Source: Candidatus Kaiserbacteria bacterium RIFCSPHIGHO2_02_FULL_49_34 (GTDB lineage Bacteria > Patescibacteriota > Minisyncoccia > Phycocordibacterales > UBA918). Taken from it: 64,000 bases of DNA. Positions 1-64,000 of this stretch are shown one piece after another (position 1 is the stretch's first letter; each line of letters starts with the position of its first letter). The notes beneath the pieces were generated by a model. The model did no database searches. It had not been told where the DNA came from and worked only from the letters and a program-made list of their open reading frames with translations. The position numbers and the translations under genes were made by a program. Location: positions 22,914 to 86,913 of the forward strand of contig MFLE01000025.1 of the NCBI GenBank assembly GCA_001781205.1. The letters run 5' to 3'.

Positions 1-422
1 TACCAAAAGGCAAAAAGGTTTCTGAAGTCACCTTCGACGACGCTCTCCACTACCTCGTTCTCCCACGCACTCTCGGCGCACATGCAGAAACAGGCCTCGA
101 AATCGTCGCCAACATCGGCCGCTTCGGCCCCTACCTCGCGTACAATGGCGAATTCCGCTCACTCAAAAAAGGTGACGATCCATACACGATAACTCTTGAG
201 CGCGCTGTTGAAATCCTCGCAACTCCAAAGCCAGGACGCAAAGGCGAATCCGTCGTCAAAGACCTCGGCCTCCACCCCCGCACCAAAAAGCCCGTCATTG
301 TCTACGAATCCAAATCCGGACGCTTCCTCCGCCGCGGACTCAAACGCTTCAACATCCCCTCCGAAGTAAACATGGATACCTTCACCCTTGAAGATGCCCT
401 TGCCTACATGTCCGTAAAATAA
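1..422 (+). CDS. topA: DNA topoisomerase I, C-terminal fragment (5' end outside window)
   Basis: Open frame from the window edge to TAA at 420-422. Translation ...GRFGPYLAYNGEFRSLKK...VVKDLGLHPRTKKPVIVYESKSGRFLRRG... matches the GRFGPY-containing C-terminal region of bacterial TopA. No ATG in window, so it is missing from the ORF track. Confidence 0.55.
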   Translation, partial: PKGKKVSEVTFDDALHYLVLPRTLGAHAETGLEIVANIGRFGPYLAYNGEFRSLKKGDDPYTITLERAVEILATPKPGRKGESVVKDLGLHPRTKKPVIVYESKSGRFLRRGLKRFNIPSEVNMDTFTLEDALAYMSVK

Positions 423-514
423 CAAAATACACTCACTTCTCATGAGTGTATTTTATTGACATTTGCTGTCATGTATGTTTTTATCTCTAGGTTCATGTTC
501 TTCTTTGCTCTTTC

Positions 515-1114
515 TTGCTACTCGGAGGCGGTATGTATATCATCCTTGCGATACTTGTTGGATCCATTGGTTCTGTGATTACGTTCTATTACATCTGGCA
601 TCGCAGTCGCGCACGACGTCATGCGACACTATGCGGCATCCTACGTGAAGAAATCAGGGAGCTCAGAGGAGGACGCTTCCTGAACACGCAGCTTGACACA
701 GAGTTGCACCATCTCTCACAGCGACTCAAGCTCTACATGCACAGCGTGTATCGCGGCGGAGCCACGGTGGACATGCTTGACGATGTCGGTGAACAGCTGA
801 TTCGTGACGCACGCAGGCTTCGTGATTGTGCTCGGAATGATATCGCGCGACGTCGTACGGCATCGAGTATCTATGAACGAGCCTTCCCTGCCGTATATCA
901 GCTCCTTCGAGAGCGCCTCAGACAGAACGACAAAGCGGTAATGAAGATATGGCAACGCATGGTACAGGCGTCGCTCGACACAAAAGGCCCTGGCGTCTTT
1001 CGTGCAGTACGTCTGATTCAGAAACTCCAGAAAGAGTATGGCGAGCCCGTAGAACAAAACAACAATACTGCGTATAAACCCCATCCGACTGATTTTGCCT
1101 CTCGATACTCATAA
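515..1114 (+). CDS. hypothetical protein with N-terminal transmembrane helix
   Basis: 199-aa ORF. Hydrophobic N-terminus MLLGGGMYIILAILVGSIGSVITFYY followed by a charged Arg-rich soluble region. No recognisable motif. Confidence 0.45.
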   Translation: MLLGGGMYIILAILVGSIGSVITFYYIWHRSRARRHATLCGILREEIRELRGGRFLNTQLDTELHHLSQRLKLYMHSVYRGGATVDMLDDVGEQLIRDARRLRDCARNDIARRRTASSIYERAFPAVYQLLRERLRQNDKAVMKIWQRMVQASLDTKGPGVFRAVRLIQKLQKEYGEPVEQNNNTAYKPHPTDFASRYS

Positions 1115-1234
1115 GGACTATGAGGCACCTGTAACGCCACTTTACGAGTGGCGTTTTTTAATTGACAATACTATCTTTTGTGGTATGGTATACATGTTCT
1201 GTTCCACTCATTCATTGCTCCTTGGAGGTTACAC

Positions 1235-1558
1235 ATGTCCCAACCCACCACTCCCGAAGGTGTAAACCTTACCAGTGTCGACCTTGGCCGTCAGTATGGC
1301 GGCCTGCGCCACGACCAGCTCTACGCGTTCTTCACGGGGCTCAAGGAAGGTCTCGAGAATCGGGAAGATGTAAAATCGAATCCCGCCATCGCGCAGCAGT
1401 GCGAGCACATGCTGATCCACCTCGGCTTCATGATGACGCATGCATACAACGCGCATACGCATGAGAAAAACAAACTCGGCAGTAGCCTCGAGAACGAACG
1501 GACGGTCACGTTCAACGTAACCCCCACCAACAAGCTCATCTGGCCCGACGAGGAATAA
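1235..1558 (+). CDS. hypothetical protein
   Basis: ORF 1178..1558 with internal ATG at 1235 preceded by GGAGG (1224-1228). Followed by a hairpin plus T-tract terminator at ~1578-1610. Confidence 0.5.
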   Translation: MSQPTTPEGVNLTSVDLGRQYGGLRHDQLYAFFTGLKEGLENREDVKSNPAIAQQCEHMLIHLGFMMTHAYNAHTHEKNKLGSSLENERTVTFNVTPTNKLIWPDEE

Positions 1559-1689
1559 CCTCGCCCGCGCCACGCACAAGGCCCTCTACGCAAGTAGATG
1601 GCCTTTTTTCTGTAACCTGCAAATCACTAATAAAAATACTCCGCCAAATCTGGCGGAGCGTGAGTGTTTCCTATGTGCAGAGACGAAAA

Positions 1690-2160
1690 TTAATCAACGT
1701 CATAGCTGCCGACACATCCATCGTCCCAAGAACGCGCAAATTTGAAACATGCGCCTGGTTGTTCTTTCAGCGCATGCATTGCATGATAGAGACTCACCCC
1801 TTCGAGACCTTCATCCTTAACACGTCTGCCGAAGCAATTGATATCTACGGAATGACTCGGAGCAACACCCCTTTTACCGCCATCGGTCACACATGACCCA
1901 GACAACGTTTCAAATGCTGTGAAGCATGGGACGCCGAATATTTCCTCTTTCGTGTAGAACGATTTTACAAATTCCTGCACCGCCTTCGGGCTGTCTTCAA
2001 CCGCCTTCTGCGTAATTGCTACAAACCGCGCTTCATGTCTCATGTGTTGTACCTCGCAAGATTTTAAATGAACAAGTCTGCCACGGAGTGCGAACATGGT
2101 ATGGTGTCCCACACAGTATCCACACTCTCTTCCCCGACGAGCGTAGCACATCTCCACCAT
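1690..2160 (-). CDS. hypothetical Cys-rich protein (alternative start at 2043)
   Basis: 156-aa ORF on minus strand, no confident family assignment. A shorter version starting at MRHEARF (2043) is equally plausible. Confidence 0.35.
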   Translation of the reverse strand: MVEMCYARRGRECGYCVGHHTMFALRGRLVHLKSCEVQHMRHEARFVAITQKAVEDSPKAVQEFVKSFYTKEEIFGVPCFTAFETLSGSCVTDGGKRGVAPSHSVDINCFGRRVKDEGLEGVSLYHAMHALKEQPGACFKFARSWDDGCVGSYDVD

Positions 2161-2320
2161 AACGCAATCAAAATCAAAACAAAAAACAATCGATTGCTCG
2201 ATTGTTTTTTACAACATCTCCTACCACTCCATTACGAGGTTTGTATCTATCAGCTACGGAACTGGGGGATGTGGATTATGTGATGTCTACACCTCAAAAG
2301 TTTTTCTGATGTCTTGTTTA

Positions 2321-3049
2321 TTATTGCATTGGTATCTCAATAGCTAACACCTCTGTTCTGTCATTCGCCATCAGTGGAATAGATTGCAAATACTCGACAC
2401 CGAGAGCATCACGAGAAGACAAGGCAGTATCAGCAATGGTTACCTCTCCACTCATTACGAAGAAATACACTCCGTTCCCTGGCTTTTTAACGACATAGGT
2501 AGACGAATGCCCCTTGTTCATTACAATTCTTGAAATGTACGCATCTTGATTGATAGTGAGCACGCCTTCATGTTCTGTAGGAGCAACAAGGAGTTTTTCT
2601 CCCGGCTCTGATTGAAGGAACGACTGCTGATTATAGTGTGGCTCAATATTCCTGATTCGTGGTGTTATCCATATCTGAAATAATTGTAAATCGTCATCTC
2701 CGTCATTGTACTCAGAATGCCACACGCCTGCACCCGCGGACATAACCTGCACCTCCCCAGATGGAAGAGTTCCAATATTTCCCATGCTATCTTTATGGGT
2801 AAGCACCCCCTTGGTGACTATGGTGATAATCTCCATATTTTCATGACTGTGCGCACCAAAGCCAGAACCAGCTTTGATAGTGTCATCATTTAAAACTCGA
2901 AGCGCCCCAAACCCCATACGAGTAGGTTCGTACCAGTGCGCAAAACTGAAGCTAAAACGTGTTGAAAGCCAGTCATGCTCGCCGACGCCACGATTATCTG
3001 CTCTATGGATAGTTAGTTGTGTTTTCTGTTGCATAGTATGTATACACAT
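2321..3049 (-). CDS. pirin family protein (bicupin)
   Basis: HSHENMEIITIVTKGVLTHKDSMGN... and GEVQVMSAGAGVWHSEYN match the conserved pirin His-ligand motifs. Second in-frame ATG at 3034. Confidence 0.8.
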   Translation of the reverse strand: MCIHTMQQKTQLTIHRADNRGVGEHDWLSTRFSFSFAHWYEPTRMGFGALRVLNDDTIKAGSGFGAHSHENMEIITIVTKGVLTHKDSMGNIGTLPSGEVQVMSAGAGVWHSEYNDGDDDLQLFQIWITPRIRNIEPHYNQQSFLQSEPGEKLLVAPTEHEGVLTINQDAYISRIVMNKGHSSTYVVKKPGNGVYFFVMSGEVTIADTALSSRDALGVEYLQSIPLMANDRTEVLAIEIPMQ

Positions 3050-3323
3050 GAATAATACCTACAGTATACACAGATAGTTTACATTGTAAACTATCTTTAC
3101 CAATAAACGTGCGTGATCCATTTATTGCACAATCAAATGGAAAACAAAAAACAATCGATTGCTCGATTGTTTTTTTGCTGTTCTGCGAACGTTCTGAGGA
3201 CTTTCAAAATTGGATGAAATTGTGCTGGTTGGAGTAAAATTTTCTCGGGGCCGTACTTTAAGTACGGTGAGGAGGAAATTTTGCGAAACCAGTGCGAGTT
3301 CGCCAATTTTGGAAGTTCTTCAA

Positions 3324-5501
3324 TTATTCTACGTCTGCATCTACCACACCGCGTTCCTTCTTGATTTCCATTGCGATGTTTGGTGGTACGACGCCGTAGT
3401 GGTCGAATTCCATAGTCATGTTGCCACGGCCTTCGGTCATTGAACGGAGGGCTGTTGTGTAGCCGAAGAGTTCTGAGAGTGGTACCTTTGCGCGAATTGC
3501 GTGTACCATTCCTCGTTCTTCCATACCTTCTACCATACCGCGTTTTGATGAGAGTGAGCCGTTGACGTCACCTACGAACTTTTCAGGAACGGTAACTTCT
3601 ACCTTCATGACTGGCTCGAGGAGTACGGCGTTTGCCTTGCGAGCTGCTGCCTTGAATGCGTTAATTGCGGCGAGGCGGAATGCAATTTCTGACGAGTCAA
3701 CATCATGGTATGAACCATCGTAGAGCTCGACTGATACGTCTTCCATCTTGTAGCCGGCAACGAATCCGCGCCCCATAGCTTCCTTCGCTCCCTTCATAAC
3801 TGCTGGGATGAATTCGTTTGGAATCACACCTCCCTTGATGCTGTCGACAAACTCGAAGTGGTCTTCGCGCTTAACGTTCTTTGGGAGTGCTTCTTCGCCT
3901 TCTGGGCGAGGTTCGAGTGGCTTGATACGGATCTTAACGTGTCCGTACTGTCCACGACCACCTGACTGCTTGAGGTACTTGTAGTCTGCTTCGGCAGGGT
4001 TCTGGATAGTTTCGCGGTAGGCTACCTGTGGCTTGCCTACGTTTACTTCTACGCCGAACTCACGCTTCATGCGGTCAACGAGGATTTCGAGGTGGAGTTC
4101 ACCCATACCTGCGATGATAGTGTCCATTGTTTCTTCGTCGGTTGATACCTTGAAGGTTGGGTCTTCATCAGCAAGCTTGCGGAGTGCCATACCCATTTTT
4201 TCCTGGTCAACCTTTGTCTTTGGTTCGACGCGGAGTGCAACCACTGGTTCTGGGAAGGTAATCTGGTCGAGCGCAATTGGCTTGCCTTCGTCAGAAAGTG
4301 TGTGTGAGGTCTTCACACCCTTGAGGCCTACTGCTGCAGCGATTTCGCCGGTGTAGACTTCGGTAACTTCTTCACGCTTGTCTGCCATGAGGCGCACGAT
4401 GCGAGAGATACGTTCCTTTTCGCCGGTGTTTACGTTGTATACATATGAACCTGACTTGAGGGTACCTGAGTAGACTCGGAGGAAGGTAAGCGCACCAACG
4501 AACGGGTCGGTCTGGAGCTTGAAGGCGAGTGCCGCAAGTGGTGCGTCGTCTTTCTGTTCGAATGCAACTACTTCGTCAGTGTCTGGGTTGATACCTGTTA
4601 CTTTACCGTCGTTGCGCTCTACTGGTGATGGGAGGTAATCTACCACACCGTCGAGAACACGCTGTACACCAACGTTCTTGAGAGCTGAACCAGTAAATAC
4701 TGGGAAGATTTCGTTTGCGATAACTGCCTTACGGAGTGCTGCGCGGAGTTCTTCGGTTGGGATAGTTTCGCCGCCGAAGAAACGCTCCATGAGTGCGTCA
4801 TCGTGCTGTACAATGCGCTCAATGAGTTCTGCATGGTACTTCTGTGCTTCTTCGAGATGATCTGCAGGAATTTCAACCGCAGTTACGTCCATTCCCATAT
4901 TCCCCGTGAAGGTGTACGCCTTCATTTCGAGAAGGTCGATAACGCCTTGGAGTTCTGCTTCTGCGCCCCATGGAATCTGGTAGCGAACTGCCTTTGGAGA
5001 AAGGCGAGCGAGGATGGTTGCATATGAGCGCTCGAAAGAGGCACCCGTACGGTCCATCTTGTTAATGAAACAGATACGTGGCACTTCCGCTTCATCGGCA
5101 TAGCGCCAGTTGGTTTCTGACTGTGGTTCTACACCGGCAACACCGTCGAACACCACAACTGCACCGTCGAGCACGCGCATAGAGCGCTTTACTTCTGCGG
5201 TAAAGTCGATGTGTCCTGGTGTGTCGATCACGTTGAACGTGTACATGTGTGAAGTATCCTTGCGGTCCACAATGTCAGTCTTTGACCAGTTACAAGAAAT
5301 CGCAGCTGCAGTAATGGTAATACCGCGCTCGCGCTCTTGTTCCATCCAGTCGGTGGTTGTTTCGCCGTCGTGCACTTCGCCGATTTTGTGCGTCATGCCG
5401 GTATAGAAAAGTACGCGTTCAGACGTTGTCGTCTTGCCAGCGTCGACGTGTGCAACAATACCGAAGTTGCGTGTCTTGAGAAGCGGAAATGCTCGTGCCA
5501 T
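3324..5501 (-). CDS. fusA: translation elongation factor G
   Basis: 725 aa. N-terminus MARAFPLLKTRNFGIVAHVDAGKTTTSERVLFYTG...DWMEQERERGITI is canonical EF-G across the G domain, domain IV and the C-terminus. Confidence 0.97.
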   Translation of the reverse strand: MARAFPLLKTRNFGIVAHVDAGKTTTSERVLFYTGMTHKIGEVHDGETTTDWMEQERERGITITAAAISCNWSKTDIVDRKDTSHMYTFNVIDTPGHIDFTAEVKRSMRVLDGAVVVFDGVAGVEPQSETNWRYADEAEVPRICFINKMDRTGASFERSYATILARLSPKAVRYQIPWGAEAELQGVIDLLEMKAYTFTGNMGMDVTAVEIPADHLEEAQKYHAELIERIVQHDDALMERFFGGETIPTEELRAALRKAVIANEIFPVFTGSALKNVGVQRVLDGVVDYLPSPVERNDGKVTGINPDTDEVVAFEQKDDAPLAALAFKLQTDPFVGALTFLRVYSGTLKSGSYVYNVNTGEKERISRIVRLMADKREEVTEVYTGEIAAAVGLKGVKTSHTLSDEGKPIALDQITFPEPVVALRVEPKTKVDQEKMGMALRKLADEDPTFKVSTDEETMDTIIAGMGELHLEILVDRMKREFGVEVNVGKPQVAYRETIQNPAEADYKYLKQSGGRGQYGHVKIRIKPLEPRPEGEEALPKNVKREDHFEFVDSIKGGVIPNEFIPAVMKGAKEAMGRGFVAGYKMEDVSVELYDGSYHDVDSSEIAFRLAAINAFKAAARKANAVLLEPVMKVEVTVPEKFVGDVNGSLSSKRGMVEGMEERGMVHAIRAKVPLSELFGYTTALRSMTEGRGNMTMEFDHYGVVPPNIAMEIKKERGVVDADVE

Positions 5502-5724
5502 ATATAATGTATATAATTAATTAAAAACTGTTGTGTTTATGCCGCGCACTATAGCAAAAGAACGGCAATAAAGCAATGAGAAACAAGTGTTCACTGCCAG
5601 AGGTGACATGGGACTAACGGCAACCTACATCGCTCTAGTGCGATTACCTTACGACTGTTCGTATCAATATGCGACAACATAAAAACCCCGCAACTGCGGG
5701 GTTTGGCTAAACTGGGTGATGGAT

Positions 5725-6078
5725 CTACTCATCATAATCTTCATCATCACGAATCGTTAGTCTCTTATCTGTGCAGACATTGAATTCGTTTATGGCAAGC
5801 CATGTGTCGTCATTATAGATGGCCTGAAGATTAAAATAGCAAGTGTCGGTGCCATCGTCAATGTTTACAACAACACTATTCCCCGCCTCGAGTACTTCGG
5901 AGCCAAGAATATCCTCTCGCCACTCACCACCCGGACTGTTCGACGCATAGACCCTCATAATTGTATCGGGTGTATCATTAATCAGCCAGACATGTCGATC
6001 TTCCGCATGTGCGGTCGAACCAACAGCAAGCATCAGAAGACACGCGAGCGACACAACGGCTTTGTTAAAAGTTTTCAT
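5725..6078 (-). CDS. small secreted protein, paralog 1 (signal peptide, 2 Cys)
   Basis: Start chosen at MKTFNKAVVSLACLLMLAVGSTAHA (signal peptide) with GAGGA 8 nt upstream. Mature part ~90 aa with conserved WLINDT, DIDDGTDTCYF and FNVCT. Terminator hairpin at 5682-5707. Confidence 0.6.
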   Translation of the reverse strand: MKTFNKAVVSLACLLMLAVGSTAHAEDRHVWLINDTPDTIMRVYASNSPGGEWREDILGSEVLEAGNSVVVNIDDGTDTCYFNLQAIYNDDTWLAINEFNVCTDKRLTIRDDEDYDE

Positions 6079-6291
6079 GTGGTGAATCCTCATCATTATG
6101 CGAAGGAACATTAGGGGTGCTATCGATAGGCAGAGTACATCATGTTTGACAATAATGCAATGAGAAACAAGTGTTCTCTGCCAGAGACGACACAGGACGG
6201 ACAACAACCTGCACCGCCCTAGTGCTTGACTTGTGACTGCCACATAATAAAGACCCCGCTGCTGCGGGGTCTGGCCACACCGATGGTGGAG

Positions 6292-6627
6292 CTACTCTTG
6301 AATCGTCCAGCTGTTACCTGTACAGACATTAAAATCGTTACCGACAGTCGAGGTGCCATCGTTAAATTTGACCTTAAGATCAAAATAGCAACTGCCGGAG
6401 CCGTCATCGATGTCCACACGAACACGACTCCATGGCTTGAGCTCTTTTAGTCCATACATATACTCTTTTCTATCCTCACCCAAGCGATTTGACACATAGA
6501 GCTCTATGATCCAATAGGATGTATCATTAATAAGCCAGACACGTCGATCTTCCGCATGTGCGGACGAACCCACAGCAAGCATCAGAAGACAAGCGAGCGA
6601 CACAAGGGCTTTGTTGAAAGTTTTCAT
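6292..6627 (-). CDS. small secreted protein, paralog 2
   Basis: Same signal peptide MKTFNKALVSLACLLMLAVGSSAHA and same Cys-containing motifs as paralog 1 (~50% identity in the mature part). Terminator hairpin at 6251-6277. Confidence 0.6.
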   Translation of the reverse strand: MKTFNKALVSLACLLMLAVGSSAHAEDRRVWLINDTSYWIIELYVSNRLGEDRKEYMYGLKELKPWSRVRVDIDDGSGSCYFDLKVKFNDGTSTVGNDFNVCTGNSWTIQE

Positions 6628-6773
6628 GTGGTGAATCCTCATCAATACGTGAAGGAACAACAGGGTGCTATCGATAAGCAGAGTACATCATGTTTGACAC
6701 TAGTGCAAGAGCAATGCAAAGTTTATCTTGCCACACTACTGCAACAACACCTCCATTCGCGGAGGTGTGGGTT

Positions 6774-7760
6774 TTATTCGTCGTCTGACTCGTCGTTGCC
6801 GACTGCAGGGGGATTTTTGAGCGCTGCAATGATTTGGCTGATGTCTCCTTCTAGGACTGCGGGGATGTTGTGCCACGACACCTTGATACGATGGTCGGTG
6901 ATGCGGTTTTGTGGGAAGTTGTAGGTACGGATTTTTTCTGAACGGTCGCCGGTGCCGATTTGGTCTTTACGCTCTGAAGCGTTTTTCTTCGCATCTTCTT
7001 CTTCATGCATGGCATCGATTTTTGCAATAAGAATCGACATTGCCTTTTCACGGTTTTTAAGCTGGGACCGTTCTGACTGTGAACGCACATCGATACCGGT
7101 TGGTTTATGGAAGAGTCGCACGGCGGTTTCCACCTTGTTGACGTTCTGTCCACCGGCGCCGCCTGACTTGGAATACTCCATTTCGATGTCACTTTCTTTG
7201 AGTTCGTACTTTGACTTTTTACGCAGTGGCAAAATAGCGACTGATGCGGTTGAAGTGTGAATGCGTCCCATTTTTTCCGTCACCGGTACGCGCTGCACAC
7301 GATGCACGCCTGTTTCAAAGCGTAAGTCGTCGTAGGCACCATTGCCGACAATTTCAAACACAGCTTCCTTGTAGCCACCAGCTTCGTTCATTGATTCATA
7401 TTCGCGCGAGACCTTCCAACCCTTTGACTCCGCATACTTTTGGTAAAGTTCCGCGAGCTGGAGTGCAAAGAGTGATGCTTCGTCACCCCCGGCTCCCGCA
7501 CGGACTTCAAGCACGACACCATACGGACGTGCTTCTTCTTCCTTCCCTGCTTCTTCAATGCGCTTCATTTCGGTAAAGAGCGCATCGAGCTGCGCTTCAA
7601 CATCGGCGAGTTCGACATCCGCAAGCTCAGCCATGCTTTCATCTTCCTTAAGCAACAGCGCATCGTGTTGACGTGCAAAAAGCGCATCGCCCTGGGCGGT
7701 GTAAAATTGCGTGCGTGGGCTCTCTTTAAACGGAATGAGGTCTGCTTCAGAATATTTCAT
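6774..7760 (-). CDS. prfA: peptide chain release factor 1
   Basis: GGQ motif ([18 protein letters not shown]). PVT tripeptide upstream of GRIHTS ([21 protein letters not shown]) is RF1-type, not the SPF of RF2. C-terminal [14 protein letters not shown]. Confidence 0.92.
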
Positions 7761-7773
7761 AGAGGTACTTATA

Positions 7774-8238
7774 CTATATATTGAGGATTTTTGCTATAAA
7801 TTTCTGCCACCATGACTTTTCTTCAGGCAGTTCTAACTCATCCGGCACTATTTCCTCTTTTTTTGTTTCCGGTAAAATAACAAGTGACTCTCCTTTTTGT
7901 GCAACATCAAATGACTGACGAATATACTCCTCTTTCCCTGCGTCACTTTCTGCATACGCAACACGAGCCTTGAGGGTGTCATGACGATCACGTGCTGCAC
8001 GCACATCAATCGCGCGGTCTTCAGCGCGTGCATTCCATAGACGTTCTTTTTTCCACTGCGTAAAAATAATGCTGCTCGTATAGAGCGTTACAAGCACACA
8101 CACACCAAGCGTTATCGGCGAATGCACAAATCGCGACCAAGCAGAGGGAGTATGTATGCGCGGAGTTTTCATATGCACAGTATACCTGAATTCATAGCAT
8201 ACGGAAAATGAACGAGGCATACGCACCGAGTGCGCCAT
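7774..8238 (-). CDS. septum formation initiator (FtsB/DivIC/FtsL-like) protein
   Basis: Single TM helix ([18 protein letters not shown]) followed by a charged coiled-coil-like region. Lies between ftsI and prfA. Start ATG overlaps the ftsI stop (TAATG at 8236-8240). Alternative start at 8172. Confidence 0.5.
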
Positions 8239-9965
8239 TATTGCGATATCGTACTGGTTGCGAGGCCGACGTACTCGGGGCGATTCTCTACCATCCAATC
8301 AACAACACCTTTCATCACCCAACTGGCACCGACTTGGTTTTTGTAGGGACCGTTTTCCATAAAGAGAATGAAGGAATATTTTGGTTCTTCATAGGGGAAG
8401 TAACCCGCCACCCACGTGTGTACCTTCGTCTTTGCGCGGTCGAGTTCGGCAGTACCAGACTTCCCTGCTATAGCGACATCCTTTCGGTCAAGTCCACGCA
8501 CGGTGCCACCATCAGTTGCGACCGCCTCACGAAGCCCCTGCTGCACCACACGTAGATATTCAGGAGCAAGCCCGAGGTCAGTCGACTCTGCGGGGACATC
8601 TTTGTAAATTGTTGGTGTATACTTCGTGCCACCATTCGCAAGCGCAGCATACGCCACCAACATTTGTACTGGCGTTACCTGCCAGCCATACTGTCCGATT
8701 GAGGTGTTATATGTGTCGCCGAGTCGCCACTCATCATCAAACACTTCCTGTTTCCATGCAGGATTTGGAACCACACCTGCACGCTCACCGGAAAGCGAAA
8801 TACCTGTCGGTACACCAAAACCAAAGCGGTTCATCCACTCATGATACTTCGTAATGCCGAGACCTTTTTGGTCTTCGGTGCCACCCGCGACCGTGTAAAA
8901 ATACACGTCGCCCGACTGCGCAATAGCACGTATCATATTGAGCGAGCCATGCGCCTTCCAGTCGCGAAAGATAGTTGGGTTTTCAGGATTGTAGCGATTC
9001 GGCACGATGAGTTTACCATCAGAATACACGGTTGTTTCGGGCGTCACCACCTTTTCAGCAAGTGCGGCATACGCCACAAATGGCTTGACAATTGAGCCAG
9101 GAATATAGGTACCGGCAATGATTTTATCCATCAGCGGCGCACGTGTGTCGTTATGCAGTTCAGCAATCTTCTCACGATCAGTACCATCAGCAAAAATCTT
9201 TGGGTCATAGGAAGGGAACCCTGCGAGCGCAATAATTTCTCCAGTATGCACGTCCATAATCGCTGCGGCTCCTGAACGGAATCCCGTTTGTGCTGTTGTG
9301 GATGCAATGAGGTCATGCATAACTTCGGTCAGCTCTGCATCGAGCGACAAGGTTACCGAATTCCCAGGCTGTGCTGGCGCAATAGTATGTTGAGCTATGA
9401 CCGTGCCTTTTACGTCTTCCTCATAGAAGCGAGTGCCGTTCTCGCCTGCAAGAAATGCATTTGCGGACTCTTCCACGCCCGCGATACCCGTGTACTCCGT
9501 ACGGAAGAACACTCCTTTTGCATCCTTGCGTGGAGCATTTACATACCCAATGACCGGCCCCATTCCGCGACGCGACGTGTATGCACGCACGGGAAAATCA
9601 TGCTCGGCGGCAATGTCGGCATCATTCCACGCAAGTGCCTCCCCAAAACGGTCAACAATTACCCCTCGCTCCGCAATAATAGTCTCCCGCCCGAGCGAAT
9701 TATTCACGCTGCGCTGATAAAACGACTCACCTTCAATAATCTGGATGACAAAAAGTCGATATGCAAACCATATCGCAACACCAAGAAACACCACACCGAC
9801 ACCGACAAGCCGTGACGTCGAAATAGGCATTTCGCGCTTCCCTTCAAGCCTATCCGCATCAACACGCGCAATATTGAGCGCATCCACGAGCACTTCATCG
9901 AACGACACTTCGCGTCGCACCGATCCAAACCTCTTTTTAAGCCATCGCAACATTCCCCCGAGCAT
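8238..9965 (-). CDS. ftsI: penicillin-binding protein 2 / FtsI-type peptidoglycan D,D-transpeptidase
   Basis: 575 aa. N-terminal TM anchor. Transpeptidase motifs SIVKP (SxxK) and KSGTA (KTG). Confidence 0.9.
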   Translation of the reverse strand: MLGGMLRWLKKRFGSVRREVSFDEVLVDALNIARVDADRLEGKREMPISTSRLVGVGVVFLGVAIWFAYRLFVIQIIEGESFYQRSVNNSLGRETIIAERGVIVDRFGEALAWNDADIAAEHDFPVRAYTSRRGMGPVIGYVNAPRKDAKGVFFRTEYTGIAGVEESANAFLAGENGTRFYEEDVKGTVIAQHTIAPAQPGNSVTLSLDAELTEVMHDLIASTTAQTGFRSGAAAIMDVHTGEIIALAGFPSYDPKIFADGTDREKIAELHNDTRAPLMDKIIAGTYIPGSIVKPFVAYAALAEKVVTPETTVYSDGKLIVPNRYNPENPTIFRDWKAHGSLNMIRAIAQSGDVYFYTVAGGTEDQKGLGITKYHEWMNRFGFGVPTGISLSGERAGVVPNPAWKQEVFDDEWRLGDTYNTSIGQYGWQVTPVQMLVAYAALANGGTKYTPTIYKDVPAESTDLGLAPEYLRVVQQGLREAVATDGGTVRGLDRKDVAIAGKSGTAELDRAKTKVHTWVAGYFPYEEPKYSFILFMENGPYKNQVGASWVMKGVVDWMVENRPEYVGLATSTISQ

Positions 9966-10040
9966 AGCCTACCTCCACCTGAAATGCAAAAACACGTAGT
10001 ACGATATGACTCTGGATCCCGTCAGGATGAGGAGGTGAAT

Positions 10041-10182
10041 TGGTACGAAGTGCCAAGAGTGGCTGCCCTGGGGTACAAATTTTGAGTGTAATGCCTCAAA
10101 TTATTTGATGGTTAAAATCGATTTTTACCATCTCTTTCTTCAGAGTGTCATACCCTCATTTTGTCATCCTGACGGGATCCAG
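10041..10182. repeat. MITE-like palindromic element, type A (copy 1)
   Basis: Terminal inverted repeats CTGGATCCCGTCAGGATGA…/…TTTGTCATCCTGACGGGATCCAG flank a central palindrome GATGGTTAAAATCGATTTTTACCATC. An extra fragment of type C TIR (cccgaggatgaca) lies at ~10285-10299. Confidence 0.7.
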
Positions 10183-10349
10183 GCGTTAGAGAAGCAGCTT
10201 CTCAGCCTGAATCCCCGGGTCATTTGAAAATATAGTCGCTATGGTTCGAGAGACTCACCATAAATCGCTCCTTGTTTTCATGATGCCCGAGGATGACAAT
10301 TCTTTGAGATCTTTGCTACATAACAAAAAATCCCTTGCGGGATTATTTG

Positions 10350-12314
10350 TTACGCATTTAATGTTGCGTAGCGAGTTGAATCGATGGTGAGCCACCCATG
10401 TTCGGTTGGATACGTACCACGAGCCTTCGCAACAAGTGCGTCAAACATTGCTTTCTGAGCAAATGCAGTGTGTGCAGATGCCTGAATCGCTGCGATAACT
10501 TCGTCAGTGACAAAGATATGCTCTTGTGCGGCGTACTGTGCGAGCGAGAATACTGGCTCTTCTGCAACTGCGCCAAACATCTTTTCGAAGTTGTCGTCAG
10601 TTGGAAGATTTGCAACAGGCAATGCAACAGGTGTTGCAACTGCATGAGAGACATGCGCAACTGATGCTACGGGTGCTGCTGGCGTTTCTACTGCCGCTAC
10701 AAGCGAAGCACCATATTTACGCTGCATAACATAGTATGCAATACCAACTGCCCAAATACCAAGCAAGACATAGAAGAGTACCGTCATGGTCGGACCTGCA
10801 TCGAAACCAGTGTATGGTACGTTTGCAAGCGGCACACGATCAACTGAGATGTCTCCTGAAACGGTAGTGGTATCAACAGAAACTGAACAGGTATCAGAAC
10901 CATTGTTGTTCTGCACCTTCATGGTGTAGGTAACATTTTGGTTTGGAATCACGGTCTGACTGCCACTGTTTGGGCTGCGTGAGGTGTTTGTGTCGGCTGA
11001 AATGATAACGTTACCATACTGGTCACGAATCGTCATTTCTTTTGCGCGAGTGTTGTCCCACGTGAGGAGCACTGGCATACCACGCTTTACCACACGGTCA
11101 GAAACACGGAGGTCACAGATTGGTGCAGATCCTGAAGTTGTAGATTCTCGTTCTACCGTAATAGACTTTGTACACGTATCAACATCACCCTTTGCATTGT
11201 ATGCCTTCATTTTGAAGGTTGTTGAGGTGCGCGGGTAGACAGTGCGTGAACCTGAAGTGTCAGACGTTGAAACAATTGATTCACCGTTGTCATCAGTTAT
11301 CACGACACGTGTTGCATTACTGGTATTCCAAGTAAGCTTCACGCTGTCGCCACGAGTGATTGAGGAATCCGAAATCGTGAGGTGACATACTGGCGCTGAG
11401 ACTGCAGTCTCGGTTACCGTAATTGACTTAGTACACGTATCAACAGCACCTGCTGCGTTATATGCCTTCATAGTGAAGGTTGTTGATGTGCGTGGGTAGA
11501 TTTCGCGTGAACTTGAAACATCAGTCGTTGAAACAATTGTTTCTCCGTTGCCGTCAGTAATGACAACACGTGTTGCGTTTGCACCACCCCATGAAAGGGT
11601 TACTGCATCGCCACGAGTGATTGAGGTATCTGAAAGTGAAAGACTACATACGGGAGCAGGATAGGTTGGAGGAGTCGGCGTTGTTGGTGGAACGTACGTT
11701 GGCGGCTCATAATACCAATCATTGCCGTAATCCCAGTCGTACGTATACGTTACAGGAGCATACGAGTAGCCAGTATTCCAAGAAACTGGTTCGTAAGAAT
11801 ATGACGGAGATTCGTATGACCAGTCGTTCGAACCATAATCATACTCATAATTCCAGTCAGTTGAGCCGTAATCGTAGCTATAATCCCAGCCAGTAGACCC
11901 ATAGTCGTAGGTTGTATTGTAGTCAGTTGAGCCGTAATCGTAGGTTGTATTATATCCCGTTGATCCATAATCATACGTGGTATTGTATCCAGTTGATCCG
12001 TAATCATACGTAGTGTTATAGCCAGTTGAACCATAATCATAGGTCGTGTTGTAACCCGTTGATCCATAATCGTACGTGGTATTGTATCCAGTAGACCCAT
12101 AGTCATACGTGTTGTTATAGCCCGTAGAACCATAATCATAGCTTGTATTGTACCCGGTTGAACCATAGCCGTAGCCATAATCATACCCTGTTGATCCATA
12201 GTCATAGCTATAGTTCCAGTCCCATGCATCCGCACGAACGACACCCGGAAGTGCGAGTGAGACAGTGAGAAGCGCAATAGCAATTCCCGAAGTGATTTTT
12301 GAAATGATGTTCAT
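10350..12314 (-). CDS. large repeat-containing surface protein (signal peptide, Tyr-rich 11-mer repeats, 3 Ig-like repeats, TM anchor, cytoplasmic tail)
   Basis: Start at MNIISKITSGIAIALLTVSLALPGVVRA (cleavable signal peptide). About 12 tandem YDYGSTGYNTT repeats. Pro/Thr linker PPTYVPPTTPTPPTYPAPV. Three ~90-aa homologous modules, each with a Cys pair (C..LS.SD..I.RGD.V.L.W....A...I.D..G..IVS..D.S.SR..YPRTSTTF.MKAYNA.G.VDTCTKSITV). Then TM helix VLFYVLLGIWAVGIAYYVM and a ~130-aa tail. Confidence 0.7.
   Translation of the reverse strand: MNIISKITSGIAIALLTVSLALPGVVRADAWDWNYSYDYGSTGYDYGYGYGSTGYNTSYDYGSTGYNNTYDYGSTGYNTTYDYGSTGYNTTYDYGSTGYNTTYDYGSTGYNTTYDYGSTGYNTTYDYGSTDYNTTYDYGSTGWDYSYDYGSTDWNYEYDYGSNDWSYESPSYSYEPVSWNTGYSYAPVTYTYDWDYGNDWYYEPPTYVPPTTPTPPTYPAPVCSLSLSDTSITRGDAVTLSWGGANATRVVITDGNGETIVSTTDVSSSREIYPRTSTTFTMKAYNAAGAVDTCTKSITVTETAVSAPVCHLTISDSSITRGDSVKLTWNTSNATRVVITDDNGESIVSTSDTSGSRTVYPRTSTTFKMKAYNAKGDVDTCTKSITVERESTTSGSAPICDLRVSDRVVKRGMPVLLTWDNTRAKEMTIRDQYGNVIISADTNTSRSPNSGSQTVIPNQNVTYTMKVQNNNGSDTCSVSVDTTTVSGDISVDRVPLANVPYTGFDAGPTMTVLFYVLLGIWAVGIAYYVMQRKYGASLVAAVETPAAPVASVAHVSHAVATPVALPVANLPTDDNFEKMFGAVAEEPVFSLAQYAAQEHIFVTDEVIAAIQASAHTAFAQKAMFDALVAKARGTYPTEHGWLTIDSTRYATLNA
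11790..12225 (-). repeat. tandem 33-nt coding repeats (YDYGSTGYNTT x ~12) within the surface protein gene
   Basis: Near-identical 33-nt units visible in the nucleotide sequence (…gtagacccatagtcatacgtg(g/t)t(a/g)ttgta…). They encode the Tyr/Gly/Thr-rich 11-mer. Confidence 0.8.
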
Positions 12315-12432
12315 ATATTTTTTTATGTGAGACAATGTCTCATTCTGCCGACAAGCATAATACAGGGACGAATCATTCAAAGAGAATGATTCGTCCATGG
12401 GATATGCATCCCGAAATGTGTATGAAAGGAAC

Positions 12433-12939
12433 TTAACTTTTTTTCTCCGACACCATGAGAATAGCGCGCCCCGGAACCGGAGAACCGATCCGCATGGAGA
12501 CAGCCGCACCGCCCGAAGGCTTCACGGTGATGTTGAGCGGATATTCGCCGACAACATCGCCAGGCACCATTTCAATGGCTTCGCCACCGATAAGATGCAG
12601 GCTTTTGGTTGCCGTGCGACCGGCCGAGGTGACAATCGTCAGCTCGACACGCTCGCTATCACACCACTTCCCTGCAGCCATGGTTTTCTGGACCCAGGCT
12701 TTGAAGCTGGGGTCCTGCATGGGCATCGGTGGCTTGACGGTAACGCAGTGCATCACCAGCGTCATCGGCGGTGCCGCGGGACGTTGTTGTTGCTGTTGCT
12801 GTACCATTTCGACTTGTTGCGGCCCCATGACACCAGTTTGCTGCGATTGCGACCGTTGGGGCGCAGTCGACGAGCAGCCACTGCATGCGGCGAGCAGAAC
12901 GGGGATGGAAGCAATGCAAGCGATTTTTGCGATATTCAT
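12433..12939 (-). CDS. lipoprotein, Gln-rich
   Basis: Signal peptide plus lipobox MNIAKIACIASIPVLLAACSG (LLAAC). Poly-Gln stretch. Sits between the L,D-transpeptidase and surface-protein genes on the same strand. Confidence 0.55.
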   Translation of the reverse strand: MNIAKIACIASIPVLLAACSGCSSTAPQRSQSQQTGVMGPQQVEMVQQQQQQRPAAPPMTLVMHCVTVKPPMPMQDPSFKAWVQKTMAAGKWCDSERVELTIVTSAGRTATKSLHLIGGEAIEMVPGDVVGEYPLNITVKPSGGAAVSMRIGSPVPGRAILMVSEKKS

Positions 12940-12968
12940 GATGAATCTCCAGTGTATGAATGAGAGGA

Positions 12969-13358
12969 TTACTGAACGATAACCGTGTCGCTAAGTTCGG
13001 CAAAGCGAAATGCGAAGAGTGCGTCTTCTGGACTCAGCCGGATACAACCCGCTGATGCAGGATTCCCCGTCGGCCTCCCCAGATGAAGCGCATGGCCTCG
13101 ACTGGTGAAGAAAAGAGAGAAAAGCATCGGCGTACCGTATTCGGATGAAATATGGTGGCGCTTTTTTTTGAGGATCCTGAACACCCCTTTCGGCGTGTCA
13201 TGTCCTTCTCTGCCCGTCGAGACGATACCCGAATGGACACGTTGCTTACCCTCATAGAGAGTAAACGTTTGCGCAGCAAGGTCAATCACAATCGATCGCT
13301 CTGCCGCACTCACGCCACCCGCCAAAAGCAGGAAGCAGAACAGCAGAACAATTTTCAT
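12969..13358 (-). CDS. L,D-transpeptidase (YkuD domain) with signal peptide
   Basis: Catalytic signature H...ASAGCIRL (conserved His and SxGC[IV]R Cys) of L,D-transpeptidases. N-terminal signal peptide MKIVLLFCFLLLAGGVSAA. Confidence 0.8.
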   Translation of the reverse strand: MKIVLLFCFLLLAGGVSAAERSIVIDLAAQTFTLYEGKQRVHSGIVSTGREGHDTPKGVFRILKKKRHHISSEYGTPMLFSLFFTSRGHALHLGRPTGNPASAGCIRLSPEDALFAFRFAELSDTVIVQ

Positions 13359-13491
13359 GCAAGACCTCCGAAGAAGAAAGTTGTCAAAGAATGTTTTTTA
13401 GGGGGAACGAACTTGCCACATTATAAACACATTTCACAAGATTGTCAAGGGTTTCCCCCTCGAAATGCCCGAAAAACCAAAGGTGGAGGCA

Positions 13492-13520
13492 TTGACAAAA
13501 ACATATATAAACCGTATAAA
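13492..13520 (+). promoter_or_regulatory. sigma70-type promoter candidate upstream of gmd (TTGACA-17 nt-TATAAA)
   Basis: Perfect -35 TTGACA, a 17-nt spacer, then TATAAA ~70 nt upstream of the gmd ATG. AGGA RBS precedes the ATG. Confidence 0.5.
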
Positions 13521-13590
13521 TCTATCTAGAGCTCTCATTTCTTTTCATGAGTCACGAGAGATGTCCTGTTCATTTACAAAGGAATATATC

Positions 13591-14625
13591 ATGTCGAAGA
13601 TTGCACTCATTACCGGCATCACCGGTCAAGATGGTTCGTACCTTGCTGAGCTTTTGCTCGAGAAGGGCTACGAGGTCCACGGCATCATTCGCCGCACCAG
13701 CACCGAAGCGGGCAAGTGGCGCATTGCGCACCTTATCGAAAAGAAGGCTATTCATCTGCATTATGGTGATGTGTCCGACAGCCTCAGTGTCTACCGTATC
13801 GTTGCCGAGCTCCAGCCCGATGAGATTTACAATCTCGCGGCACAGAGCCACGTTCGCGATTCGTTCGACATGCCGCAGTACACCCTCTCGGTTGACGGCG
13901 GCGGCGCGCTGCATGTGCTCGAAGCGGTTCGCCTCGCAGGCCTCGCCAAGAAAACGCGCGTCTACCAAGCGTCGACGAGCGAAATTTTTGGCGAAGCACC
14001 TGCTCCGCAAAGCGAAACGACACCCTTCTGGCCTCGCAGCCCCTATGGCTGTGCAAAAGTCTATGCACATTACCTCTCACGGAACTACCGCGAGGCGTAC
14101 GGCATGTTCGTTTGCTCAGGCTTTCTCTTCAACCACGAAAGTGAGCGGCGCGGTGAACTTTTTGTGACCCGCACCATCACGCGTCACGCCGCACGCATCG
14201 CACTCGGTATCGACGACCCAATCCCCTTCAGCAACCCTTCCTCGCGTCGCGACTGGGGCCATGCGAAGGATTTCGTGGTCGCCATGTGGCTCATGCTGCA
14301 GCAAGAAACTCCCGACGACTTTGTTATCGCCACTGGCGAACAGCACAGCAATCGCGAGTTTACCGAACGAGTCTTTGCACTCCTCGGGATTCCTGTGGAG
14401 TGGCGTGATGTGGGTAAAGATGAAATTTGCATTCACGCCAATACCGGCGCGATTGTCGGCTACATCGAACCCTCACTCTACCGTCCGACGGATGTCACCA
14501 ACCTGCACGGCGACGCTACGAAAGCGCGCACCCTGCTCGGCTGGACGCCACACGTCACGTTCGATGAACTCGTTCGCGAAATGACATTCGCTGATCTCGA
14601 ACGTACCAAGAACGGCATCATCTAA
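13591..14625 (+). CDS. gmd: GDP-mannose 4,6-dehydratase
   Basis: MSKIALITGITGQDGSYLAELLLEKGYEVHGIIRR is nearly identical to the Gmd consensus N-terminus. Full-length SDR. Confidence 0.95.
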   Translation: MSKIALITGITGQDGSYLAELLLEKGYEVHGIIRRTSTEAGKWRIAHLIEKKAIHLHYGDVSDSLSVYRIVAELQPDEIYNLAAQSHVRDSFDMPQYTLSVDGGGALHVLEAVRLAGLAKKTRVYQASTSEIFGEAPAPQSETTPFWPRSPYGCAKVYAHYLSRNYREAYGMFVCSGFLFNHESERRGELFVTRTITRHAARIALGIDDPIPFSNPSSRRDWGHAKDFVVAMWLMLQQETPDDFVIATGEQHSNREFTERVFALLGIPVEWRDVGKDEICIHANTGAIVGYIEPSLYRPTDVTNLHGDATKARTLLGWTPHVTFDELVREMTFADLERTKNGII

Positions 14626-14674
14626 ACTGGACGGCGAGGTTCGCCTCGCCGCACTCTTTTCTAAGGAGTAATTC

Positions 14675-15619
14675 ATGAACAAAAATGCAAAGATTTTTGT
14701 CGCTGGGCACAACGGCCTCGTCGGCAGCGCCATCGTGCGCGAACTCGAAAGGCAAGGCTACACCGACATCTGCACAGCAACGCGCGACGAGCTCGACCTC
14801 ACGGACACCCATGAGGTCCTGAAATATTTTGCTACACAGAAACCAACTCACGTCTTTCTCGCCGCAGCAAAAGTTGGCGGCATTACTGCCAACAACACCT
14901 TCCCTGCTGACTTCATTCTGGACAACCTGCGGATTCAGACGAACGTCATCGATGCGAGTCGCTGGTTCGAGGTTGAAAAACTCCTCTTCCTCGGCTCGTC
15001 CTGCATCTATCCGAAGCTCTGCCCACAACCCATCAAGGAAGAATACCTGATGACGGGGCCGCTTGAGCCGACAAACGATGCCTATGCGATAGCAAAAATC
15101 GCCGGCATCAAAATGTGCGATGCCTACCGTGCGCAGTATGGATGTAATTTCATTTCTGCGATGCCTACCAATATCTATGGCAGAGGAGACAACTTCCATC
15201 CGACAAACAGCCATGCGATTCCGCAAATCATGCGCAAATTGCACGAAGCGAAAATCGCTGATGCCTTTGAAGTCCGCGGATTCGCCGACGGTTCTCCGCT
15301 GCGTGAATTTCTCTACGTCGACGACCTCGCGCGCGCGTGCTTGCATCTCATGCAGCACTACGATGAGCCCGGGCCGATTAACGTTGGTACCGGTATTGAC
15401 TACACCATGCGCGAAACCATCATGCTCATTGCGCAGATTGTCGACTACAAGGGAAACATCATCTTCGATGGCAATATCCCGAACGGCACTCCACGCAAGG
15501 TCCTCGACGTCTCCCGCATCCACGCCCTCGGCTGGCACCACGAAGAAATGCTCGAAGAAGGCCTCCGCAAAACCTACGACTGGTTCTGCAAAACCCCCGA
15601 CGCAAGCAAGCGCATGTAA
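14675..15619 (+). CDS. fcl: GDP-L-fucose synthase (GDP-4-keto-6-deoxymannose 3,5-epimerase/4-reductase)
   Basis: KIFVAGHNGLVGSAIVRELERQGY...FLAAAKVGGITANNTFPADFI...LFLGSSCIYPK...PTN..YAIAKIAGIKMC matches E. coli Fcl/WcaG along its length. Confidence 0.95.
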   Translation: MNKNAKIFVAGHNGLVGSAIVRELERQGYTDICTATRDELDLTDTHEVLKYFATQKPTHVFLAAAKVGGITANNTFPADFILDNLRIQTNVIDASRWFEVEKLLFLGSSCIYPKLCPQPIKEEYLMTGPLEPTNDAYAIAKIAGIKMCDAYRAQYGCNFISAMPTNIYGRGDNFHPTNSHAIPQIMRKLHEAKIADAFEVRGFADGSPLREFLYVDDLARACLHLMQHYDEPGPINVGTGIDYTMRETIMLIAQIVDYKGNIIFDGNIPNGTPRKVLDVSRIHALGWHHEEMLEEGLRKTYDWFCKTPDASKRM

Positions 15620-15699
15620 CTAAAATTCCTTTTGAACATTTTCAAACCCTCCCCGCCCACCGGGGAGTTTTCTTTTATATGTAGAGATCCAAGCAAAGA

Positions 15700-15742
15700 A
15701 AAACCGCCAGAGGTCTTGCGACATGGCGGTAGTATATTTTTT
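15700..15742. terminator. bidirectional rho-independent terminator (copy 1 of a duplicated ~48-bp module)
   Basis: accgcca...tggcggt stem with T-tracts on both sides. The same module recurs at 16385-16427. Confidence 0.6.
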
Positions 15743-15812
15743 GCGCATGGTAATTACATTACCCACACAGCATCAAACAATGATACGCCCTCCCAGTTCC
15801 TGACGGGCGGTG

Positions 15813-16232
15813 TTAGTCGCCTAAGATGGAACGGACAGCTTCGGTTCGTGAGTGTTCGCATGTGAGATGAAGCCTGATCTTCACATTGAACGTGGACGCC
15901 ATTCCCCCGGCAAGTTCTTGGACCTGCGCGAGATTCTCGCGACCATGTAGCTCAAAGATCCAATCCCCTTCAGTGGCGTTGCGCAGAGAGTCTTTGAACC
16001 AGATAGTTCCGAGAAACTTCCGCCGAGGCTGTACCGTGATAAGGCCGAAAAAATATTCCTTCGGCACCGCGCCAGGAATCTTCTGTAAGATGCCAAGGCT
16101 GTCAGTTACTTTCAGCGGAGCTCCTGCGATGCCAGAACTGGTGGCAAGGTCGAAGCCTTTTGCGAGAAGGAACTCTCCAGCTTTAATCGAGACATGCTCA
16201 GCATAATCAACAAGCGATACATTCGCGTTCAT
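15813..16232 (-). CDS. hypothetical protein (paralog of 22028..22450)
   Basis: Start at MNANVSLVD with GGAG 7 nt upstream. ~50% identical to the product of 22028..22450 (HVSIK.G.FL..KGFDL...G.A.P.LKVT.S.GILQK......YFFGLIT...QPRR.FLGTIWFKD.......W...L.GRENL...Q.LAG.M.S.FNV.IR..L..EHSR.E). Confidence 0.55.
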   Translation of the reverse strand: MNANVSLVDYAEHVSIKAGEFLLAKGFDLATSSGIAGAPLKVTDSLGILQKIPGAVPKEYFFGLITVQPRRKFLGTIWFKDSLRNATEGDWIFELHGRENLAQVQELAGGMASTFNVKIRLHLTCEHSRTEAVRSILGD

Positions 16233-16384
16233 GGTCACACTCCGTAAGGTACAATCAGTTGTATTAAACCAACATGATTTAATAGTAATGCTATTAATGC
16301 CACAACAGACACAGGGTGTCAAATACCTTTCTCTTATTATCTCTCTCGCAATGTCGTATTCCAGAGTTTCTTCCAAGCAAAGAA

Positions 16385-16427
16385 AAACCGCCAGAGGTCT
16401 TGCGACATGGCGGTAGAATATTTTGTG
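16385..16427. terminator. bidirectional terminator (copy 2 of the duplicated module)
   Basis: 45/48 nt identical to 15697-15744. Hairpin with T-tracts on both strands. Confidence 0.55.
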
Positions 16428-16455
16428 TGTCTAAAATTTAGTTGAGTACACGACC

Positions 16456-16806
16456 CTAGCAAATAGAGCGACTAGAGCTACCTTCGAGCTGTTTCTCGAG
16501 TAGTGCGATGTACGCTTCTACCTCCTTGAGTTCACCGCTACTGAGCGCCGAATTATGGACAGTAAGCGAAAGCTGCTTCGGCTTCTTCCGCTCGACATCA
16601 ACGTACGCCAACACTTTCTTACTAGTGAGAGGAAAGGACGAGAACGCTTGATACAGATTAACGCGCCAGCCAACATTTATTTCCTCATGCTCCAAATAGA
16701 GCTTCGGTGCGCGCAGAGCTTGACGACGTGCGCGCACCGCACTCTCGAGTATTTTGTCGACAGAGTGCGTTACGACATCATGATCAATTACTTGAGTTGT
16801 TGTCAC
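16456..16806 (-). CDS. hypothetical protein
   Basis: 116-aa ORF immediately upstream (same strand) of the small paralog gene. No recognisable motifs. Confidence 0.4.
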   Translation of the reverse strand: MTTTQVIDHDVVTHSVDKILESAVRARRQALRAPKLYLEHEEINVGWRVNLYQAFSSFPLTSKKVLAYVDVERKKPKQLSLTVHNSALSSGELKEVEAYIALLEKQLEGSSSRSIC

Positions 16807-16965
16807 GATACATCTCCTTACTTTTTAAGGCATGCATGTAGGAACGAAAACATCTAACATTCTGATACTGCCACACGAGATACTTAGTGTCAATACCACT
16901 TTCTTTACTATCTATGTAATTATCGTATCAACCTCGTTCACAAGATCTTTTACAAGGAGAACATC

Positions 16966-18330
16966 ATGACTCGCATATTCCAGGCAATTATGTGTGGCGG
17001 TGAGGGTAAGCGCCTTTGGCCGCTTTCTCGCCGGAGCTTTCCGAAGTACTACGTGCCACTTGCTGATGGCGAATCGCTGTTTCAAAAGGCGTTTCGTCGC
17101 GCGCTGCGCACGTCGACTGTTGAGGATATCCTCCTCATTACCACCGACGTCAACAAACACAACGCGCTCAAGCAGGCTCGTGCCATCATCCCCGCCTTCC
17201 CGCAGGAAGGCCTCATCATCCGACCCGACGGCAAGGAAACCTTTGCCACCATGGCATGCGCCCTCGCAACCATGATCGACCGCAACGCATCCGCCGAATC
17301 GATCTTGGTGTGTGCACCGGCCGACCATGTCATTCACGATGTCGCTTCCTATGGTGACGTCCTGCACACTGCAGCGCTCGTTGCCCGTGACCACTACGTT
17401 GTCATCGGCATTCCACCCACTGAGCCGTCGAGCGATTTCGGCTACATCGAGTGCGACCTGCAAGAACCGCAGGTCGTCACCCGCTTCACCGAAAAGCCCG
17501 ACCGCGAAACCGCCGAGAGCTTCATCGCTTCCGGTAACTATCTCTGGAATGCTGGTTTTCACATCGGCAGCCTCGAGACGTTCATGCGCGAAATCCGCCT
17601 GAACGAACCCGCAGCTCACGACATCATCGCAGGAGGAATGCGCAGCGTTATCAAAAACTTTGACGCACTACCCGAGAAGTCCATCGACTACACCGTCGCG
17701 GAAAAAGCTTCCTCGATGCGTGTCGTCCGCGCAACGTTCGACTGGGACGACCTCGGCGACCTTGCGTCGTTTATCCCCGCACGCGGCAAAGAGCAACGCA
17801 TTGCTTCGTTCGATTCGTCGAATGTAAATGCATGCGTTGACGGCAAACTTGTTGTCGCCATCGGCGTAAGCGACCTCATCGTCGTTGATGGGCAAGACAC
17901 GCTGCTCGTGATCCACAAGGACGCCGTCAGTAAACTCTCGAAAGCCGTCGACACACTTCGTAAAGAAGGTCACCCCGAAGCCGACCACCACTTCCGTGGC
18001 TATCGCCCGTGGGGTATCTACGAAGTGCTCGAAGAAGGCACGGGATACAAGGTGAAGAAAATCACCGTCACCCCCGGCTGCGCAAGCTCGCTGCAATCGC
18101 ATAGCAAACGTGCAGAGCATTGGGTAGTCGTCTCAGGTATTGCGCACGTGGTGCTCGGTGGCGAACATCGTCTCCTGCACCCGAACGAAAGCCTGTACAT
18201 TCCCATCGGCGAGAAACACCGCATCGAAAACCCGAGCACGACACCGCTCGTACTCATTGAAGTACAAACCGGTTCATATCTCGGCGAGGACGACATTGTG
18301 CGGCACGAGGATAATTTCGGCCGTGCATAA
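16966..18330 (+). CDS. manC: mannose-1-phosphate guanylyltransferase / mannose-6-phosphate isomerase (type II PMI-GMP)
   Basis: N-terminal nucleotidyltransferase fold (IMCGGEGKRLWPLSRRSFPK). C-terminal cupin GYRPWGIYEVLEEG.GYKVKKITV.PG...SLQSHSKRAEHWVVVSG typical of ManC/CpsB. AAGGAG RBS. Confidence 0.9.
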   Translation: MTRIFQAIMCGGEGKRLWPLSRRSFPKYYVPLADGESLFQKAFRRALRTSTVEDILLITTDVNKHNALKQARAIIPAFPQEGLIIRPDGKETFATMACALATMIDRNASAESILVCAPADHVIHDVASYGDVLHTAALVARDHYVVIGIPPTEPSSDFGYIECDLQEPQVVTRFTEKPDRETAESFIASGNYLWNAGFHIGSLETFMREIRLNEPAAHDIIAGGMRSVIKNFDALPEKSIDYTVAEKASSMRVVRATFDWDDLGDLASFIPARGKEQRIASFDSSNVNACVDGKLVVAIGVSDLIVVDGQDTLLVIHKDAVSKLSKAVDTLRKEGHPEADHHFRGYRPWGIYEVLEEGTGYKVKKITVTPGCASSLQSHSKRAEHWVVVSGIAHVVLGGEHRLLHPNESLYIPIGEKHRIENPSTTPLVLIEVQTGSYLGEDDIVRHEDNFGRA

Positions 18331-18347
18331 GTTCTCTTTGTTCTCAC

Positions 18348-18377
18348 AACCCCGCTTCGCGCGGGGTTATTTTTTTA
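18348..18377 (+). terminator. rho-independent terminator after manC
   Basis: aaccccgcttcgcgcggggtt hairpin followed by atttttttat. Confidence 0.7.
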
Positions 18378-18400
18378 TCTCGTCATGGTATCATGCGACA

Positions 18401-28343: not shown

Positions 28344-28495
28344 AGCAATCTCCTTTCTTTAGTGTCAAAGACCAAACCCAAATACAGAATGACAATTTAT
28401 TCCAGTTTCGTCAATATTGACAACTTCACCAATGTTGCATAACTTTACCTCAGCTCGAACCCCTGTTCGTTCTTTTCACAACCTGGAGAAATATC

Positions 28496-29704
28496 ATGCG
28501 CGTTCCCTATGCTCAGTCTGTTCATGGCGAGGAAGAAGTCCAAGCCGTCGTCAATGTTCTGCGTGGCAATACCGCACTCGGCCCGAAAACCAAAGAGTTC
28601 GAGGAAAAAACCGCTGCACATTTCGGCAAAAAGTACGGCATCATGGTGAACTCTGGTTCATCCGCCAACCTGCTCGCGCTCGAATTGTTGAATGCGGAGC
28701 CTGGCGATGAAATCATCACCCCGCTCCTGACCTTCGGCACGGTCGTTGCACCCATCCTGCAAAAAGGCCTCGTCCCCGTCTTTCTCGACGTCGACGAAGG
28801 CACCTACGTCATCGATGCAGACAAAGTCGAAGCGGCAATCACCCCGAAAACCAAAGCGTTGCTCATCCCGTCACTCCTCGGCAACCTGCCGAATCTGGAA
28901 AAGCTCGCCGCCATCGCAGCAAAGCACAACATCGTCTTCATCGAAGACTCGTGCGACACCTTCGGCGGCAGCTTTAAGGGTCAACCAACCGGCACCTACT
29001 CGCATATCACCACAACCAGCTTCTACGGCTCGCACATTATCAACGGTGCAGGCGGTGGCGGCATGGTCATGGTGAACAGCGAGGCTCTCGCGGAACGACT
29101 TGTCGTCCTGCGCGGCTGGGGCCGTCGTTCGTCGCTCTTTGGCGAAGGGGCGGAATCCGAAAAGGCCGAGAATCGCTTCAATGTCGAGCTCGGCGGCGTG
29201 CAATACGACGCAAAGTTTGTCTTCTCGGAAATCGGCTACAACTTCCTGCCGCTCGAACTCTCGGCCGCATTCGCGCTCGAGCAACTCAAGCGACTCGATG
29301 GTTTCGCTGCAACACGCCGCAGTCACTACGCCTCGCTCCTGCAGTTCTTCAAGCAGTATGAAAAATACTTCATTCTACCGAAGCAAACTGAAGGTGCCGA
29401 CGCCGTCTGGCTGGCATTCCCTGTTGTCATTCGTGACAGCGCGCCGTTCGTCCGCAAGGACATTGCGCTCTTCCTCGAAGCCGCCGACATTCAGACCCGC
29501 CCCGTCTTCACGGGCAACGTCCTGAAACAGCCAGCCTTCGAGAAGATCCCGCATCGCCTCGCCGAAGCAAGCTACGAGAACACCGAGCAAGTCATGCGCG
29601 GCGGACTCGTCTTCGCCTGTCATCAAGGCCTCACCGAGGAACAGCTCGACTACGTCAAGGAGCAAATCACCACCTTCATCGCAACCCGCACGACAACCGC
29701 ATAG
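28496..29704 (+). CDS. rfbH: CDP-6-deoxy-D-xylo-4-hexulose 3-dehydrase (E1; DegT/RfbH family, PMP-dependent)
   Basis: Aligns with RfbH/DdhC throughout (MVNSGSSANLLALELL...GDEIITP...VPVFLDVD...KTKALLIP..LGNL...IEDSCD). The usual PLP-binding Lys is replaced by His (SFYGSHIINGAGGG vs SFYPAHHITMGEGG in RfbH), the known E1 hallmark. Confidence 0.9.
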   Translation: MRVPYAQSVHGEEEVQAVVNVLRGNTALGPKTKEFEEKTAAHFGKKYGIMVNSGSSANLLALELLNAEPGDEIITPLLTFGTVVAPILQKGLVPVFLDVDEGTYVIDADKVEAAITPKTKALLIPSLLGNLPNLEKLAAIAAKHNIVFIEDSCDTFGGSFKGQPTGTYSHITTTSFYGSHIINGAGGGGMVMVNSEALAERLVVLRGWGRRSSLFGEGAESEKAENRFNVELGGVQYDAKFVFSEIGYNFLPLELSAAFALEQLKRLDGFAATRRSHYASLLQFFKQYEKYFILPKQTEGADAVWLAFPVVIRDSAPFVRKDIALFLEAADIQTRPVFTGNVLKQPAFEKIPHRLAEASYENTEQVMRGGLVFACHQGLTEEQLDYVKEQITTFIATRTTTA

Positions 29705-29728
29705 CACCACTTCTCCGACCAACCCCAC

Positions 29729-29759
29729 AGAGCCCTCCCGAGGGCTCTTTTTCTTTATT
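29729..29759 (+). terminator. rho-independent terminator after rfbH
   Basis: agagccctcccgagggctct hairpin plus ttttctttatt. Confidence 0.65.
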
Positions 29760-29818
29760 GCATTGCAAAATAATTGATGTTAGTCTCTAGGTATCTGATC
29801 TTTTAGAGGAGCAATCCC

Positions 29819-30367
29819 ATGCACATTACAACGCTAGATATCCCCGGACTTTTTCTGATTACTCCAACTCCTCGTGCCGATGTGCGTGGCGTGTTTCAGA
29901 AAACGTTTGACGCGGCACTGTTTGCAACACACGGCATGAACACCGACCTTCACGAGGTGTTTGAGACAGAATCGCACAAGGAAGTAATACGTGGTATGCA
30001 CTTCCAAATGCCCCCGCATGCTTGCGCAAAATACGTATCCGTCAAGCACGGCAGTATTCTTGATGTTGTGCTTGATATACGAATGAATTCTCCAACATTT
30101 GGGAAACATCTGTCGATACAGCTTTCTGCAGAGAATCAATCAACACTGTACATTCCCGAAGGGTTTGCGCATGGATTCAAAGCACTCACCGAACTCGCAC
30201 ATACGTCATATCTGCAAACAGCAGGTTTCAATGCAGCATGTGATGCGGGCATACATTTTGATTCATTCGGCATGGATTGGGGTGTTGATAATCCCATCAT
30301 GTCCGAACGCGACAAAGCACTCCCCGCATTCACCTCGTTTATCTCACCTTTTTCCCATCAGGAGTAA
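29819..30367 (+). CDS. dTDP/CDP-4-dehydro-6-deoxyhexose 3,5-epimerase family (RmlC-like cupin)
   Basis: LDIPGLFLITPTPRADVRGVF...GMHFQMPPHA..KYVSVKHGSILDVVLDIR.NSPTFG matches the RmlC fold motifs. AGAGGAG RBS. Confidence 0.8.
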   Translation: MHITTLDIPGLFLITPTPRADVRGVFQKTFDAALFATHGMNTDLHEVFETESHKEVIRGMHFQMPPHACAKYVSVKHGSILDVVLDIRMNSPTFGKHLSIQLSAENQSTLYIPEGFAHGFKALTELAHTSYLQTAGFNAACDAGIHFDSFGMDWGVDNPIMSERDKALPAFTSFISPFSHQE

Positions 30368-30370
30368 GTC

Positions 30371-31264
30371 ATGAAAATACTCGTAACTGGCGCAAGTGGT
30401 TTCGTGGGAGGCAATCTCGCAGAGCGACGCCTCACTCATGGAGATGATGTGGTGGTTATCACACGATCTGGAACGGACGAAGCTCTTCTTCCGCAAGGAG
30501 TGCGCATCTTCCAACATGATGGCAATCATGAACAACTTTCAGAGTTTATTCTGAAAGAATGCTTCGACGGCATCGTGCATTGTGCAACGCACTTTTGCGG
30601 GACACACACTGCGAACGACATCGACAAACTTGTCGACAGCAACATTCGTTTCGGCATGCATCTCTTTGAAGCTGCAACTAAACACGATGTACCATGGATG
30701 ATCAACACAAGCACCTATACGCAACACTACGAGAACCGTGACTATTCACCCGCAAACCTGTACTCGGCAACCAAGCAAGCATTCGAGGATATTGTGCAAT
30801 ACTATGCCGAGACAACCGCAACCACAATTGCAACCGTAACCTTATTTGACACAATCGGCGAGGGCGACAGAAGAAATAAGATTTTTCGCGCACTACTTAA
30901 TGCTGCAAAGACGGGGACCTGTCTTGAGTTGTCGCCGGGCGAACAATTGCTTGATATCAGCCCGATACAAAATGTGCTCGATGGGTACGATCGCATGGTG
31001 ACGCTGCTCACTCAAAGCAATCACACTATGTTCAACGGAAAGGTATTCACACTTCCTTCGAACGAACGTATGACGCTCCGTTCTTTTGTTGCACTTTTTG
31101 AAAGTGTACTCGGCAGAAAACTCCCCGTAACCTTTGGTACTCGTCCCTATCGTGAGCGAGAAATGATGTTGCCATGGTCGCACGGAGAACCAGTACCCGG
31201 CTGGAAACCACACATCAGTCTTGCCGAGAGCATCCAAGACATCATGAAACATGAACTCGGGTAA
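30371..31264 (+). CDS. NAD-dependent epimerase/dehydratase-family (SDR) sugar reductase/epimerase
   Basis: MKILVTGASGFVGGNLAERRL Rossmann N-terminus. Sits directly downstream of the epimerase gene. Confidence 0.78.
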   Translation: MKILVTGASGFVGGNLAERRLTHGDDVVVITRSGTDEALLPQGVRIFQHDGNHEQLSEFILKECFDGIVHCATHFCGTHTANDIDKLVDSNIRFGMHLFEAATKHDVPWMINTSTYTQHYENRDYSPANLYSATKQAFEDIVQYYAETTATTIATVTLFDTIGEGDRRNKIFRALLNAAKTGTCLELSPGEQLLDISPIQNVLDGYDRMVTLLTQSNHTMFNGKVFTLPSNERMTLRSFVALFESVLGRKLPVTFGTRPYREREMMLPWSHGEPVPGWKPHISLAESIQDIMKHELG

Positions 31265-31355
31265 AATATTTCCTTCGCCGTAGACTCGTCTGCGGCATTT
31301 TTTTGCACTCATGATATGGACAAACGTTCACATGTTTGTACAATAGCCTTATTCC

Positions 31356-32651
31356 ATGAATATCTTCGCTCGACTTGCTGCAAAGAGGCACGACACAGGA
31401 CTTCGTCGCTACACCAAAAATCTTGGCTGGATGTTTTTTGCGCGTATTGGCACCATGGCAATAGGACTCCTTGCCACTGCATATATTGCACGTAATCTCG
31501 GACCTACAAGTTATGGCGAACTAAGTTACGCAATCAGCTTTGTGATGCTTGTCGGGATGTTTGCATCACTCGGTATTGACCAGACCATCTCACGTGAACT
31601 GATTCTCTTTCCTGAGAAACGAAACGCCGTAATGGGCACAGCACTTTCCATGCGACTTGGCGCGGGGATTTTTGCAATGGTTCTCTGTATTCTTCTCGCC
31701 TATTTTATTTCTCCACACGACGTATCGCTTCTTCTTATTTTCATTATTAGCAGTACACTTGTTCTCAGCAGTTTCAGTCTTCTTGGGCAAGAATTTCAAG
31801 CACAGGTAGAATCAAAGTGGCCGTCAATAGCGTCAATTATAATTGTTACTATTTTAAACCTTTTCAAAATAGTAATTATCATGTTTGGTGGTGGCGTTCT
31901 CTATCTCGCAGCTATTCTTGTACTTGAGCCAATATTGTATGCAGGAAGCTATATTTACCTGCGCACAAAACGCTTTGGCGCACTACAAACACTCTCATTC
32001 GACCCCGTACTTGCTCGCCTCATTATTGCAGATGCTACTCCTCTCATTTTAGTTTCCGCATTCTCCACAATATACGCACGCATCGACCAGATATTTATAA
32101 AACACATGATAGACGCCACTTCTGTTGGTCTCTATGATGCCGCAGTACGACTCTCTGAAGTTTGGTATTTTGTGCCAGGCATTATTATTGCGGGACTCTT
32201 ACCTGCAATAGGCAACGCAAAGAAAACAAACGATATCCTGTATAGAAAGCGTATACAGAAACTATTTTTCTTTCTCTTTGCTGCCACACTTACCCTTGCG
32301 CTACTGACCAGTATTATTGCAAAACCTCTCGTAGCGATTGTATTTGGTGCTGCATTTGCAGGAGCAGCCCCCGTACTTATGCTCTATATCTGGAGCAATA
32401 TTGGCGCCGCCCTTACCCACATTACACACCAAATCCTACTCCTTGAGCGACTCCCGAAATACATCCTCTTCTCCTCATTTTTTGGCATGGCTGCCAACCT
32501 CATACTCTGCATCATGCTGATTCCAAAATACGGAATGCTCGGCGCAGCCTTTGGAAGCCTTGTTGCATATATACTACCTTTCCTTTCGCTGTTCCTACTC
32601 CCCAAAACTCGCACACTTCTTACTAACATTTTATTCGCACATAAACGCTGA
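31356..32651 (+). CDS. wzx: polysaccharide/O-antigen flippase (Wzx, MOP superfamily)
   Basis: 431 aa with ~12 predicted TM helices and a composition typical of Wzx. Located in a glycan locus. Ends with TGA. Confidence 0.75.
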   Translation: MNIFARLAAKRHDTGLRRYTKNLGWMFFARIGTMAIGLLATAYIARNLGPTSYGELSYAISFVMLVGMFASLGIDQTISRELILFPEKRNAVMGTALSMRLGAGIFAMVLCILLAYFISPHDVSLLLIFIISSTLVLSSFSLLGQEFQAQVESKWPSIASIIIVTILNLFKIVIIMFGGGVLYLAAILVLEPILYAGSYIYLRTKRFGALQTLSFDPVLARLIIADATPLILVSAFSTIYARIDQIFIKHMIDATSVGLYDAAVRLSEVWYFVPGIIIAGLLPAIGNAKKTNDILYRKRIQKLFFFLFAATLTLALLTSIIAKPLVAIVFGAAFAGAAPVLMLYIWSNIGAALTHITHQILLLERLPKYILFSSFFGMAANLILCIMLIPKYGMLGAAFGSLVAYILPFLSLFLLPKTRTLLTNILFAHKR

Positions 32652-32730
32652 CTCGCTAACAAGTTTTACGGTCGTTACTTGCCATCCCCCACCGTGTGCG
32701 TTTTTCTTATATTCAGATATACTGTAGTAT

Positions 32731-33645
32731 ATGAACATCACACCGACCATCACTATCGCTATCCCTTCCTACAATAAGGAGCCATATATTCGCCGATGTC
32801 TCGAGAGCGCTTTGAACAATCAAAATGATGATGTCGAAATTATTCTCGTTGACAACGCATCACAAGACGCAACATACAAAATTGCACAGTCATACACTCC
32901 TACAGTCACCTGCCATCAAAACAGTACCAACCTTGGTATGGCATCAAATTGGAACAAGTGTATTGAACACGCATCGGGCGACTGGATACTTATTCTTCAC
33001 GCTGATGATGAACTTGCTCCAAACGTAATCCCCCTCTATCGTACTCTGATAATGAAAAATCCAAATCTTGGCATTATTCATGCGAACTCATTTGCTGTTG
33101 TAAATGGTGACCCCGCAACAAAAACGACGACACCGACTGCACATAAAGAGCATTGGCGGGCGGGCGAAGAAGCACTTCGTGCGCCTATCGGGCTCTGTTC
33201 AACCATTATGGTGAAAAAAGAGGCATATGAAAGACTTGGAGGCTTTATCGAAACCTCACTGTCTGCAGATGCTGAAATGTGGCCGCGTGTTGCAGCTGAA
33301 TATGACCTAGCCTTCATCAACGAGCCAACTGCAACGTATCATTACAACAAAGATTCAACAGGGGCACAATCACTTATTGAACGTCGTTTTGAAGACATTG
33401 TTGCTGATTGGGATAATCTCACGGAGAAAATCGCGCAGTCACAACCAACGGAAGAACTTCGTCTCAGATATCTCGCAAAAGCTAAGTATGACGCATTGGG
33501 AAACTACTGGGCAATCGTTGCAGCAAATCTCAAAACACGAAAATATAAAAATGCTACTCGTGCAATCTGGATTATCAGTGTACACTATCATAAGTTTTTT
33601 CCGCTTCTACAACTCATTATTAAAAAACTTTGGAGTAAACGTTAA
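32731..33645 (+). CDS. glycosyltransferase family 2
   Basis: ITIAIPSYNKEPYIRRCLESALNQ...VEIILVDNASQDAT is the GT2 N-terminal DxD-region signature. Confidence 0.8.
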   Translation: MNITPTITIAIPSYNKEPYIRRCLESALNNQNDDVEIILVDNASQDATYKIAQSYTPTVTCHQNSTNLGMASNWNKCIEHASGDWILILHADDELAPNVIPLYRTLIMKNPNLGIIHANSFAVVNGDPATKTTTPTAHKEHWRAGEEALRAPIGLCSTIMVKKEAYERLGGFIETSLSADAEMWPRVAAEYDLAFINEPTATYHYNKDSTGAQSLIERRFEDIVADWDNLTEKIAQSQPTEELRLRYLAKAKYDALGNYWAIVAANLKTRKYKNATRAIWIISVHYHKFFPLLQLIIKKLWSKR

Positions 33646-33659
33646 TTCTATAACTTATC

Positions 33660-34631
33660 ATGTCAGCACCAATTCTCTCGATATGCATACCAACCTATAA
33701 TCGCGCATCATATCTACACGATGCGCTCGAGAGCATTGCTCGGGAGCTTACTGATAAACATCTTGCTGAGCAAGTGGAAGTTATTGTGTCTGACAACGCA
33801 TCGACTGACGATACCGAAACAATCACACGCTCATTCGCAAGCAAAATCCGTCATCTTGCATACTATAAAAATGAGGCAAATGTTGGCTTTGATTACAATG
33901 TCGATAATGCCGTACGTCGTGCCAACGGAACCTATTGTTGGTACCTTGGAGATGACGACCTCATTAGAAACGGTGCACTCGCGTATATGTTGGCACAGTG
34001 TGCCAAGAATACCTACGCAATCATTTCTACAACCTCTCAGGAAATAACAGACCGTGACCCTAAGGTGTTTCTACAGAAAGTTACCTATACTGATGCTGAT
34101 ATGTCTATATCAAACGATCCTAACGAGAGCTATGCACTAAATTACTACCCGTCAGCACTAAGCCTACTCGCATTTCGCCGCGACGCATGGCTGAATGCTG
34201 CAGACATTCAGAACCATACTCCTGGTTGGTATTATTTCGAGACAATTCTTCGCCTCGCCATTGCAACAACAGACCCCACTCTCCACATCAAAAAGCCAAT
34301 GGTGCTTACCGGACAAGACTGTCGTTGGGCAGACAATGGGCAAGGGCTACAGATATTCATAGACTGTAATGTATTCTTGCGAAAAATGATTGGTTGGGGA
34401 TACAATCAAACCCGCACCAAGCAAGAGCTCGCTGGCAACACTCGTAAATTCCCTCGCGTCCTCTTACAAGCAAAAGCACGCGACCTTCCTCTCACAAAGA
34501 AGAACTTCGCCCTCATGCGGAGCTACACCAAGCATATTCCTTGGCATCTGCGCATGATTGGGAATATACTATTCTATATCCCCAATACATTTATAGCGCT
34601 CGCTCGAGATATAAAAAAGTCAATCATATGA
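33660..34631 (+). CDS. glycosyltransferase family 2
   Basis: LSICIPTYNRASYLHDALESI...VEVIVSDNASTDDT. ATGA overlap with the next gene. Confidence 0.8.
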   Translation: MSAPILSICIPTYNRASYLHDALESIARELTDKHLAEQVEVIVSDNASTDDTETITRSFASKIRHLAYYKNEANVGFDYNVDNAVRRANGTYCWYLGDDDLIRNGALAYMLAQCAKNTYAIISTTSQEITDRDPKVFLQKVTYTDADMSISNDPNESYALNYYPSALSLLAFRRDAWLNAADIQNHTPGWYYFETILRLAIATTDPTLHIKKPMVLTGQDCRWADNGQGLQIFIDCNVFLRKMIGWGYNQTRTKQELAGNTRKFPRVLLQAKARDLPLTKKNFALMRSYTKHIPWHLRMIGNILFYIPNTFIALARDIKKSII

Positions 34632-35461
34632 AGCCTATAACTTTTATCCTCTTTGCCTACAATGAAGAAAAACGTATTGCATATGCGGTGCGGAGTTTTA
34701 TGAAGTACGGACCAGTACTTATTATGGATGGCGGCAGTACTGACAAGACTAAAGAGATTGCTGAGAAACTCGGTGCAACCTTTCTTTCACGCCCCACATC
34801 AAATGTTCCGCACGTCGAAACACAGCAAAACTACGATTTTATAAAGAAAAACACGAACACCCCCTGGATTTATTGGGGCTACGTCGACAATATTGCGCCA
34901 AAAACATTGGTTGAAAAGATGCTTGCGGTAGCAACCGAAAATTCTTGTAAACAAATCATTGCCCCGATGCACACCTATATGTGGGGTGCTACAAATCATA
35001 TTGCGCAAAAGTCACATATACCCGTTGCGTTCCATCGCGACTATATGGATTTTACACACACACCAATCCACAGCATGGGTCTTTTTACAGGGACTCCTGA
35101 GGAGGTCTGTGTACTCCCCTCGCTCGAGCGGTTTGCCATTCGTCATTTTAGCACATATGTTACCAGTAAATATGTTGTTGGCTACTTGCGCTATGCCGAA
35201 GAAGAAGCACTTCAAAAATTCAAAAACGGCGAAAGATTTTCAATCCTTAAGCTTTTTGCAGCAATGTTGCGCTATATGTGGATTTACCGTAGAAGCATGT
35301 ATAATGGCAGGGTTGGCATTATTGTTATGCTCAATGCAGCTTTTGGTAGGCTCATGACTTACGCACGTCTTTACGAGATTGAGCACAACATAACACTTCA
35401 GACCGCTGAAGAAAAATACGCTCTAGAAAAAGAAAAACTCCTCAATGCAAAATCTTCTTAA
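34628..35461 (+). CDS. glycosyltransferase, GT2-like
   Basis: ITFILFAYNEEKRIAYAVRSF...LIMDGGSTDKT resembles GT2 DxD-region. Start set by ATGA overlap. Confidence 0.6.
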   Translation: MKPITFILFAYNEEKRIAYAVRSFMKYGPVLIMDGGSTDKTKEIAEKLGATFLSRPTSNVPHVETQQNYDFIKKNTNTPWIYWGYVDNIAPKTLVEKMLAVATENSCKQIIAPMHTYMWGATNHIAQKSHIPVAFHRDYMDFTHTPIHSMGLFTGTPEEVCVLPSLERFAIRHFSTYVTSKYVVGYLRYAEEEALQKFKNGERFSILKLFAAMLRYMWIYRRSMYNGRVGIIVMLNAAFGRLMTYARLYEIEHNITLQTAEEKYALEKEKLLNAKSS

Positions 35462-36365
35462 TCATGTACGCACCATAACACCTCTTGCAATCCGGAAAAA
35501 AGTCGGGCCCATTTTAGGGTATCTCGCATATTGGTACCGGACACGTATTCGTGGTCCTGTATGGGAGCCCCGGGTGCTATCGATATCTGAGACAATACAG
35601 AAAATACGTGAGCAGAACCTCTCTGTGATTCGTTTTGGAGATGGCGAGCTCTCACTTATTGAACATTCGAATCTTGGTTTTCAGAAATATGATACCGTCC
35701 TTGCCAACCGTCTCTCTGAAATTCTTCGTGTCGAGGAAGAGAATCTCATGATATGCGTACCAAGTATTTTTGATCGGATAGAACACCTTACACCAATCGC
35801 TTTCTGGTTTGAAATTCACCACCTCTTCCGACACGGACATACATGGCGGAAATTTCTCATACCTGGTCGCACCTACGGTGATGCCTTTATGACTCGTCCA
35901 TATCTCACTTTTAAGAATAAACGAGATACCGGCACACTCTATACTGCATTGAAAGCGCTCTGGGAAAATACTGATGTAGTACTCATAGAAGGAACACAGA
36001 GCAGACTAGGGGTTGGCAATGACTTGTTTGCAGACTGTACCTCTGTTAAAAGAATACTTTGTCCACCCGAAAATGCTCATGCGTCACATGAAGCAATCCT
36101 TCACGAGGCAAACAAAGTTGGCAAAGAAAAGCTTATACTGCTTTCACTTGGACCAGCAGCAAAGCTTCTTGCATACGATTTATTCAAGCAAGGATATCGT
36201 GTTATCGATATCGGTCACGTCGATATGGAGTATGAAATGTTTTTACGAAACACCGACCGCATTGTACCCGTTCGTTATAAGTATTTTAATGAAATTAATG
36301 AACGAAATCCTGAGGAATGTGCCGATCCTGTGTACACCTCTCAAATCATCGCAACCATTCTATGA
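35445..36365 (+). CDS. DUF1792-type (GT-D fold) glycosyltransferase candidate
   Basis: N-terminal IRFGDGELSLIEH matches the recalled DUF1792/GT-D DXE signature. ~300 aa. ATGA overlap with downstream gene. Confidence 0.5.
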   Translation: MQNLLNHVRTITPLAIRKKVGPILGYLAYWYRTRIRGPVWEPRVLSISETIQKIREQNLSVIRFGDGELSLIEHSNLGFQKYDTVLANRLSEILRVEEENLMICVPSIFDRIEHLTPIAFWFEIHHLFRHGHTWRKFLIPGRTYGDAFMTRPYLTFKNKRDTGTLYTALKALWENTDVVLIEGTQSRLGVGNDLFADCTSVKRILCPPENAHASHEAILHEANKVGKEKLILLSLGPAAKLLAYDLFKQGYRVIDIGHVDMEYEMFLRNTDRIVPVRYKYFNEINERNPEECADPVYTSQIIATIL

Positions 36366-37423
36366 GAACTATCAACATCAAAATCTGTGGCTATGACCTA
36401 GATGACGAGTCTGTGCGTGATATATTTCTAGTGCGCGAACTTTCTAAACTTTACCATGTCACATTCTCTAATAAACCAGACTACGTTTTCTTCCATGAGG
36501 GCACGACGGAGTATTTAAACTACCCCGATGCAATTCGTATTTTCTACACTGGTGAGAATATCCATCCTAACTTCAATCTTTGTGATTATGCAATAAGTTT
36601 TGACCATCTTACTTTTGAAGACCGGCACTTTAGGCTACCCGTATTCCAAACAGCGGTCTTCTATAGAAAATGTGATGTTGAAAACGCAGGTGATCTTGAT
36701 TTCAAAACTCCGCGACCATTCACGAAAGAAGACCTTGCCAAAAAAGAAGGTTTTTGCAGTTTTGTGTATAATAATTATCTGGCAGATAACGCTCGTGGCG
36801 AATTTTTTGCAAAATTGTCTGCGTACAAGCAGGTTGACTCTGGTGGTAATTATCTCAATACCACAGGAACTGAACTCGTCAGCAAATTAGATTTCGACAG
36901 AAAACGAAAATTCGCCATTGCCTTTGAAAACTCTTCACGTAGTGGTTACACCACTGAAAAAATCCTCACCGCGTTCGCAGCAAATGCCCTCCCTATCTAT
37001 TACGGTGACCCTCGAATTACTGAAGTATTCAATCCTGAACGCTACATTAACTGCGCTGACTATCCCGATTTCGATGCTGTGGTTGCACGTGTTAAAGAAA
37101 TAGATGAAAACGACGAACTCTATCTCGAAATTATGAACAAGCCAGTCCTTATGCCAGGCGTTGACCTCGCAAAGGACCGTGAAGATTTCGCTGTATTTCT
37201 AAAACAAATTATCGACCAGCCTCTCACAACTGCCCGACGTAGAAAAATAAATCCCGTTCGTGCAATTACCTACGAACAAAACGAACGGCTCATTGCACGA
37301 TACCGGAATACAACACTACGCACAAAACAGACAATCGCGTATCTTTACGCACCACTTAAAAAAATTTCCTTCTTTGAAAAAGTAAAAATATTTCTTTTTA
37401 AAAAACTTTACGCAAAAAGTTAA
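36362..37423 (+). CDS. alpha-1,3(/4)-fucosyltransferase (GT10 family)
   Basis: KFAIAFENSSRSGYTTEKILTAFAANALPIYYGDPRITEVFNPERYIN is the diagnostic GT10 motif (FENS....Y.TEK........PI..G....). Compare H. pylori FutA CFENSQGYGYVTEKIIDAY...IPIYWG. Confidence 0.82.
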   Translation: MRTINIKICGYDLDDESVRDIFLVRELSKLYHVTFSNKPDYVFFHEGTTEYLNYPDAIRIFYTGENIHPNFNLCDYAISFDHLTFEDRHFRLPVFQTAVFYRKCDVENAGDLDFKTPRPFTKEDLAKKEGFCSFVYNNYLADNARGEFFAKLSAYKQVDSGGNYLNTTGTELVSKLDFDRKRKFAIAFENSSRSGYTTEKILTAFAANALPIYYGDPRITEVFNPERYINCADYPDFDAVVARVKEIDENDELYLEIMNKPVLMPGVDLAKDREDFAVFLKQIIDQPLTTARRRKINPVRAITYEQNERLIARYRNTTLRTKQTIAYLYAPLKKISFFEKVKIFLFKKLYAKS

Positions 37424-37433
37424 CTAGCGGCAT

Positions 37434-38309
37434 ATGATTACTATCTACACTCGCAGTCGAAGCTTCCTTACTAAGGAATTTTGGAAGTGGGTGGCACGGC
37501 GGTTGCTCAGAAAGTATTCGGGGCCGAATGCGGTGGAGGATAGTTTGTTGCGGGGGCTAAAAAAACTTAATGTCCCGTTCAAGCGCAATACGGAGCCCGC
37601 GCAAGGTGATGTAGCGTTGATTCTTTCTGGTGTCGAGGCACTCAGTGAAGCCATTGCTCTGAAGCAGATCGGGCGCATAAAAAAGATTATTGCCGGGCCA
37701 AATATTGTTGCTCACCCACGTGATGCTGACGGCGCAATGCTGAGCACAGATATCGACATCATACTTGTTCCTTCACAATGGGTTGCTGACTTATGGATAC
37801 ACGAAGCGCCTGAACTTGCTGAAAAAATCCGCGTGTGGCCTGCGGGTGTTCAACTATCGGCACCAAGCACTCGTGATGGCATCCCGATTATTTATGATAA
37901 GTTACGAAGCCCTGAGCTTGTTGCGCAGATACAGGATAGGATTAGCGCATGCCATATATTCACGTATGGTACATTCAAACAACAAGACTATCTAAGTGCC
38001 CTTGCAGATGCGCCCTATCTCGTATATCTCGCACAGTCTGAGAGCCAAGGACTTGCGCTCCAAGAAGCATGGGCGCATAATGTGCCGACGTTTGTGAATA
38101 AGAGTACTCGATGGGAATCAGCCGACACGTCGTGGGAAGCGCCACAGATTAATGCACCGTATCTCACTCCTGAACTTGGCGCGGTTTTTAACTCCATAGA
38201 TGAACTTACTGAACTTTTCTCACACACAACAAACCTCAATCCAAAAGAATATTGCGACGTACACCTTTCCGACGAAGCGAGCACCCGCATTCTTCTTAAT
38301 CTCCTATGA
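37434..38309 (+). CDS. putative GT-B-fold glycosyltransferase (family unclear)
   Basis: C-terminal ...YLAQSESQGLALQEAWAHNVPTF... resembles the E(x7)E / donor-binding region of GT-B transferases. Weak. Confidence 0.35.
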   Translation: MITIYTRSRSFLTKEFWKWVARRLLRKYSGPNAVEDSLLRGLKKLNVPFKRNTEPAQGDVALILSGVEALSEAIALKQIGRIKKIIAGPNIVAHPRDADGAMLSTDIDIILVPSQWVADLWIHEAPELAEKIRVWPAGVQLSAPSTRDGIPIIYDKLRSPELVAQIQDRISACHIFTYGTFKQQDYLSALADAPYLVYLAQSESQGLALQEAWAHNVPTFVNKSTRWESADTSWEAPQINAPYLTPELGAVFNSIDELTELFSHTTNLNPKEYCDVHLSDEASTRILLNLL

Positions 38310-39031
38310 AAAAAATAATTAAAAAAATACTTCGCTTGGTGCAGTTTCCATTTATACTGCCTGACTATCTTCGGTTTCGTAGGAGCATGCGGAACGATCG
38401 TTTTGAGATGCGTCTTCCTGATGTATATCCGTGCGTAAAGGACAAGACGATTCAGACCGGATTTGACCGGCATTATGTGTATCACACATCATGGGCGGCA
38501 CGGGTTCTTGCGGAGATGAAGCCTGAGAGACATGTCGATATTTCATCGTCGCTGTTCTTTGCGGGTATTGTATCTGCGTTTGTTCCTGTGGACTTTTATG
38601 ATTACCGTCCTGCTGATATTGCGCTTTCAGGACTTACGAGCAAGGCTGGCGATCTTATGAGCCTTCCTTTTGACGATGCGAGCGTTGTATCACTTTCATG
38701 TATGCATGTTGTCGAACACATCGGACTCGGCCGCTATGGCGACCCTATTGACCCTGATGGCGACATTAAGGCAGCGGAGGAACTCTCACGTATTCTCGCA
38801 AAAGATGGTTCGCTCCTCTTCGTTGTTCCGCTCGGCAAAGAGGCACTCATCGAATACAACGCACATCGTATTTATTCCTACGAACGAGTTCTTGAACTCT
38901 TCCCTACCCTCACCCTTAAAGAATTCACCCTCATACCCGAACATAGCGGTGACATGATTCGCGATGCAGACCCAAGCCTCGCACAGCATGAACACTATGC
39001 ATGTGGCTGCTTCCATTTTGTAAAGAAATAA
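38306..39031 (+). CDS. SAM-dependent methyltransferase-like protein (DUF268-like), candidate sugar O-methyltransferase
   Basis: SLSCMHVVEHIGLGRYGDPIDPDGD resembles the conserved core recalled for DUF268 methyltransferase-fold proteins found in LPS loci. ATGA overlap at start. Confidence 0.5.
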   Translation: MKKIIKKILRLVQFPFILPDYLRFRRSMRNDRFEMRLPDVYPCVKDKTIQTGFDRHYVYHTSWAARVLAEMKPERHVDISSSLFFAGIVSAFVPVDFYDYRPADIALSGLTSKAGDLMSLPFDDASVVSLSCMHVVEHIGLGRYGDPIDPDGDIKAAEELSRILAKDGSLLFVVPLGKEALIEYNAHRIYSYERVLELFPTLTLKEFTLIPEHSGDMIRDADPSLAQHEHYACGCFHFVKK

Positions 39032-39032
39032 T

Positions 39033-39791
39033 ATGAACGCTAACACCCCTCTCGTTTCAATCATGATGACTTCGTACAATCGTGCGGGGTATATTGGTGA
39101 GGCTATTGAGAGTGTTTTAATGCAGACATATCAGAATTGGGAGCTGCTTGTGCTGGATGATGCTTCGACGGATGATACGGTTTCTATTGCGCAGGGTTTC
39201 GCGGAACAGGATGCGCGTGTTCGTGTCCTCCCTGCACCACAGAATCTTGGGATTACTGGTAATCGCAATCGTGGGTTTGCGCTGGCGCGAGGTGAGTATA
39301 TTGCGGTGCTTGATAGTGATGATATGTGGAGTAGTTCTGAGAAACTTGCGAAGCAGGTTGCGTTTTTAGAGTCGAATCCTGAACATATACTTGTTGGTAC
39401 GCAGGTGGATGTTATTGATGGTTTCTCAAATACTATCGGATCTTTCGCATACGAGACTGAGGATGCCGCGATTCGTGCAAAGCTCTTGCTCAGAAATCAA
39501 TTCACCCATTCCGCGATTCTTATGCGAAAAACTGCAGAAATCTACAATCCAGCGGTTCCTATTTGGGAAGATTACGACCTTATTCTCCGCCTCGGAACAC
39601 TCGGCAAGCTTGCAAACTTGCCTGAGCAGATGACACAGTATCGCAAGCATGCGAGTAATATCAGCAAAGAAAAACGCGCGCAGCACGCTCGCGTTCACCT
39701 AGATATTATTTGGGCACACAAAGACGCCTATCCACACTATTCCCTTGCCTGGATGAAGGCACAGCTTCGCATTTTGCGCGCGTATGTATAA
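39033..39791 (+). CDS. glycosyltransferase family 2
   Basis: VSIMMTSYNRAGYIGEAIESVLMQTYQNWELLVLDDASTDDT is a classic GT2 N-terminus. Confidence 0.85.
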   Translation: MNANTPLVSIMMTSYNRAGYIGEAIESVLMQTYQNWELLVLDDASTDDTVSIAQGFAEQDARVRVLPAPQNLGITGNRNRGFALARGEYIAVLDSDDMWSSSEKLAKQVAFLESNPEHILVGTQVDVIDGFSNTIGSFAYETEDAAIRAKLLLRNQFTHSAILMRKTAEIYNPAVPIWEDYDLILRLGTLGKLANLPEQMTQYRKHASNISKEKRAQHARVHLDIIWAHKDAYPHYSLAWMKAQLRILRAYV

Positions 39792-39825
39792 TAAAGACAG
39801 ATACTCAGAGCTTGAATAGAATCGA

Positions 39826-39864
39826 GAACACCCAGAGCACATACTGTGCTCTGGGTGTTTTCGA
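39826..39864. terminator. bidirectional terminator (14-bp perfect stem) between convergent genes
   Basis: acacccagagcaca-tac-tgtgctctgggtgt plus tttcg. A related hairpin recurs at ~42005-42040. Confidence 0.65.
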
Positions 39865-39875
39865 TAATTCGCACG

Positions 39876-40058
39876 CTAGTTTGAAAGCATGCCGGCCTCG
39901 CGCATGATGGCGCGCTGATCTTCGATGGCGAGACGAGCGGCTTTTGTAATGACTTTCTTCTGTTCGCGCGCTGAAGCATTGCGCATAAACTCTGAAAATG
40001 CACCGTTATGCACGGACTCTTTTCTTGCTCTAAAAAGTTTCTTGAGTTTTGTATACAT
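39876..40058 (-). CDS. small hypothetical protein downstream of the zeta-family kinase (possible cognate partner)
   Basis: 60-aa ORF 6 nt downstream of the zeta-toxin-family gene on the same strand. Basic N-terminus, predicted helical (…KVITKAARLAIEDQRAIMREAG…). Confidence 0.3.
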   Translation of the reverse strand: MYTKLKKLFRARKESVHNGAFSEFMRNASAREQKKVITKAARLAIEDQRAIMREAGMLSN

Positions 40059-40064
40059 ACGAGT

Positions 40065-40778
40065 TTATCTGATAGCTCCTTCTAATGACTCTTTACTATA
40101 CTTGACCTTCAAATGACTGTCAATGCTTCTAATATTTTTCTCAAACATAATGATTTCATGGTCGCTATTCTTAACCACAAGATGCACGACGATACGGTCG
40201 CCAAATTCGGTTTTAAGTGCGTTGACGGTATCTTTGGCGGAGAAATACTGTGTAATGAATGTCTCTTTCATGATTCTTCGACCTTCCTGCTTTTCTCGTG
40301 CTTGTGTGAACTTCCATGCCTGGAGCGGATCTTGGTAGACATAATATACATAGACAGATCTGCCCCGTTTGAGTGAACGTTCTACATTTTGCTTTGCGGT
40401 AGCGTAATTAGAAAGTGTACCGTCAAGAAGAAAAGATTGTTTGTTCTTGAGGAGGCTCGCATGAAGCTCGTGTACCAATTTTGTGACAGGTAACTGAAAC
40501 ACATGTGCGTTACCGCCTCCATATCCGGGCATTCCTTTACGAAGTTCATCAGGATCAATACGAACTACGTTTATATCGCTTGTTTTAATCTGCTGAAGCA
40601 GACGCAAAGAGAATTCCGTCTTCCCTGCACCTGGGGAGCCCGCCATAAATACCGACACAGGGTTCGTGTCTGGCTTCACAACATCGAGCGATGCATATCG
40701 CTCGACAAGCTGCGATTTCTGCGTTTTGACGTATTCAATTGCAGCATCACATATTTTTTGTTCGTCAGGTGTGAGCAT
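40065..40778 (-). CDS. zeta-toxin-family P-loop kinase (PF06414-like)
   Basis: Walker A FMAGSPGAGKTEF at residue ~45 and overall ~240-aa size typical of zeta/PezT toxins (UDP-GlcNAc kinases). No upstream antitoxin gene; it follows galE with a 32-bp gap. Confidence 0.7.
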   Translation of the reverse strand: MLTPDEQKICDAAIEYVKTQKSQLVERYASLDVVKPDTNPVSVFMAGSPGAGKTEFSLRLLQQIKTSDINVVRIDPDELRKGMPGYGGGNAHVFQLPVTKLVHELHASLLKNKQSFLLDGTLSNYATAKQNVERSLKRGRSVYVYYVYQDPLQAWKFTQAREKQEGRRIMKETFITQYFSAKDTVNALKTEFGDRIVVHLVVKNSDHEIIMFEKNIRSIDSHLKVKYSKESLEGAIR

Positions 40779-40810
40779 GGGGCATCTAAGTTAAAATATT
40801 TAATGAGGGT

Positions 40811-41767
40811 CTATTTCGAGAAAACAATAAGTGTATCTTGCACCATGTCGTCGAGGGTTTTTGTGGGGTACCAGTTGAGTTCACTATTAGCTTTTGCGGG
40901 GCTAGCAATGACTGATGCAAGGTCGCCAGGGCGGCGTGGGCTTTCTTTGACAGTGAGCTTTTTGCCGGAGATACGCTCGAAGGCGTCTACAAGTTCTCGT
41001 ACTGAATACCCAGTGCCGGTACCAAGGTTGTAGGTGCCACTTTTTTCTGTTTCGAGAGCTTTGAGGTGTCCGTCGACAAGGTCAGTCAGATGGATATAAT
41101 CACGCATCGCTGTTCCGTCTTTTGTTAGGTAATCAGTACCGAAAATATGAAATGGCTCCCCTGTGGTTAAAGCCCCTGCCAGGAGCGGGAAGACATTTTG
41201 TGCATTATGCTCAGCGAAAGAAAGTCCTGCGTCGCCAGCGACATTGAAATAGCGCAGAATACTGTATTTTTGGATCTTCCCTGTTCGTGCAAAGTCTTTG
41301 ATTATCATTTCTGCGATAAGTTTGGTGCTACCGTAAACACTGACAGGTGCTGTTTTTGAGTCTTCGACGTAAAGATCATTAATGTCTTCTTGTGGCTCAT
41401 ATACTGCTGCGGTTGAGGAAAAAATGATTTCGGGAATGCTATGCTTTTCCATTGCTCCGAGTATATTGAGCGTGCCGACGACATTGTTCTGATAATACAA
41501 TGTGGGGTTCTGCATACTTTCACTCAATACTTTCTTTGCGGCGAAGTGAAAGACTGCATCAAATTGATGCGCGCCACACACAGCATCTAGCTCTGCAGGA
41601 TTCATAATATCACCCTGCGCGAATCCGACACTTTCTCCTATTTTTTCAGGCTGCCCTGTTGAGAGGTTGTCGAAAACAACAACAGCATGCCCTTGCTGCA
41701 CAAGCTGATTCACACATGCAGAGCCAATATATCCTGCTCCACCAATAACGAGAATGTTTTTCTTCAT
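40811..41767 (-). CDS. galE: UDP-glucose 4-epimerase
   Basis: MKKNILVIGGAGYIGSACVNQLVQQGHAVVVFDNLSTG..., YGSTK (YxxxK), ~318 aa. Confidence 0.9.
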   Translation of the reverse strand: MKKNILVIGGAGYIGSACVNQLVQQGHAVVVFDNLSTGQPEKIGESVGFAQGDIMNPAELDAVCGAHQFDAVFHFAAKKVLSESMQNPTLYYQNNVVGTLNILGAMEKHSIPEIIFSSTAAVYEPQEDINDLYVEDSKTAPVSVYGSTKLIAEMIIKDFARTGKIQKYSILRYFNVAGDAGLSFAEHNAQNVFPLLAGALTTGEPFHIFGTDYLTKDGTAMRDYIHLTDLVDGHLKALETEKSGTYNLGTGTGYSVRELVDAFERISGKKLTVKESPRRPGDLASVIASPAKANSELNWYPTKTLDDMVQDTLIVFSK

Positions 41768-42046
41768 GATTGTGAGTATAGCACGACACAAAGCATGTTG
41801 AAATCTGTGCGTTTTTACTTTAGCTTCTAGGTTCAGTGGTGTGTGCAAGATTTGCACACACCACCTCATCTTTTAATATATTTCTAATATGTTTTATATA
41901 ACAATTCTTTCCGCACAAAAGAAGGCCTTCCCTACCAAATACTCATCATTTCGGTGTTGCATAAATTTGTAAGCTCGTAATATGTATACTAAAAACGCCC
42001 AAAGCAAAAGTTTGCTCTGGGTGTTTTTAGTAGCAAGTGATGTTAG

Positions 42047-43402
42047 TTATTCCTTTACACAGCTCGCAATTGCGGTATTGACGAAGGGGTCGGGGGTGGG
42101 TTCGTTGAGTTCATATTTAACAGGGATTTCTGGGGTGTAGCCGTTGTGAGAGAGTGAGGTGCCTTTTGGGGTGTACCAGTGGGCGATGGTTACCTTAAGG
42201 GAGCCGATGTCGGCGATGTCGATGAGGCGTTGGACGGAGCCTTTACCGTAGGTTTTCTGTCCGACAATGTTTGCGGCCTTATGTTCGCCGAGGGCTGCGG
42301 CGAGGATTTCTGAGGCGGAAGCACTGCGTTCGTTGACGAGGATGGCGAAACAGGCAGTCTCACGCTTTGCGCCGAAATTCTCTATGCCAAAGCTTTCATA
42401 GCGTTCATTTAAATTATTAGCACCTTGTGCGTAGGTGATGAGTTTTCCTTTTGGAAGATAGTAGCTTGCAAGAATGCCGGCAACACGCATGTCGCCACCG
42501 GGGTTGTCGCGAAGGTCGAGAATGAAAACTTCTTCGTCGCTTGCAACGAATGATTCGACTTCTTTATTAAATGCAGATACGGAACTTTCGGCGAAGGTTG
42601 AGAGGCGAACGATGCGGTAGTTTTCTTTCTTTGCTTCGTATTCGAAGGTCGGCTCTTCTCTTGCGGGAGTGACAGCATCAATAACAGAGTTCTTGAGCTC
42701 ATCTGCTTTTTCAACGACCTTTTTCGCGACCTGACGAACTTGTGTGACCGCTTGTGAGGCAATGGTGGGAATTGCAACGGTGCCGCGAATTATCGGGACC
42801 GTTGCCGGCGAGCCGTCCTGGCGGACAAGGTCAAGTGTGACCACGGTACCTGCTTTACCACGAATATGCGCAACAATATCCTCGAGCGTTGTCGCCTGAA
42901 TACGTGTACCGTCAATTGCCATGATACGGTCACCTGCTACAAGCCCTGCGTCTTCTGCAGGCGAGCCCGGTAGAATACCCGTTACAAACACGGTGTTTTC
43001 ATCAAACATGTTGAGTACTGCGCCAATACCTTGGAAATCGCCACGCACTTGCTCTTTGAGTGCATTTGATTGTTTGGTTGGAAGGAACACCGTGTACGGG
43101 TCGTCGTAGGCATTTACCAGGCCGATGATGGCGGACTGGACGCGTTCGGTTTCTTCTACTGGTGTGGAACTTGCACCACCATAGAAGTTTGTTTCGAGCT
43201 GTGCCCAGGTTTGCCAGAAGGTTGCAAAATCGACGAGTTTTGCAGGGTCCTCGGCACCCGAAAACGCGCCACTACTGGTGGCGTTTTTGATTGAGAATAT
43301 TGGTACGGTTTGTGGCTCGGGTTCTGTGAGAACTCGTGAGAAATAGCCGACAGTGAAGACCATTACGGCAACGGCTACGCCGAGAAGATAGTTGCGATAC
43401 AT
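42047..43402 (-). CDS. ctpA: carboxyl-terminal processing protease (S41 family)
   Basis: N-terminal TM anchor. PDZ region (GILPGSPAEDAGLVAGDRIMAIDG). S41 catalytic region (…VNERSASASEILAAAL…). Confidence 0.9.
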   Translation of the reverse strand: MYRNYLLGVAVAVMVFTVGYFSRVLTEPEPQTVPIFSIKNATSSGAFSGAEDPAKLVDFATFWQTWAQLETNFYGGASSTPVEETERVQSAIIGLVNAYDDPYTVFLPTKQSNALKEQVRGDFQGIGAVLNMFDENTVFVTGILPGSPAEDAGLVAGDRIMAIDGTRIQATTLEDIVAHIRGKAGTVVTLDLVRQDGSPATVPIIRGTVAIPTIASQAVTQVRQVAKKVVEKADELKNSVIDAVTPAREEPTFEYEAKKENYRIVRLSTFAESSVSAFNKEVESFVASDEEVFILDLRDNPGGDMRVAGILASYYLPKGKLITYAQGANNLNERYESFGIENFGAKRETACFAILVNERSASASEILAAALGEHKAANIVGQKTYGKGSVQRLIDIADIGSLKVTIAHWYTPKGTSLSHNGYTPEIPVKYELNEPTPDPFVNTAIASCVKE

Positions 43403-43497
43403 GTTTGGGAGTATACCTTGGAACTGGTACGGATGGAAATTTTAGCCACCCAGACAACATTGTTGTACGCGCATAATCAATCGACAAACCCTACGAA

Positions 43498-43667
43498 CTG
43501 TCATCCTCGGGATTTAGGAAACAAATGAGGAAGCCTTTCCGAATATTGTTTTCAAATACCCGGGGATCCATGGATTACGAGCAGTGCTTTTTATCCATGG
43601 ATCCCCGGGTATTTTAAAAATATACTCCGCTTTGCTACGTTATTTTTATGAATCCCGAGGATGACAG
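43498..43667. repeat. MITE-like palindromic element, type C
   Basis: 17-bp TIRs CTGTCATCCTCGGGATT / AATCCCGAGGATGACAG enclose an inner 19-bp inverted repeat TACCCGGGGATCCATGGAT…ATCCATGGATCCCCGGGTA. Confidence 0.7.
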
Positions 43668-43677
43668 TTCTGGCTGG

Positions 43678-44820
43678 TTACAGATATAACGCAAATGTTT
43701 TCTGGAGCATTTTTTCTTTGGTAAATATTCCGCTACGCATACGTGCATTGTGGGCATAGTGGGTACGAAGCTTTTCGTTGGTATGAAGGAGCAGACACGC
43801 ATCAGCAAGTGCGGAGGCATCACCGGATGAGACGAGAAGTCCCTCTTCGCGATGACGGATGATTTCAGGAACACCACCGACTGATGATGCAATAACCGGC
43901 ACACCTGCCGCACATGCTTCAAGAAGCACGTACGGGAATGCCTCTGTCCTTGATGGCAATACTACGAAAGAGAATGCTGTCAAATATTTTGACGCGTTCG
44001 GCACATTGCCAAGCAGAAAGACATTTTTTTCTAGTCCATACTTGTGTATGAGGTGCTCGAGATTTTTTCGCGCCTCTCCTTCGCCCATAATAATATGTCG
44101 CACATGAGGCTGTGCTTCTACGATGTCACGCATGGCGCGAATCATAACGTCATGCTGTTTCGTAGGATGGAGTTCTCCGATACTTACCGACCATAGGTCA
44201 TGCAGGTACGGCGAGAGCTCATGATATTGTATTGCGAGCTGTGTGCGCGCATCGTTCTTCGAAAGGTGTCCCGCCTCTTCGAGACCGTTATATACGAGCG
44301 TCATTTTGCGGGCGGTAAACGGCCAGTTAAGCTGGCGCTTAGTTACATCAGCAACAGCAATGGTTGTATGGGCAAGCATCACGGTGAGCCAATGGAAAAA
44401 CTTGAGAATACCTTTCTGCCAAAATGGACGTTTCTCATTAAATGCCCAGCCGTGTGCGGTAAATATAATGCGTGGCACGTTGCACAGCCTGCCCGCGAGT
44501 GCGCCCATAATGCCTGCTTTTGAAGAATTGATATGCAGCACATCGGGCTTTTCCTTTTTTAGGATTCTAAGAATCTCTTGAAATGCGCGAATTTCCTGGA
44601 GAAATCCGACATCGCGTGTAAGTGAACGAAGTGTCCGCACGGTAACTCCTGCATCACTGAGTCGCTCCACAAGTTCTCCTTCCCCACCAAGTGCAACCGC
44701 CACCGAAAAGCCTGCGTGCTGTGCGCCTGTTGCAAGATCATATACATAACGCTGTGCACCGCCCCAGTTTGACTTGGTAATAAGGTAGAGAATTTTTGTT
44801 GACGTCGTACCGTGTATCAT
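43678..44820 (-). CDS. glycosyltransferase family 4 (GT-B)
   Basis: ILYLITKSNWGGAQRYVYDLA…SRTEAFPYVLLEACAAGVPVIASSVGGVPEII is the GT4 EX7E region. The track's first M is a TTG; first ATG at 44820. Confidence 0.8.
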   Translation of the reverse strand: MIHGTTSTKILYLITKSNWGGAQRYVYDLATGAQHAGFSVAVALGGEGELVERLSDAGVTVRTLRSLTRDVGFLQEIRAFQEILRILKKEKPDVLHINSSKAGIMGALAGRLCNVPRIIFTAHGWAFNEKRPFWQKGILKFFHWLTVMLAHTTIAVADVTKRQLNWPFTARKMTLVYNGLEEAGHLSKNDARTQLAIQYHELSPYLHDLWSVSIGELHPTKQHDVMIRAMRDIVEAQPHVRHIIMGEGEARKNLEHLIHKYGLEKNVFLLGNVPNASKYLTAFSFVVLPSRTEAFPYVLLEACAAGVPVIASSVGGVPEIIRHREEGLLVSSGDASALADACLLLHTNEKLRTHYAHNARMRSGIFTKEKMLQKTFALYL

Positions 44821-44856
44821 ACCTAAGATAGTACCGTGCAATAGGGAAACTGTCTA

Positions 44857-46293
44857 ATGTCACACCCCACTCTTGCAATATTATGCCATTTTGCTACTAT
44901 TCTTAGTATTATGCGCGAACGAACACGAGAACTTGGACTTCTTATTATCGGTGATGTGTTCTGCTTTATTGCAGCACTCTACCTCACCCTCTCAGTACGA
45001 TACATTGAGCTCCCGAGCCAAGAGCTTTTGCGAGTCCATCTCGTGCCCTTTCTTATTTTCACCGGCTTGTGGATTCTTACCTTCTTTATTGCAGGACTCT
45101 ACGACAAACAAACTCGTATTGCACGCATGCGCATGATGGGACGCATTGTGTATGCACAATTCGTTAACATCCTCATTGCGCTCACGCTTTTCTTTGCGCT
45201 TCCCTTTGGTATTAGCCCAAAGACAAACCTCCTCATCTATCTCTTCGCTTCAATTGGTCTCATCTCCCTCTGGCGCGTCTACCTCTATCCTTGGCTTGAT
45301 GGTACACGACGCAAACGCATGCATGCCCTCCTTATCGCAAGTGGCACCGAGGCGCACGAACTCCTCCACGAAATAAATGCGAACAATCGCTTCGGCTATA
45401 AAATCGTTCACCACATCGACCCTGAAAATAGCATGCGCGATGTTCCTGGTGCGCCAGCACTCCAAAAAATGATTTCTCAGAAGAACATCGATCTCATTAT
45501 TGTCAACACATCGCTGCTTTACGCACAGCATACGCTCACCCGCCTCTACAGTGACCTCGCCGCACAAGGTCTTCCGCCTATGCGCGACTTCAAGGCAATC
45601 TACGAAGAAACGTTCGACCGTGTGCCGCTTGCAACTGTTGAGCGCGACTGGATTACCTACCACAGTGTCGACCGCGATTCATTCTCGTACATCATCGGCA
45701 AGCGCCTCATTGATATCATCGGTTCGAGCGTCTTACTTCTCGGTTTCGTTATCTTCCTTCCCTTCATTGCACTTGCTATCAAGCTCGATTCAAACGGTCC
45801 TGTCTTCATTACCCAAGAACGAATCGGCAAGAATGGCCGTCGTCTGAAGATTTGGAAGCTTCGCACCATGACCGCAAATGACAGTGCATCCGGAACCTTT
45901 GTTGATGACAAAGACATACAGGAAAAGCCAAAGAACGTCGTCACGCGCGTTGGCCGATACCTCCGCGCAACATCGCTTGACGAGGTCCCACAATGTTGGA
46001 ATATTATTCTCGGTGAGCTTTCTCTCATTGGCCCACGTAGCCACATCCTCGGCATCGCCGAACGTATGGCAAAGGAAATCCCCCATTACAAACTCCGCAC
46101 CGCCATCACCCCAGGCATCACGGGATGGGCACAAACCCACCAATTCTACGCCCCCGGGAACATCAGCCCCCAGTCGAACGAAGAAACAAGGCTCTGCTTC
46201 GCGTACGACCTCTACTACATCACCCACCGTTCGCTGTGGCTTGATATTGAGATAGCTCTGAGAACGATAAAGACCGTTATTGCGAGAATATAA
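44857..46293 (+). CDS. polyprenyl-phosphate glycosylphosphotransferase (WbaP/bacterial sugar transferase family)
   Basis: Multi-TM N-terminus plus C-terminal RLIDIIGSSVLLLGFVIFLPFIALAIKLDSNGPVFITQERIGKNGRRLKIWKLRTM...DEVPQ..NI..GELSLIGPR (PF02397 signature). Confidence 0.88.
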   Translation: MSHPTLAILCHFATILSIMRERTRELGLLIIGDVFCFIAALYLTLSVRYIELPSQELLRVHLVPFLIFTGLWILTFFIAGLYDKQTRIARMRMMGRIVYAQFVNILIALTLFFALPFGISPKTNLLIYLFASIGLISLWRVYLYPWLDGTRRKRMHALLIASGTEAHELLHEINANNRFGYKIVHHIDPENSMRDVPGAPALQKMISQKNIDLIIVNTSLLYAQHTLTRLYSDLAAQGLPPMRDFKAIYEETFDRVPLATVERDWITYHSVDRDSFSYIIGKRLIDIIGSSVLLLGFVIFLPFIALAIKLDSNGPVFITQERIGKNGRRLKIWKLRTMTANDSASGTFVDDKDIQEKPKNVVTRVGRYLRATSLDEVPQCWNIILGELSLIGPRSHILGIAERMAKEIPHYKLRTAITPGITGWAQTHQFYAPGNISPQSNEETRLCFAYDLYYITHRSLWLDIEIALRTIKTVIARI

Positions 46294-46391
46294 TATCTAA
46301 TGAACTACCCCGCGGCGCATGCCCGGGGTAGTTCATTAGATATAACATCTCCAGCATTCACTACTTATCCCTACAAGGCTATCCTCTTTAC

Positions 46392-46530
46392 TTTTGTCAT
46401 CCTGGAAGGATCCAGAGCGTATTACCCATCACTTGATTTCTCATAAACTTTACTTCCAAGCACTACGTTGCCCAATATCCAAATCTCAAGTACCTAGTTT
46501 CGACTCTGGATCCTTCCAGGATGACAAAAG
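46392..46530. repeat. MITE-like palindromic element, type B
   Basis: TIRs TTTTGTCATCCTGGAAGGATCCAGAG / CTCTGGATCCTTCCAGGATGACAAAAG, 26 bp each, ~87 bp apart. Variant of the type A TIR. Preceded by a separate 20-bp-stem perfect hairpin at 46295-46346 just after the wbaP-like stop. Confidence 0.7.
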
Positions 46531-46564
46531 TGGGGTGTATGGCTTTAAAATATTTCCTGGTTAA

Positions 46565-48622
<2,058 letters not shown>

Positions 48623-48628
48623 TCCCTC

Positions 48629-48756
48629 ACTCCTGGATCCCGTCAGGATGACAAATGTTGGGTGCAGTGTTTAAATGAATTAGAAGTTAAAATCGATTTT
48701 AACCATCTACTAATTTTGAGCATCGCCCCTCATTTTGTCATCCTGACGGGATCCAT
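48629..48756. repeat. MITE-like palindromic element, type A (copy 2)
   Basis: ACTCCTGGATCCCGTCAGGATGACAAATG… / …CCCCTCATTTTGTCATCCTGACGGGATCCATG with central GTTAAAATCGATTTTAACC palindrome. Lies between ligA and the methyltransferase gene. Confidence 0.75.
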
Positions 48757-48814
48757 GTGTTAGAGCGTATACCTCGAACTTTGCATTTGTGCATCTATCT
48801 GTTATACATACATT

Positions 48815-49558
48815 ATGAAAAAAGATACTTCATGGGAAGTTGCCGCAAGCTGGTACGACGAACACCTAAAAAATGACGACACATACCATGCGAAGGTAGT
48901 GCTGCCGAATTTACTGCGTGTGCTTGATTTGAAGCCGACCGATCACGTGCTTGACCTCGCGTGTGGCCAGGGATATTTTACTCACCATTTTCTTGGAATT
49001 ACCAAGCATGTCACCGCCGTCGACCTTTCACCTTCACTTGCGGAGATTGCTGCAAAGGTGAATCCTGAGGCTGACGTCCATGTTGCGCCAGCGCAGTCAC
49101 TCGATTTTGCAAAGAGCGCTTCGTTTGATGTGGCTATCTGTGTACTCGCACTCCAAAACATGGAGCAGCTTGAAAAGGTATTTGCAGAAGTTGCGCGCGT
49201 TTTGAAACCTGACGGACGTTTTGTCTTTGTACTCAACCACCCCACCTTCCGTATTCCAAAAGTTTCGTCATGGGGATTCGAAGGTGCACACAAACAGTAT
49301 CGCCGTATTGATAAATATCTTTCTGCATTCAAAGCAAAGATTGATATGCGACCGGGAACAGACGATTCACATACGTGGTCATTCCATTATTCCCTACAAG
49401 ACATCATGAAGTCGCTCCGTAAGAGTAACTTTGCGATTACACGACTTGAGGAATGGATTTCGCACCGTGAGAGCGGCAAAGGTCCACGAGCTGAGGCTGA
49501 GAACGTTGCGCGAAAGGAGATACCACTCTTTATGATGATGGAGGTGATGAAGGTCTAG
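48815..49558 (+). CDS. class I SAM-dependent methyltransferase
   Basis: VLDLACGQGYFT (motif I) and ...VLKPDGRFVF (motif post II). Confidence 0.8.
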   Translation: MKKDTSWEVAASWYDEHLKNDDTYHAKVVLPNLLRVLDLKPTDHVLDLACGQGYFTHHFLGITKHVTAVDLSPSLAEIAAKVNPEADVHVAPAQSLDFAKSASFDVAICVLALQNMEQLEKVFAEVARVLKPDGRFVFVLNHPTFRIPKVSSWGFEGAHKQYRRIDKYLSAFKAKIDMRPGTDDSHTWSFHYSLQDIMKSLRKSNFAITRLEEWISHRESGKGPRAEAENVARKEIPLFMMMEVMKV

Positions 49559-49565
49559 TCCTTCA

Positions 49566-49597
49566 TTAAAAAAATGTGCCTGATGGCACATTTTTTT
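49566..49597. terminator. bidirectional terminator between convergent methyltransferase and htpX genes
   Basis: aaaaaaatgtgcc-tgat-ggcacattttttt perfect hairpin with A/T tracts on both sides. Confidence 0.7.
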
Positions 49598-50495
49598 ACA
49601 TTTCTCTCAATCTACGAATGCGATCGTGTGCAGGTGGATGAGTTTGGAAAAGTCCACTAACTTTTTGTCCAATGGAGCGTTTATTCCCTTCAGCAAACGG
49701 GTCACTGATGAAGAGGTGTGCGGTTGCATGGGACGCTCGCTCCATCGGGCGGGCGTGCCCGCTTATTTTTTCAAGCGCCGACGCAAGTCCCTCAGGATAG
49801 CGCGTCAAAAGTACGCCTGATGCGTCGGCAAGATATTCACGCTTACGCGAAATCGCAAGATGAATGAGCTGTGCAGCAATTGGTGCGAGAATAATGCCAA
49901 CAATACCAATAATAAGCACGACAGGATTCCTGTTGTCGTTGTTGCCTCCACCAAAGAGCGCGGCACGCATAAGCATATCAGCAACAATAGCGACAAAGCC
50001 AGCGAGCACCACTGCGACAGTCGCAACTAACATGTCACGATTCCCCACGTGCGAAAATTCATGTGCGAGCACACCTTCGAGCTCATTGCGGTCGAGGAGG
50101 TCGAGAATGCCTGAGGTCACGGCAACGGCTGCATGCTGTGGGTCGCGCCCTGTTGCAAAGGCATTGGGCGAGGGGTCATGTACGACGTACATTTTCGGCA
50201 TGGGGATGCCGGCAGTGATTGCAAGATTTTCTGCGATGCGCTGAACCTCCCGATACTGCGGGTTGTGCATGTCGAGTGGCTTCGCGCCGGTCATTTTAAT
50301 CACAAGGGTATCAGAGAACCAGTAGCTCCCAACATTCATAAGGAGCGCAAACGCAATCGCCACATAGAGAATGATTGGGTTACCCAGATACCACGCCACA
50401 CCGTATCCAACCGCAATTACCATCACCAAAAACCCGGCCATTAAGAACCAGGTCTTGCGAATGTTTTCACCTTGATGTGTATAAATAGTTGCCAT
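49596..50495 (-). CDS. htpX: protease HtpX (M48 family zinc metalloprotease)
   Basis: HEFSHVGNRD (HExxH) in a four-TM framework. 299 aa. Confidence 0.92.
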   Translation of the reverse strand: MATIYTHQGENIRKTWFLMAGFLVMVIAVGYGVAWYLGNPIILYVAIAFALLMNVGSYWFSDTLVIKMTGAKPLDMHNPQYREVQRIAENLAITAGIPMPKMYVVHDPSPNAFATGRDPQHAAVAVTSGILDLLDRNELEGVLAHEFSHVGNRDMLVATVAVVLAGFVAIVADMLMRAALFGGGNNDNRNPVVLIIGIVGIILAPIAAQLIHLAISRKREYLADASGVLLTRYPEGLASALEKISGHARPMERASHATAHLFISDPFAEGNKRSIGQKVSGLFQTHPPAHDRIRRLREM

Positions 50496-50498
50496 GTT

Positions 50499-51083
50499 TT
50501 AGAAAGAAACCTTGACCGTTTCGCGTTCAACGCTGCTCTCAGGAAGTTCAAAGAATGGTTCTTCCTTAAAGCTAAATAGTGAGCCGATCATGTTTGCAGG
50601 GAATGACTGGAGAGCAATTTTAAAGTCGCGCGCGTTGCCGTTGTAGAAGCGGCGTGCTGCCTGAAGCTTGTTTTCGGTGTCGGCGAGTTCACGCTGGAGT
50701 TCGACGAAGTTTTGGTTTGCTTTGAGGTCAGGATATGCTTCGGCGAGTGCGAAGATTTTACCGAGAGAGCTTGAAAGTGCACCTTCGGCTGCTGCCATCG
50801 CCATTACGCCATCTGCGGTGATATTGCTTGCATCAACATGTACCTTTGATGCTTCGGCGCGTGCGGCAATCACGGCTTCGAGGGTGCTACGCTCGTGCTG
50901 TACGTAGCCTTTGACGCTTTCGATAAGGTTCGGGATGAGGTCATAGCGACGCTTGAGCTGCACGTCGATGTCTGCCCATGCCTCTTTGGTGCGATGAGTA
51001 AACGAAACAAATCGGTTGTAGGCAACGATTGCCCACACGACGATAAGCGCGAGAATGATAAGGGTGATGTTAACTGGTGTCAT
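50499..51083 (-). CDS. lemA: LemA family protein
   Basis: N-terminal TM helix then ...AYNRFVS...EAWADIDVQLKRRYDLIPNL... typical LemA. Confidence 0.88.
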   Translation of the reverse strand: MTPVNITLIILALIVVWAIVAYNRFVSFTHRTKEAWADIDVQLKRRYDLIPNLIESVKGYVQHERSTLEAVIAARAEASKVHVDASNITADGVMAMAAAEGALSSSLGKIFALAEAYPDLKANQNFVELQRELADTENKLQAARRFYNGNARDFKIALQSFPANMIGSLFSFKEEPFFELPESSVERETVKVSF

Positions 51084-51159
51084 AGTATATAATTACGAAG
51101 TAATACAAACATACTACCATGAGTTTGCGAGAAAACAAGAAAAAAGGTAGGCTCTTCTC

Positions 51160-51978
51160 ATGAAGATTCCGAAGTATGTCGCACTCCAAAAAGCCGTTGG
51201 CGAGACGCCACTTTCGTGTGCAGAAGCGTACCGAGCGCGGCATCCTGAGCTCATTGGCGTGCCGCTCTCATATGCTGGAAGGCTTGACCCTCTTGCTTCG
51301 GGAGCGTTACTCGTGCTTATTGGCGACGAATGTAAGCAACAGAAAAAATATCACGGACTTGATAAAGAGTACGTGATTGAAGTAGTAATCGGTATCGGCT
51401 CTGACACAGGTGATGTTATGGGACGACTTTCTGCGGACGCTTCCCTATCAAGGACTCCGAAGGAGACTGATCTTACAACCATCGCAAGGGAGCTTTCAGG
51501 GAAAATGCTCTCGCTCCCCTACCCTGCATTTTCATCGAAAACTGTCCATGGCAAGCCGCTACATACTTGGGCATGTGAGGGGCGACTCAATGAAATTGAG
51601 ATCCCGACACAGACCGCACCATTGTATGAGATGAAGTTTCTCAGCATGAGAACAATGCCTGCTGCAGAGCTCGCAGAAACAGCAATCGAAAAGATGAACA
51701 CTATTCCGCCCGTCGAAGATGCCCGAAAGGCTCTCGGGAACGATTTTCGCCGCGGTGACATTCGCGAAGACTGGAAGCAGTTCGCTCTTGCCAAAAAAGA
51801 CATCCCGTACACCATTGCAACATTCCGCGTTTGTGCCGGCAGCGGCATGTACATGCGTACCCTTGCGAACGAAATCGCAAAAAAGTTTGCAACGAACGGA
51901 CTCTGTCTCTCTATCCATCGTTCAAAAATTGGCACACTTCATCACTTCTTAGGTATCTCATTTTTTAGAAAAAAATAG
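51160..51978 (+). CDS. truB: tRNA pseudouridine(55) synthase
   Basis: SYAGRLDPLASGALLVLIGDECKQQKKYHGLDKEY matches the TruB catalytic-Asp region (HxGTLDPxAxGvL). Confidence 0.85.
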   Translation: MKIPKYVALQKAVGETPLSCAEAYRARHPELIGVPLSYAGRLDPLASGALLVLIGDECKQQKKYHGLDKEYVIEVVIGIGSDTGDVMGRLSADASLSRTPKETDLTTIARELSGKMLSLPYPAFSSKTVHGKPLHTWACEGRLNEIEIPTQTAPLYEMKFLSMRTMPAAELAETAIEKMNTIPPVEDARKALGNDFRRGDIREDWKQFALAKKDIPYTIATFRVCAGSGMYMRTLANEIAKKFATNGLCLSIHRSKIGTLHHFLGISFFRKK

Positions 51979-52071
51979 ACCGCACGATGTCGGGCGGTCT
52001 ATGCAACAGGATGCTGCAGTGCGTACTATCCTGCGATATGCAGATATCAGCCTTGGTGTAAGAGCAAGGGG

Positions 52072-52467
52072 CTAGCCTCGGTAGAGTCTTGTGCGTGCGT
52101 GCATTGCAAGAAGCTGGTAGATAAACGCAACAAGGCTCACATAGAGCGCTGCAAGGAAAAAGTCATGCGAGTACGGACCTAGGGACACGGTACCGAAACA
52201 ACCCAGAAGTGGCAGCAGGATAATGACTGCGGCCGTCCTCGTTGTGAAGGCGTTGTATCCGCTTGCATTTTTGAAGTTTCCCCAGTACCCCGTGGCAACA
52301 CCGAAGAGTGCTCCTATGCTGGTGAGTCGTTCGATTTCTGCGATACTAATCAGATCTTCAAGCGAGTCAAAAAGGAGAACCATTCCTAGCAGACAGAGTG
52401 TCGAGAAAAAGATTAGCATTATTTGTATCACTGCTGCAGAGAGCATAGATATCACTATTTGCTTCAT
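52072..52467 (-). CDS. hypothetical membrane protein
   Basis: 131 aa, ~4 hydrophobic segments. GGAGG RBS. Confidence 0.45.
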   Translation of the reverse strand: MKQIVISMLSAAVIQIMLIFFSTLCLLGMVLLFDSLEDLISIAEIERLTSIGALFGVATGYWGNFKNASGYNAFTTRTAAVIILLPLLGCFGTVSLGPYSHDFFLAALYVSLVAFIYQLLAMHARTRLYRG

Positions 52468-52590
52468 AGAAACCTCCGTTTGTAAAAAGGACCAACGTTT
52501 GCAATGTACAACAAAAACAAAGGCTAAACAACCCCTCTTGCGTGCATAAAAATAGCCACGAGCATGCTCGTGGCCTTTGAAGAACTTTTT

Positions 52591-53040
52591 CTAGCACTTC
52601 CAATGTTTCTTTGCATACTCAGTTGCTTCTGAGAGGAGACGCCTGCTCGGCGAGCCTTTTGCTGAAACATATATTGGATCATCAAACTGATCTCGTCCAA
52701 AGTACACCACATCTCCGCCTCGTTCGGTCACTTGGTAGCGAATGTGCCCACCGACAACCTGTACCTCCTTGCCCCGAAAGACAAAGAGTATATTGGTTGA
52801 CGGCTTTGATACTGTCGACTTCTTATGGCTGCTGATTTCTCGCGCAACTGCCTTGAGTAACAATCGATATACCTCATCTTCAGGATGGATCCTAAACTGC
52901 CATGCGATAATTGCGAAAGCAGTCGGCACGCGAATCTGTGGGGTGAGGAAGCTCCTAACACACTGCACAATACCATTACGACCATATCCGCCTCCGTATT
53001 TTTCAATTAGTTCCTTGTCTGAGAGATCTTTCATTCCCAT
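52591..53040 (-). CDS. hypothetical protein
   Basis: 149-aa ORF with GGGAGA RBS. No recognisable motifs. Confidence 0.45.
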   Translation of the reverse strand: MGMKDLSDKELIEKYGGGYGRNGIVQCVRSFLTPQIRVPTAFAIIAWQFRIHPEDEVYRLLLKAVAREISSHKKSTVSKPSTNILFVFRGKEVQVVGGHIRYQVTERGGDVVYFGRDQFDDPIYVSAKGSPSRRLLSEATEYAKKHWKC

Positions 53041-53157
53041 GGTTTATCTCCCTACCGTTTTCCACTGGAAAACGGAAAGATATCTTCAAGAACAACGATA
53101 CATACTGTACAATAAAAAAACAGTGTATGCAAGGAGCATACACTGTGGTTTGTGCGA

Positions 53158-53553
53158 TTAGTGTGACGAGGGGTTACTGCGCCCGATATCCTTGTCTTTC
53201 TTGACTACAATAAGCTCAAGAAAGAACGGGGCGAACATCAGGACACTTGCGCACGTGCCGATCGTCAGTGCGATGTTTGGCCACCAGATATTTGCAATCA
53301 TCCCCGCAAGCAGCGGGCCGAGCACAAGTACTGCAGCAAAACGAACCTGGAATACACACGCAGTCCTCTTCTTGTAGGAGTGTACGGCATGAAGCACATA
53401 GATGCCTATGACCATCGCAAAGAGAAACAAAATGTGCGACATATCAAGGAGTGCCGCATCCTTAAGGATGAACGCCCTTCCCCACAGGAGGAATTCCACG
53501 AGCGCTGCAGCCAAAAAGACGAGTGCAAATCCGATTAGAACGTAGAGACGCAT
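53158..53553 (-). CDS. hypothetical membrane protein
   Basis: 131 aa, ~4 TM helices. Confidence 0.45.
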   Translation of the reverse strand: MRLYVLIGFALVFLAAALVEFLLWGRAFILKDAALLDMSHILFLFAMVIGIYVLHAVHSYKKRTACVFQVRFAAVLVLGPLLAGMIANIWWPNIALTIGTCASVLMFAPFFLELIVVKKDKDIGRSNPSSH

Positions 53554-53853
53554 GGCGTATACCTCTTCTGATTAAGAACAATGAATGCACAAGCAAATAC
53601 CATACCGCACGTTCTTATTTTTTGCAATAGCTCCGGGCTCTCTACTAAGGCATGGACTTTTTTGCTCAGTGTGTTATATTTCTCGCACCAAACCCGTCCA
53701 TAGCTCAGCTGGAAAGGCCCAACCGCTTTGCGGATCAGGGTTGGGCCAGCTGCTAAGGATGCCAGCTCCGCTGACGCTGTATGTTGTGTTTGTTAACACA
53801 AACACGGCAGATAGAGCAGTATGTAGCAGGATTGTTTGGTCTACAATATATTT

Positions 53854-53926
53854 CCGTCCATAGCTCAGCTGGTAGAGCAGCGGCCTTTTAAGCCGACGGT
53901 CCTAGGTTCGATTCCTAGTGGACGGA
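53854..53926 (+). tRNA. tRNA-Lys (anticodon UUU)
   Basis: Cloverleaf folds by hand. Acceptor CCGTCCA/TGGACGG, D-arm GCTC-AGCTGGTA-GAGC, anticodon stem GCGGC/GCCGA with loop CTTTTAA (UUU), T-arm CTAGG-TTCGATT-CCTAG, discriminator A. CCA not encoded. Confidence 0.8.
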
Positions 53927-53935
53927 CAAAATGTC

Positions 53936-53965
53936 AAAAAGAAGGCGATGAGCCTTCTTTTTGTT
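53936..53965 (+). terminator. terminator hairpin after tRNA-Lys
   Basis: aaaaagaaggc-gatga-gccttcttttt. Confidence 0.6.
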
Positions 53966-54161
53966 ACATTTTGCCCGTCCACTAGGAATCGAACGCCGGA
54001 GCCGGTACACAAGATTGTTACTGATACGAAGCTTTAGCGTAGTACAGTAACAATACTTGTCGGCGAGGCGGGGTCGGCAACGCTTAGTATTTTTGGAGCG
54101 ACAGCGAACAACAAATACTTAGCGATTGTGACCGATTCCTGCTGGACGGACGTCAGGATAG

Positions 54162-54875
54162 CTACACCGAAAGCACCCACCCCTCCAAAGCATCCTTCAT
54201 ATCCCGCTTCCCACCATGTCCATCATGATATACTGTAATAAGCGACCGAGTTAACTCCTCAATCTCCCCTTCCTTAAAATTCCGAAGTGCCTGCTTCGCT
54301 TTTTGATACGGAAAATCCTTCATATCAGCCTCCGCAGCACTCTTCGTACGAGCAGCAAGCGCAAGTGCTTTGAGCTGCCAGTTCAGAATACCAATAATCG
54401 CTTCACTACTCTCCCCTGCCTGCCACGCCTGATGCAGCTTTGTCCAGAGTCCGCGCTTGTCACGCGATGCTAATGCCTCCGCAAGTGAAAAGGTGTTAAA
54501 CGTCTGCGCCTTTGCGGCTTTTTTATACTCGAAAATATCTTGTGCATATTTCTGGAGTGCCTTTACTTTTGCTGCAAGGAGCCCTTCTTCAACAAGCACA
54601 AACGTGTGTGGTGACTGTGCGAACGCATCAAGCGATGCAAACACCTCCGCCTCATATTCGTCATTATTCGACGGTACATCGAGCACGAAAAGGTTCGTAT
54701 CACCGAAAAGAGGCATCGTATTCGCTACCTCCAAGCATCGTCCTTTGTACCACTCCGTTGCAATAATCCATTCCGGTTGACGCCCGTCCTTCTCAAAATA
54801 TTCACGGGCCTTTGCGCGCGCAGCCTCAGCATCCGTACCATAATATGCAACTAACATGCCGAGAGTATACCACAA
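54162..54875 (-). CDS. DNA polymerase III delta-subunit-like protein (HolA-like), tentative
   Basis: …MPLFGDTNLFVLDVP… resembles the HolA (S)LFG..RLV.L motif. C-terminal helical region. Shorter than canonical HolA. Confidence 0.35.
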   Translation of the reverse strand: MWYTLGMLVAYYGTDAEAARAKAREYFEKDGRQPEWIIATEWYKGRCLEVANTMPLFGDTNLFVLDVPSNNDEYEAEVFASLDAFAQSPHTFVLVEEGLLAAKVKALQKYAQDIFEYKKAAKAQTFNTFSLAEALASRDKRGLWTKLHQAWQAGESSEAIIGILNWQLKALALAARTKSAAEADMKDFPYQKAKQALRNFKEGEIEELTRSLITVYHDGHGGKRDMKDALEGWVLSV

Positions 54876-54902
54876 AACAAAAGCGACAGGTGTCGCTTTT
54901 GT

Positions 54903-57200
54903 TTATTTTGCTACTGCAATCGCCTCTTCGAGCTTAATTGAAAGGGTGCGCGAGATGCCGTCGTGACCCATAGTGATACCGTAGAGTACGCCGGCACGCG
55001 ACATGGTTTCGCGGTTATGAGTGATAAGGATGAGCTGGGAACGCTCAGCAAGTACCGAGAGTGCGTCGCCATAACGGCGGGAGTTTGCCTCGTCGAGCGC
55101 AGCGTCGGTTTCGTCGAGGATGATAAACGGTGGCGGATTGATTTGCGACATCGCGAAAATGAGGGCGATTGAGGTAAGTGCACGTTCACCACCTGAGAGC
55201 ATATCGAGTCCACGAACACGCTTGTTGGGGAGACGGACATCAATTTCGACGCCGATTTCTGGCTCTGCTTCGTCTTCATCTTCAGCTGGTGGCGGAATTT
55301 CGTCATCTTCGGTGACGGCCTGTAGTGCGGCAGCCTTCACCTTCGGGAATGAACGTACCACATGCGCAACACCACCAACAAACATACGGGCAAAAAACTT
55401 GTTGAATGCTTCGTCAATTTTCTCAAGTCCTTCGGTAAAACGATTCGTAAGCTCTTGATTGAGCTCTGCGATAATACGCACAAGTGTTTCTGATGAGGTC
55501 GCGAGGTCTGCTAATTCCTTGGCGAGAAACGCATCACGCTCATGTGCATTCTTGTACTCACGGATAACTTCTTCGTTCACACCACCGAGTTCCTCAAGAC
55601 GAATCTTAAGACGTTCAAGCATGCGCTTACGTTCAAGTTGCTCGGCGCGCGGCAGTGCGGCAAGTGCCGCATCATGCAGCTCATTACCATTCATGGTAAT
55701 TGGATGTTTCAAGTATTGCAGCGCCTTCGACTTCACGAGTACAACCGCTTCACGAAGCTCAGCATTAAACGCTTCCTCATCACGCTCGCGTATCTCTTCC
55801 CTGCTTGCAAGTGTTGCGATTTCTCGCTCGAGCTCGCGTATCTCATGGTCATACAGTTCAACTTTGTGGCGCAGCTCGCGCGATTCTTCAGTGTCTGCCT
55901 CTATCTTTGCACGGAGCACGGAACACTGGTGTTCGAGCACCTGAACACGTTCATGGACAATGCGCAATGTTTTTTGTGCAGCTTCAGCATGTGCACGAAG
56001 CTCATGAAGCTCCTGTTCCTCACCTGAGAGATCAAGCGGTTGTGGTGCGGTTTGTGCGTTTCTGTTTGCGAGTGCACCAAGTGCGGTGTGAATATTTTTG
56101 AGTGTTGTTTTCACTTCGTCAATTGAGACACTTGCAAGAGCTTGTTCAACCGCGCGCGAAATGTGCGCATAGGTCGTCGTGAAGACATCATGCGGAATAG
56201 GCGTACACACGGAACGTGACGAGCTCGTTTCGTGTGTAGTACGCACATGCGCAATACGTCGCTCCAAAAAGCCAATCTGCCCGTCGAGCGATGCCTCGGC
56301 ACGCGCGGCATTGTCACGTTCCTTCCGTGCTGCAGCAAGCTCTCCTTCACGTGCTGCAAGTATTTCAGTATCATGATGCTCACCATGCGCAGCAATACGT
56401 TCGAGTGCTTGGGTGCGCGTTGTGGTAAGTTCGGCAAGCTTTGCTCGTGGTGCAACGATGGCTGCCTGAAGCGATTTTTTCGCTTCAGTAAGATACGCGG
56501 ATTCGTGACGCAGATACTCCGCATACGCTCCTGCAAGCTCATCACGAAGTTCGATTGCGCGTTCATACTTCTTCACTTGTCTTTCAAGAAACTGGAGGTG
56601 TGGACGCGTCTCACGACGAAGCGACTCGACACGCTCACTGTTCTCACGTGTCTTTATGAGCTTCTTTTCACTTTCAGCGATTTTATATTGATAGACTCGT
56701 AAGCCGAGCGCATCTTCAATCATTTCGCGACGGAGCTTTGGCGACGCAGTAAGAATACGGTCCGCCTCACCTTGTGAAATGATATGGTGACCCGTCGTGC
56801 CGATGTTCGCTGACGCAAGCATTTCAAGCACATCTTTCAGACGCACCCGTGCCCCGTTAAGCGTGTACTCATTCGACCCATCACGCGAAACAGTTCGCTC
56901 AATCACGAGCTCGTCAAAATCCATCGGGAACACTCGGGCGCTGTTATCAAAGACTGCTGTCACCGTTGCACGTCCGAGCCGTGACACTTTTTCAGAGCCA
57001 CCAAAAATAAGGTCTTCACCCTTTTTGCCGCGCATGCGCGAGGTTGCCTGCTCACCAAGTACAAACCGAAACGACTCCGCGACATTTGACTTTCCAGAAC
57101 CATTTGGCCCCACAATCGCCGTAATCGGCGATGAAAAAAGCAGGTCGCTCTTTTTCGCGAAAGATTTAAAACCGTTGATAGTGAGTTCTTTTAAGAGCAT
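54903..57200 (-). CDS. smc: SMC-family chromosome segregation ATPase (short form, 765 aa)
   Basis: N-terminal head LTINGFKSFAKKSDLLFSSPITAIVGPNGSGKSNVAESFRFVLGEQ...RGKKGEDLIFGGSE. Long coiled-coil-like middle. C-terminal LSGGERALTSIALIFAM...FIILDETDAALD (signature and Walker B). No obvious Gly-rich hinge. Confidence 0.85.
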   Translation of the reverse strand: MLLKELTINGFKSFAKKSDLLFSSPITAIVGPNGSGKSNVAESFRFVLGEQATSRMRGKKGEDLIFGGSEKVSRLGRATVTAVFDNSARVFPMDFDELVIERTVSRDGSNEYTLNGARVRLKDVLEMLASANIGTTGHHIISQGEADRILTASPKLRREMIEDALGLRVYQYKIAESEKKLIKTRENSERVESLRRETRPHLQFLERQVKKYERAIELRDELAGAYAEYLRHESAYLTEAKKSLQAAIVAPRAKLAELTTTRTQALERIAAHGEHHDTEILAAREGELAAARKERDNAARAEASLDGQIGFLERRIAHVRTTHETSSSRSVCTPIPHDVFTTTYAHISRAVEQALASVSIDEVKTTLKNIHTALGALANRNAQTAPQPLDLSGEEQELHELRAHAEAAQKTLRIVHERVQVLEHQCSVLRAKIEADTEESRELRHKVELYDHEIRELEREIATLASREEIRERDEEAFNAELREAVVLVKSKALQYLKHPITMNGNELHDAALAALPRAEQLERKRMLERLKIRLEELGGVNEEVIREYKNAHERDAFLAKELADLATSSETLVRIIAELNQELTNRFTEGLEKIDEAFNKFFARMFVGGVAHVVRSFPKVKAAALQAVTEDDEIPPPAEDEDEAEPEIGVEIDVRLPNKRVRGLDMLSGGERALTSIALIFAMSQINPPPFIILDETDAALDEANSRRYGDALSVLAERSQLILITHNRETMSRAGVLYGITMGHDGISRTLSIKLEEAIAVAK

Positions 57201-57203
57201 GAA

Positions 57204-57719
57204 TTAAAACGCGGATCCTCCTGCGCTGTAGACCGCGCATGTCATTTGTGTTCCGCTACGAGTAGGGTCCCAGTATTCTTTTTTATCGTTGTCACATTTT
57301 GCTTTCTTCTCAATAGTTTGGTAGACCAGGAATTTGTAATCAGTACCATTTGACCGATATAGATATCCTTTGTTTGTCCCGCTACATCCTGTCGCACTCA
57401 CCGGATCAAGTGGTAATTTGGTCATGTATGTTGGTGCAAGATTTGGAACATAGCCATTTACACCAGTAACATCCTTGCTTCCAAAGCCAGAACACACACT
57501 CCACCAGGTATTGCTTGTCGACGGATATGACCCATTCACCTGCCGATATGTCTCAAGCGCAAGCTGCATTTGCGCGAGCACCGCATACCGTTGTGCATCA
57601 CGTGCATTTGCGCGCGCATTACCAAACGCAACTGCCGCACCGGCAGTAAGAATGCCGATGATAGTGATTGAGACCATGAGCTCAATCAAGGTAAATCCTC
57701 GTACTGTATTTGTTTTCAT
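57204..57719 (-). CDS. type IV pilin/pseudopilin (prepilin N-terminal methylation motif)
   Basis: MKTNTVRG|FTLIELMVSITIIGIL is the class III signal peptide plus conserved hydrophobic helix. Confidence 0.75.
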   Translation of the reverse strand: MKTNTVRGFTLIELMVSITIIGILTAGAAVAFGNARANARDAQRYAVLAQMQLALETYRQVNGSYPSTSNTWWSVCSGFGSKDVTGVNGYVPNLAPTYMTKLPLDPVSATGCSGTNKGYLYRSNGTDYKFLVYQTIEKKAKCDNDKKEYWDPTRSGTQMTCAVYSAGGSAF

Positions 57720-57842
57720 GCAGACAGTATACCGCACATTTCAGAAAACAAGCAGAATCTTATAGTGAAAAAAGCGAGCAACCTCATTTGTGAGAAATTT
57801 TAAATCCCACACGAGGTGTTCTTTAAAAAAGATATATCAATT

Positions 57843-58370
57843 CTATCTATTCGCTGCGCCCGGCGTGTAGATTGCACAGGTGTTTTGTCTTTTCGGAGTT
57901 ATTCGTGGATCCCAATACTCATCTTTTGCATCGTCGCACTTCACGTTTTTCTCCATGGTCGTATAGACAAGGAACTTGTAATCGATGCCGTCTGACCAAT
58001 AGAGATACCCACCGTCACCACTCGCTGGATAGCCATTTGCGTTGACGGGGTCAATCGGCAGTTTTGTCATGTAGGTCGGTGCAAGATTTGGAACATAGCC
58101 AGTTGCTCCTGTTACCCCTTTCGCTGGCCCATAATGAGTACACACACAGTCCCAAGATGCCTCTTTTGATTTTGGATACTCGCCGTTCACCTGCCGATAT
58201 GTCTCGAGTGCAAGCTGCATTTGAGCAAGGACGGCGTACCGCTGCGCATCGCGTGCATTCGCGCGAGCATTACCAAACGCAACTGCCGCGCCTGCGCTTA
58301 GAATGCCGATGATGGTAATTGAGACCATGAGCTCAATGAGAGTAAACCCTCGTGCCGCGTTTCTTATCAT
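57843..58370 (-). CDS. type IV pilin/pseudopilin, tandem paralog
   Basis: MIRNAARG|FTLIELMVSITIIGIL. First ~75 aa nearly identical to the adjacent pilin, C-terminal half diverged. Confidence 0.75.
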   Translation of the reverse strand: MIRNAARGFTLIELMVSITIIGILSAGAAVAFGNARANARDAQRYAVLAQMQLALETYRQVNGEYPKSKEASWDCVCTHYGPAKGVTGATGYVPNLAPTYMTKLPIDPVNANGYPASGDGGYLYWSDGIDYKFLVYTTMEKNVKCDDAKDEYWDPRITPKRQNTCAIYTPGAANR

Positions 58371-58418
58371 ACAAACAGTATACCGCATATTTCGGAAAAC
58401 ACGCAAAAAGTGAATAAG

Positions 58419-58461
58419 GTCCGACCTTCCTCATGGCATTGCCATGAGGAAGGTCGGACCT
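58419..58461 (-). terminator. 21-bp perfect-stem hairpin (terminator of rnc, upstream of the pilin promoter)
   Basis: ggtccgaccttcctcatggca-t-tgccatgaggaaggtcggacc. Followed on the minus strand by a T-rich stretch. Confidence 0.6.
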
Positions 58462-58473
58462 TATTCACTCATC

Positions 58474-64000: not shown

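What the first reader, a model, noticed from the sequence alone, without database searches (positions are those of the whole stretch)
10005..10330. Family of ~140-170 bp palindromic MITE-like elements sharing a GTCATCCTG(A/G) core, ≥5 copies in 64 kb
Elements at 10041-10182, 48629-48756 and 60479-60618 have near-identical 30-38-bp terminal inverted repeats (CTGGATCCCGTCAGGATGACAAAATGAGGG) and a central perfect palindrome GGTTAAAATCGATTTTAACC. Variants with related TIRs occur at 46392-46530 (…GTCATCCTGGAAGGATCCAGAG) and 43498-43667 (CTGTCATCCTCGGGATT, with a nested second palindrome). A solo TIR fragment lies at ~10285-10299. All copies are intergenic, at gene ends or between convergent or divergent genes. 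The whole element can fold as one long hairpin. The density (roughly 1 per 12 kb) and the sequence drift between copies suggest a mobile non-autonomous element family or a REP/BIME-like structured repeat that a transposase, nuclease or retron-like system might recognise.
Basis: seen in the sequence. Interest (0 to 1): 0.6.

Follow-up and report, generated by a model that had tools for sequence, protein, structure and literature searches.

The report
Nuclease-target hairpin repeats in Kaiserbacteria
The ~140-base palindromic elements are real. Their ends are short hairpin repeats of the kind that a small single-strand DNA nuclease (Ssn) recognises in Neisseria and many other bacteria, and here they occur in a tiny-genome CPR bacterium in a new, short-stemmed, paired form.

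Summary
The window comes from a groundwater Candidatus Kaiserbacteria (CPR). It carries three full ~140-180-bp palindromic elements (10011-10191, 48626-48765, 60479-60620), one second-family element (43495-43670) and several partial copies. A sister species has at least 28 copies in about 706 kb.

The "TIRs" are not transposon ends. Each is an oriented hairpin unit: TTTTGTC | ATCC - loop - GGAT | CCAG. This matches the CGTC/TGTC-tagged REP superfamily (Neisseria dRS3/NTS, Rickettsia RPE-4 and RPE-6), which is the recognition motif of Ssn, a small GIY-YIG nuclease specific for single-stranded DNA.

- The short stem keeps pairing through a compensatory change: C-G in 63 units, T-A in 11, none mixed.
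- At shared sites in different species the units are 80-92% conserved and the interior about 61%.
- Two clean empty versus filled sites show no target-site duplication.
- In two sister Kaiserbacteria a 100-aa GIY-YIG gene sits between inverted units. Its homologues in four other lineages are also next to such hairpins.
- No such gene, and no transposase, was found in the window or its flanks.

Verdict: a new variant of a known kind (short stems, tag-inward dimers with a conserved spacer, CPR host). Binding and cleavage by the nuclease are inferred, not shown.

The parts
10011..10191 (.). Family-A copy 1: an inverted pair of hairpin units with the tags facing inward. The left unit (10011-10030) has lost its tag. 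A 45-nt inserted module follows at 10031-10075. The centre palindrome is at 10110-10129 and the right unit at 10159-10183.
   Evidence: The same 45-nt module is present in non-orthologous copies L082 and L060.
10209..10301 (.). Right half of a family-B element, joined directly to copy 1. Its B-type unit (CCCGAGGATGACAA, minus-strand orientation) is at about 10283-10299. A 25-nt mini-insert lies at 10243-10267.
   Evidence: The same A+B composite occurs at a non-orthologous locus in L060.
43495..43670 (.). Full family-B element: an inverted pair with the tags facing outward. Units CTGTCATCCTCGGGAT are at 43500-43513 (+) and 43652-43665 (-), around a nested palindrome (arms 43523-43583 and 43585-43645).
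   Evidence: (I4, I21). One search found at least 10 further B copies or halves in related genomes.
46375..46417 (+). Solo right end of a family-A element, with unit TTTTGTCATCCTGGAAGGATCCAGAG at 46392-46417. Together with the next part it forms a tag-outward pair with an 86-nt spacer.
   Evidence: (I10). This intergenic stretch is absent in species Y.
46504..46610 (-). Left half of a family-A element. The unit is at 46505-46529 in minus-strand orientation, followed by the arm and a centre that is interrupted by a 25-nt mini-insert at 46568-46593. It ends 20 nt before the ligA ATG.
   Evidence: (D4, D16).
48626..48765 (.). Family-A copy 2, starting 3 nt after the ligA stop codon. Units are at 48632-48656 (-) and 48733-48757 (+); the centre is at 48685-48704.
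   Evidence: The same site is occupied in species Y.
60479..60620 (.). Family-A copy 3, the best-preserved copy. Units are at 60485-60509 (-) and 60588-60612 (+); the perfect centre GGTTAAAATCGATTTTAACC is at 60539-60558. It lies between tRNA-His (-) and a csoR-like ORF (+).
   Evidence: (I1).
61003..61027 (-). Truncated unit (CTCTACCACCTGGATCCTTCCAGG) between the csoR-like ORF and the copper-ATPase gene, ending 10 nt before the ATG. Sister species M has a full element at this site.

Best explanation
**What it is.** The elements are inverted pairs of a short, oriented hairpin repeat. Each unit has a T-run and a GTC tag, a 4-5-bp stem that begins A-T, T-A (ATCC(T)...(A)GGAT), a 3-5-nt loop, then a C and the tail CAG. 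This is a short-stemmed version of the CGTC/TGTC-tagged REP superfamily, which includes Neisseria dRS3/NTS and the 'Ssn-related motifs'.

- In family A, two units face each other with the tags inward, around a conserved, self-complementary spacer of about 90 nt.
- In family B, and in the 46.4-kb pair, the tags face outward.
- The modules also recombine into mosaics.

**How it most likely works (inferred by homology).**
1. When the DNA is single-stranded (during DNA uptake, lagging-strand replication or repair), a unit presents its stem and tag.
2. A small single-domain GIY-YIG nuclease of the Ssn family binds the unit.
3. The nuclease nicks a few nucleotides 5' of the tag.

In two sister Kaiserbacteria the nuclease gene itself sits between two inverted units, which is the same layout as NTS-ssnA-NTS.

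**Shown here.** Copies are gained and lost between species without target-site duplication. Where a copy persists, the units stay conserved while the interior drifts.

**The window's own genome.** No ssn gene was detected. Its copies are therefore either orphans left after loss of the nuclease, or are served from elsewhere in the genome. They would still form very stable hairpins in any transcript that crosses them.
For: **Repeat family.** The family is real and non-random. The organism is Candidatus Kaiserbacteria. In sister species M, 21 loci were found in the MAG, and at least 28 copies lie on two contigs totalling 706 kb.

**Unit anatomy.** Among 27 distinct unit sequences, GAC (the tag) and the stem ends are invariant, and the base next to the stem is at least 90% conserved. 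This corresponds to the positions that mattered for SsnA cleavage (the 3 nt upstream of the palindrome) and for binding (the C just after it) (PMC11893778).

**Match to the CGTC-REP description.** The published description is: tag CGTC, often TGTC; stems beginning with A-T pairs; loops of 4-5 nt; tail CCA; frequent inverted dimers with 20-100-bp spacers, often heterodimers (PMC3733652). The units here fit all of this except stem length.

**Compensatory change in the short stem.** C-G occurs in 63 unit contexts, T-A in 11, and mixed pairs in none. On distinct sequences the count is CG 20, UA 7, with no unpaired cells, and 0 of 500 shuffles reach the observed value. The T-A form usually sits in only one arm of an element. 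The local stem is therefore kept at the expense of the long hairpin.

**Conservation at shared sites.** Units are 80-92% identical and the interior about 61%.

**Gain and loss.**
- M has full copies where W has none: between groES and groEL and at window coordinate ~64.6 kb. Neither site shows a target duplication.
- W has only a truncated unit where M has a full copy.
- Species Y lacks the 250-nt block upstream of ligA.

**Copying of idiosyncratic variants.** The copy with a 45-nt insert, and the A+B composite, both recur at non-orthologous loci.

**Nuclease link.**
- A 100-aa ORF, P0121, carries only a GIY-YIG domain (Pfam E = 7e-15). It sits between inverted units in species M. Its 83% homologue P0122 has the same layout in another species.
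- Homologues in four other lineages have (C/T)GTC-AT...AT-C hairpins next to the gene, on both sides in L136, L142 (Sphingomonas melonis) and L143 (Thermomicrobiales), and upstream only in L146.
Against: - No Ssn-like gene is present in the window or in 16 kb of flanks.
- No W-derived homologue appeared in the protein search.
- The locus orthologous to M's ssn locus lacks the gene on a contig that carries W-type copies (L038).
- The stems are 4-5 bp, against 8-9 bp in described CGTC REPs and NTS.
- An isolated unit is not predicted to fold stably: -1.8 to -3.9 kcal/mol, z not significant.
- The published SRM search pattern finds nothing in the window. It also misses the Sphingomonas and Thermomicrobiales hairpins, so it is a narrow test.
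- In family A the tags face inward, so an Ssn cut 5' of the tag would fall inside the element, not at its borders. That does not explain how the 140-bp unit is copied.
- The T-A compensatory variant may stem from a single event within Kaiserbacteria.
- Family-B units have a T, not a C, after the stem.
- No binding or cleavage was tested here.
Confidence: 0.62

Rival explanations
1. Classical MITE: a deletion derivative of a DDE-transposase insertion sequence, moved by cut-and-paste through its terminal inverted repeats, leaving a TA or TTAG target-site duplication.
For: The elements are 140-180 bp with 30-38-bp inverted ends, are intergenic and multi-copy, and occupancy differs between species. 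Many copies are bordered by CTAG/TTAG/CTAA.
Against: - Two clean empty versus filled site pairs show no duplication. The CTAG beside one filled site already exists in the empty site.
- Sequence conservation peaks in the sub-terminal hairpin unit and decays outward, instead of peaking at the tips.
- The same unit occurs in both relative orientations, as solos, and joined to other modules.
- The compensatory change inside one arm breaks the pairing between the two ends.
- No longer element or transposase with these ends was seen in the window, its flanks or about 130 related loci.
Confidence: 0.07
2. REPIN-type element copied by a RAYT (HUH/Y1 tyrosine transposase), as in Pseudomonas and enterobacterial REPs.
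For: The elements are inverted pairs of REP-like hairpins with a spacer. They show no target duplication, are vertically inherited with species-specific sequence populations, and persist for a long time at orthologous sites. This resembles REPIN biology (abstracts listed).
Against: - The tag is TGTC, not GTAG. CGTC-tagged REPs are reported not to be associated with RAYT genes (PMC3733652).
- A motif scan and a phmmer search with a RAYT found no RAYT in any Kaiserbacteria sequence held.
- The one RAYT found (L111, another organism) is flanked by unrelated REPs.
Confidence: 0.06
3. The elements are chiefly host RNA-level elements: long hairpins selected in place as terminators, RNase III or processing sites, or mRNA stabilisers. 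Their repetition would be incidental.
For: - The predicted hairpins are very stable.
- Copies sit right after stop codons (3 nt after ligA) or between a terminator and the next start codon.
- One copy in species M lies inside the groES-groEL operon.
- An RNase III gene is present in the window.
- REPs of this class are thought to be mostly transcribed (PMC3733652, abstract).
Against: - The part conserved across species is the 25-nt unit with its unpaired tag, not the long stem. The compensatory change favours the small local stem and introduces mismatches into the long one.
- Copies occur between convergent terminators and upstream of divergent genes alike.
- No T-run follows the hairpin.
- No Rfam family matches.
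- This reading does not explain the link with the GIY-YIG gene. It could still be a secondary role.
Confidence: 0.15
4. Integron attC-like recombination sites: imperfect palindromes bounded by CTAAC...GTTAG, resembling the R''/R' core sites.
For: The outer borders often read (G)CTCTAAC...GTTAGAG(C), close to RYYYAAC...GTTRRRY. The length of about 140 bp is within the attC range.
Against: - Copies are dispersed between housekeeping genes (ligA, tRNA-His, groESL, PBP), not arranged in a cassette array.
- No integrase is present in the window.
- The border tetranucleotide pre-exists in an empty site.
- The outermost core position does not fit the attC consensus.
Confidence: 0.01

Closest known systems
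NTS / Ssn-related motifs (SRM) with the Ssn GIY-YIG single-strand nuclease (Chenal et al. 2025, PMC11893778)
   Same: - An oriented hairpin repeat with a (C/T)GTC tag just 5' of a palindrome that begins AT, and a C just after it.
- Many intergenic copies.
- A roughly 100-aa single-domain GIY-YIG gene flanked by the repeats in sister species.
- Homologues of that gene in other phyla are likewise flanked.
   Different: - The stem is 4-5 bp instead of about 9 bp.
- The units do not fit the published SRM search pattern.
- Units are built into 140-180-bp palindromic composites with conserved spacers.
- The host is a CPR bacterium, a group not mentioned in the paper's main text.
- The window's own genome shows no ssn gene.
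- No biochemical test was done.
CGTC-tagged REP families, including Neisseria dRS3 and Rickettsia RPE-4/RPE-6 (Di Nocera et al. 2013, PMC3733652)
   Same: - The tag is CGTC/TGTC.
- The first two stem pairs are A-T.
- Loops are about 4-5 nt.
- The tail is CCA.
- Inverted dimers have 20-100-bp spacers, which are often structured.
- Heterodimers occur, in which the two partners differ in stem sequence.
- No associated transposase is known.
   Different: - Described stems are 8-9 bp.
- Described dimers mostly have the tags outside (HH), whereas family A has the tags inside (TT) together with a conserved spacer. In the paper's rule of thumb, conserved spacers are typical of HH dimers.
- Family-B units lack the CCA tail.
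REPINs with RAYT transposases
   Same: - An inverted pair of REP hairpins forms one long hairpin.
- There is no target duplication.
- Sequence populations are species-specific and inherited vertically.
- The candidate enzyme gene is single-copy and flanked by the repeats.
   Different: The tag differs (GTAG in REPINs). The candidate enzyme is a GIY-YIG nuclease, not an HUH/Y1 transposase. No RAYT was found.
Neisseria intergenic mosaic elements (NIMEs) and enterobacterial BIMEs
   Same: Hairpin units alternate with a small set of conserved spacer modules. The modules recombine into mosaics: A+B composites, half copies and nested palindromes.
   Different: These are mostly isolated single composites, not long arrays. 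The module sequences are unrelated.
Correia elements (CREE) and other bacterial MITEs
   Same: Similar size (100-180 bp), inverted ends, intergenic position close to gene starts and ends, and long hairpins in transcripts.
   Different: No TA duplication, no sequence similarity, and the conserved part is a sub-terminal hairpin with a tag, not the tips.

Membership tests
Ssn-related motif (NTS/SRM) repeats | A short inverted repeat that forms a hairpin | tested here: met
   A 4-bp stem (5 bp in some variants) is paired in 99.1% of cells, with one pair switching CG to UA and no mismatches. The stem is much shorter than in NTS, and on its own it is not predicted to be stable.
Ssn-related motif (NTS/SRM) repeats | A conserved non-palindromic tag (HGTC) immediately 5' of the palindrome, which gives the repeat an orientation | tested here: met
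   GAC (= GTC on the unit strand) is invariant in 27 of 27 distinct units and is preceded by a T-run.
Ssn-related motif (NTS/SRM) repeats | A cytosine immediately after the palindrome (the most important base for SsnA binding) | tested here: met
   The corresponding column (G5 in arm orientation) is at least 90% conserved in family-A units. Family-B units have T at this position.
Ssn-related motif (NTS/SRM) repeats | A match to the published degenerate pattern HGTCWYN(0-2)YYVSBRHN(0-5)WNVSBRGN(0-2)RNCYNB | tested here: not met
   There are 0 matches in the window and in the Kaiserbacteria ssn loci. There are also 0 matches in the Sphingomonas and Thermomicrobiales loci whose GIY-YIG genes are visibly flanked by CGTC/TGTC hairpins, so the pattern is narrow.
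Ssn-related motif (NTS/SRM) repeats | Spatial association with a small single-domain GIY-YIG (cd10448) gene, typically flanked on both sides | tested here: inconclusive
   Met in sister species M (L020) and in L132. Not met in the window's genome: no such gene in 80 kb and no W-derived homologue in the database search. Assignment to cd10448 itself could not be tested; Pfam finds a GIY-YIG domain only.
Ssn-related motif (NTS/SRM) repeats | Bound and cut by the cognate nuclease as single-stranded DNA only | not testable with these tools
   This needs a gel-shift and nuclease assay with purified P0121 or P0122.
CGTC-tagged REPs (Di Nocera 2013) | Terminal tag CGTC (often TGTC or CCTC) | tested here: met
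   The tag is TGTC in all family-A and family-B units.
CGTC-tagged REPs (Di Nocera 2013) | A stem of 8-9 bp whose first two pairs are A-T | tested here: not met
   The first two pairs are A-T and T-A, which fits. The stem is only 4-5 bp long, which does not.
CGTC-tagged REPs (Di Nocera 2013) | A loop of 4-5 nt and an unpaired tail CCA | tested here: met
   Loops are 3-5 nt and the tail is CCAG in family A. Family B has the tail TTA.
MITE (derived from a DDE transposon) | Target-site duplication flanking each copy | tested here: not met
   Two clean empty versus filled comparisons between W and M show none.
MITE (derived from a DDE transposon) | A full-length parent element with the same ends that encodes a transposase | tested here: inconclusive
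   None was found in the window, 16 kb of flanks or the related loci. Complete genomes were not available.
REPIN/RAYT | A GTAG tag and a RAYT gene flanked by the repeats | tested here: not met
   The tag is TGTC. No RAYT was found in any Kaiserbacteria sequence held.
Integron attC | Located in a cassette array next to an integron integrase | tested here: not met
   Copies are dispersed among housekeeping genes and no integrase is present.

The most novel reading that the evidence does not exclude
In these CPR bacteria the hairpin dimers and the GIY-YIG gene would form a REPIN/RAYT-like, vertically inherited replicator. Its copying enzyme would be the Ssn-type single-strand nuclease instead of an HUH transposase. 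This would identify the long-missing mobilising enzyme of the whole CGTC-tagged REP superfamily.

The window's genome would then show units still under purifying selection after the nuclease was lost. That would imply a host-level role, for example marking or trimming DNA taken up by an organism that depends on scavenged DNA.
Probability: 0.17. Interest if true: 0.75.

Novelty: new variant of a known kind. Interest (0 to 1): 0.45.

Why it matters
- CGTC-tagged REPs had no known partner enzyme until Ssn was described in 2025, and what Ssn does outside Neisseria is still open.
- A Kaiserbacteria contig set of about 706 kb carries dozens of these units. They have an unusually short stem and are packaged as 140-bp palindromes. 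This extends the system to the Candidate Phyla Radiation.
- It also offers a compact natural comparison: two sister species with the nuclease gene, and a genome in which the gene was not detected.
- CPR bacteria are thought to rely heavily on DNA uptake, and the window's neighbourhood encodes pilus components. A single-strand nuclease with genomic recognition sites could therefore affect how they handle incoming DNA.
- On a practical level, a new short recognition motif would add to the set of sequence-specific ssDNA nucleases.
- The short stems mean that published search patterns would miss elements of this kind.

Tried and rejected
- **Rfam.** Searches at gathering thresholds and at permissive E-values gave only tRNAs and generic hairpin (microRNA-model) hits for the elements.
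- **Literature search by sequence.** Searching the literal motif strings returned only unrelated primer sequences.
- **RAYT.** A regex and a phmmer search found one RAYT, in an unrelated contig (L111). It is flanked by different REPs, so it is irrelevant.
- **C/D-box or k-turn RNA reading of GGATGA...CTGA.** Rejected on inspection, because the two arms are fully complementary.
- **Outward sigma-70 promoter in the ends (TTGTCA + 17 nt).** Considered and rejected. No acceptable -10 element follows, and copies also lie between convergent terminators.
- **Dimeric double-stranded operator reading of ATCC-N5-GGAT.** Rejected, because a coordinated C-to-T and G-to-A change argues for base pairing.
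- **Direct-repeat reading (CCWGGAT twice, 11 nt apart).** It explains the double change less well than the hairpin does.
- **ligA orthologues at about 70% identity (P0003, P0004).** Synteny was not conserved, so they gave no site comparison.
- **Spacer of the 46.4-kb pair.** Tested as a possible remnant of ssn. Only the units themselves match.
- **Viral contig scan.** One hit in 2.9 million contigs, so there is no phage link.
- **Candidate solo unit at 19651.** It looks like a chance match.
- **Failed look-ups.** One contig look-up failed because the protein start did not match the record. No supplementary files of the Ssn paper were available.
Full report

Yes. The 30-nt end sequence occurs four times with at most 3 mismatches, the centre palindrome three times, and GTCATCCTG seven times. 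Shuffled sequence gives 0, 0 and 0.55 respectively. A repeat scan and a profile search place full family-A copies at 10011-10191, 48626-48765 and 60479-60620, a left half at 46504-46610 and a solo right end at 46375-46417. As single strands the full copies fold into one long hairpin, with energies of -34 to -48 kcal/mol and z-scores of -8 to -13.

A second family (B) is complete at 43495-43670 (-56 kcal/mol), and half of a B element is present at about 10209-10301.

Copy 1 begins at 10011 and carries a 45-nt insert. A truncated unit lies at 61003-61027. All copies are intergenic.

**2. Whose genome is it?**

The window is identical to a Rifle groundwater contig. Its LigA is annotated as Candidatus Kaiserbacteria RIFCSPHIGHO2_02_FULL_49. 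I call this species W.

An exact-pattern scan of species-representative genomes found 21 loci in one MAG, Candidatus Kaiserbacteria RIFCSPLOWO2_12_FULL_50_10, which I call species M. M is 74-79% identical to W in shared genes. A metagenome scan recovered the same species on two contigs totalling 706 kb, with at least 28 family-A copies or halves. It also recovered further contigs that carry W-type copies. A third species (Y; LigA 88% identical) and a fourth (locus L132) also carry the elements. Only one match was found in 2.9 million viral contigs.

**3. Anatomy of the ends.**

Aligning 32 full copies shows that the conserved part is not the tip. It is a sub-terminal unit which, read on its own strand, is TTTTGTC-ATCC(T)-loop-(A)GGAT-CCAG(G). 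Similarity decays further out (consensus ...GCGYTAGAGC) and further in.

The four stem pairs are formed in 99% of cells. One pair switches from C-G (63 unit contexts) to T-A (11 contexts), with no mixed cases. In those elements only one arm carries the T-A form. The small local stem is therefore kept even though this puts mismatches into the long hairpin. On its own the unit is too short to be predicted stable.

The same unit appears in three arrangements:
- in both relative orientations (tags inward in family A; tags outward in family B and in the 46.4-kb pair);
- as solos;
- fused to other modules, as in the A+B composites at 10011-10301, in L060 and in L029.

**4. The same unit elsewhere.**

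About 60 unrelated metagenome and genome contigs matched the search pattern. Roughly a third of them show pairs of the form TTTGTCAT(C/T)C...G(G/A)ATC - spacer - GGATCC...GGATGACAAA. These include Chryseobacterium and other Bacteroidetes, and contigs that look acidobacterial or Thermomicrobiales-like. Again ATCC/GGAT or ATTC/GAAT combinations occur, and the two partners often differ.

This matches the published description of CGTC-tagged REPs (PMC3733652):
- tag CGTC, often TGTC;
- stems beginning with two A-T pairs;
- loops of 4-5 nt;
- tail CCA;
- frequent inverted dimers with 20-100-bp spacers, often heterodimers;
- no associated transposase;
- members include Neisseria dRS3 and Rickettsia RPE-4 and RPE-6.

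The published stems are 8-9 bp. Here they are 4-5 bp.

**5. Evolutionary behaviour.**

*Shared sites.* The copy after ligA is present in both W and Y. A copy that is full in a W-type contig is half-length in M. A third site is occupied in both. At these sites the units are 80-92% identical and the interior about 61%, against 74-83% for the flanking DNA. The units are therefore constrained, or homogenised, after insertion.

*Differing sites.*
- M has a full copy between groES and groEL, where W has a 1-nt spacer.
- M has another full copy where W has none, at window coordinate ~64.6 kb.
- M has a full copy where W keeps only 25 nt.
- Y lacks the 250-nt block upstream of ligA.

Neither clean empty/filled pair shows a target-site duplication. 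The CTAG next to one filled site is already present in the empty site.

*Copying of variants.* Idiosyncratic variants (the 45-nt insert; the A+B composite) recur at non-orthologous loci, so units of this size have been copied. W-type and M-type copies differ in their centres: GGTTAAAATCGATTTTAACC in W and TAGTTAAATCCACGTGGATTTAACTA in M. These are species-specific sequence populations.

**6. The partner gene.**

While aligning one shared site I found that M carries a 100-codon ORF between a half copy and a full copy. It is bracketed by two inverted ATTC/GAAT-type units. The contig with W-type copies lacks the ORF. The ORF has only a GIY-YIG domain (Pfam E = 7e-15; weak match to the UPF0213 structure 1zg2).

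Its 83% homologue in another Kaiserbacteria has the same layout: unit, gene, full element. Its next-closest homologues come from Sphingomonas, Novosphingobium, Hyphomicrobium, Thermomicrobiales and Acidobacteria, and many sit on very short contigs. In all four other lineages I inspected, (C/T)GTC-AT...AT-C hairpins lie next to the gene, and in three of them on both sides.

A literature search then showed that this link is already known. Chenal et al. 2025 (PMC11893778) describe Ssn:
- It is a family of small single-domain GIY-YIG nucleases (cd10448).
- It binds the hairpin repeat NTS (CGTCATTCCCGCGMAVGCGGGAATCYRG, which contains dRS3) only as single-stranded DNA, and cuts a few nucleotides upstream.
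- The three bases before the palindrome matter for cutting, and the C after it for binding.
- The genes are typically arranged NTS-ssnA-NTS.
- In N. meningitidis the system lowers integration of transforming DNA that carries NTS.

The paper's main text does not mention CPR bacteria.

**7. Interpretation.**

The elements are best read as composites built from Ssn-type recognition hairpins. They are a short-stemmed, dimeric variant of the NTS/SRM or CGTC-REP class. Kaiserbacteria species M and the L132 species carry the cognate nuclease gene.

What is shown:
- the repeat family and its unit structure;
- the compensatory change;
- conservation of the units at shared sites;
- gain and loss without target duplication;
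- the position of the gene between units in two Kaiserbacteria;
- hairpins of the same class next to the gene's homologues in four other lineages.

What is inferred from the Neisseria and Wolbachia experiments: binding and nicking of single-stranded DNA, and any role in DNA uptake.

How the 140-bp composite is copied is unknown. With the tags inward, a cut 5' of the tag would fall inside the element.

In W I found no ssn gene in the window, in 16 kb of flanks or in the protein database, and no transposase. W's copies may therefore be orphans. This conclusion is limited, because I did not have W's complete genome.

**8. Rivals.**

- A DDE-type MITE is unlikely. There is no duplication and no parent element, conservation peaks away from the tips, and the unit is modular.
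- A RAYT-driven REPIN is unlikely. The tag is wrong and no RAYT was found.
- An RNA-level role (terminator, processing site or stabiliser) may well exist as a secondary effect, given the positions next to stop and start codons and inside groESL in M. It does not explain which part is conserved, or the nuclease link.
- An attC reading fails on genomic context.

**9. Novelty and score.**

The kind is known: CGTC REPs since 2013 and Ssn/NTS since 2025. The new points are the CPR host, the 4-5-bp stem that escapes the published search pattern, the tag-inward dimers with a conserved structured spacer, the mosaic with a second family, and a genome in which the nuclease gene was not detected. I rate this a new variant of a known kind, of moderate interest.

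Noticed in passing
window 11797-12225: About 13 tandem copies of a 33-nt (11-codon) repeat lie inside the 719-aa ORF 10350..12509 (minus strand). That ORF has no Pfam domain on record.
   Followed up: no
window 58409-58469: A perfect 30+30-nt palindrome (AGTGAATAAGGTCCGACCTTCCTCATGGCA / its complement) lies between a pilin-like gene and the RNase III gene. It is unrelated in sequence to the element families.
   Followed up: no
window 15990-16324 and 21936-22273: Two inverted repeats (43 nt at 91% and 64 nt at 80%) bracket a block of about 5.6 kb. The block holds a ManC-like gene, a GT11 glycosyltransferase and an endonuclease/exonuclease/phosphatase-family gene. This may be an inverted duplication or an invertible or mobile segment inside the polysaccharide cluster.
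   Followed up: partly
window 10243-10267 and 46568-46593: The same ~25-nt insert (GGWTCGASARNCTCACCATAAATCG) interrupts two different repeat elements. It is absent from the corresponding copy in L060 and from the other family-A centres.
   Followed up: partly
window 10031-10075; L082 ~620-665; L060 ~10590-10635: A 45-nt module (GGAGGTGAATTGGYRCGRAGTRCCAAGAG...CCCTGGGGTAC, with its own small hairpin) replaces the tag of one unit in three copies at non-orthologous loci.
   Followed up: yes
L083 4903-5069 (species M) versus L150 17898-17900 (species W): Species M carries a full element plus 20 nt between groES and groEL. In W the two genes are 1 nt apart. The element is therefore tolerated inside an essential operon.
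   Followed up: yes
window 46605-46633; L131 ~225-255: ligA is preceded by a conserved TGCTATACT (like an extended -10) that ends about 12 nt before the ATG, with no obvious Shine-Dalgarno sequence. This suggests a very short leader or a leaderless mRNA.
   Followed up: no
window 60676-60684: A run of nine G lies upstream of the csoR-like ORF, between the element and the gene. It could be a slippage-prone tract.
   Followed up: no
window 2165-2210 and 3130-3175; 15688-15743 and 16372-16427: Two pairs of near-identical 46-56-nt terminator-like sequences (93-96% identical) are repeated after neighbouring genes.
   Followed up: no
L136 ~1140-1500 (unrelated phylum): Next to a GIY-YIG gene flanked by TGTC/CGTC hairpins lies a gene-less version. 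It has the same upstream hairpin, then the first 13 nt of the ORF, then directly the downstream hairpin. It looks like a deletion derivative of the unit-gene-unit cassette.
   Followed up: partly
L009, L012, L018, L045, L089 (Chryseobacterium): A tag-outward hairpin pair with a ~45-nt spacer is conserved at the same locus in several Chryseobacterium species.
   Followed up: no

What the first reader, a model, noticed from the sequence alone, without database searches (positions are those of the whole stretch)
10350..13358. Cell-envelope operon: L,D-transpeptidase – lipoprotein – 654-aa surface protein with three repeat tiers
The surface protein (10350..12314) has a signal peptide, ~12 tandem YDYGSTGYNTT repeats (Tyr-rich, amyloid/adhesin-like composition) and a Pro/Thr linker. 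It continues with three ~90-aa Ig-like modules, each with a conserved Cys pair; two carry RGD. It ends with a TM helix and an unusually long (~130-aa) cytoplasmic tail rather than a short sortase-type stop-transfer. The tail is Ala/Val-rich and ends in an acidic-aromatic segment. The architecture suggests a transmembrane adhesin or receptor with outside-in coupling. The 33-nt DNA repeats (11790-12225) make the gene prone to length variation.
Basis: seen in the sequence. Interest (0 to 1): 0.5.

Follow-up and report, generated by a model that had tools for sequence, protein, structure and literature searches.

The report
Sortase-signal surface protein with cytoplasmic domain
This gene from an uncultured groundwater bacterium (Candidatus Kaiserbacteria) encodes a real, widely conserved surface protein whose "membrane anchor" is a wall-attachment (sortase) signal followed, unusually, by a small folded domain inside the cell, which suggests that one precursor yields both a wall-bound adhesin and a leftover membrane protein.

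Summary
Window 10350..12314 (-) encodes a 654-aa protein (NCBI hypothetical A3C87_03080, Candidatus Kaiserbacteria). It has a signal peptide, 11 tandem YDYGSTGYNTT-type units, three Cys-pair Ig-like modules, one TM helix and a 123-aa tail. An independent assembly reproduces the gene 100%.

Just before the TM helix lies VPYTGFDAGP, an LPXTG-type sortase motif that is invariant across the family. In 49 of 52 related loci with enough flank, a dedicated, unclassified sortase lies directly upstream, in a conserved gyrB–sortase–gene–thrS–dnaE neighbourhood.

The tail ends in a conserved 67-aa domain (479 cluster representatives, always behind this anchor). It is confidently predicted to have the fold of an AAA+ "lid" subdomain, but there is no ATPase.

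Best reading: a sortase substrate whose sorting signal carries a folded cytoplasmic module, so cleavage would leave a 152-aa membrane remnant.

In the window's clade the gene sits outside the canonical locus. It follows a minimal YkuD L,D-transpeptidase and a lipoprotein, with a conserved promoter and a conserved 5'-UTR hairpin. A class F-like sortase lies about 60 kb away on the same contig.

RGD and "amyloid" are not supported. No Pfam/NCBIfam model or open-access paper covers the family.

The parts
13420..13448 (-). Sigma-70-type promoter-like site TTGACA-17-TATAAT upstream of the YkuD gene
   Evidence: 12 of 12 consensus matches. The same element precedes YkuD in L006.
12969..13358 (-). 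Minimal secreted YkuD L,D-transpeptidase (129 aa): signal peptide plus catalytic domain only
   Evidence: Pfam PF03734 E 3.7e-18, 67 bits. The active-site stretch HLGRPTGNPASAGCIRL can be read in the sequence. Orthologues at 57-79% identity hold the same position in L001, L006 and L086.
12433..12939 (-). 168-aa lipoprotein (lipobox LLAAC, Gln-rich linker, two conserved Cys); family confined to this clade
   Evidence: Sequence. An HMM of this protein hits only the window, L001/L002 and L006 among 86 loci. No Pfam or NCBIfam hit.
12366..12396 (-). 13-bp stem hairpin in the 118-nt leader of the adhesin gene, followed by an invariant block and a second small hairpin
   Evidence: the leader folds at -38.1 kcal/mol, z -5.0. 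The stem is conserved in L001 and L006, with three pairs changed on both sides in L006.
10350..12314 (-). Whole coding sequence of the 654-aa surface protein (stop codon 10350-10352)
   Evidence: An independent assembly is 100% identical.
12228..12314 (-). Sec-type signal peptide, residues 1-29 (…GVVRA|DA)
   Evidence: Hydropathy and sequence. Conserved in P0002 and P0003.
11811..12206 (-). Tandem 11-aa Tyr-rich units (YDYGSTGYNTT type), the core of an acidic low-complexity tip with no basic residues (residues 30-218)
   Evidence: The tip is low-complexity but differs in sequence among relatives. Unit number differs from P0002.
11409..11660 (-). Ig-like module 1 (residues 219-302; Cys223/Cys294; RGD 234)
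   Evidence: Module HMM E 2.9e-28. 78% DNA match to module 2 at period 261.
11148..11399 (-). Ig-like module 2 (residues 306-389; Cys310/Cys381; RGD 321)
   Evidence: AF2 pLDDT 96.9, eight-strand beta sandwich. Foldseek TM 0.72-0.80 to SoxYZ, CbhA Fn3-like and PKD domains.
10863..11129 (-). Ig-like module 3 (residues 396-484; Cys400/Cys476), the membrane-proximal subtype with an insertion, conserved across the family
10791..10820 (-). Sorting motif VPYTGFDAGP (residues 499-508), an LPXTG-type signal; predicted sortase cut between T502 and G503
   Evidence: Present in 28 of 31 first-round homologues; the other three lack the motif, two of them being short sequences that end before this region. 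Of 118 tail-bearing proteins, 115 have P[YFW]TG and 3 have IPHTGF or LPQTGF. No non-synonymous change in this clade despite 13-16 synonymous changes nearby. Weak NCBIfam matches to LPXTG/QVPTGV anchor models.
10722..10790 (-). Conserved TM helix (residues 509-531; invariant F, Y, W, Y positions), followed by QRK
10599..10610 (-). Short linear motif NLPT (residues 569-572) in the Ala/Pro/Val-rich cytoplasmic linker
   Evidence: [ND]LP[TVIA] is present in the linker of 101 of 126 family members.
10353..10553 (-). 67-aa folded cytoplasmic domain (residues 588-654) with an AAA+ lid / SSD-like fold; invariant YP.E.GW patch
10329..10344 (-). Intrinsic-terminator-like hairpin plus T-run immediately after the stop codon
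   Evidence: sequence.

Best explanation
The gene encodes a member of a large, unannotated family of surface proteins of Paceibacteria/Parcubacteria (CPR).

**Architecture (shown).** From N- to C-terminus:
- a Sec signal peptide;
- an acidic, low-complexity distal tip without basic residues (here the Tyr-rich 11-aa units);
- 1-17 Ig-like modules, each with a Cys at its first and last strand;
- an invariant LPXTG-type motif, [VIL]P(Y)TGF(D/E)AGP;
- a conserved TM helix and basic residues;
- a linker carrying an NLP(T/V) motif;
- a 67-aa cytoplasmic domain with an AAA+ lid-like fold.

**Mechanism (inferred).**
1. The precursor is exported by Sec and arrested in the membrane by the TM helix and the folded cytoplasmic domain.
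2. A sortase cuts between T502 and G503.
3. The ectodomain is joined to peptidoglycan, with the sticky tip pointing outward on a stalk of disulfide-stapled modules.
4. The 152-aa remnant (G503-A654) stays in the membrane. Its cytoplasmic domain is a protein-docking module, either positioning or retaining the precursor for its sortase, or reporting or using the remnant after cleavage.

**Genomic setting.** In most genomes the cognate sortase is encoded directly upstream. In the window's clade the gene lies outside that locus. It appears to be co-transcribed with a minimal YkuD L,D-transpeptidase and a lipoprotein, which most simply remodel or cross-link the wall where the protein is inserted.
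For: **Family and motif.**

**Classic signals in relatives.** Some relatives end right after motif, TM helix and a basic tail, which is the classic tripartite signal: L005 9804-10880, P0022 and L066.

**Sortase linkage.**
- A sortase lies upstream on the same strand within 5 kb in 49 of 52 loci with at least 5 kb of flank. The median gap is 846 bp and the gap is often 12-250 bp.
- These sortases form one orthogroup with intact His/Cys/Arg. They match Pfam Sortase at E 1e-20 but stay below every NCBIfam class cutoff.
- The neighbourhood is a conserved core-genome one in 34-36 of 37 full loci.

**Motif under selection.** The motif is under purifying selection in the window's clade.

**Sortase in this genome.** A class F-like sortase lies about 9.5 kb past the window's end on the same contig.

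**Ectodomain.** The modules have an Ig-like fold. Sortases and extracytoplasmic disulfide machinery are common in CPR (PMC6744442).

**Precedent for a remnant being sensed.** Described for S. gordonii, as summarised in PMC11326707.

**Operon.** Promoter, terminator and conserved triple.
Against: - No cleavage or wall linkage has been shown for any member.
- The window's locus has no adjacent sortase, and there is none in the 64-kb window. The only sortase seen in this genome is class F-like and is not the orthogroup linked to this family (12 bits).
- The defining 'short charged C-terminal tail' of sortase signals is not met.
- NCBIfam anchor models score far below their cutoffs.
- The function of the tail is a guess.
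Confidence: 0.6

Rival explanations
1. Uncleaved type I membrane adhesin or receptor. The protein stays whole. The VPYTGF block is only a conserved juxtamembrane segment. The cytoplasmic lid-like domain couples binding at the surface to a partner inside the cell.
For: - The TM helix and tail are more conserved than the ectodomain, and the tail is a folded domain.
- The window's clade has no adjacent sortase.
- The tail breaks the short-charged-tail rule of sortase signals.
Against: - The motif is LPXTG-type, with variants LPQTGF and IPHTGF.
- It is followed at the canonical distance by a TM helix and basic residues.
- Some relatives end there, as classic signals do.
- A dedicated sortase is adjacent in 49 of 52 loci.
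Confidence: 0.22
2. In this clade the YkuD L,D-transpeptidase has taken over the sortase's role. It would attach the adhesin or the lipoprotein to peptidoglycan, as ErfK/YbiS/YcfS attach Braun's lipoprotein in E. coli.
For: - YkuD plus a lipoprotein occupy exactly the slot that sortase (often plus a small secreted or lipoprotein gene) holds in relatives.
- The triple moves as a unit between different flanks.
- The YkuD active-site motif is intact.
- JGI labels distant relatives 'lipoprotein-anchoring transpeptidase'.
Against: - The sortase motif is still under purifying selection, and a sortase exists in the genome.
- The lipoprotein's C-terminus is not conserved (…EKKS against …AFSSL), unlike the C-terminal Lys of Lpp.
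- The slot between sortase and adhesin holds unrelated small genes in other genomes, so adjacency alone is weak evidence.
- Ordinary 3-3 cross-linking is the default role of YkuD.
Confidence: 0.07
3. Fibre or pilus-like subunit. The dedicated adjacent sortase polymerises the multi-Ig protein head-to-tail, as class C sortases do with pilins, rather than only anchoring it to the wall.
For: A one-sortase/one-substrate gene pair and tandem Ig-like modules stabilised by internal covalent bonds resemble pilin clusters. A tandem paralogue with a classic signal is present in L005.
Against: - No pilin-motif Lys region was recognised.
- The low-complexity tip lacks Lys entirely.
- The sortase is nearest classes D/E rather than C, and is below all class cutoffs.
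- There is a single copy per locus in most genomes.
Confidence: 0.05
4. Assembly or annotation artefact in the repeat region.
For: Repeats can collapse in short-read assemblies. Gene callers disagree on the start: 654, 682 or 719 aa.
Against: - An independent assembly is identical over 2049 nt.
- The units are diverged at synonymous sites, and the longest exact repeated word is 23 nt.
- Orthologues have intact ORFs.
Confidence: 0.02

Closest known systems
LPXTG cell-wall sorting signals and their sortases (e.g. S. aureus protein A / SrtA; classes A-F)
   Same: - N-terminal signal peptide.
- A pentapeptide [VIL]PxTG, followed by a hydrophobic helix and basic residues.
- A sortase-domain gene with His/Cys/Arg next to the substrate gene in relatives.
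   Different: - Tyr at the X position, and an extended invariant block TGF(D/E)AGP.
- The sortase falls below every NCBIfam class cutoff.
- The signal is not C-terminal. It is followed by a 50-100-aa linker and one or two folded cytoplasmic domains.
- In the window's clade no sortase is adjacent.
Sensing of the sortase remnant peptide by the S. gordonii SGO_1180 two-component system (as summarised in PMC11326707)
   Same: The C-terminal piece left in the membrane after sortase cleavage has a function of its own, reporting that adhesins have been processed.
   Different: There the remnant is a bare TM peptide sensed by a separate kinase. Here the remnant would itself carry a conserved folded cytoplasmic domain. 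No partner is known and no experiment exists.
AAA+ lid (alpha-helical / SSD) subdomain of Hda, DnaA domain III, RuvB, clamp-loader gamma/delta and Lon; and stand-alone lid-like N-terminal domains of the B subunits of DNA polymerases alpha, epsilon and D
   Different: - No significant match by sequence or by Foldseek.
- No P-loop domain.
- Tethered to the membrane behind a sorting signal.
Multi-Ig-domain wall-anchored adhesins of Gram-positive bacteria (MSCRAMM, Rib/Big/PKD/Fn3-like stalks)
   Same: Tandem Ig-like beta-sandwich modules form a stalk between a wall anchor and a distal binding region. Covalent stapling of the modules is inferred.
   Different: - The modules match no Pfam family above cutoff.
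- Stapling would be by a Cys pair rather than by isopeptide bonds.
- The distal part is a low-complexity acidic/aromatic tract, not a folded ligand-binding domain.
YkuD L,D-transpeptidases (E. coli ErfK/YbiS/YcfS; B. subtilis YkuD)
   Same: A catalytic domain with the His…SxGC(I/V)R motif, and secreted.
   Different: It is only 129 aa and has no LysM or PG-binding domain. It is encoded in a conserved triple with a lipoprotein and a gene for a protein bearing a sortase signal.

Membership tests
Sortase substrate (LPXTG-type cell-wall sorting signal) | N-terminal secretion signal | tested here: met
   Hydrophobic h-region at residues 7-25 and a VRA|D site. Judged by hydropathy and inspection, not by a dedicated predictor.
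Sortase substrate (LPXTG-type cell-wall sorting signal) | LPXTG-like pentapeptide | tested here: met
   VPYTG at residues 499-503. The family consensus is [VIL]P[YHQ]TG.
Sortase substrate (LPXTG-type cell-wall sorting signal) | Hydrophobic segment directly after the motif, then basic residues | tested here: met
   TM helix at 509-531, then QRK.
Sortase substrate (LPXTG-type cell-wall sorting signal) | The signal lies at the extreme C-terminus (short charged tail) | tested here: not met
   120 further residues follow QRK, including a folded domain. The feature is met in the relatives L005 358 aa, P0022 and L066.
Sortase substrate (LPXTG-type cell-wall sorting signal) | Match to curated anchor models | tested here: not met
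   NF033073 scores 15.8 bits against a cutoff of 48. TIGR03065 scores 13.5 against 21.35.
Sortase substrate (LPXTG-type cell-wall sorting signal) | Cognate sortase encoded in the genome | tested here: inconclusive
   There is none in the 64-kb window. A class F-like sortase lies about 9.5 kb beyond it on the same contig, but it is not the family-linked orthogroup. A sortase is adjacent in 49 of 52 related loci.
Sortase substrate (LPXTG-type cell-wall sorting signal) | Cleavage after Thr and amide linkage to peptidoglycan | not testable with these tools
   Needs biochemistry or proteomics.
AAA+ ATPase lid subdomain | Lid fold (small helical bundle with a beta hairpin) | tested here: met
   [not shown]
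AAA+ ATPase lid subdomain | Fused C-terminally to a P-loop alpha/beta ATPase domain | tested here: not met
   The domain follows a TM helix and a low-complexity linker. There is no ATPase domain in the protein.
AAA+ ATPase lid subdomain | Detectable sequence homology | tested here: not met
   A profile searched against PDB sequences gave a best E of 0.72, to unrelated proteins. No Pfam or NCBIfam hit.
YkuD L,D-transpeptidase (gene 12969..13358) | YkuD catalytic domain above the curated cutoff, with the His / SxGC(I/V)R active site | tested here: met
   PF03734 scores 67 bits against 23.4. HLGRPTGNPASAGCIRL is in the sequence.
Bacterial lipoprotein (gene 12433..12939) | Signal peptide ending in a lipobox [LVI][ASTVI][GAS]C | tested here: met
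   MNIAKIACIASIPVLLAAC|SG. The orthologues have LTAC|SG and LGAC|SG. Judged by inspection only.
Ig-like / Fn3 / PKD-type beta-sandwich domains | Seven- to eight-strand beta sandwich | tested here: met
   AF2 pLDDT 96.9 with eight strands. Foldseek probability 1.0 and TM 0.72-0.80 to SoxY/Z, CbhA Fn3-like and PKD domains.
Ig-like / Fn3 / PKD-type beta-sandwich domains | Membership of a described sequence family | tested here: not met
   The only hit is Ig_NUP210_15th at 14.6 bits against a cutoff of 27.
Integrin-type RGD adhesin / functional amyloid | RGD on an exposed, specifically conserved loop; amyloid-forming repeat family (e.g. curli) | tested here: not met
   At this turn RGD alternates with EGD, RGE and SGE across family modules: 14, 13, 5 and 4 of 82. 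No curli or amyloid family hit. The tip sequence is not conserved among relatives.

The most novel reading that the evidence does not exclude
The sorting signal is a two-product device. Sortase cleavage yields a wall-linked adhesin and, in equal amount, a membrane-tethered 152-aa remnant. The remnant's conserved AAA+ lid-like domain, together with the NLP(T/V) motif, docks onto a cytoplasmic partner, so that surface display is reported to, or coupled with, an intracellular process. The canonical locus lies between gyrB and dnaE, and the best structural matches are replication-factor lids. In the window's clade this module has been uncoupled from its sortase gene and re-wired to an L,D-transpeptidase and a lipoprotein.
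Probability: 0.2. Interest if true: 0.8.

Novelty: new variant of a known kind. Interest (0 to 1): 0.6.

Why it matters
How CPR/Patescibacteria build their envelope and attach to hosts is largely unknown, because almost none are cultured. This family is a conserved, apparently single-copy gene pair (dedicated sortase plus substrate) at a fixed core-genome position in many Paceibacteria. No domain library names it.

It offers several things:
- A concrete sortase motif (VPYTGF[DE]AGP) that can be tested directly with peptides.
- The first example I could find of a sortase-type signal followed by conserved folded cytoplasmic domains. This challenges the rule that such signals end in a few charged residues, and it suggests that the 'waste' fragment has a function.
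- A natural experiment in the window's clade, where the adjacent transpeptidase is a YkuD enzyme instead of a sortase.

For annotation, the anchor and tail domains would make useful new family models.

Tried and rejected
**Searches that gave nothing useful.**
- The exact-sequence look-up of the 654-aa product failed, because the collection calls the gene from an upstream ATG as 682 aa.
- Pfam and NCBIfam scans of the adhesin and its longer relatives gave nothing above cutoff.
- The tail profile searched against PDB sequences gave nothing.
- Foldseek of the tail against PDB gave nothing significant. The afdb50 library was unavailable.
- I tried to learn whether the window's genome has the family-type sortase by searching with a sortase alignment. 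That returned 2245 hits, with only the top 120 listed and none attributable to this genome.
- Literature searches for a PYTG sortase motif and for sortases in Parcubacteria/Patescibacteria gave only general statements.

**Ideas considered and dropped.**
- A TLxTC motif scan and a sortase HMM found no sortase in the window.
- One hop beyond the window's right end found a class F-like sortase, not the linked type.
- Horizontal origin of YkuD and the lipoprotein judged by GC content: inconclusive.
- The lipoprotein as a family shared with the genes lying between sortase and adhesin in other genomes: rejected, since those genes are unrelated small secreted proteins.
- RGD as an integrin-type motif: rejected.
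- An amyloid or curli-like reading: no support.
- The internal hairpin as a simple terminator that splits the operon: not adopted, because it lacks a T-run and is followed by invariant sequence.


Full report
**1. The observation**

The minus-strand ORF 10350..12314 translates to 654 aa. It is 100% identical to 'hypothetical protein A3C87_03080' of a Candidatus Kaiserbacteria MAG from Rifle groundwater. The stated features are all present:
- a hydrophobic signal peptide, residues 1-29;
- eleven YDYGS-initiated 11-aa units, one of them doubled (residues 37-168; DNA 11811-12206);
- a Pro/Thr linker;
- three ~87-aa modules, each with a Cys near its start and end (223/294, 310/381, 400/476);
- RGD at 234 and 321;
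- one TM helix, about residues 507-531;
- a 123-aa tail with 23% Ala and 10% Val.

The ATG at 12314 is the correct start. Close homologues begin MNIISK. L006 has a stop nine codons upstream and a 5-nt indel in the leader. Some gene callers use an upstream ATG inside a hairpin and obtain 682 aa.

The repeat tract is not an assembly artefact. An independent JGI assembly (L091) is identical over all 2049 nt compared. Units that encode the identical peptide share only 73-88% of their DNA, and the longest exact repeated word is 23 nt. The array is therefore old and kept by selection on the peptide. It is only moderately prone to slippage.

**2.

Immediately before the TM helix lies V-P-Y-T-G-F-D-A-G-P (residues 499-508).
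- The block [VIL]PYTG[FL] is present in 28 of the 31 homologues first retrieved. The other three lack the motif, and two of them are short sequences that end before this region.
- It is followed by a TM helix with invariant F, Y, W and Y positions, and then by basic residues.
- Among 118 further family members with enough upstream sequence, 115 have P[YFW]TG. The other three read IPHTGF or LPQTGF, which is plain LPXTG.
- Some relatives stop right after motif, TM helix and a basic tail: …VPYTGFDARDTLLYTFYGAVLAWVGAMGYFMRRRKYSRISSKV* in L005, plus P0022 and L066. That is the textbook tripartite sortase signal.
- NCBIfam anchor models match only weakly.

**3. Genomic evidence for a dedicated sortase**

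A scan of one genome per GTDB species with the pattern PYTGF[DE]AGP found 165 relatives. Nearly all are titled as Patescibacteria/Paceibacteria-type MAGs.

I built a sortase HMM from two neighbouring genes and searched the 86 loci held.
- Of the 52 loci with at least 5 kb of upstream flank, 49 have a sortase gene upstream on the same strand within 5 kb. The median gap is 846 bp and the gap is often 12-250 bp.
- These sortases form one tight orthogroup with intact His (LGHSS), Cys (TLATC) and Arg (DDR).
- They match Pfam Sortase at E 1e-20 to 1e-18 but reach no NCBIfam class cutoff. The nearest classes are D and E.

The pair sits in a conserved core-genome neighbourhood: pheT, gyrB, a divergently transcribed 335-354-aa membrane protein, the sortase, the gene, then thrS, dnaE and rnhB. 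Each of gyrB, the membrane-protein gene, thrS, dnaE and rnhB is found in 34-36 of the 37 loci with full flanks, and pheT in 29. In 37 loci a small secreted protein or lipoprotein gene lies between sortase and substrate. These intervening genes are not one family.

**4. The tail**

Behind the TM helix comes a variable Ala/Pro/Val-rich linker. It holds a short conserved motif, [ND]LP[TVIA], in 101 of 126 members; in the window it is NLPT at residues 569-572. The motif is often followed by (V/I)GY.

The last 67 residues form a conserved domain (alignment A1).
- An exhaustive HMMER search of 1.84 billion representatives found 479 proteins at E<=1e-3 and 332 at E<=1e-10.
- In every hit with more than 200 aa upstream, the domain lies 72-151 aa behind the anchor motif, and the protein also carries 1-17 copies of the Cys-pair module.
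- Conversely, 83 of 86 anchor-bearing ORFs in the loci carry the domain. 51 of them have a further C-terminal helical domain that the window's protein lacks.
- AlphaFold2 predicts a helix-strand-helix-helix-strand-helix fold with pLDDT 95.7.
- Foldseek gives no significant hit, though its weak top hits are again AAA+ small domains. A sequence profile against PDB finds nothing.

The domain therefore resembles an AAA+ lid in fold but has no ATPase core. It is not a demonstrable homologue. In other stand-alone cases this fold serves as a protein-docking module.

**5. The ectodomain**

Module 2 is predicted as an eight-strand beta sandwich with pLDDT 96.9. Foldseek matches it to SoxY/Z, CbhA Fn3-like, PKD and Ig domains with TM 0.72-0.80. 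No Pfam family reaches its cutoff.

The two nearly invariant Cys lie on the first and last strands. I infer a disulfide that staples each module. This is plausible because CPR commonly encode extracytoplasmic disulfide machinery (PMC6744442).

RGD lies in the turn before the '…VTLxW' strand. At that position family modules read RGD (14), EGD (13), RGE (5) and SGE (4) out of 82. It is a structural consensus, not an integrin-type motif.

The N-terminal tip is low-complexity in all relatives but differs in sequence: W/S/D/G repeats in P0003, DSSVGGD in P0020, poly-Tyr/Asp in P0026. It is typically acidic, G/S/T/N-rich and almost free of basic residues. I found no support for an amyloid. A generic 'sticky', fast-evolving distal tip is the most that can be said.

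Length variation among close relatives is real:
- P0002 has three fewer 11-aa units than the window's protein.
- P0004 lacks five residues in the tract.
- P0011 has a precise in-frame loss of one Ig module.

**6. The 'operon'**

YkuD (129 aa: signal peptide plus catalytic domain, with an intact His…SAGCIR site) and a 168-aa lipobox protein precede the gene.

Evidence for one transcription unit:
- A 12/12 TTGACA-17-TATAAT site lies upstream of YkuD, and a hairpin plus T-run follows the adhesin's stop codon.
- The triple recurs in L001/L002 (adhesin 70% identical, YkuD 57%, lipoprotein 32%), in L006 and in L086-L088.
- The outer flanks differ. A CsoR-CopA-DsbD_2 copper cluster is adjacent there, but lies 48 kb away in the window's genome, where gmd/fcl and PBP2 flank the triple.
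- The promoter and the 118-nt leader are conserved. The 13-bp leader hairpin keeps pairing through three double changes in L006, and the leader folds at z -5.0.

Co-transcription is therefore likely. The hairpin is more probably a regulatory or stabilising element than a terminator.

None of the canonical neighbours (gyrB, thrS, dnaE) is present in the 64-kb window. The window's gene is thus a relocated copy or a paralogue. In this clade YkuD and the lipoprotein occupy the slot that the sortase holds elsewhere. The motif is nevertheless under purifying selection in the clade: 13-16 synonymous against 5-6 non-synonymous codon differences in 48 codons, and none in VPYTGFDAGP.

One hop beyond the window's right end, on the same contig (99.99% identical overlap), reveals a sortase gene about 9.5 kb further on. 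It is class F-like (123 bits on a 149-aa fragment) and is not the family-linked orthogroup (12 bits). The organism therefore has sortase chemistry. Whether it also has the cognate enzyme could not be determined.

**7. Mechanism**

*Shown:* the architecture, its conservation, the sortase linkage in relatives, the predicted folds, and the conserved three-gene unit.

*Inferred:*
- Sec export;
- arrest in the membrane by the TM helix and the cytoplasmic domain;
- sortase cleavage between T502 and G503, and linkage of the ectodomain to peptidoglycan;
- a 152-aa remnant left in the membrane.

The tail's strong conservation, greater than that of the ectodomain, argues that it does something. It could position or retain the precursor for its sortase. 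Or it could act after cleavage, in the way S. gordonii senses the bare remnant peptide of its adhesins (PMC11326707).

*Rivals:*
- YkuD replacing the sortase in anchoring (0.07);
- a sortase-polymerised fibre (0.05);
- an artefact (0.02).

**8. Novelty**

No Pfam or NCBIfam model covers the modules, the anchor or the tail. The only paper in the searchable library that contains both 'PYTG' and 'sortase' is unrelated. Papers on CPR mention sortases only in general terms.

I rate this a new variant of a known kind: a sortase-signal protein with a variant motif and appended cytoplasmic domains. The caveat is that subscription literature could not be searched.

Noticed in passing
window 10012-10182, 48633-48756, 60486-60611, and a diverged copy at 46397-46524: A MITE-like palindromic repeat family. 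Perfect 19-nt terminal inverted repeats (CTGGATCCCGTCAGGATGA / TCATCCTGACGGGATCCAG) enclose 70-133 nt with a central palindrome GGTTAAAATCGATTTTAACC. There are 8 arm matches against 0.01 expected. One copy sits in the intergenic region between the adhesin gene and PBP2.
   Followed up: partly
window 12315-12432 (-): The 118-nt leader of the adhesin gene is strongly structured (-38.1 kcal/mol, z -5.0). It has a 13-bp hairpin with three compensatory pair changes in L006, then an invariant CCTGTATTATGCYTGTCGGCAGA block, and a second hairpin GAGACAttGTCTC about 20 nt before the ATG. It may be a regulatory or mRNA-stabilising element. There is no Rfam hit at gathering threshold.
   Followed up: partly
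L066 10425-10445; L060 4120-4135; P0022: In three relatives the reading frame breaks at an A9-A10 run just after the TM helix or in the linker, and the lid-like tail continues in the next frame. This is either a homopolymer sequencing error or a slippage site that would switch between a classic short-tail signal and the long-tail form. The window's gene has no such tract.
   Followed up: partly
L090 21745-22196 (about 9.5 kb beyond the window's right end, same contig): A class F-like sortase gene (NF033748, 123 bits on the 149 aa visible) in the same genome. It is unrelated to the sortase orthogroup linked to this protein family. Its substrates are unknown.
   Followed up: partly
L003 5198-6262 (-), L005 4612-5619 (-), and 34 of 37 full loci: A conserved 335-354-aa membrane protein is transcribed divergently from the family-linked sortase. 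It has an N-terminal TM helix and weak NPCBM_assoc/DUF1573-like beta-sandwich matches. It may be a further partner of the system.
   Followed up: no
P0013, P0014, P0018, P0023, P0025, P0029; 51 of 83 tail-bearing ORFs in the loci: Most family members carry a second conserved C-terminal helical domain of about 110 aa (…LAEAIVxGD…RPMxALADA…LDAxYRxR…LTSALDGTYxDE…AVKMAIMKA…) after the lid-like domain. It has no Pfam or NCBIfam match and is absent from the window's protein.
   Followed up: no
P0011 and P0004 compared with P0002 (relatives about 76% identical to the window's protein): P0011 has a precise in-frame deletion of one whole Ig module, with the junction inside the conserved …KGK/VDTC… segment. 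P0004 has a 5-residue indel in the Tyr-rich tract. These are evidence of recombination between repeats in natural populations or in assemblies.
   Followed up: partly
window 60.7-64 kb; L001 21-3461; L086 6261-9859: A CsoR-CopA (P-type ATPase)-DsbD_2-cupredoxin copper cluster lies directly beside the YkuD-lipoprotein-adhesin triple in relatives, but 48 kb away in the window's genome. This shows that a rearrangement moved the triple as a unit.
   Followed up: no
window 8238-9965 (-) and 13465-15619 (+): The triple is flanked by a PBP2-type transpeptidase gene and by GDP-mannose 4,6-dehydratase plus a second NAD-dependent epimerase/reductase-like gene. This is a local concentration of envelope genes. 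The gmd/fcl identities come from reading the sequence and were not tested.
   Followed up: no

Follow-up and report, generated by a model that had tools for sequence, protein, structure and literature searches.

The locus studied here raises the question of which sugars, and which surface glycan, a member of Candidatus Kaiserbacteria could build from a 33 kb island of approximately 32 genes (positions 13465-46293). The host is a tiny-genome bacterium of the Parcubacteria/CPR (Patescibacteria) from Rifle aquifer groundwater; the whole 64 kb stretch of DNA analyzed is called the window, and two metagenome contigs (L001 and L002) are identical to it. The aminotransferase described below shares 100% identity with a protein assigned to Candidatus Kaiserbacteria bacterium RIFCSPHIGHO2_02_FULL_49_3x. 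A sequence-only reading had proposed a surface-glycan island joining a GDP-fucose branch, members of the GT10 and GT11 families, and a CDP-4-keto-3,6-dideoxyhexose branch, and nearly all of its gene calls passed HMM tests, with E-values well past chance level. Gene families, operon structure, conservation, and active-site residues were observed directly, and the profile matches confirm the predicted fucose-decorated surface-glycan island in this lineage. The proposal as a whole, a Wzx-dependent surface-glycan locus with GDP-fucose and branched CDP-dideoxyhexose modules, is given a probability of about 0.68.

Fucose supply and glycan assembly genes

The genes for GDP-L-fucose and the two fucosyltransferase families are as follows:

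13465..14625, +, gmd, GDP-mannose 4,6-dehydratase (TIGR01472 467 bits, above cutoff 415; PF16363 425 bits)
14675..15619, +, fcl, GDP-L-fucose synthase (top match NF047922, 453 bits, yet below cutoff 500)
16966..18330, +, manC, bifunctional mannose-1-P guanylyltransferase/mannose-6-P isomerase (TIGR01479 380 bits, above cutoff 373)
18401..19291, +, GT11-family (alpha-1,2-fucosyltransferase family) glycosyltransferase (PF01531 104 bits, 286/298 profile positions)
20539..21000, +, Gmm/WcaH-like Nudix hydrolase (PF00293 57 bits; top NCBIfam match NF011963, GDP-mannose mannosyl hydrolase, 61 bits, below cutoff 146)
36317..37423, +, GT10-family (alpha-1,3/4-fucosyltransferase family) glycosyltransferase (PF18025 90 bits, PF00852 65 bits)

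The fucose supply had been called complete; manC, gmd, and fcl stand, but completeness was overstated, as no phosphomannomutase gene was present in the window and the Gmm match falls well short of its cutoff. The fcl and Nudix genes, together with the rfbH- and rmlC-like genes described below, all score under the curated equivalog cutoffs. Placement in GT10 and GT11 holds for both proteins. No solved structural relative of the GT11 protein was found by sequence, and for the GT10 protein the top solved relative was H. pylori FucT (2NZW, 134 bits), the alignment of the two including the FENS...GYTTEK motif. It had also been suggested that the two enzymes jointly make Lewis x/y-like epitopes in the manner of H. 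pylori, for host mimicry, which would fit the presence of both families and of GalE in the island as well as the alignment with H. pylori FucT, including the shared FENS...YxTEK motif. However, family membership fixes neither acceptor nor linkage, neither a galactosyltransferase that would form LacNAc nor a GlcNAc module was identified, the glycosyltransferase genes are free of homopolymer tracts like those behind phase variation in H. pylori, and the organism comes from aquifer groundwater, without a mammalian host; family membership thus stands, whereas the epitope appears highly improbable.

The genes for glycan assembly are listed below:

31356..32651, +, Wzx-type flippase (PF01943 83 bits; 11 hydrophobic segments)
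32731-33645, +, GT2 glycosyltransferase, first of three (PF00535 104 bits)
33660-34631, +, GT2 glycosyltransferase, second of three (PF00535 80 bits)
34628-35461, +, GT2 glycosyltransferase, third of three (PF00535 29 bits, weak)
35445..36365, +, GT-D fold glycosyltransferase, DUF1792/SP_1767 family (PF08759 272 bits; TIGR03728 296 bits, above cutoff 291)
37434..38309, +, compact GT-B-fold glycosyltransferase-like protein (AF2 and Foldseek)
38306..39031, +, DUF268-type SAM methyltransferase-like protein (PF03269 56 bits, weak PF08241)
39033..39791, +, GT2 glycosyltransferase, fourth (PF00535 128 bits)
40811..41869, -, galE, UDP-glucose 4-epimerase (TIGR01179 336 bits, above cutoff 262)
43678..44841, -, GT4 glycosyltransferase (PF00534 137 bits, PF13439 80 bits)
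44857..46293, +, large polyprenyl-phosphate phosphoglycosyl transferase, WbaP/WcaJ architecture (PF02397 177 bits, PF13727)

The earlier calls of Wzx, four GT2s, GT4, GT-D, DUF268, and galE are all borne out by these Pfam and NCBIfam matches. The initiating transferase had been described as WbaP-type, and its architecture agrees (TIGR03025 295.6 bits at a cutoff of 295.55; five hydrophobic segments), but the WcaJ (glucose-1-P) model outscores the WbaP model (248 vs 179 bits). The overlooked product of 37434..38309 has no Pfam or NCBIfam match; its AF2 prediction has a pLDDT of 94, and GT-B glycosyltransferases make up almost all of its top Foldseek matches in the PDB (E = 2e-9), so that it models as the ninth glycosyltransferase of the island. 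Its family comprises about 200 clusters, and among the matches listed all source names are Patescibacteria except one "bacterium".

In agreement with the sequence-only reading, no Wzy or Wzz is present in the 64 kb window, and a search for transmembrane segments in every ORF of 150 aa or longer gave no Wzy-like multi-TM ORF. The window also lacks a ligase. A product other than O-antigen is a sensible suggestion, since an O-antigen is unlikely in a Parcubacteria/CPR host, and the window also carries two pilin-like genes and one repeat-rich surface protein. For approximately 5 kb of the island, no part in glycan synthesis is apparent. Additional genes missing from the earlier list are an S41 protease, a split DUF3800 gene, two paralogous ORFs without an assigned role, and the following two:

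21071..21790, -, Exo_endo_phos (EEP) phosphatase-family protein (PF03372 35 bits)
40065..40778, -, Zeta_toxin/AAA_33-family kinase at the end of the GT4-S41-galE string (PF06414 138 bits)

The EEP protein recurs by related islands, with a 44%-identical homologue near a UBA3458 locus (L007). No small antitoxin ORF adjoining the kinase was seen in the ORF list, its upstream gene being galE.

The CDP-dideoxyhexose branch and its RfbH-like dehydrase

Five adjoining genes belong to this branch:

26440..27216, -, rfbF, glucose-1-phosphate cytidylyltransferase (TIGR02623 371 bits, above cutoff 300)
27213..28343, -, rfbG, CDP-glucose 4,6-dehydratase (TIGR02622 439 bits, above cutoff 278)
28496..29704, +, RfbH/E1-like PMP-dependent 3-dehydrase, iron-sulfur-free variant (NF011936 350 bits, below cutoff 423)
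29819..30367, +, RmlC-like 4-keto-sugar epimerase, cupin (PF00908 173 bits; TIGR01221 146 bits, below cutoff 156)
30371..31264, +, SDR, probable 4-ketoreductase of the epimerised sugar (PF01370 95 bits)

RfbF and RfbG are CDP-type enzymes, as had been proposed, the dTDP-rhamnose models reaching 35 and 115 bits on them, respectively, well behind the CDP models. The calls of an RmlC-like epimerase and two SDRs, the second of which lies in the operon discussed below, were also correct. The top solved relative of the epimerase is 5buv ("Putative epimerase"), which we take to be a CDP-sugar epimerase, and the neighboring SDR has a counterpart with 48% identity behind the RmlC-like gene of a Nomurabacteria locus (L011).

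The RfbH call is right at the family level, but it missed that this enzyme is an iron-sulfur-free variant without a nearby E3 partner. E1 (3bcx) is its closer relative, at 247 bits compared with 192 bits for ColD, and in the alignment the protein retains His at the position of the catalytic His220 of E1, whereas the positions of the [2Fe-2S] ligands Cys251, Cys253, and Cys261 are all non-Cys. The same Cys motif is absent in L007, L011, and L013 and present in L009, L012, and L014; among the best 150 cluster representatives (50% identity), the His is present and this stretch is free of Cys in 84, and the Cys motif is retained in 49. No E3-like ORF occurs in the window, which is weak evidence alone because the canonical-E1 loci L012 and L014 likewise have no E3 within 10 kb, and a gene for E3 or for a general ferredoxin reductase could lie beyond the 64 kb. 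E1 and SpnQ require both an Fe-S cluster and a reductase, whereas ColD requires neither (PMC8987622). Retention of the catalytic His, loss of the ligands, and the absence of an E3 gene nearby together imply that the dehydrase may work by ColD-type chemistry.

The missing ligands, as in ColD (PMC8987622), might even suggest a ColD orthologue that acts on the GDP-4-keto-6-deoxymannose of Gmd and, together with the RmlC-like epimerase and its SDR, gives a GDP-colitose-type sugar, in which case the ThDP enzyme described below would branch CDP-4-keto-6-deoxyglucose with its C3 hydroxyl kept; gmd is present in the island, and the dehydrase gene is transcribed separately from rfbG and rfbF, together with the epimerase and reductase. 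Nevertheless, the protein scores closer to E1, its gene adjoins rfbG-rfbF at the site occupied by canonical E1 in L012, L014, and L015, and in L007 and L013, where the RmlC/SDR pair was not found, it still accompanies the cassette. The presumed CDP-sugar specificity of 5buv also argues against a GDP-linked substrate, and this possibility is considered quite unlikely.

The ThDP enzyme and its conserved operon

Downstream of rfbF, the operon continues with three genes:

25261..26436, -, class-I (AspAT-like) aminotransferase (PF00155 228 bits)
23474..25255, -, YerE/JanthE-like ThDP-dependent carboligase, predicted 4-C-acyl branching (called gene, 593-aa product with three ThDP domains)
22547..23464, -, SDR, YerF/ErwF-like reductase, last gene (PF01370 53 bits)

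The order rfbG-rfbF-aminotransferase-ThDP-SDR is tightly spaced (a 4 nt overlap between rfbG and rfbF, then gaps of 3, 5, and 9 nt), and a terminator-like hairpin (22536-22519) lies 3' of the SDR. The ThDP enzyme had been recognized as ALS-like, which captured its presence but missed YerE/JanthE-type sugar-branching chemistry: its top solved relative is JanthE (8rph, 414 bits), ahead of PpYerE (258 bits) and AHAS (about 250 bits). JanthE and YerE are carboligases that accept ketones, and YerE and ErwE branch CDP-4-keto-3,6-dideoxyglucose (PMC9306805, PMC12247030, PMC12188165). The window enzyme is predicted to be a carboligase of this kind that adds acyl branches to sugars. The top NCBIfam names of the two proteins, acetolactate synthase large subunit and aspartate aminotransferase, could point to ordinary branched-chain amino-acid genes merely located inside the island; however, every AHAS equivalog cutoff is missed widely (390 vs 538 and 375 vs 738 bits), a small subunit, ilvC, and ilvD are all absent nearby, JanthE is the closest characterized enzyme, and the ThDP and aminotransferase genes are, across phyla, strictly linked with rfbF, rfbG, and the dehydrase gene, making this explanation scarcely credible.

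The aminotransferase, which the earlier gene list had overlooked, lies directly upstream of the ThDP gene in all eight contexts examined, with the same arrangement in each and an SDR following the ThDP gene in every locus. The trio occurs with rfbF, rfbG, and a DegT-family dehydrase in L007, L008 (where the contig stops ahead of the dehydrase gene), L011, L012, L013, L015, and one more place, the aminotransferases being 62-93% identical. In contrast, the JanthE locus (L014) has the order rfbF-rfbG-E1-JanthE-SDR, followed by a DmpF-like dehydrogenase and a DmpG-like aldolase, and contains no aminotransferase; its SDR shares 37% identity over 302 aa with that of the window. No published description of the aminotransferase-containing cassette was found, and it may already be catalogued among the YerE-like clusters of Krug et al. 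2024 (cited in PMC12247030), whose genome mining reportedly yielded more than 200.

The aminotransferase can be aligned over its full length with AroAT/AspAT of P. horikoshii and keeps the catalytic Lys (SK...MTGWR) and the C-terminal Arg (GYIRM) that binds the alpha-carboxylate in AspAT-type enzymes. By analogy, and from these carboxylate-binding residues, we infer that it may turn an amino acid into the 2-oxo-acid donor of the ThDP enzyme, taking the role of the aldolase/acetaldehyde-dehydrogenase pair in the erwiniose and JanthE clusters; against this, pyruvate as the donor would need no such enzyme. It might instead aminate the branch carbonyl made by the ThDP enzyme, giving a 4-C-(1-aminoalkyl)-branched dideoxyhexose, as the strict operonic association would allow and as YerE-type acetyl branches are starting points for reductases, transaminases, and oxygenases (PMC9306805). 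However, a YerF-like SDR, which would reduce the same carbonyl, always lies downstream, and the aminotransferase precedes the ThDP enzyme in gene order. Sugar-nucleotide aminotransferases normally belong to the DegT family, whereas the window enzyme is an AspAT-type class-I protein that retains the alpha-carboxylate-binding Arg, and amination is regarded as unlikely.

Proposed pathway and implications

In the proposed pathway, the nucleotide specificity of the dehydrase, the identities of donor and branch, the order of the glycan, and its final acceptor are all inferred. The GT10 and GT11 enzymes would draw their GDP-L-fucose from ManC-Gmd-Fcl, GalE would provide UDP-galactose, and RfbF-RfbG would form CDP-4-keto-6-deoxyglucose. 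The dehydrase would then remove the C3 hydroxyl with electrons from PMP, recharged by glutamate, so that no E3 reductase would be needed. The resulting CDP-4-keto-3,6-dideoxyhexose may have two fates: conversion by the RmlC-like epimerase and its SDR to an ascarylose- or colitose-like dideoxyhexose, or addition of an acyl group to C4 by the ThDP carboligase, after which the YerF-like SDR would reduce the branch carbonyl to give a yersiniose-type 4-C-branched sugar. The WbaP/WcaJ-type transferase would begin the oligosaccharide on polyprenyl phosphate, the nine glycosyltransferases (GT4, four GT2s, GT-D, GT10, GT11, and the compact GT-B protein) would lengthen it, the DUF268 methyltransferase may modify it, and Wzx would flip it, a polymerising or ligating enzyme presumably being encoded outside the window.

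What is new here is the YerE/JanthE-like ThDP enzyme, the conserved aminotransferase operon, the Fe-S-free RfbH-like enzyme, and the ninth glycosyltransferase, and, besides its fucose decoration, the Kaiserbacteria island is likely to produce a rare dideoxy sugar with a carbon branch.

Extent of the island and its fucose module

All open reading frames (ORFs) between 9 and 50 kb of the window were listed, and every long non-overlapping ORF was scanned against Pfam and NCBIfam. The island was found in place, with gmd (13465) at one end and the initiating transferase (46293) at the other, and its flanks consist of housekeeping genes (PBP, YkuD, RF, EF-G, LigA, TruB, SMC, RNase III and NusB), two of which form its boundaries:

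12969-13358, YkuD gene, boundary on one side
46631-48622, LigA gene, boundary on the other side

Gmd, ManC, RfbF, RfbG, GalE and the GT-D protein scored above curated equivalog cutoffs, and the phosphoglycosyl transferase was only just at its threshold; Fcl and the RfbH-like and RmlC-like proteins had clear best matches yet stayed under the cutoff. A sequence-only reading had proposed a glycan island at this place, with GDP-fucose synthesis, two fucosyltransferase families and a CDP-dideoxyhexose branch, and most of its annotation is upheld, including the GT11 and GT10 placements and the CDP type of RfbF and RfbG. It had named dTDP-rhamnose-type enzymes as the alternative identity of its rfbFGH calls, which fails for RfbF and RfbG: RfbF reached 371 bits with TIGR02623 (cutoff 300) and RfbG 439 bits with TIGR02622 (cutoff 278), against only 35 and 115 bits with dTDP-type models, so that by profile score both assignments are unambiguous. 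Because both fucosyltransferases are placed and the CDP models far exceed the dTDP ones, the island is confirmed as real and largely correctly annotated. It carries a variant of an established type of pathway, in an unusual host.

The window sequence is carried at 100% identity by two metagenome contigs (L001 and L002) of aquifer samples, and its aminotransferase is identical to a protein of Candidatus Kaiserbacteria bacterium RIFCSPHIGHO2_02_FULL_49_3x. The genome loci closest to its thiamine diphosphate (ThDP)-dependent enzyme are those of another Kaiserbacteria MAG (85% identity) and Patescibacteria UBA3458 (64%). By lineage the organism belongs to the Parcubacteria group of the Patescibacteria, and an LPS O-antigen is not expected in such a CPR bacterium. 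Literature searches combining CPR or Patescibacteria with fucosyltransferases, GDP-fucose or the pathways discussed here found no paper on the subject, the Parcubacteria search returning an unrelated one only. The island is a mosaic, in which GC content is 0.52-0.54 in the sugar-nucleotide genes and 0.42-0.44 in both the glycosyltransferase operon (31-37 kb) and an insert at 19-21 kb.

The GDP-fucose module comprises a bifunctional PMI/GMP-type ManC, Gmd and Fcl, of which ManC and Gmd exceed their equivalog cutoffs and Fcl scores 453 bits against 500. The supply had been called complete, which is overstated, since phosphomannomutase (ManB) is not encoded in the window; in addition, the Gmm model, although it is the top match of the Nudix gene (20539-21000), reaches 61 bits only, below the cutoff of 146. 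The GT11 protein matched PF01531 with 104 bits (cutoff 23.9) over profile positions 2-286 of 298, and no solved relative was found for it by sequence. The GT10 protein matched both PF18025 (90 bits) and PF00852 (65 bits), and its segment aiaFENSsrsgYtTEK fits the FxxxFENSxxxxYxTEK motif when aligned to H. pylori FucT (2NZW), the nearest solved relative. The predicted alpha-1,2- and alpha-1,3/4-fucosyltransferase assignments thus hold at the level of family membership; any Lewis-type product of the two would be hypothetical. The GT11 gene follows manC, and the GT10 gene lies inside the main glycosyltransferase operon. Phase variation was considered and rejected, as homopolymers of at least 8 bases and simple repeats are absent from the glycosyltransferase genes; an A/T-rich 26-nt tandem duplication occurs at 37357-37405, at the 3' end of the GT10 gene.

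With ManC, Gmd, Fcl, a Gmm-like Nudix protein, GT10 and GT11, the module resembles the manC-gmd-fcl-gmm sets of colanic acid and O-antigen loci together with H. pylori-type fucosyltransferases. Unlike these systems, the window lacks manB, Wzy, Wzz and WaaL and its Nudix protein falls below the Gmm cutoff; no phase-variable tracts were found, and the genes are interleaved with unrelated insertions.

The proposed branching cassette and its 3-dehydrase

The two CDP-sugar genes belong to a five-gene operon, rfbG-rfbF-AT-ThDP-SDR, whose members overlap or lie 3-9 nt apart and which ends at a terminator-like hairpin. The genes discussed below are:

25261-26436, class-I aminotransferase (AT), directly upstream of the ThDP gene and absent from the earlier gene list
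23474-25255, ThDP-dependent enzyme
22547-23464, short-chain reductase (SDR), directly downstream of the ThDP gene
28496-29704, RfbH/E1-like 3-dehydrase

The ThDP ORF encodes 593 aa from an ATG at 25255, as confirmed by an exact protein match, and a 619-aa version with a GTG start had none. The protein has a three-domain ThDP architecture, and among solved structures it is by far the closest to the carboligase JanthE (PDB 8rph; 414 bits, 37% identity), compared with 258 bits for PpYerE and about 250 (at most 258) for plant and bacterial acetolactate synthases (AHAS). The enzyme, formerly labelled ALS-like, is closer to YerE-like carboligases (JanthE) than to AHAS; a role as AHAS in branched-chain amino-acid metabolism was rejected, as all AHAS equivalog cutoffs are missed and synteny speaks against it. 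JanthE, YerE and ErwE are ThDP enzymes that move an acyl group from a 2-oxo acid onto a ketone, and CDP-4-keto-3,6-dideoxyglucose is the substrate from which YerE and ErwE lead to yersiniose and erwiniose (PMC9306805, PMC12247030, PMC12188165). From this similarity, the window enzyme is predicted to be a YerE-like carboligase, whose acyl donor would be a 2-oxo acid and whose acceptor would be a keto-sugar. Its ThDP motif is the canonical GDG, that of JanthE being CDG, and a Thr occupies the position of a JanthE Lys whose mutation to Ser raised activity (PMC12188165). The best in vitro donors of JanthE are C4-C5 aliphatic 2-oxo acids (PMC12247030).

In the AT, the catalytic Lys is conserved, as is the C-terminal Arg, which binds the alpha-carboxylate in AspAT-type enzymes; these residues are consistent with a substrate that is a free amino acid or a 2-oxo acid. 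As transamination has been noted as an alternative route to 2-oxo donors (PMC9306805), the favoured role of the AT, by analogy, is that of donor supplier for the ThDP enzyme: the AT would make a 2-oxo acid, the ThDP enzyme would add its acyl group to the keto-sugar, and the YerF-like SDR would follow. In Yersinia pseudotuberculosis, the genes of the yersiniose A pathway (DdhA/B, E1/E3, YerE and YerF) likewise bring together CDP-glucose genes, a 3-dehydrase, an ALS-like ThDP carboligase and then an NAD(P)H reductase, and the erwiniose and caryophyllose clusters (ErwE/F/I/J, MMAR_2331-2333) do so too, in each case as part of a locus for a surface glycan (PMC9306805). The systems differ in their donor modules: YerE clusters have no aminotransferase and use pyruvate, and ErwE-type clusters have an aldolase and an acetaldehyde dehydrogenase, whereas the window has a class-I aminotransferase. 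Unlike the yersiniose and erwiniose systems, the window also has a 3-dehydrase without Fe-S ligands and no E3 reductase nearby, and its host is a CPR bacterium rather than a Gram-negative bacterium or a mycobacterium.

AT, ThDP enzyme and SDR occur together with rfbF, rfbG and a DegT-type dehydrase in every AT-homologue context opened, namely in Patescibacteria UBA3458 (L007), a Kaiserbacteria relative (L008, whose contig ends before the dehydrase position), Nomurabacteria (L011), GCA_964622705.1 (L012), a further homologous locus (L013), GCA_005801785.1 (L015) and one further place that lacks a DNA sequence. Identity across these loci is higher for the AT (62-93%) than for the ThDP enzyme (58-85%) and the SDR (36-71%). 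Locus L012 (6792-13914) has OEP and AprE genes nearby, probably belongs to a Gram-negative organism and encodes an E1 that keeps the Fe-S cysteines, which shows that the AT and the loss of the Fe-S ligands are independent traits. L015 (2776-9920) has the same gene order and a longer, 438-aa dehydrase. In a strain contig of 99.9% identity (L003, ANAN16-1 scaffold_3384), a deletion of ~38 bp was observed in the YerF-like SDR gene (L003 12142-12153, window 23065-23114), and gene callers split both this gene and the RfbH-like gene, either as a strain-level pseudogene or through an assembly error.

The sequence of JanthE was rebuilt from the PDB alignment, the native protein was found, and its locus in Janthinobacterium sp. 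HH01 (L014) was opened. The order there is rfbF-rfbG-E1-JanthE-SDR, followed by genes for a DmpF-like acetaldehyde dehydrogenase and a DmpG-like aldolase, a pair that constitutes an ErwI/ErwJ-type donor module (PMC9306805). The two loci share the rfbF-rfbG-dehydrase-ThDP-SDR order and homologous trailing SDRs (37% identity), and JanthE is the nearest characterised homologue of the window's ThDP enzyme; the JanthE locus differs in its DmpF/DmpG-like donor genes, canonical Fe-S E1, CDG motif and lack of an aminotransferase. A plain JanthE-type cluster was therefore rejected as a description of the window cassette, which is the core of the JanthE locus with a different accessory gene, a variant with another donor module. 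The AT-type cassette may have been listed before, in a 2024 genome-mining paper on YerE-like clusters that lay outside the literature check.

The 3-dehydrase matched NF011936 with 350 bits, under the cutoff of 423, and is nearer to Yersinia E1 (3bcx, 247 bits), a CDP-6-deoxy-L-threo-D-glycero-4-hexulose 3-dehydrase, than to the GDP-4-keto-6-deoxymannose 3-dehydratase ColD (192 bits). Its SFYGSH segment aligns to SFYPAH(220) of E1, so that the catalytic His is kept in place of the aminotransferase Lys; of the E1 [2Fe-2S] ligands Cys193/251/253/261, only the equivalent of Cys193 is present, and the stretch 245-265 has zero Cys. The motif divides the homologous dehydrases as follows:

Cys motif lost: L007, L011 and L013
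Cys motif kept: Fibrobacter (L009), the probably Gram-negative L012 and Janthinobacterium (L014)

A set of 1.8 billion proteins supplied the best 150 representatives at 50% identity: 84 of them combine the His with a stretch free of Cys, and the Cys motif is kept in 49; judged by these residues, the window dehydrase belongs to a large uncharacterised cluster-free group. Scanning ORFs throughout the 64 kb of the window revealed no E3-like, ferredoxin or FNR-type protein. The RfbH call is consequently supported in respect of the E1-family His and weakened by the absent Fe-S ligands, the missed equivalog cutoff and the lack of an E3 in the window. E1 and SpnQ require a [2Fe-2S] cluster and a reductase, whereas ColD works without a cluster, hydrolysing its intermediate and using glutamate to recharge PMP (PMC8987622). 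Given the missing ligands and the absence of an E3-like ORF from the window, we infer by analogy a ColD-type chemistry. The dehydrase shares with ColD and E1 a PMP-type fold in which His replaces the aminotransferase Lys, and with ColD, cluster-free according to PMC8987622, the lack of cluster ligands; it is unlike ColD in that its sequence is nearer to E1 and its gene adjoins the CDP-glucose genes, and its substrate is probably CDP-linked.

Two genes downstream of the dehydrase encode an RmlC-like cupin epimerase and another SDR. The best solved relative of the epimerase is 5buv ('Putative epimerase'), which we take to be WbcA, a CDP-sugar 3-epimerase. The pair recurs in Nomurabacteria L011, but neither L007 nor L013 yielded it. 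It is an add-on, which probably leads to an epimerised 6-deoxy- or 3,6-dideoxyhexose as a second fate of the keto-sugar.

Assembly, export and embedded genes

The initiating transferase has the large WbaP/WcaJ architecture, in agreement with its earlier description as WbaP-type, but the WcaJ model outscores the WbaP model (248 against 179 bits). The extension set consists of GT4, four GT2s, GT-D, GT10 and GT11. ORF 37434-38309 had no Pfam match and belongs to a family of ~200 clusters whose source names, as shown, were all Patescibacteria but one, labelled only 'bacterium'. Its AF2 model is confident (pLDDT 94), and the best PDB matches of the model were nearly all GT-B glycosyltransferases (E = 2e-9, TM 0.55-0.64), which makes it a candidate ninth glycosyltransferase of GT-B type.

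Wzx is present for export. A hydropathy scan of all window ORFs of at least 150 aa yielded only Wzx, the phosphoglycosyl transferase, an M48 protease, a P-type ATPase and a DsbD-like protein; within the island, no ORF of this size beyond Wzx and the phosphoglycosyl transferase has four or more transmembrane segments. Genes of Wzy, Wzz, WaaL/PglL or LCP type were not recognised in the 64 kb, which bears out the previous failure to recognise Wzy or Wzz. Of the components of a Wzx/Wzy-dependent locus, the window therefore has the transferase and Wzx and lacks the polymerase and the chain-length regulator. As a Wzy_C-plus-TPR protein is encoded beside the cluster in Nomurabacteria L011, a ligase or polymerase is probably located elsewhere in the genome.

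In its predicted working, the island resembles a Wzx-dependent heteroglycan locus as well as the pathways to yersiniose and erwiniose. It falls short of full membership in three families: the canonical E1/E3 system, since the Fe-S cluster ligands are absent, the aldolase-type acyl-branched-sugar clusters, since the donor module differs, and the Wzy-dependent O-antigen loci. Phosphonate decoration was dropped, as no PEP mutase is present. Three genes outside the island encode pilin-like or predicted surface proteins:

57204-57737 (-) and 57843-58406 (-), two type IV pilin-like genes with the PF07963 N-terminal methylation motif, ~11 kb from the island
10350-12509 (-), predicted surface protein of 682-719 aa beside the island, no Pfam match

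The latter has a hydrophobic segment at its N terminus, a transmembrane anchor at its C terminus, about ten 11-aa YDYGSTGYNTT repeats (33-nt period at 11858-12174) and three Ig-like repeats of ~87 aa (261-nt period at 11146-11635). It is a matter of speculation that the pilin-like products or this repeat protein could be the glycan acceptors.

Compared with Kaiserbacteria L008, the window has additional genes interspersed among the fcl, manC, GT11, Nudix and SDR genes, namely two inverted paralogous ORFs, a split DUF3800/PDC-M04A gene and an EEP-family gene. These and other embedded genes are:

19459-19650 (-) and 19672-20214 (-), adjacent ORFs matching residues 170-225 and 7-141 of the PADLOC candidate-defence model PDC-M04A (DUF3800-like)
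15813-16232 (-) and 22007-22450 (+), paralogous ORFs of 139 and 147 aa, 56% identical
15688-15743 and 16372-16427, 56-nt direct repeat (96%) bracketing the 139-aa copy
40065-40778 (-), Zeta_toxin/AAA_33-family kinase (PF06414, 138 bits), last gene of the GT4-S41 protease-galE string
42047-43402 (-), S41 (CtpA-like) PDZ protease between GT4 and galE

The first pair appears to be one gene that was split or frameshifted and forms an insertion between the GT11 and Nudix genes; no homologue was found in L008. The paralogous ORFs are inverted around manC-GT11-Nudix-EEP, with up to 91% complementarity between the DNA repeats; they had no Pfam or PADLOC match, and an AF2 model of the 147-aa ORF, made from a two-sequence alignment, had a pLDDT of 36. 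For the kinase, the upstream gene is galE and no small epsilon-type antitoxin ORF was seen next to it, and PADLOC returned nothing meaningful for the kinase, the EEP gene or the paralogues. A kinase without a small partner ORF or PADLOC support does not qualify as a Zeta/epsilon toxin-antitoxin system, and it might phosphorylate a UDP-sugar or the glycan instead of acting as a toxin.

A possible signature glycan of Parcubacteria

In L007, L011 and L013, wzx, fcl and gmd come immediately after the cassette (the last contig ending at fcl); L008 yielded no wzx, and its fcl and gmd come after the Nudix gene, GT11 and manC. These gene orders indicate that fucose and the branched-sugar cassette stay paired in all four loci. 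Taken together, the observations may be read, with a probability of roughly 0.3, as a signature surface glycan of Parcubacteria containing fucose and a so far undescribed 4-C-acyl-branched 3,6-dideoxyhexose with an amino-acid-derived side chain. The branched sugar would be the product of a widespread cassette of six genes (RfbF, RfbG, an E1-family 3-dehydrase, a dedicated class-I aminotransferase, a JanthE/YerE-type carboligase and a YerF-like reductase), in which the aminotransferase would feed the carboligase and the Parcubacteria versions of the 3-dehydrase would be E3-independent and iron-sulfur-free. The glycan would decorate pili or the repeat-rich surface protein and could thereby take part in host contact by these episymbionts.

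The AT-ThDP-reductase cassette offers a concrete prediction on the origin of acyl-branched sugar side chains, as well as new putative ketone-accepting carboligases with a built-in donor supply, a class actively sought by biocatalysis groups. Fe-S-free relatives of E1 form a large unstudied group, and their share of the best representatives (84/150) implies that 'RfbH' annotations mix two mechanisms. CPR/Patescibacteria have minimal genomes, yet ~33 kb is devoted here to one glycan. The recurrence of the locus core (cassette plus wzx, fcl and gmd, as far as the contigs extend and apart from wzx in L008) in UBA3458, Kaiserbacteria, Nomurabacteria and L013 points to a surface structure that is important for the lifestyle of Parcubacteria and Patescibacteria.
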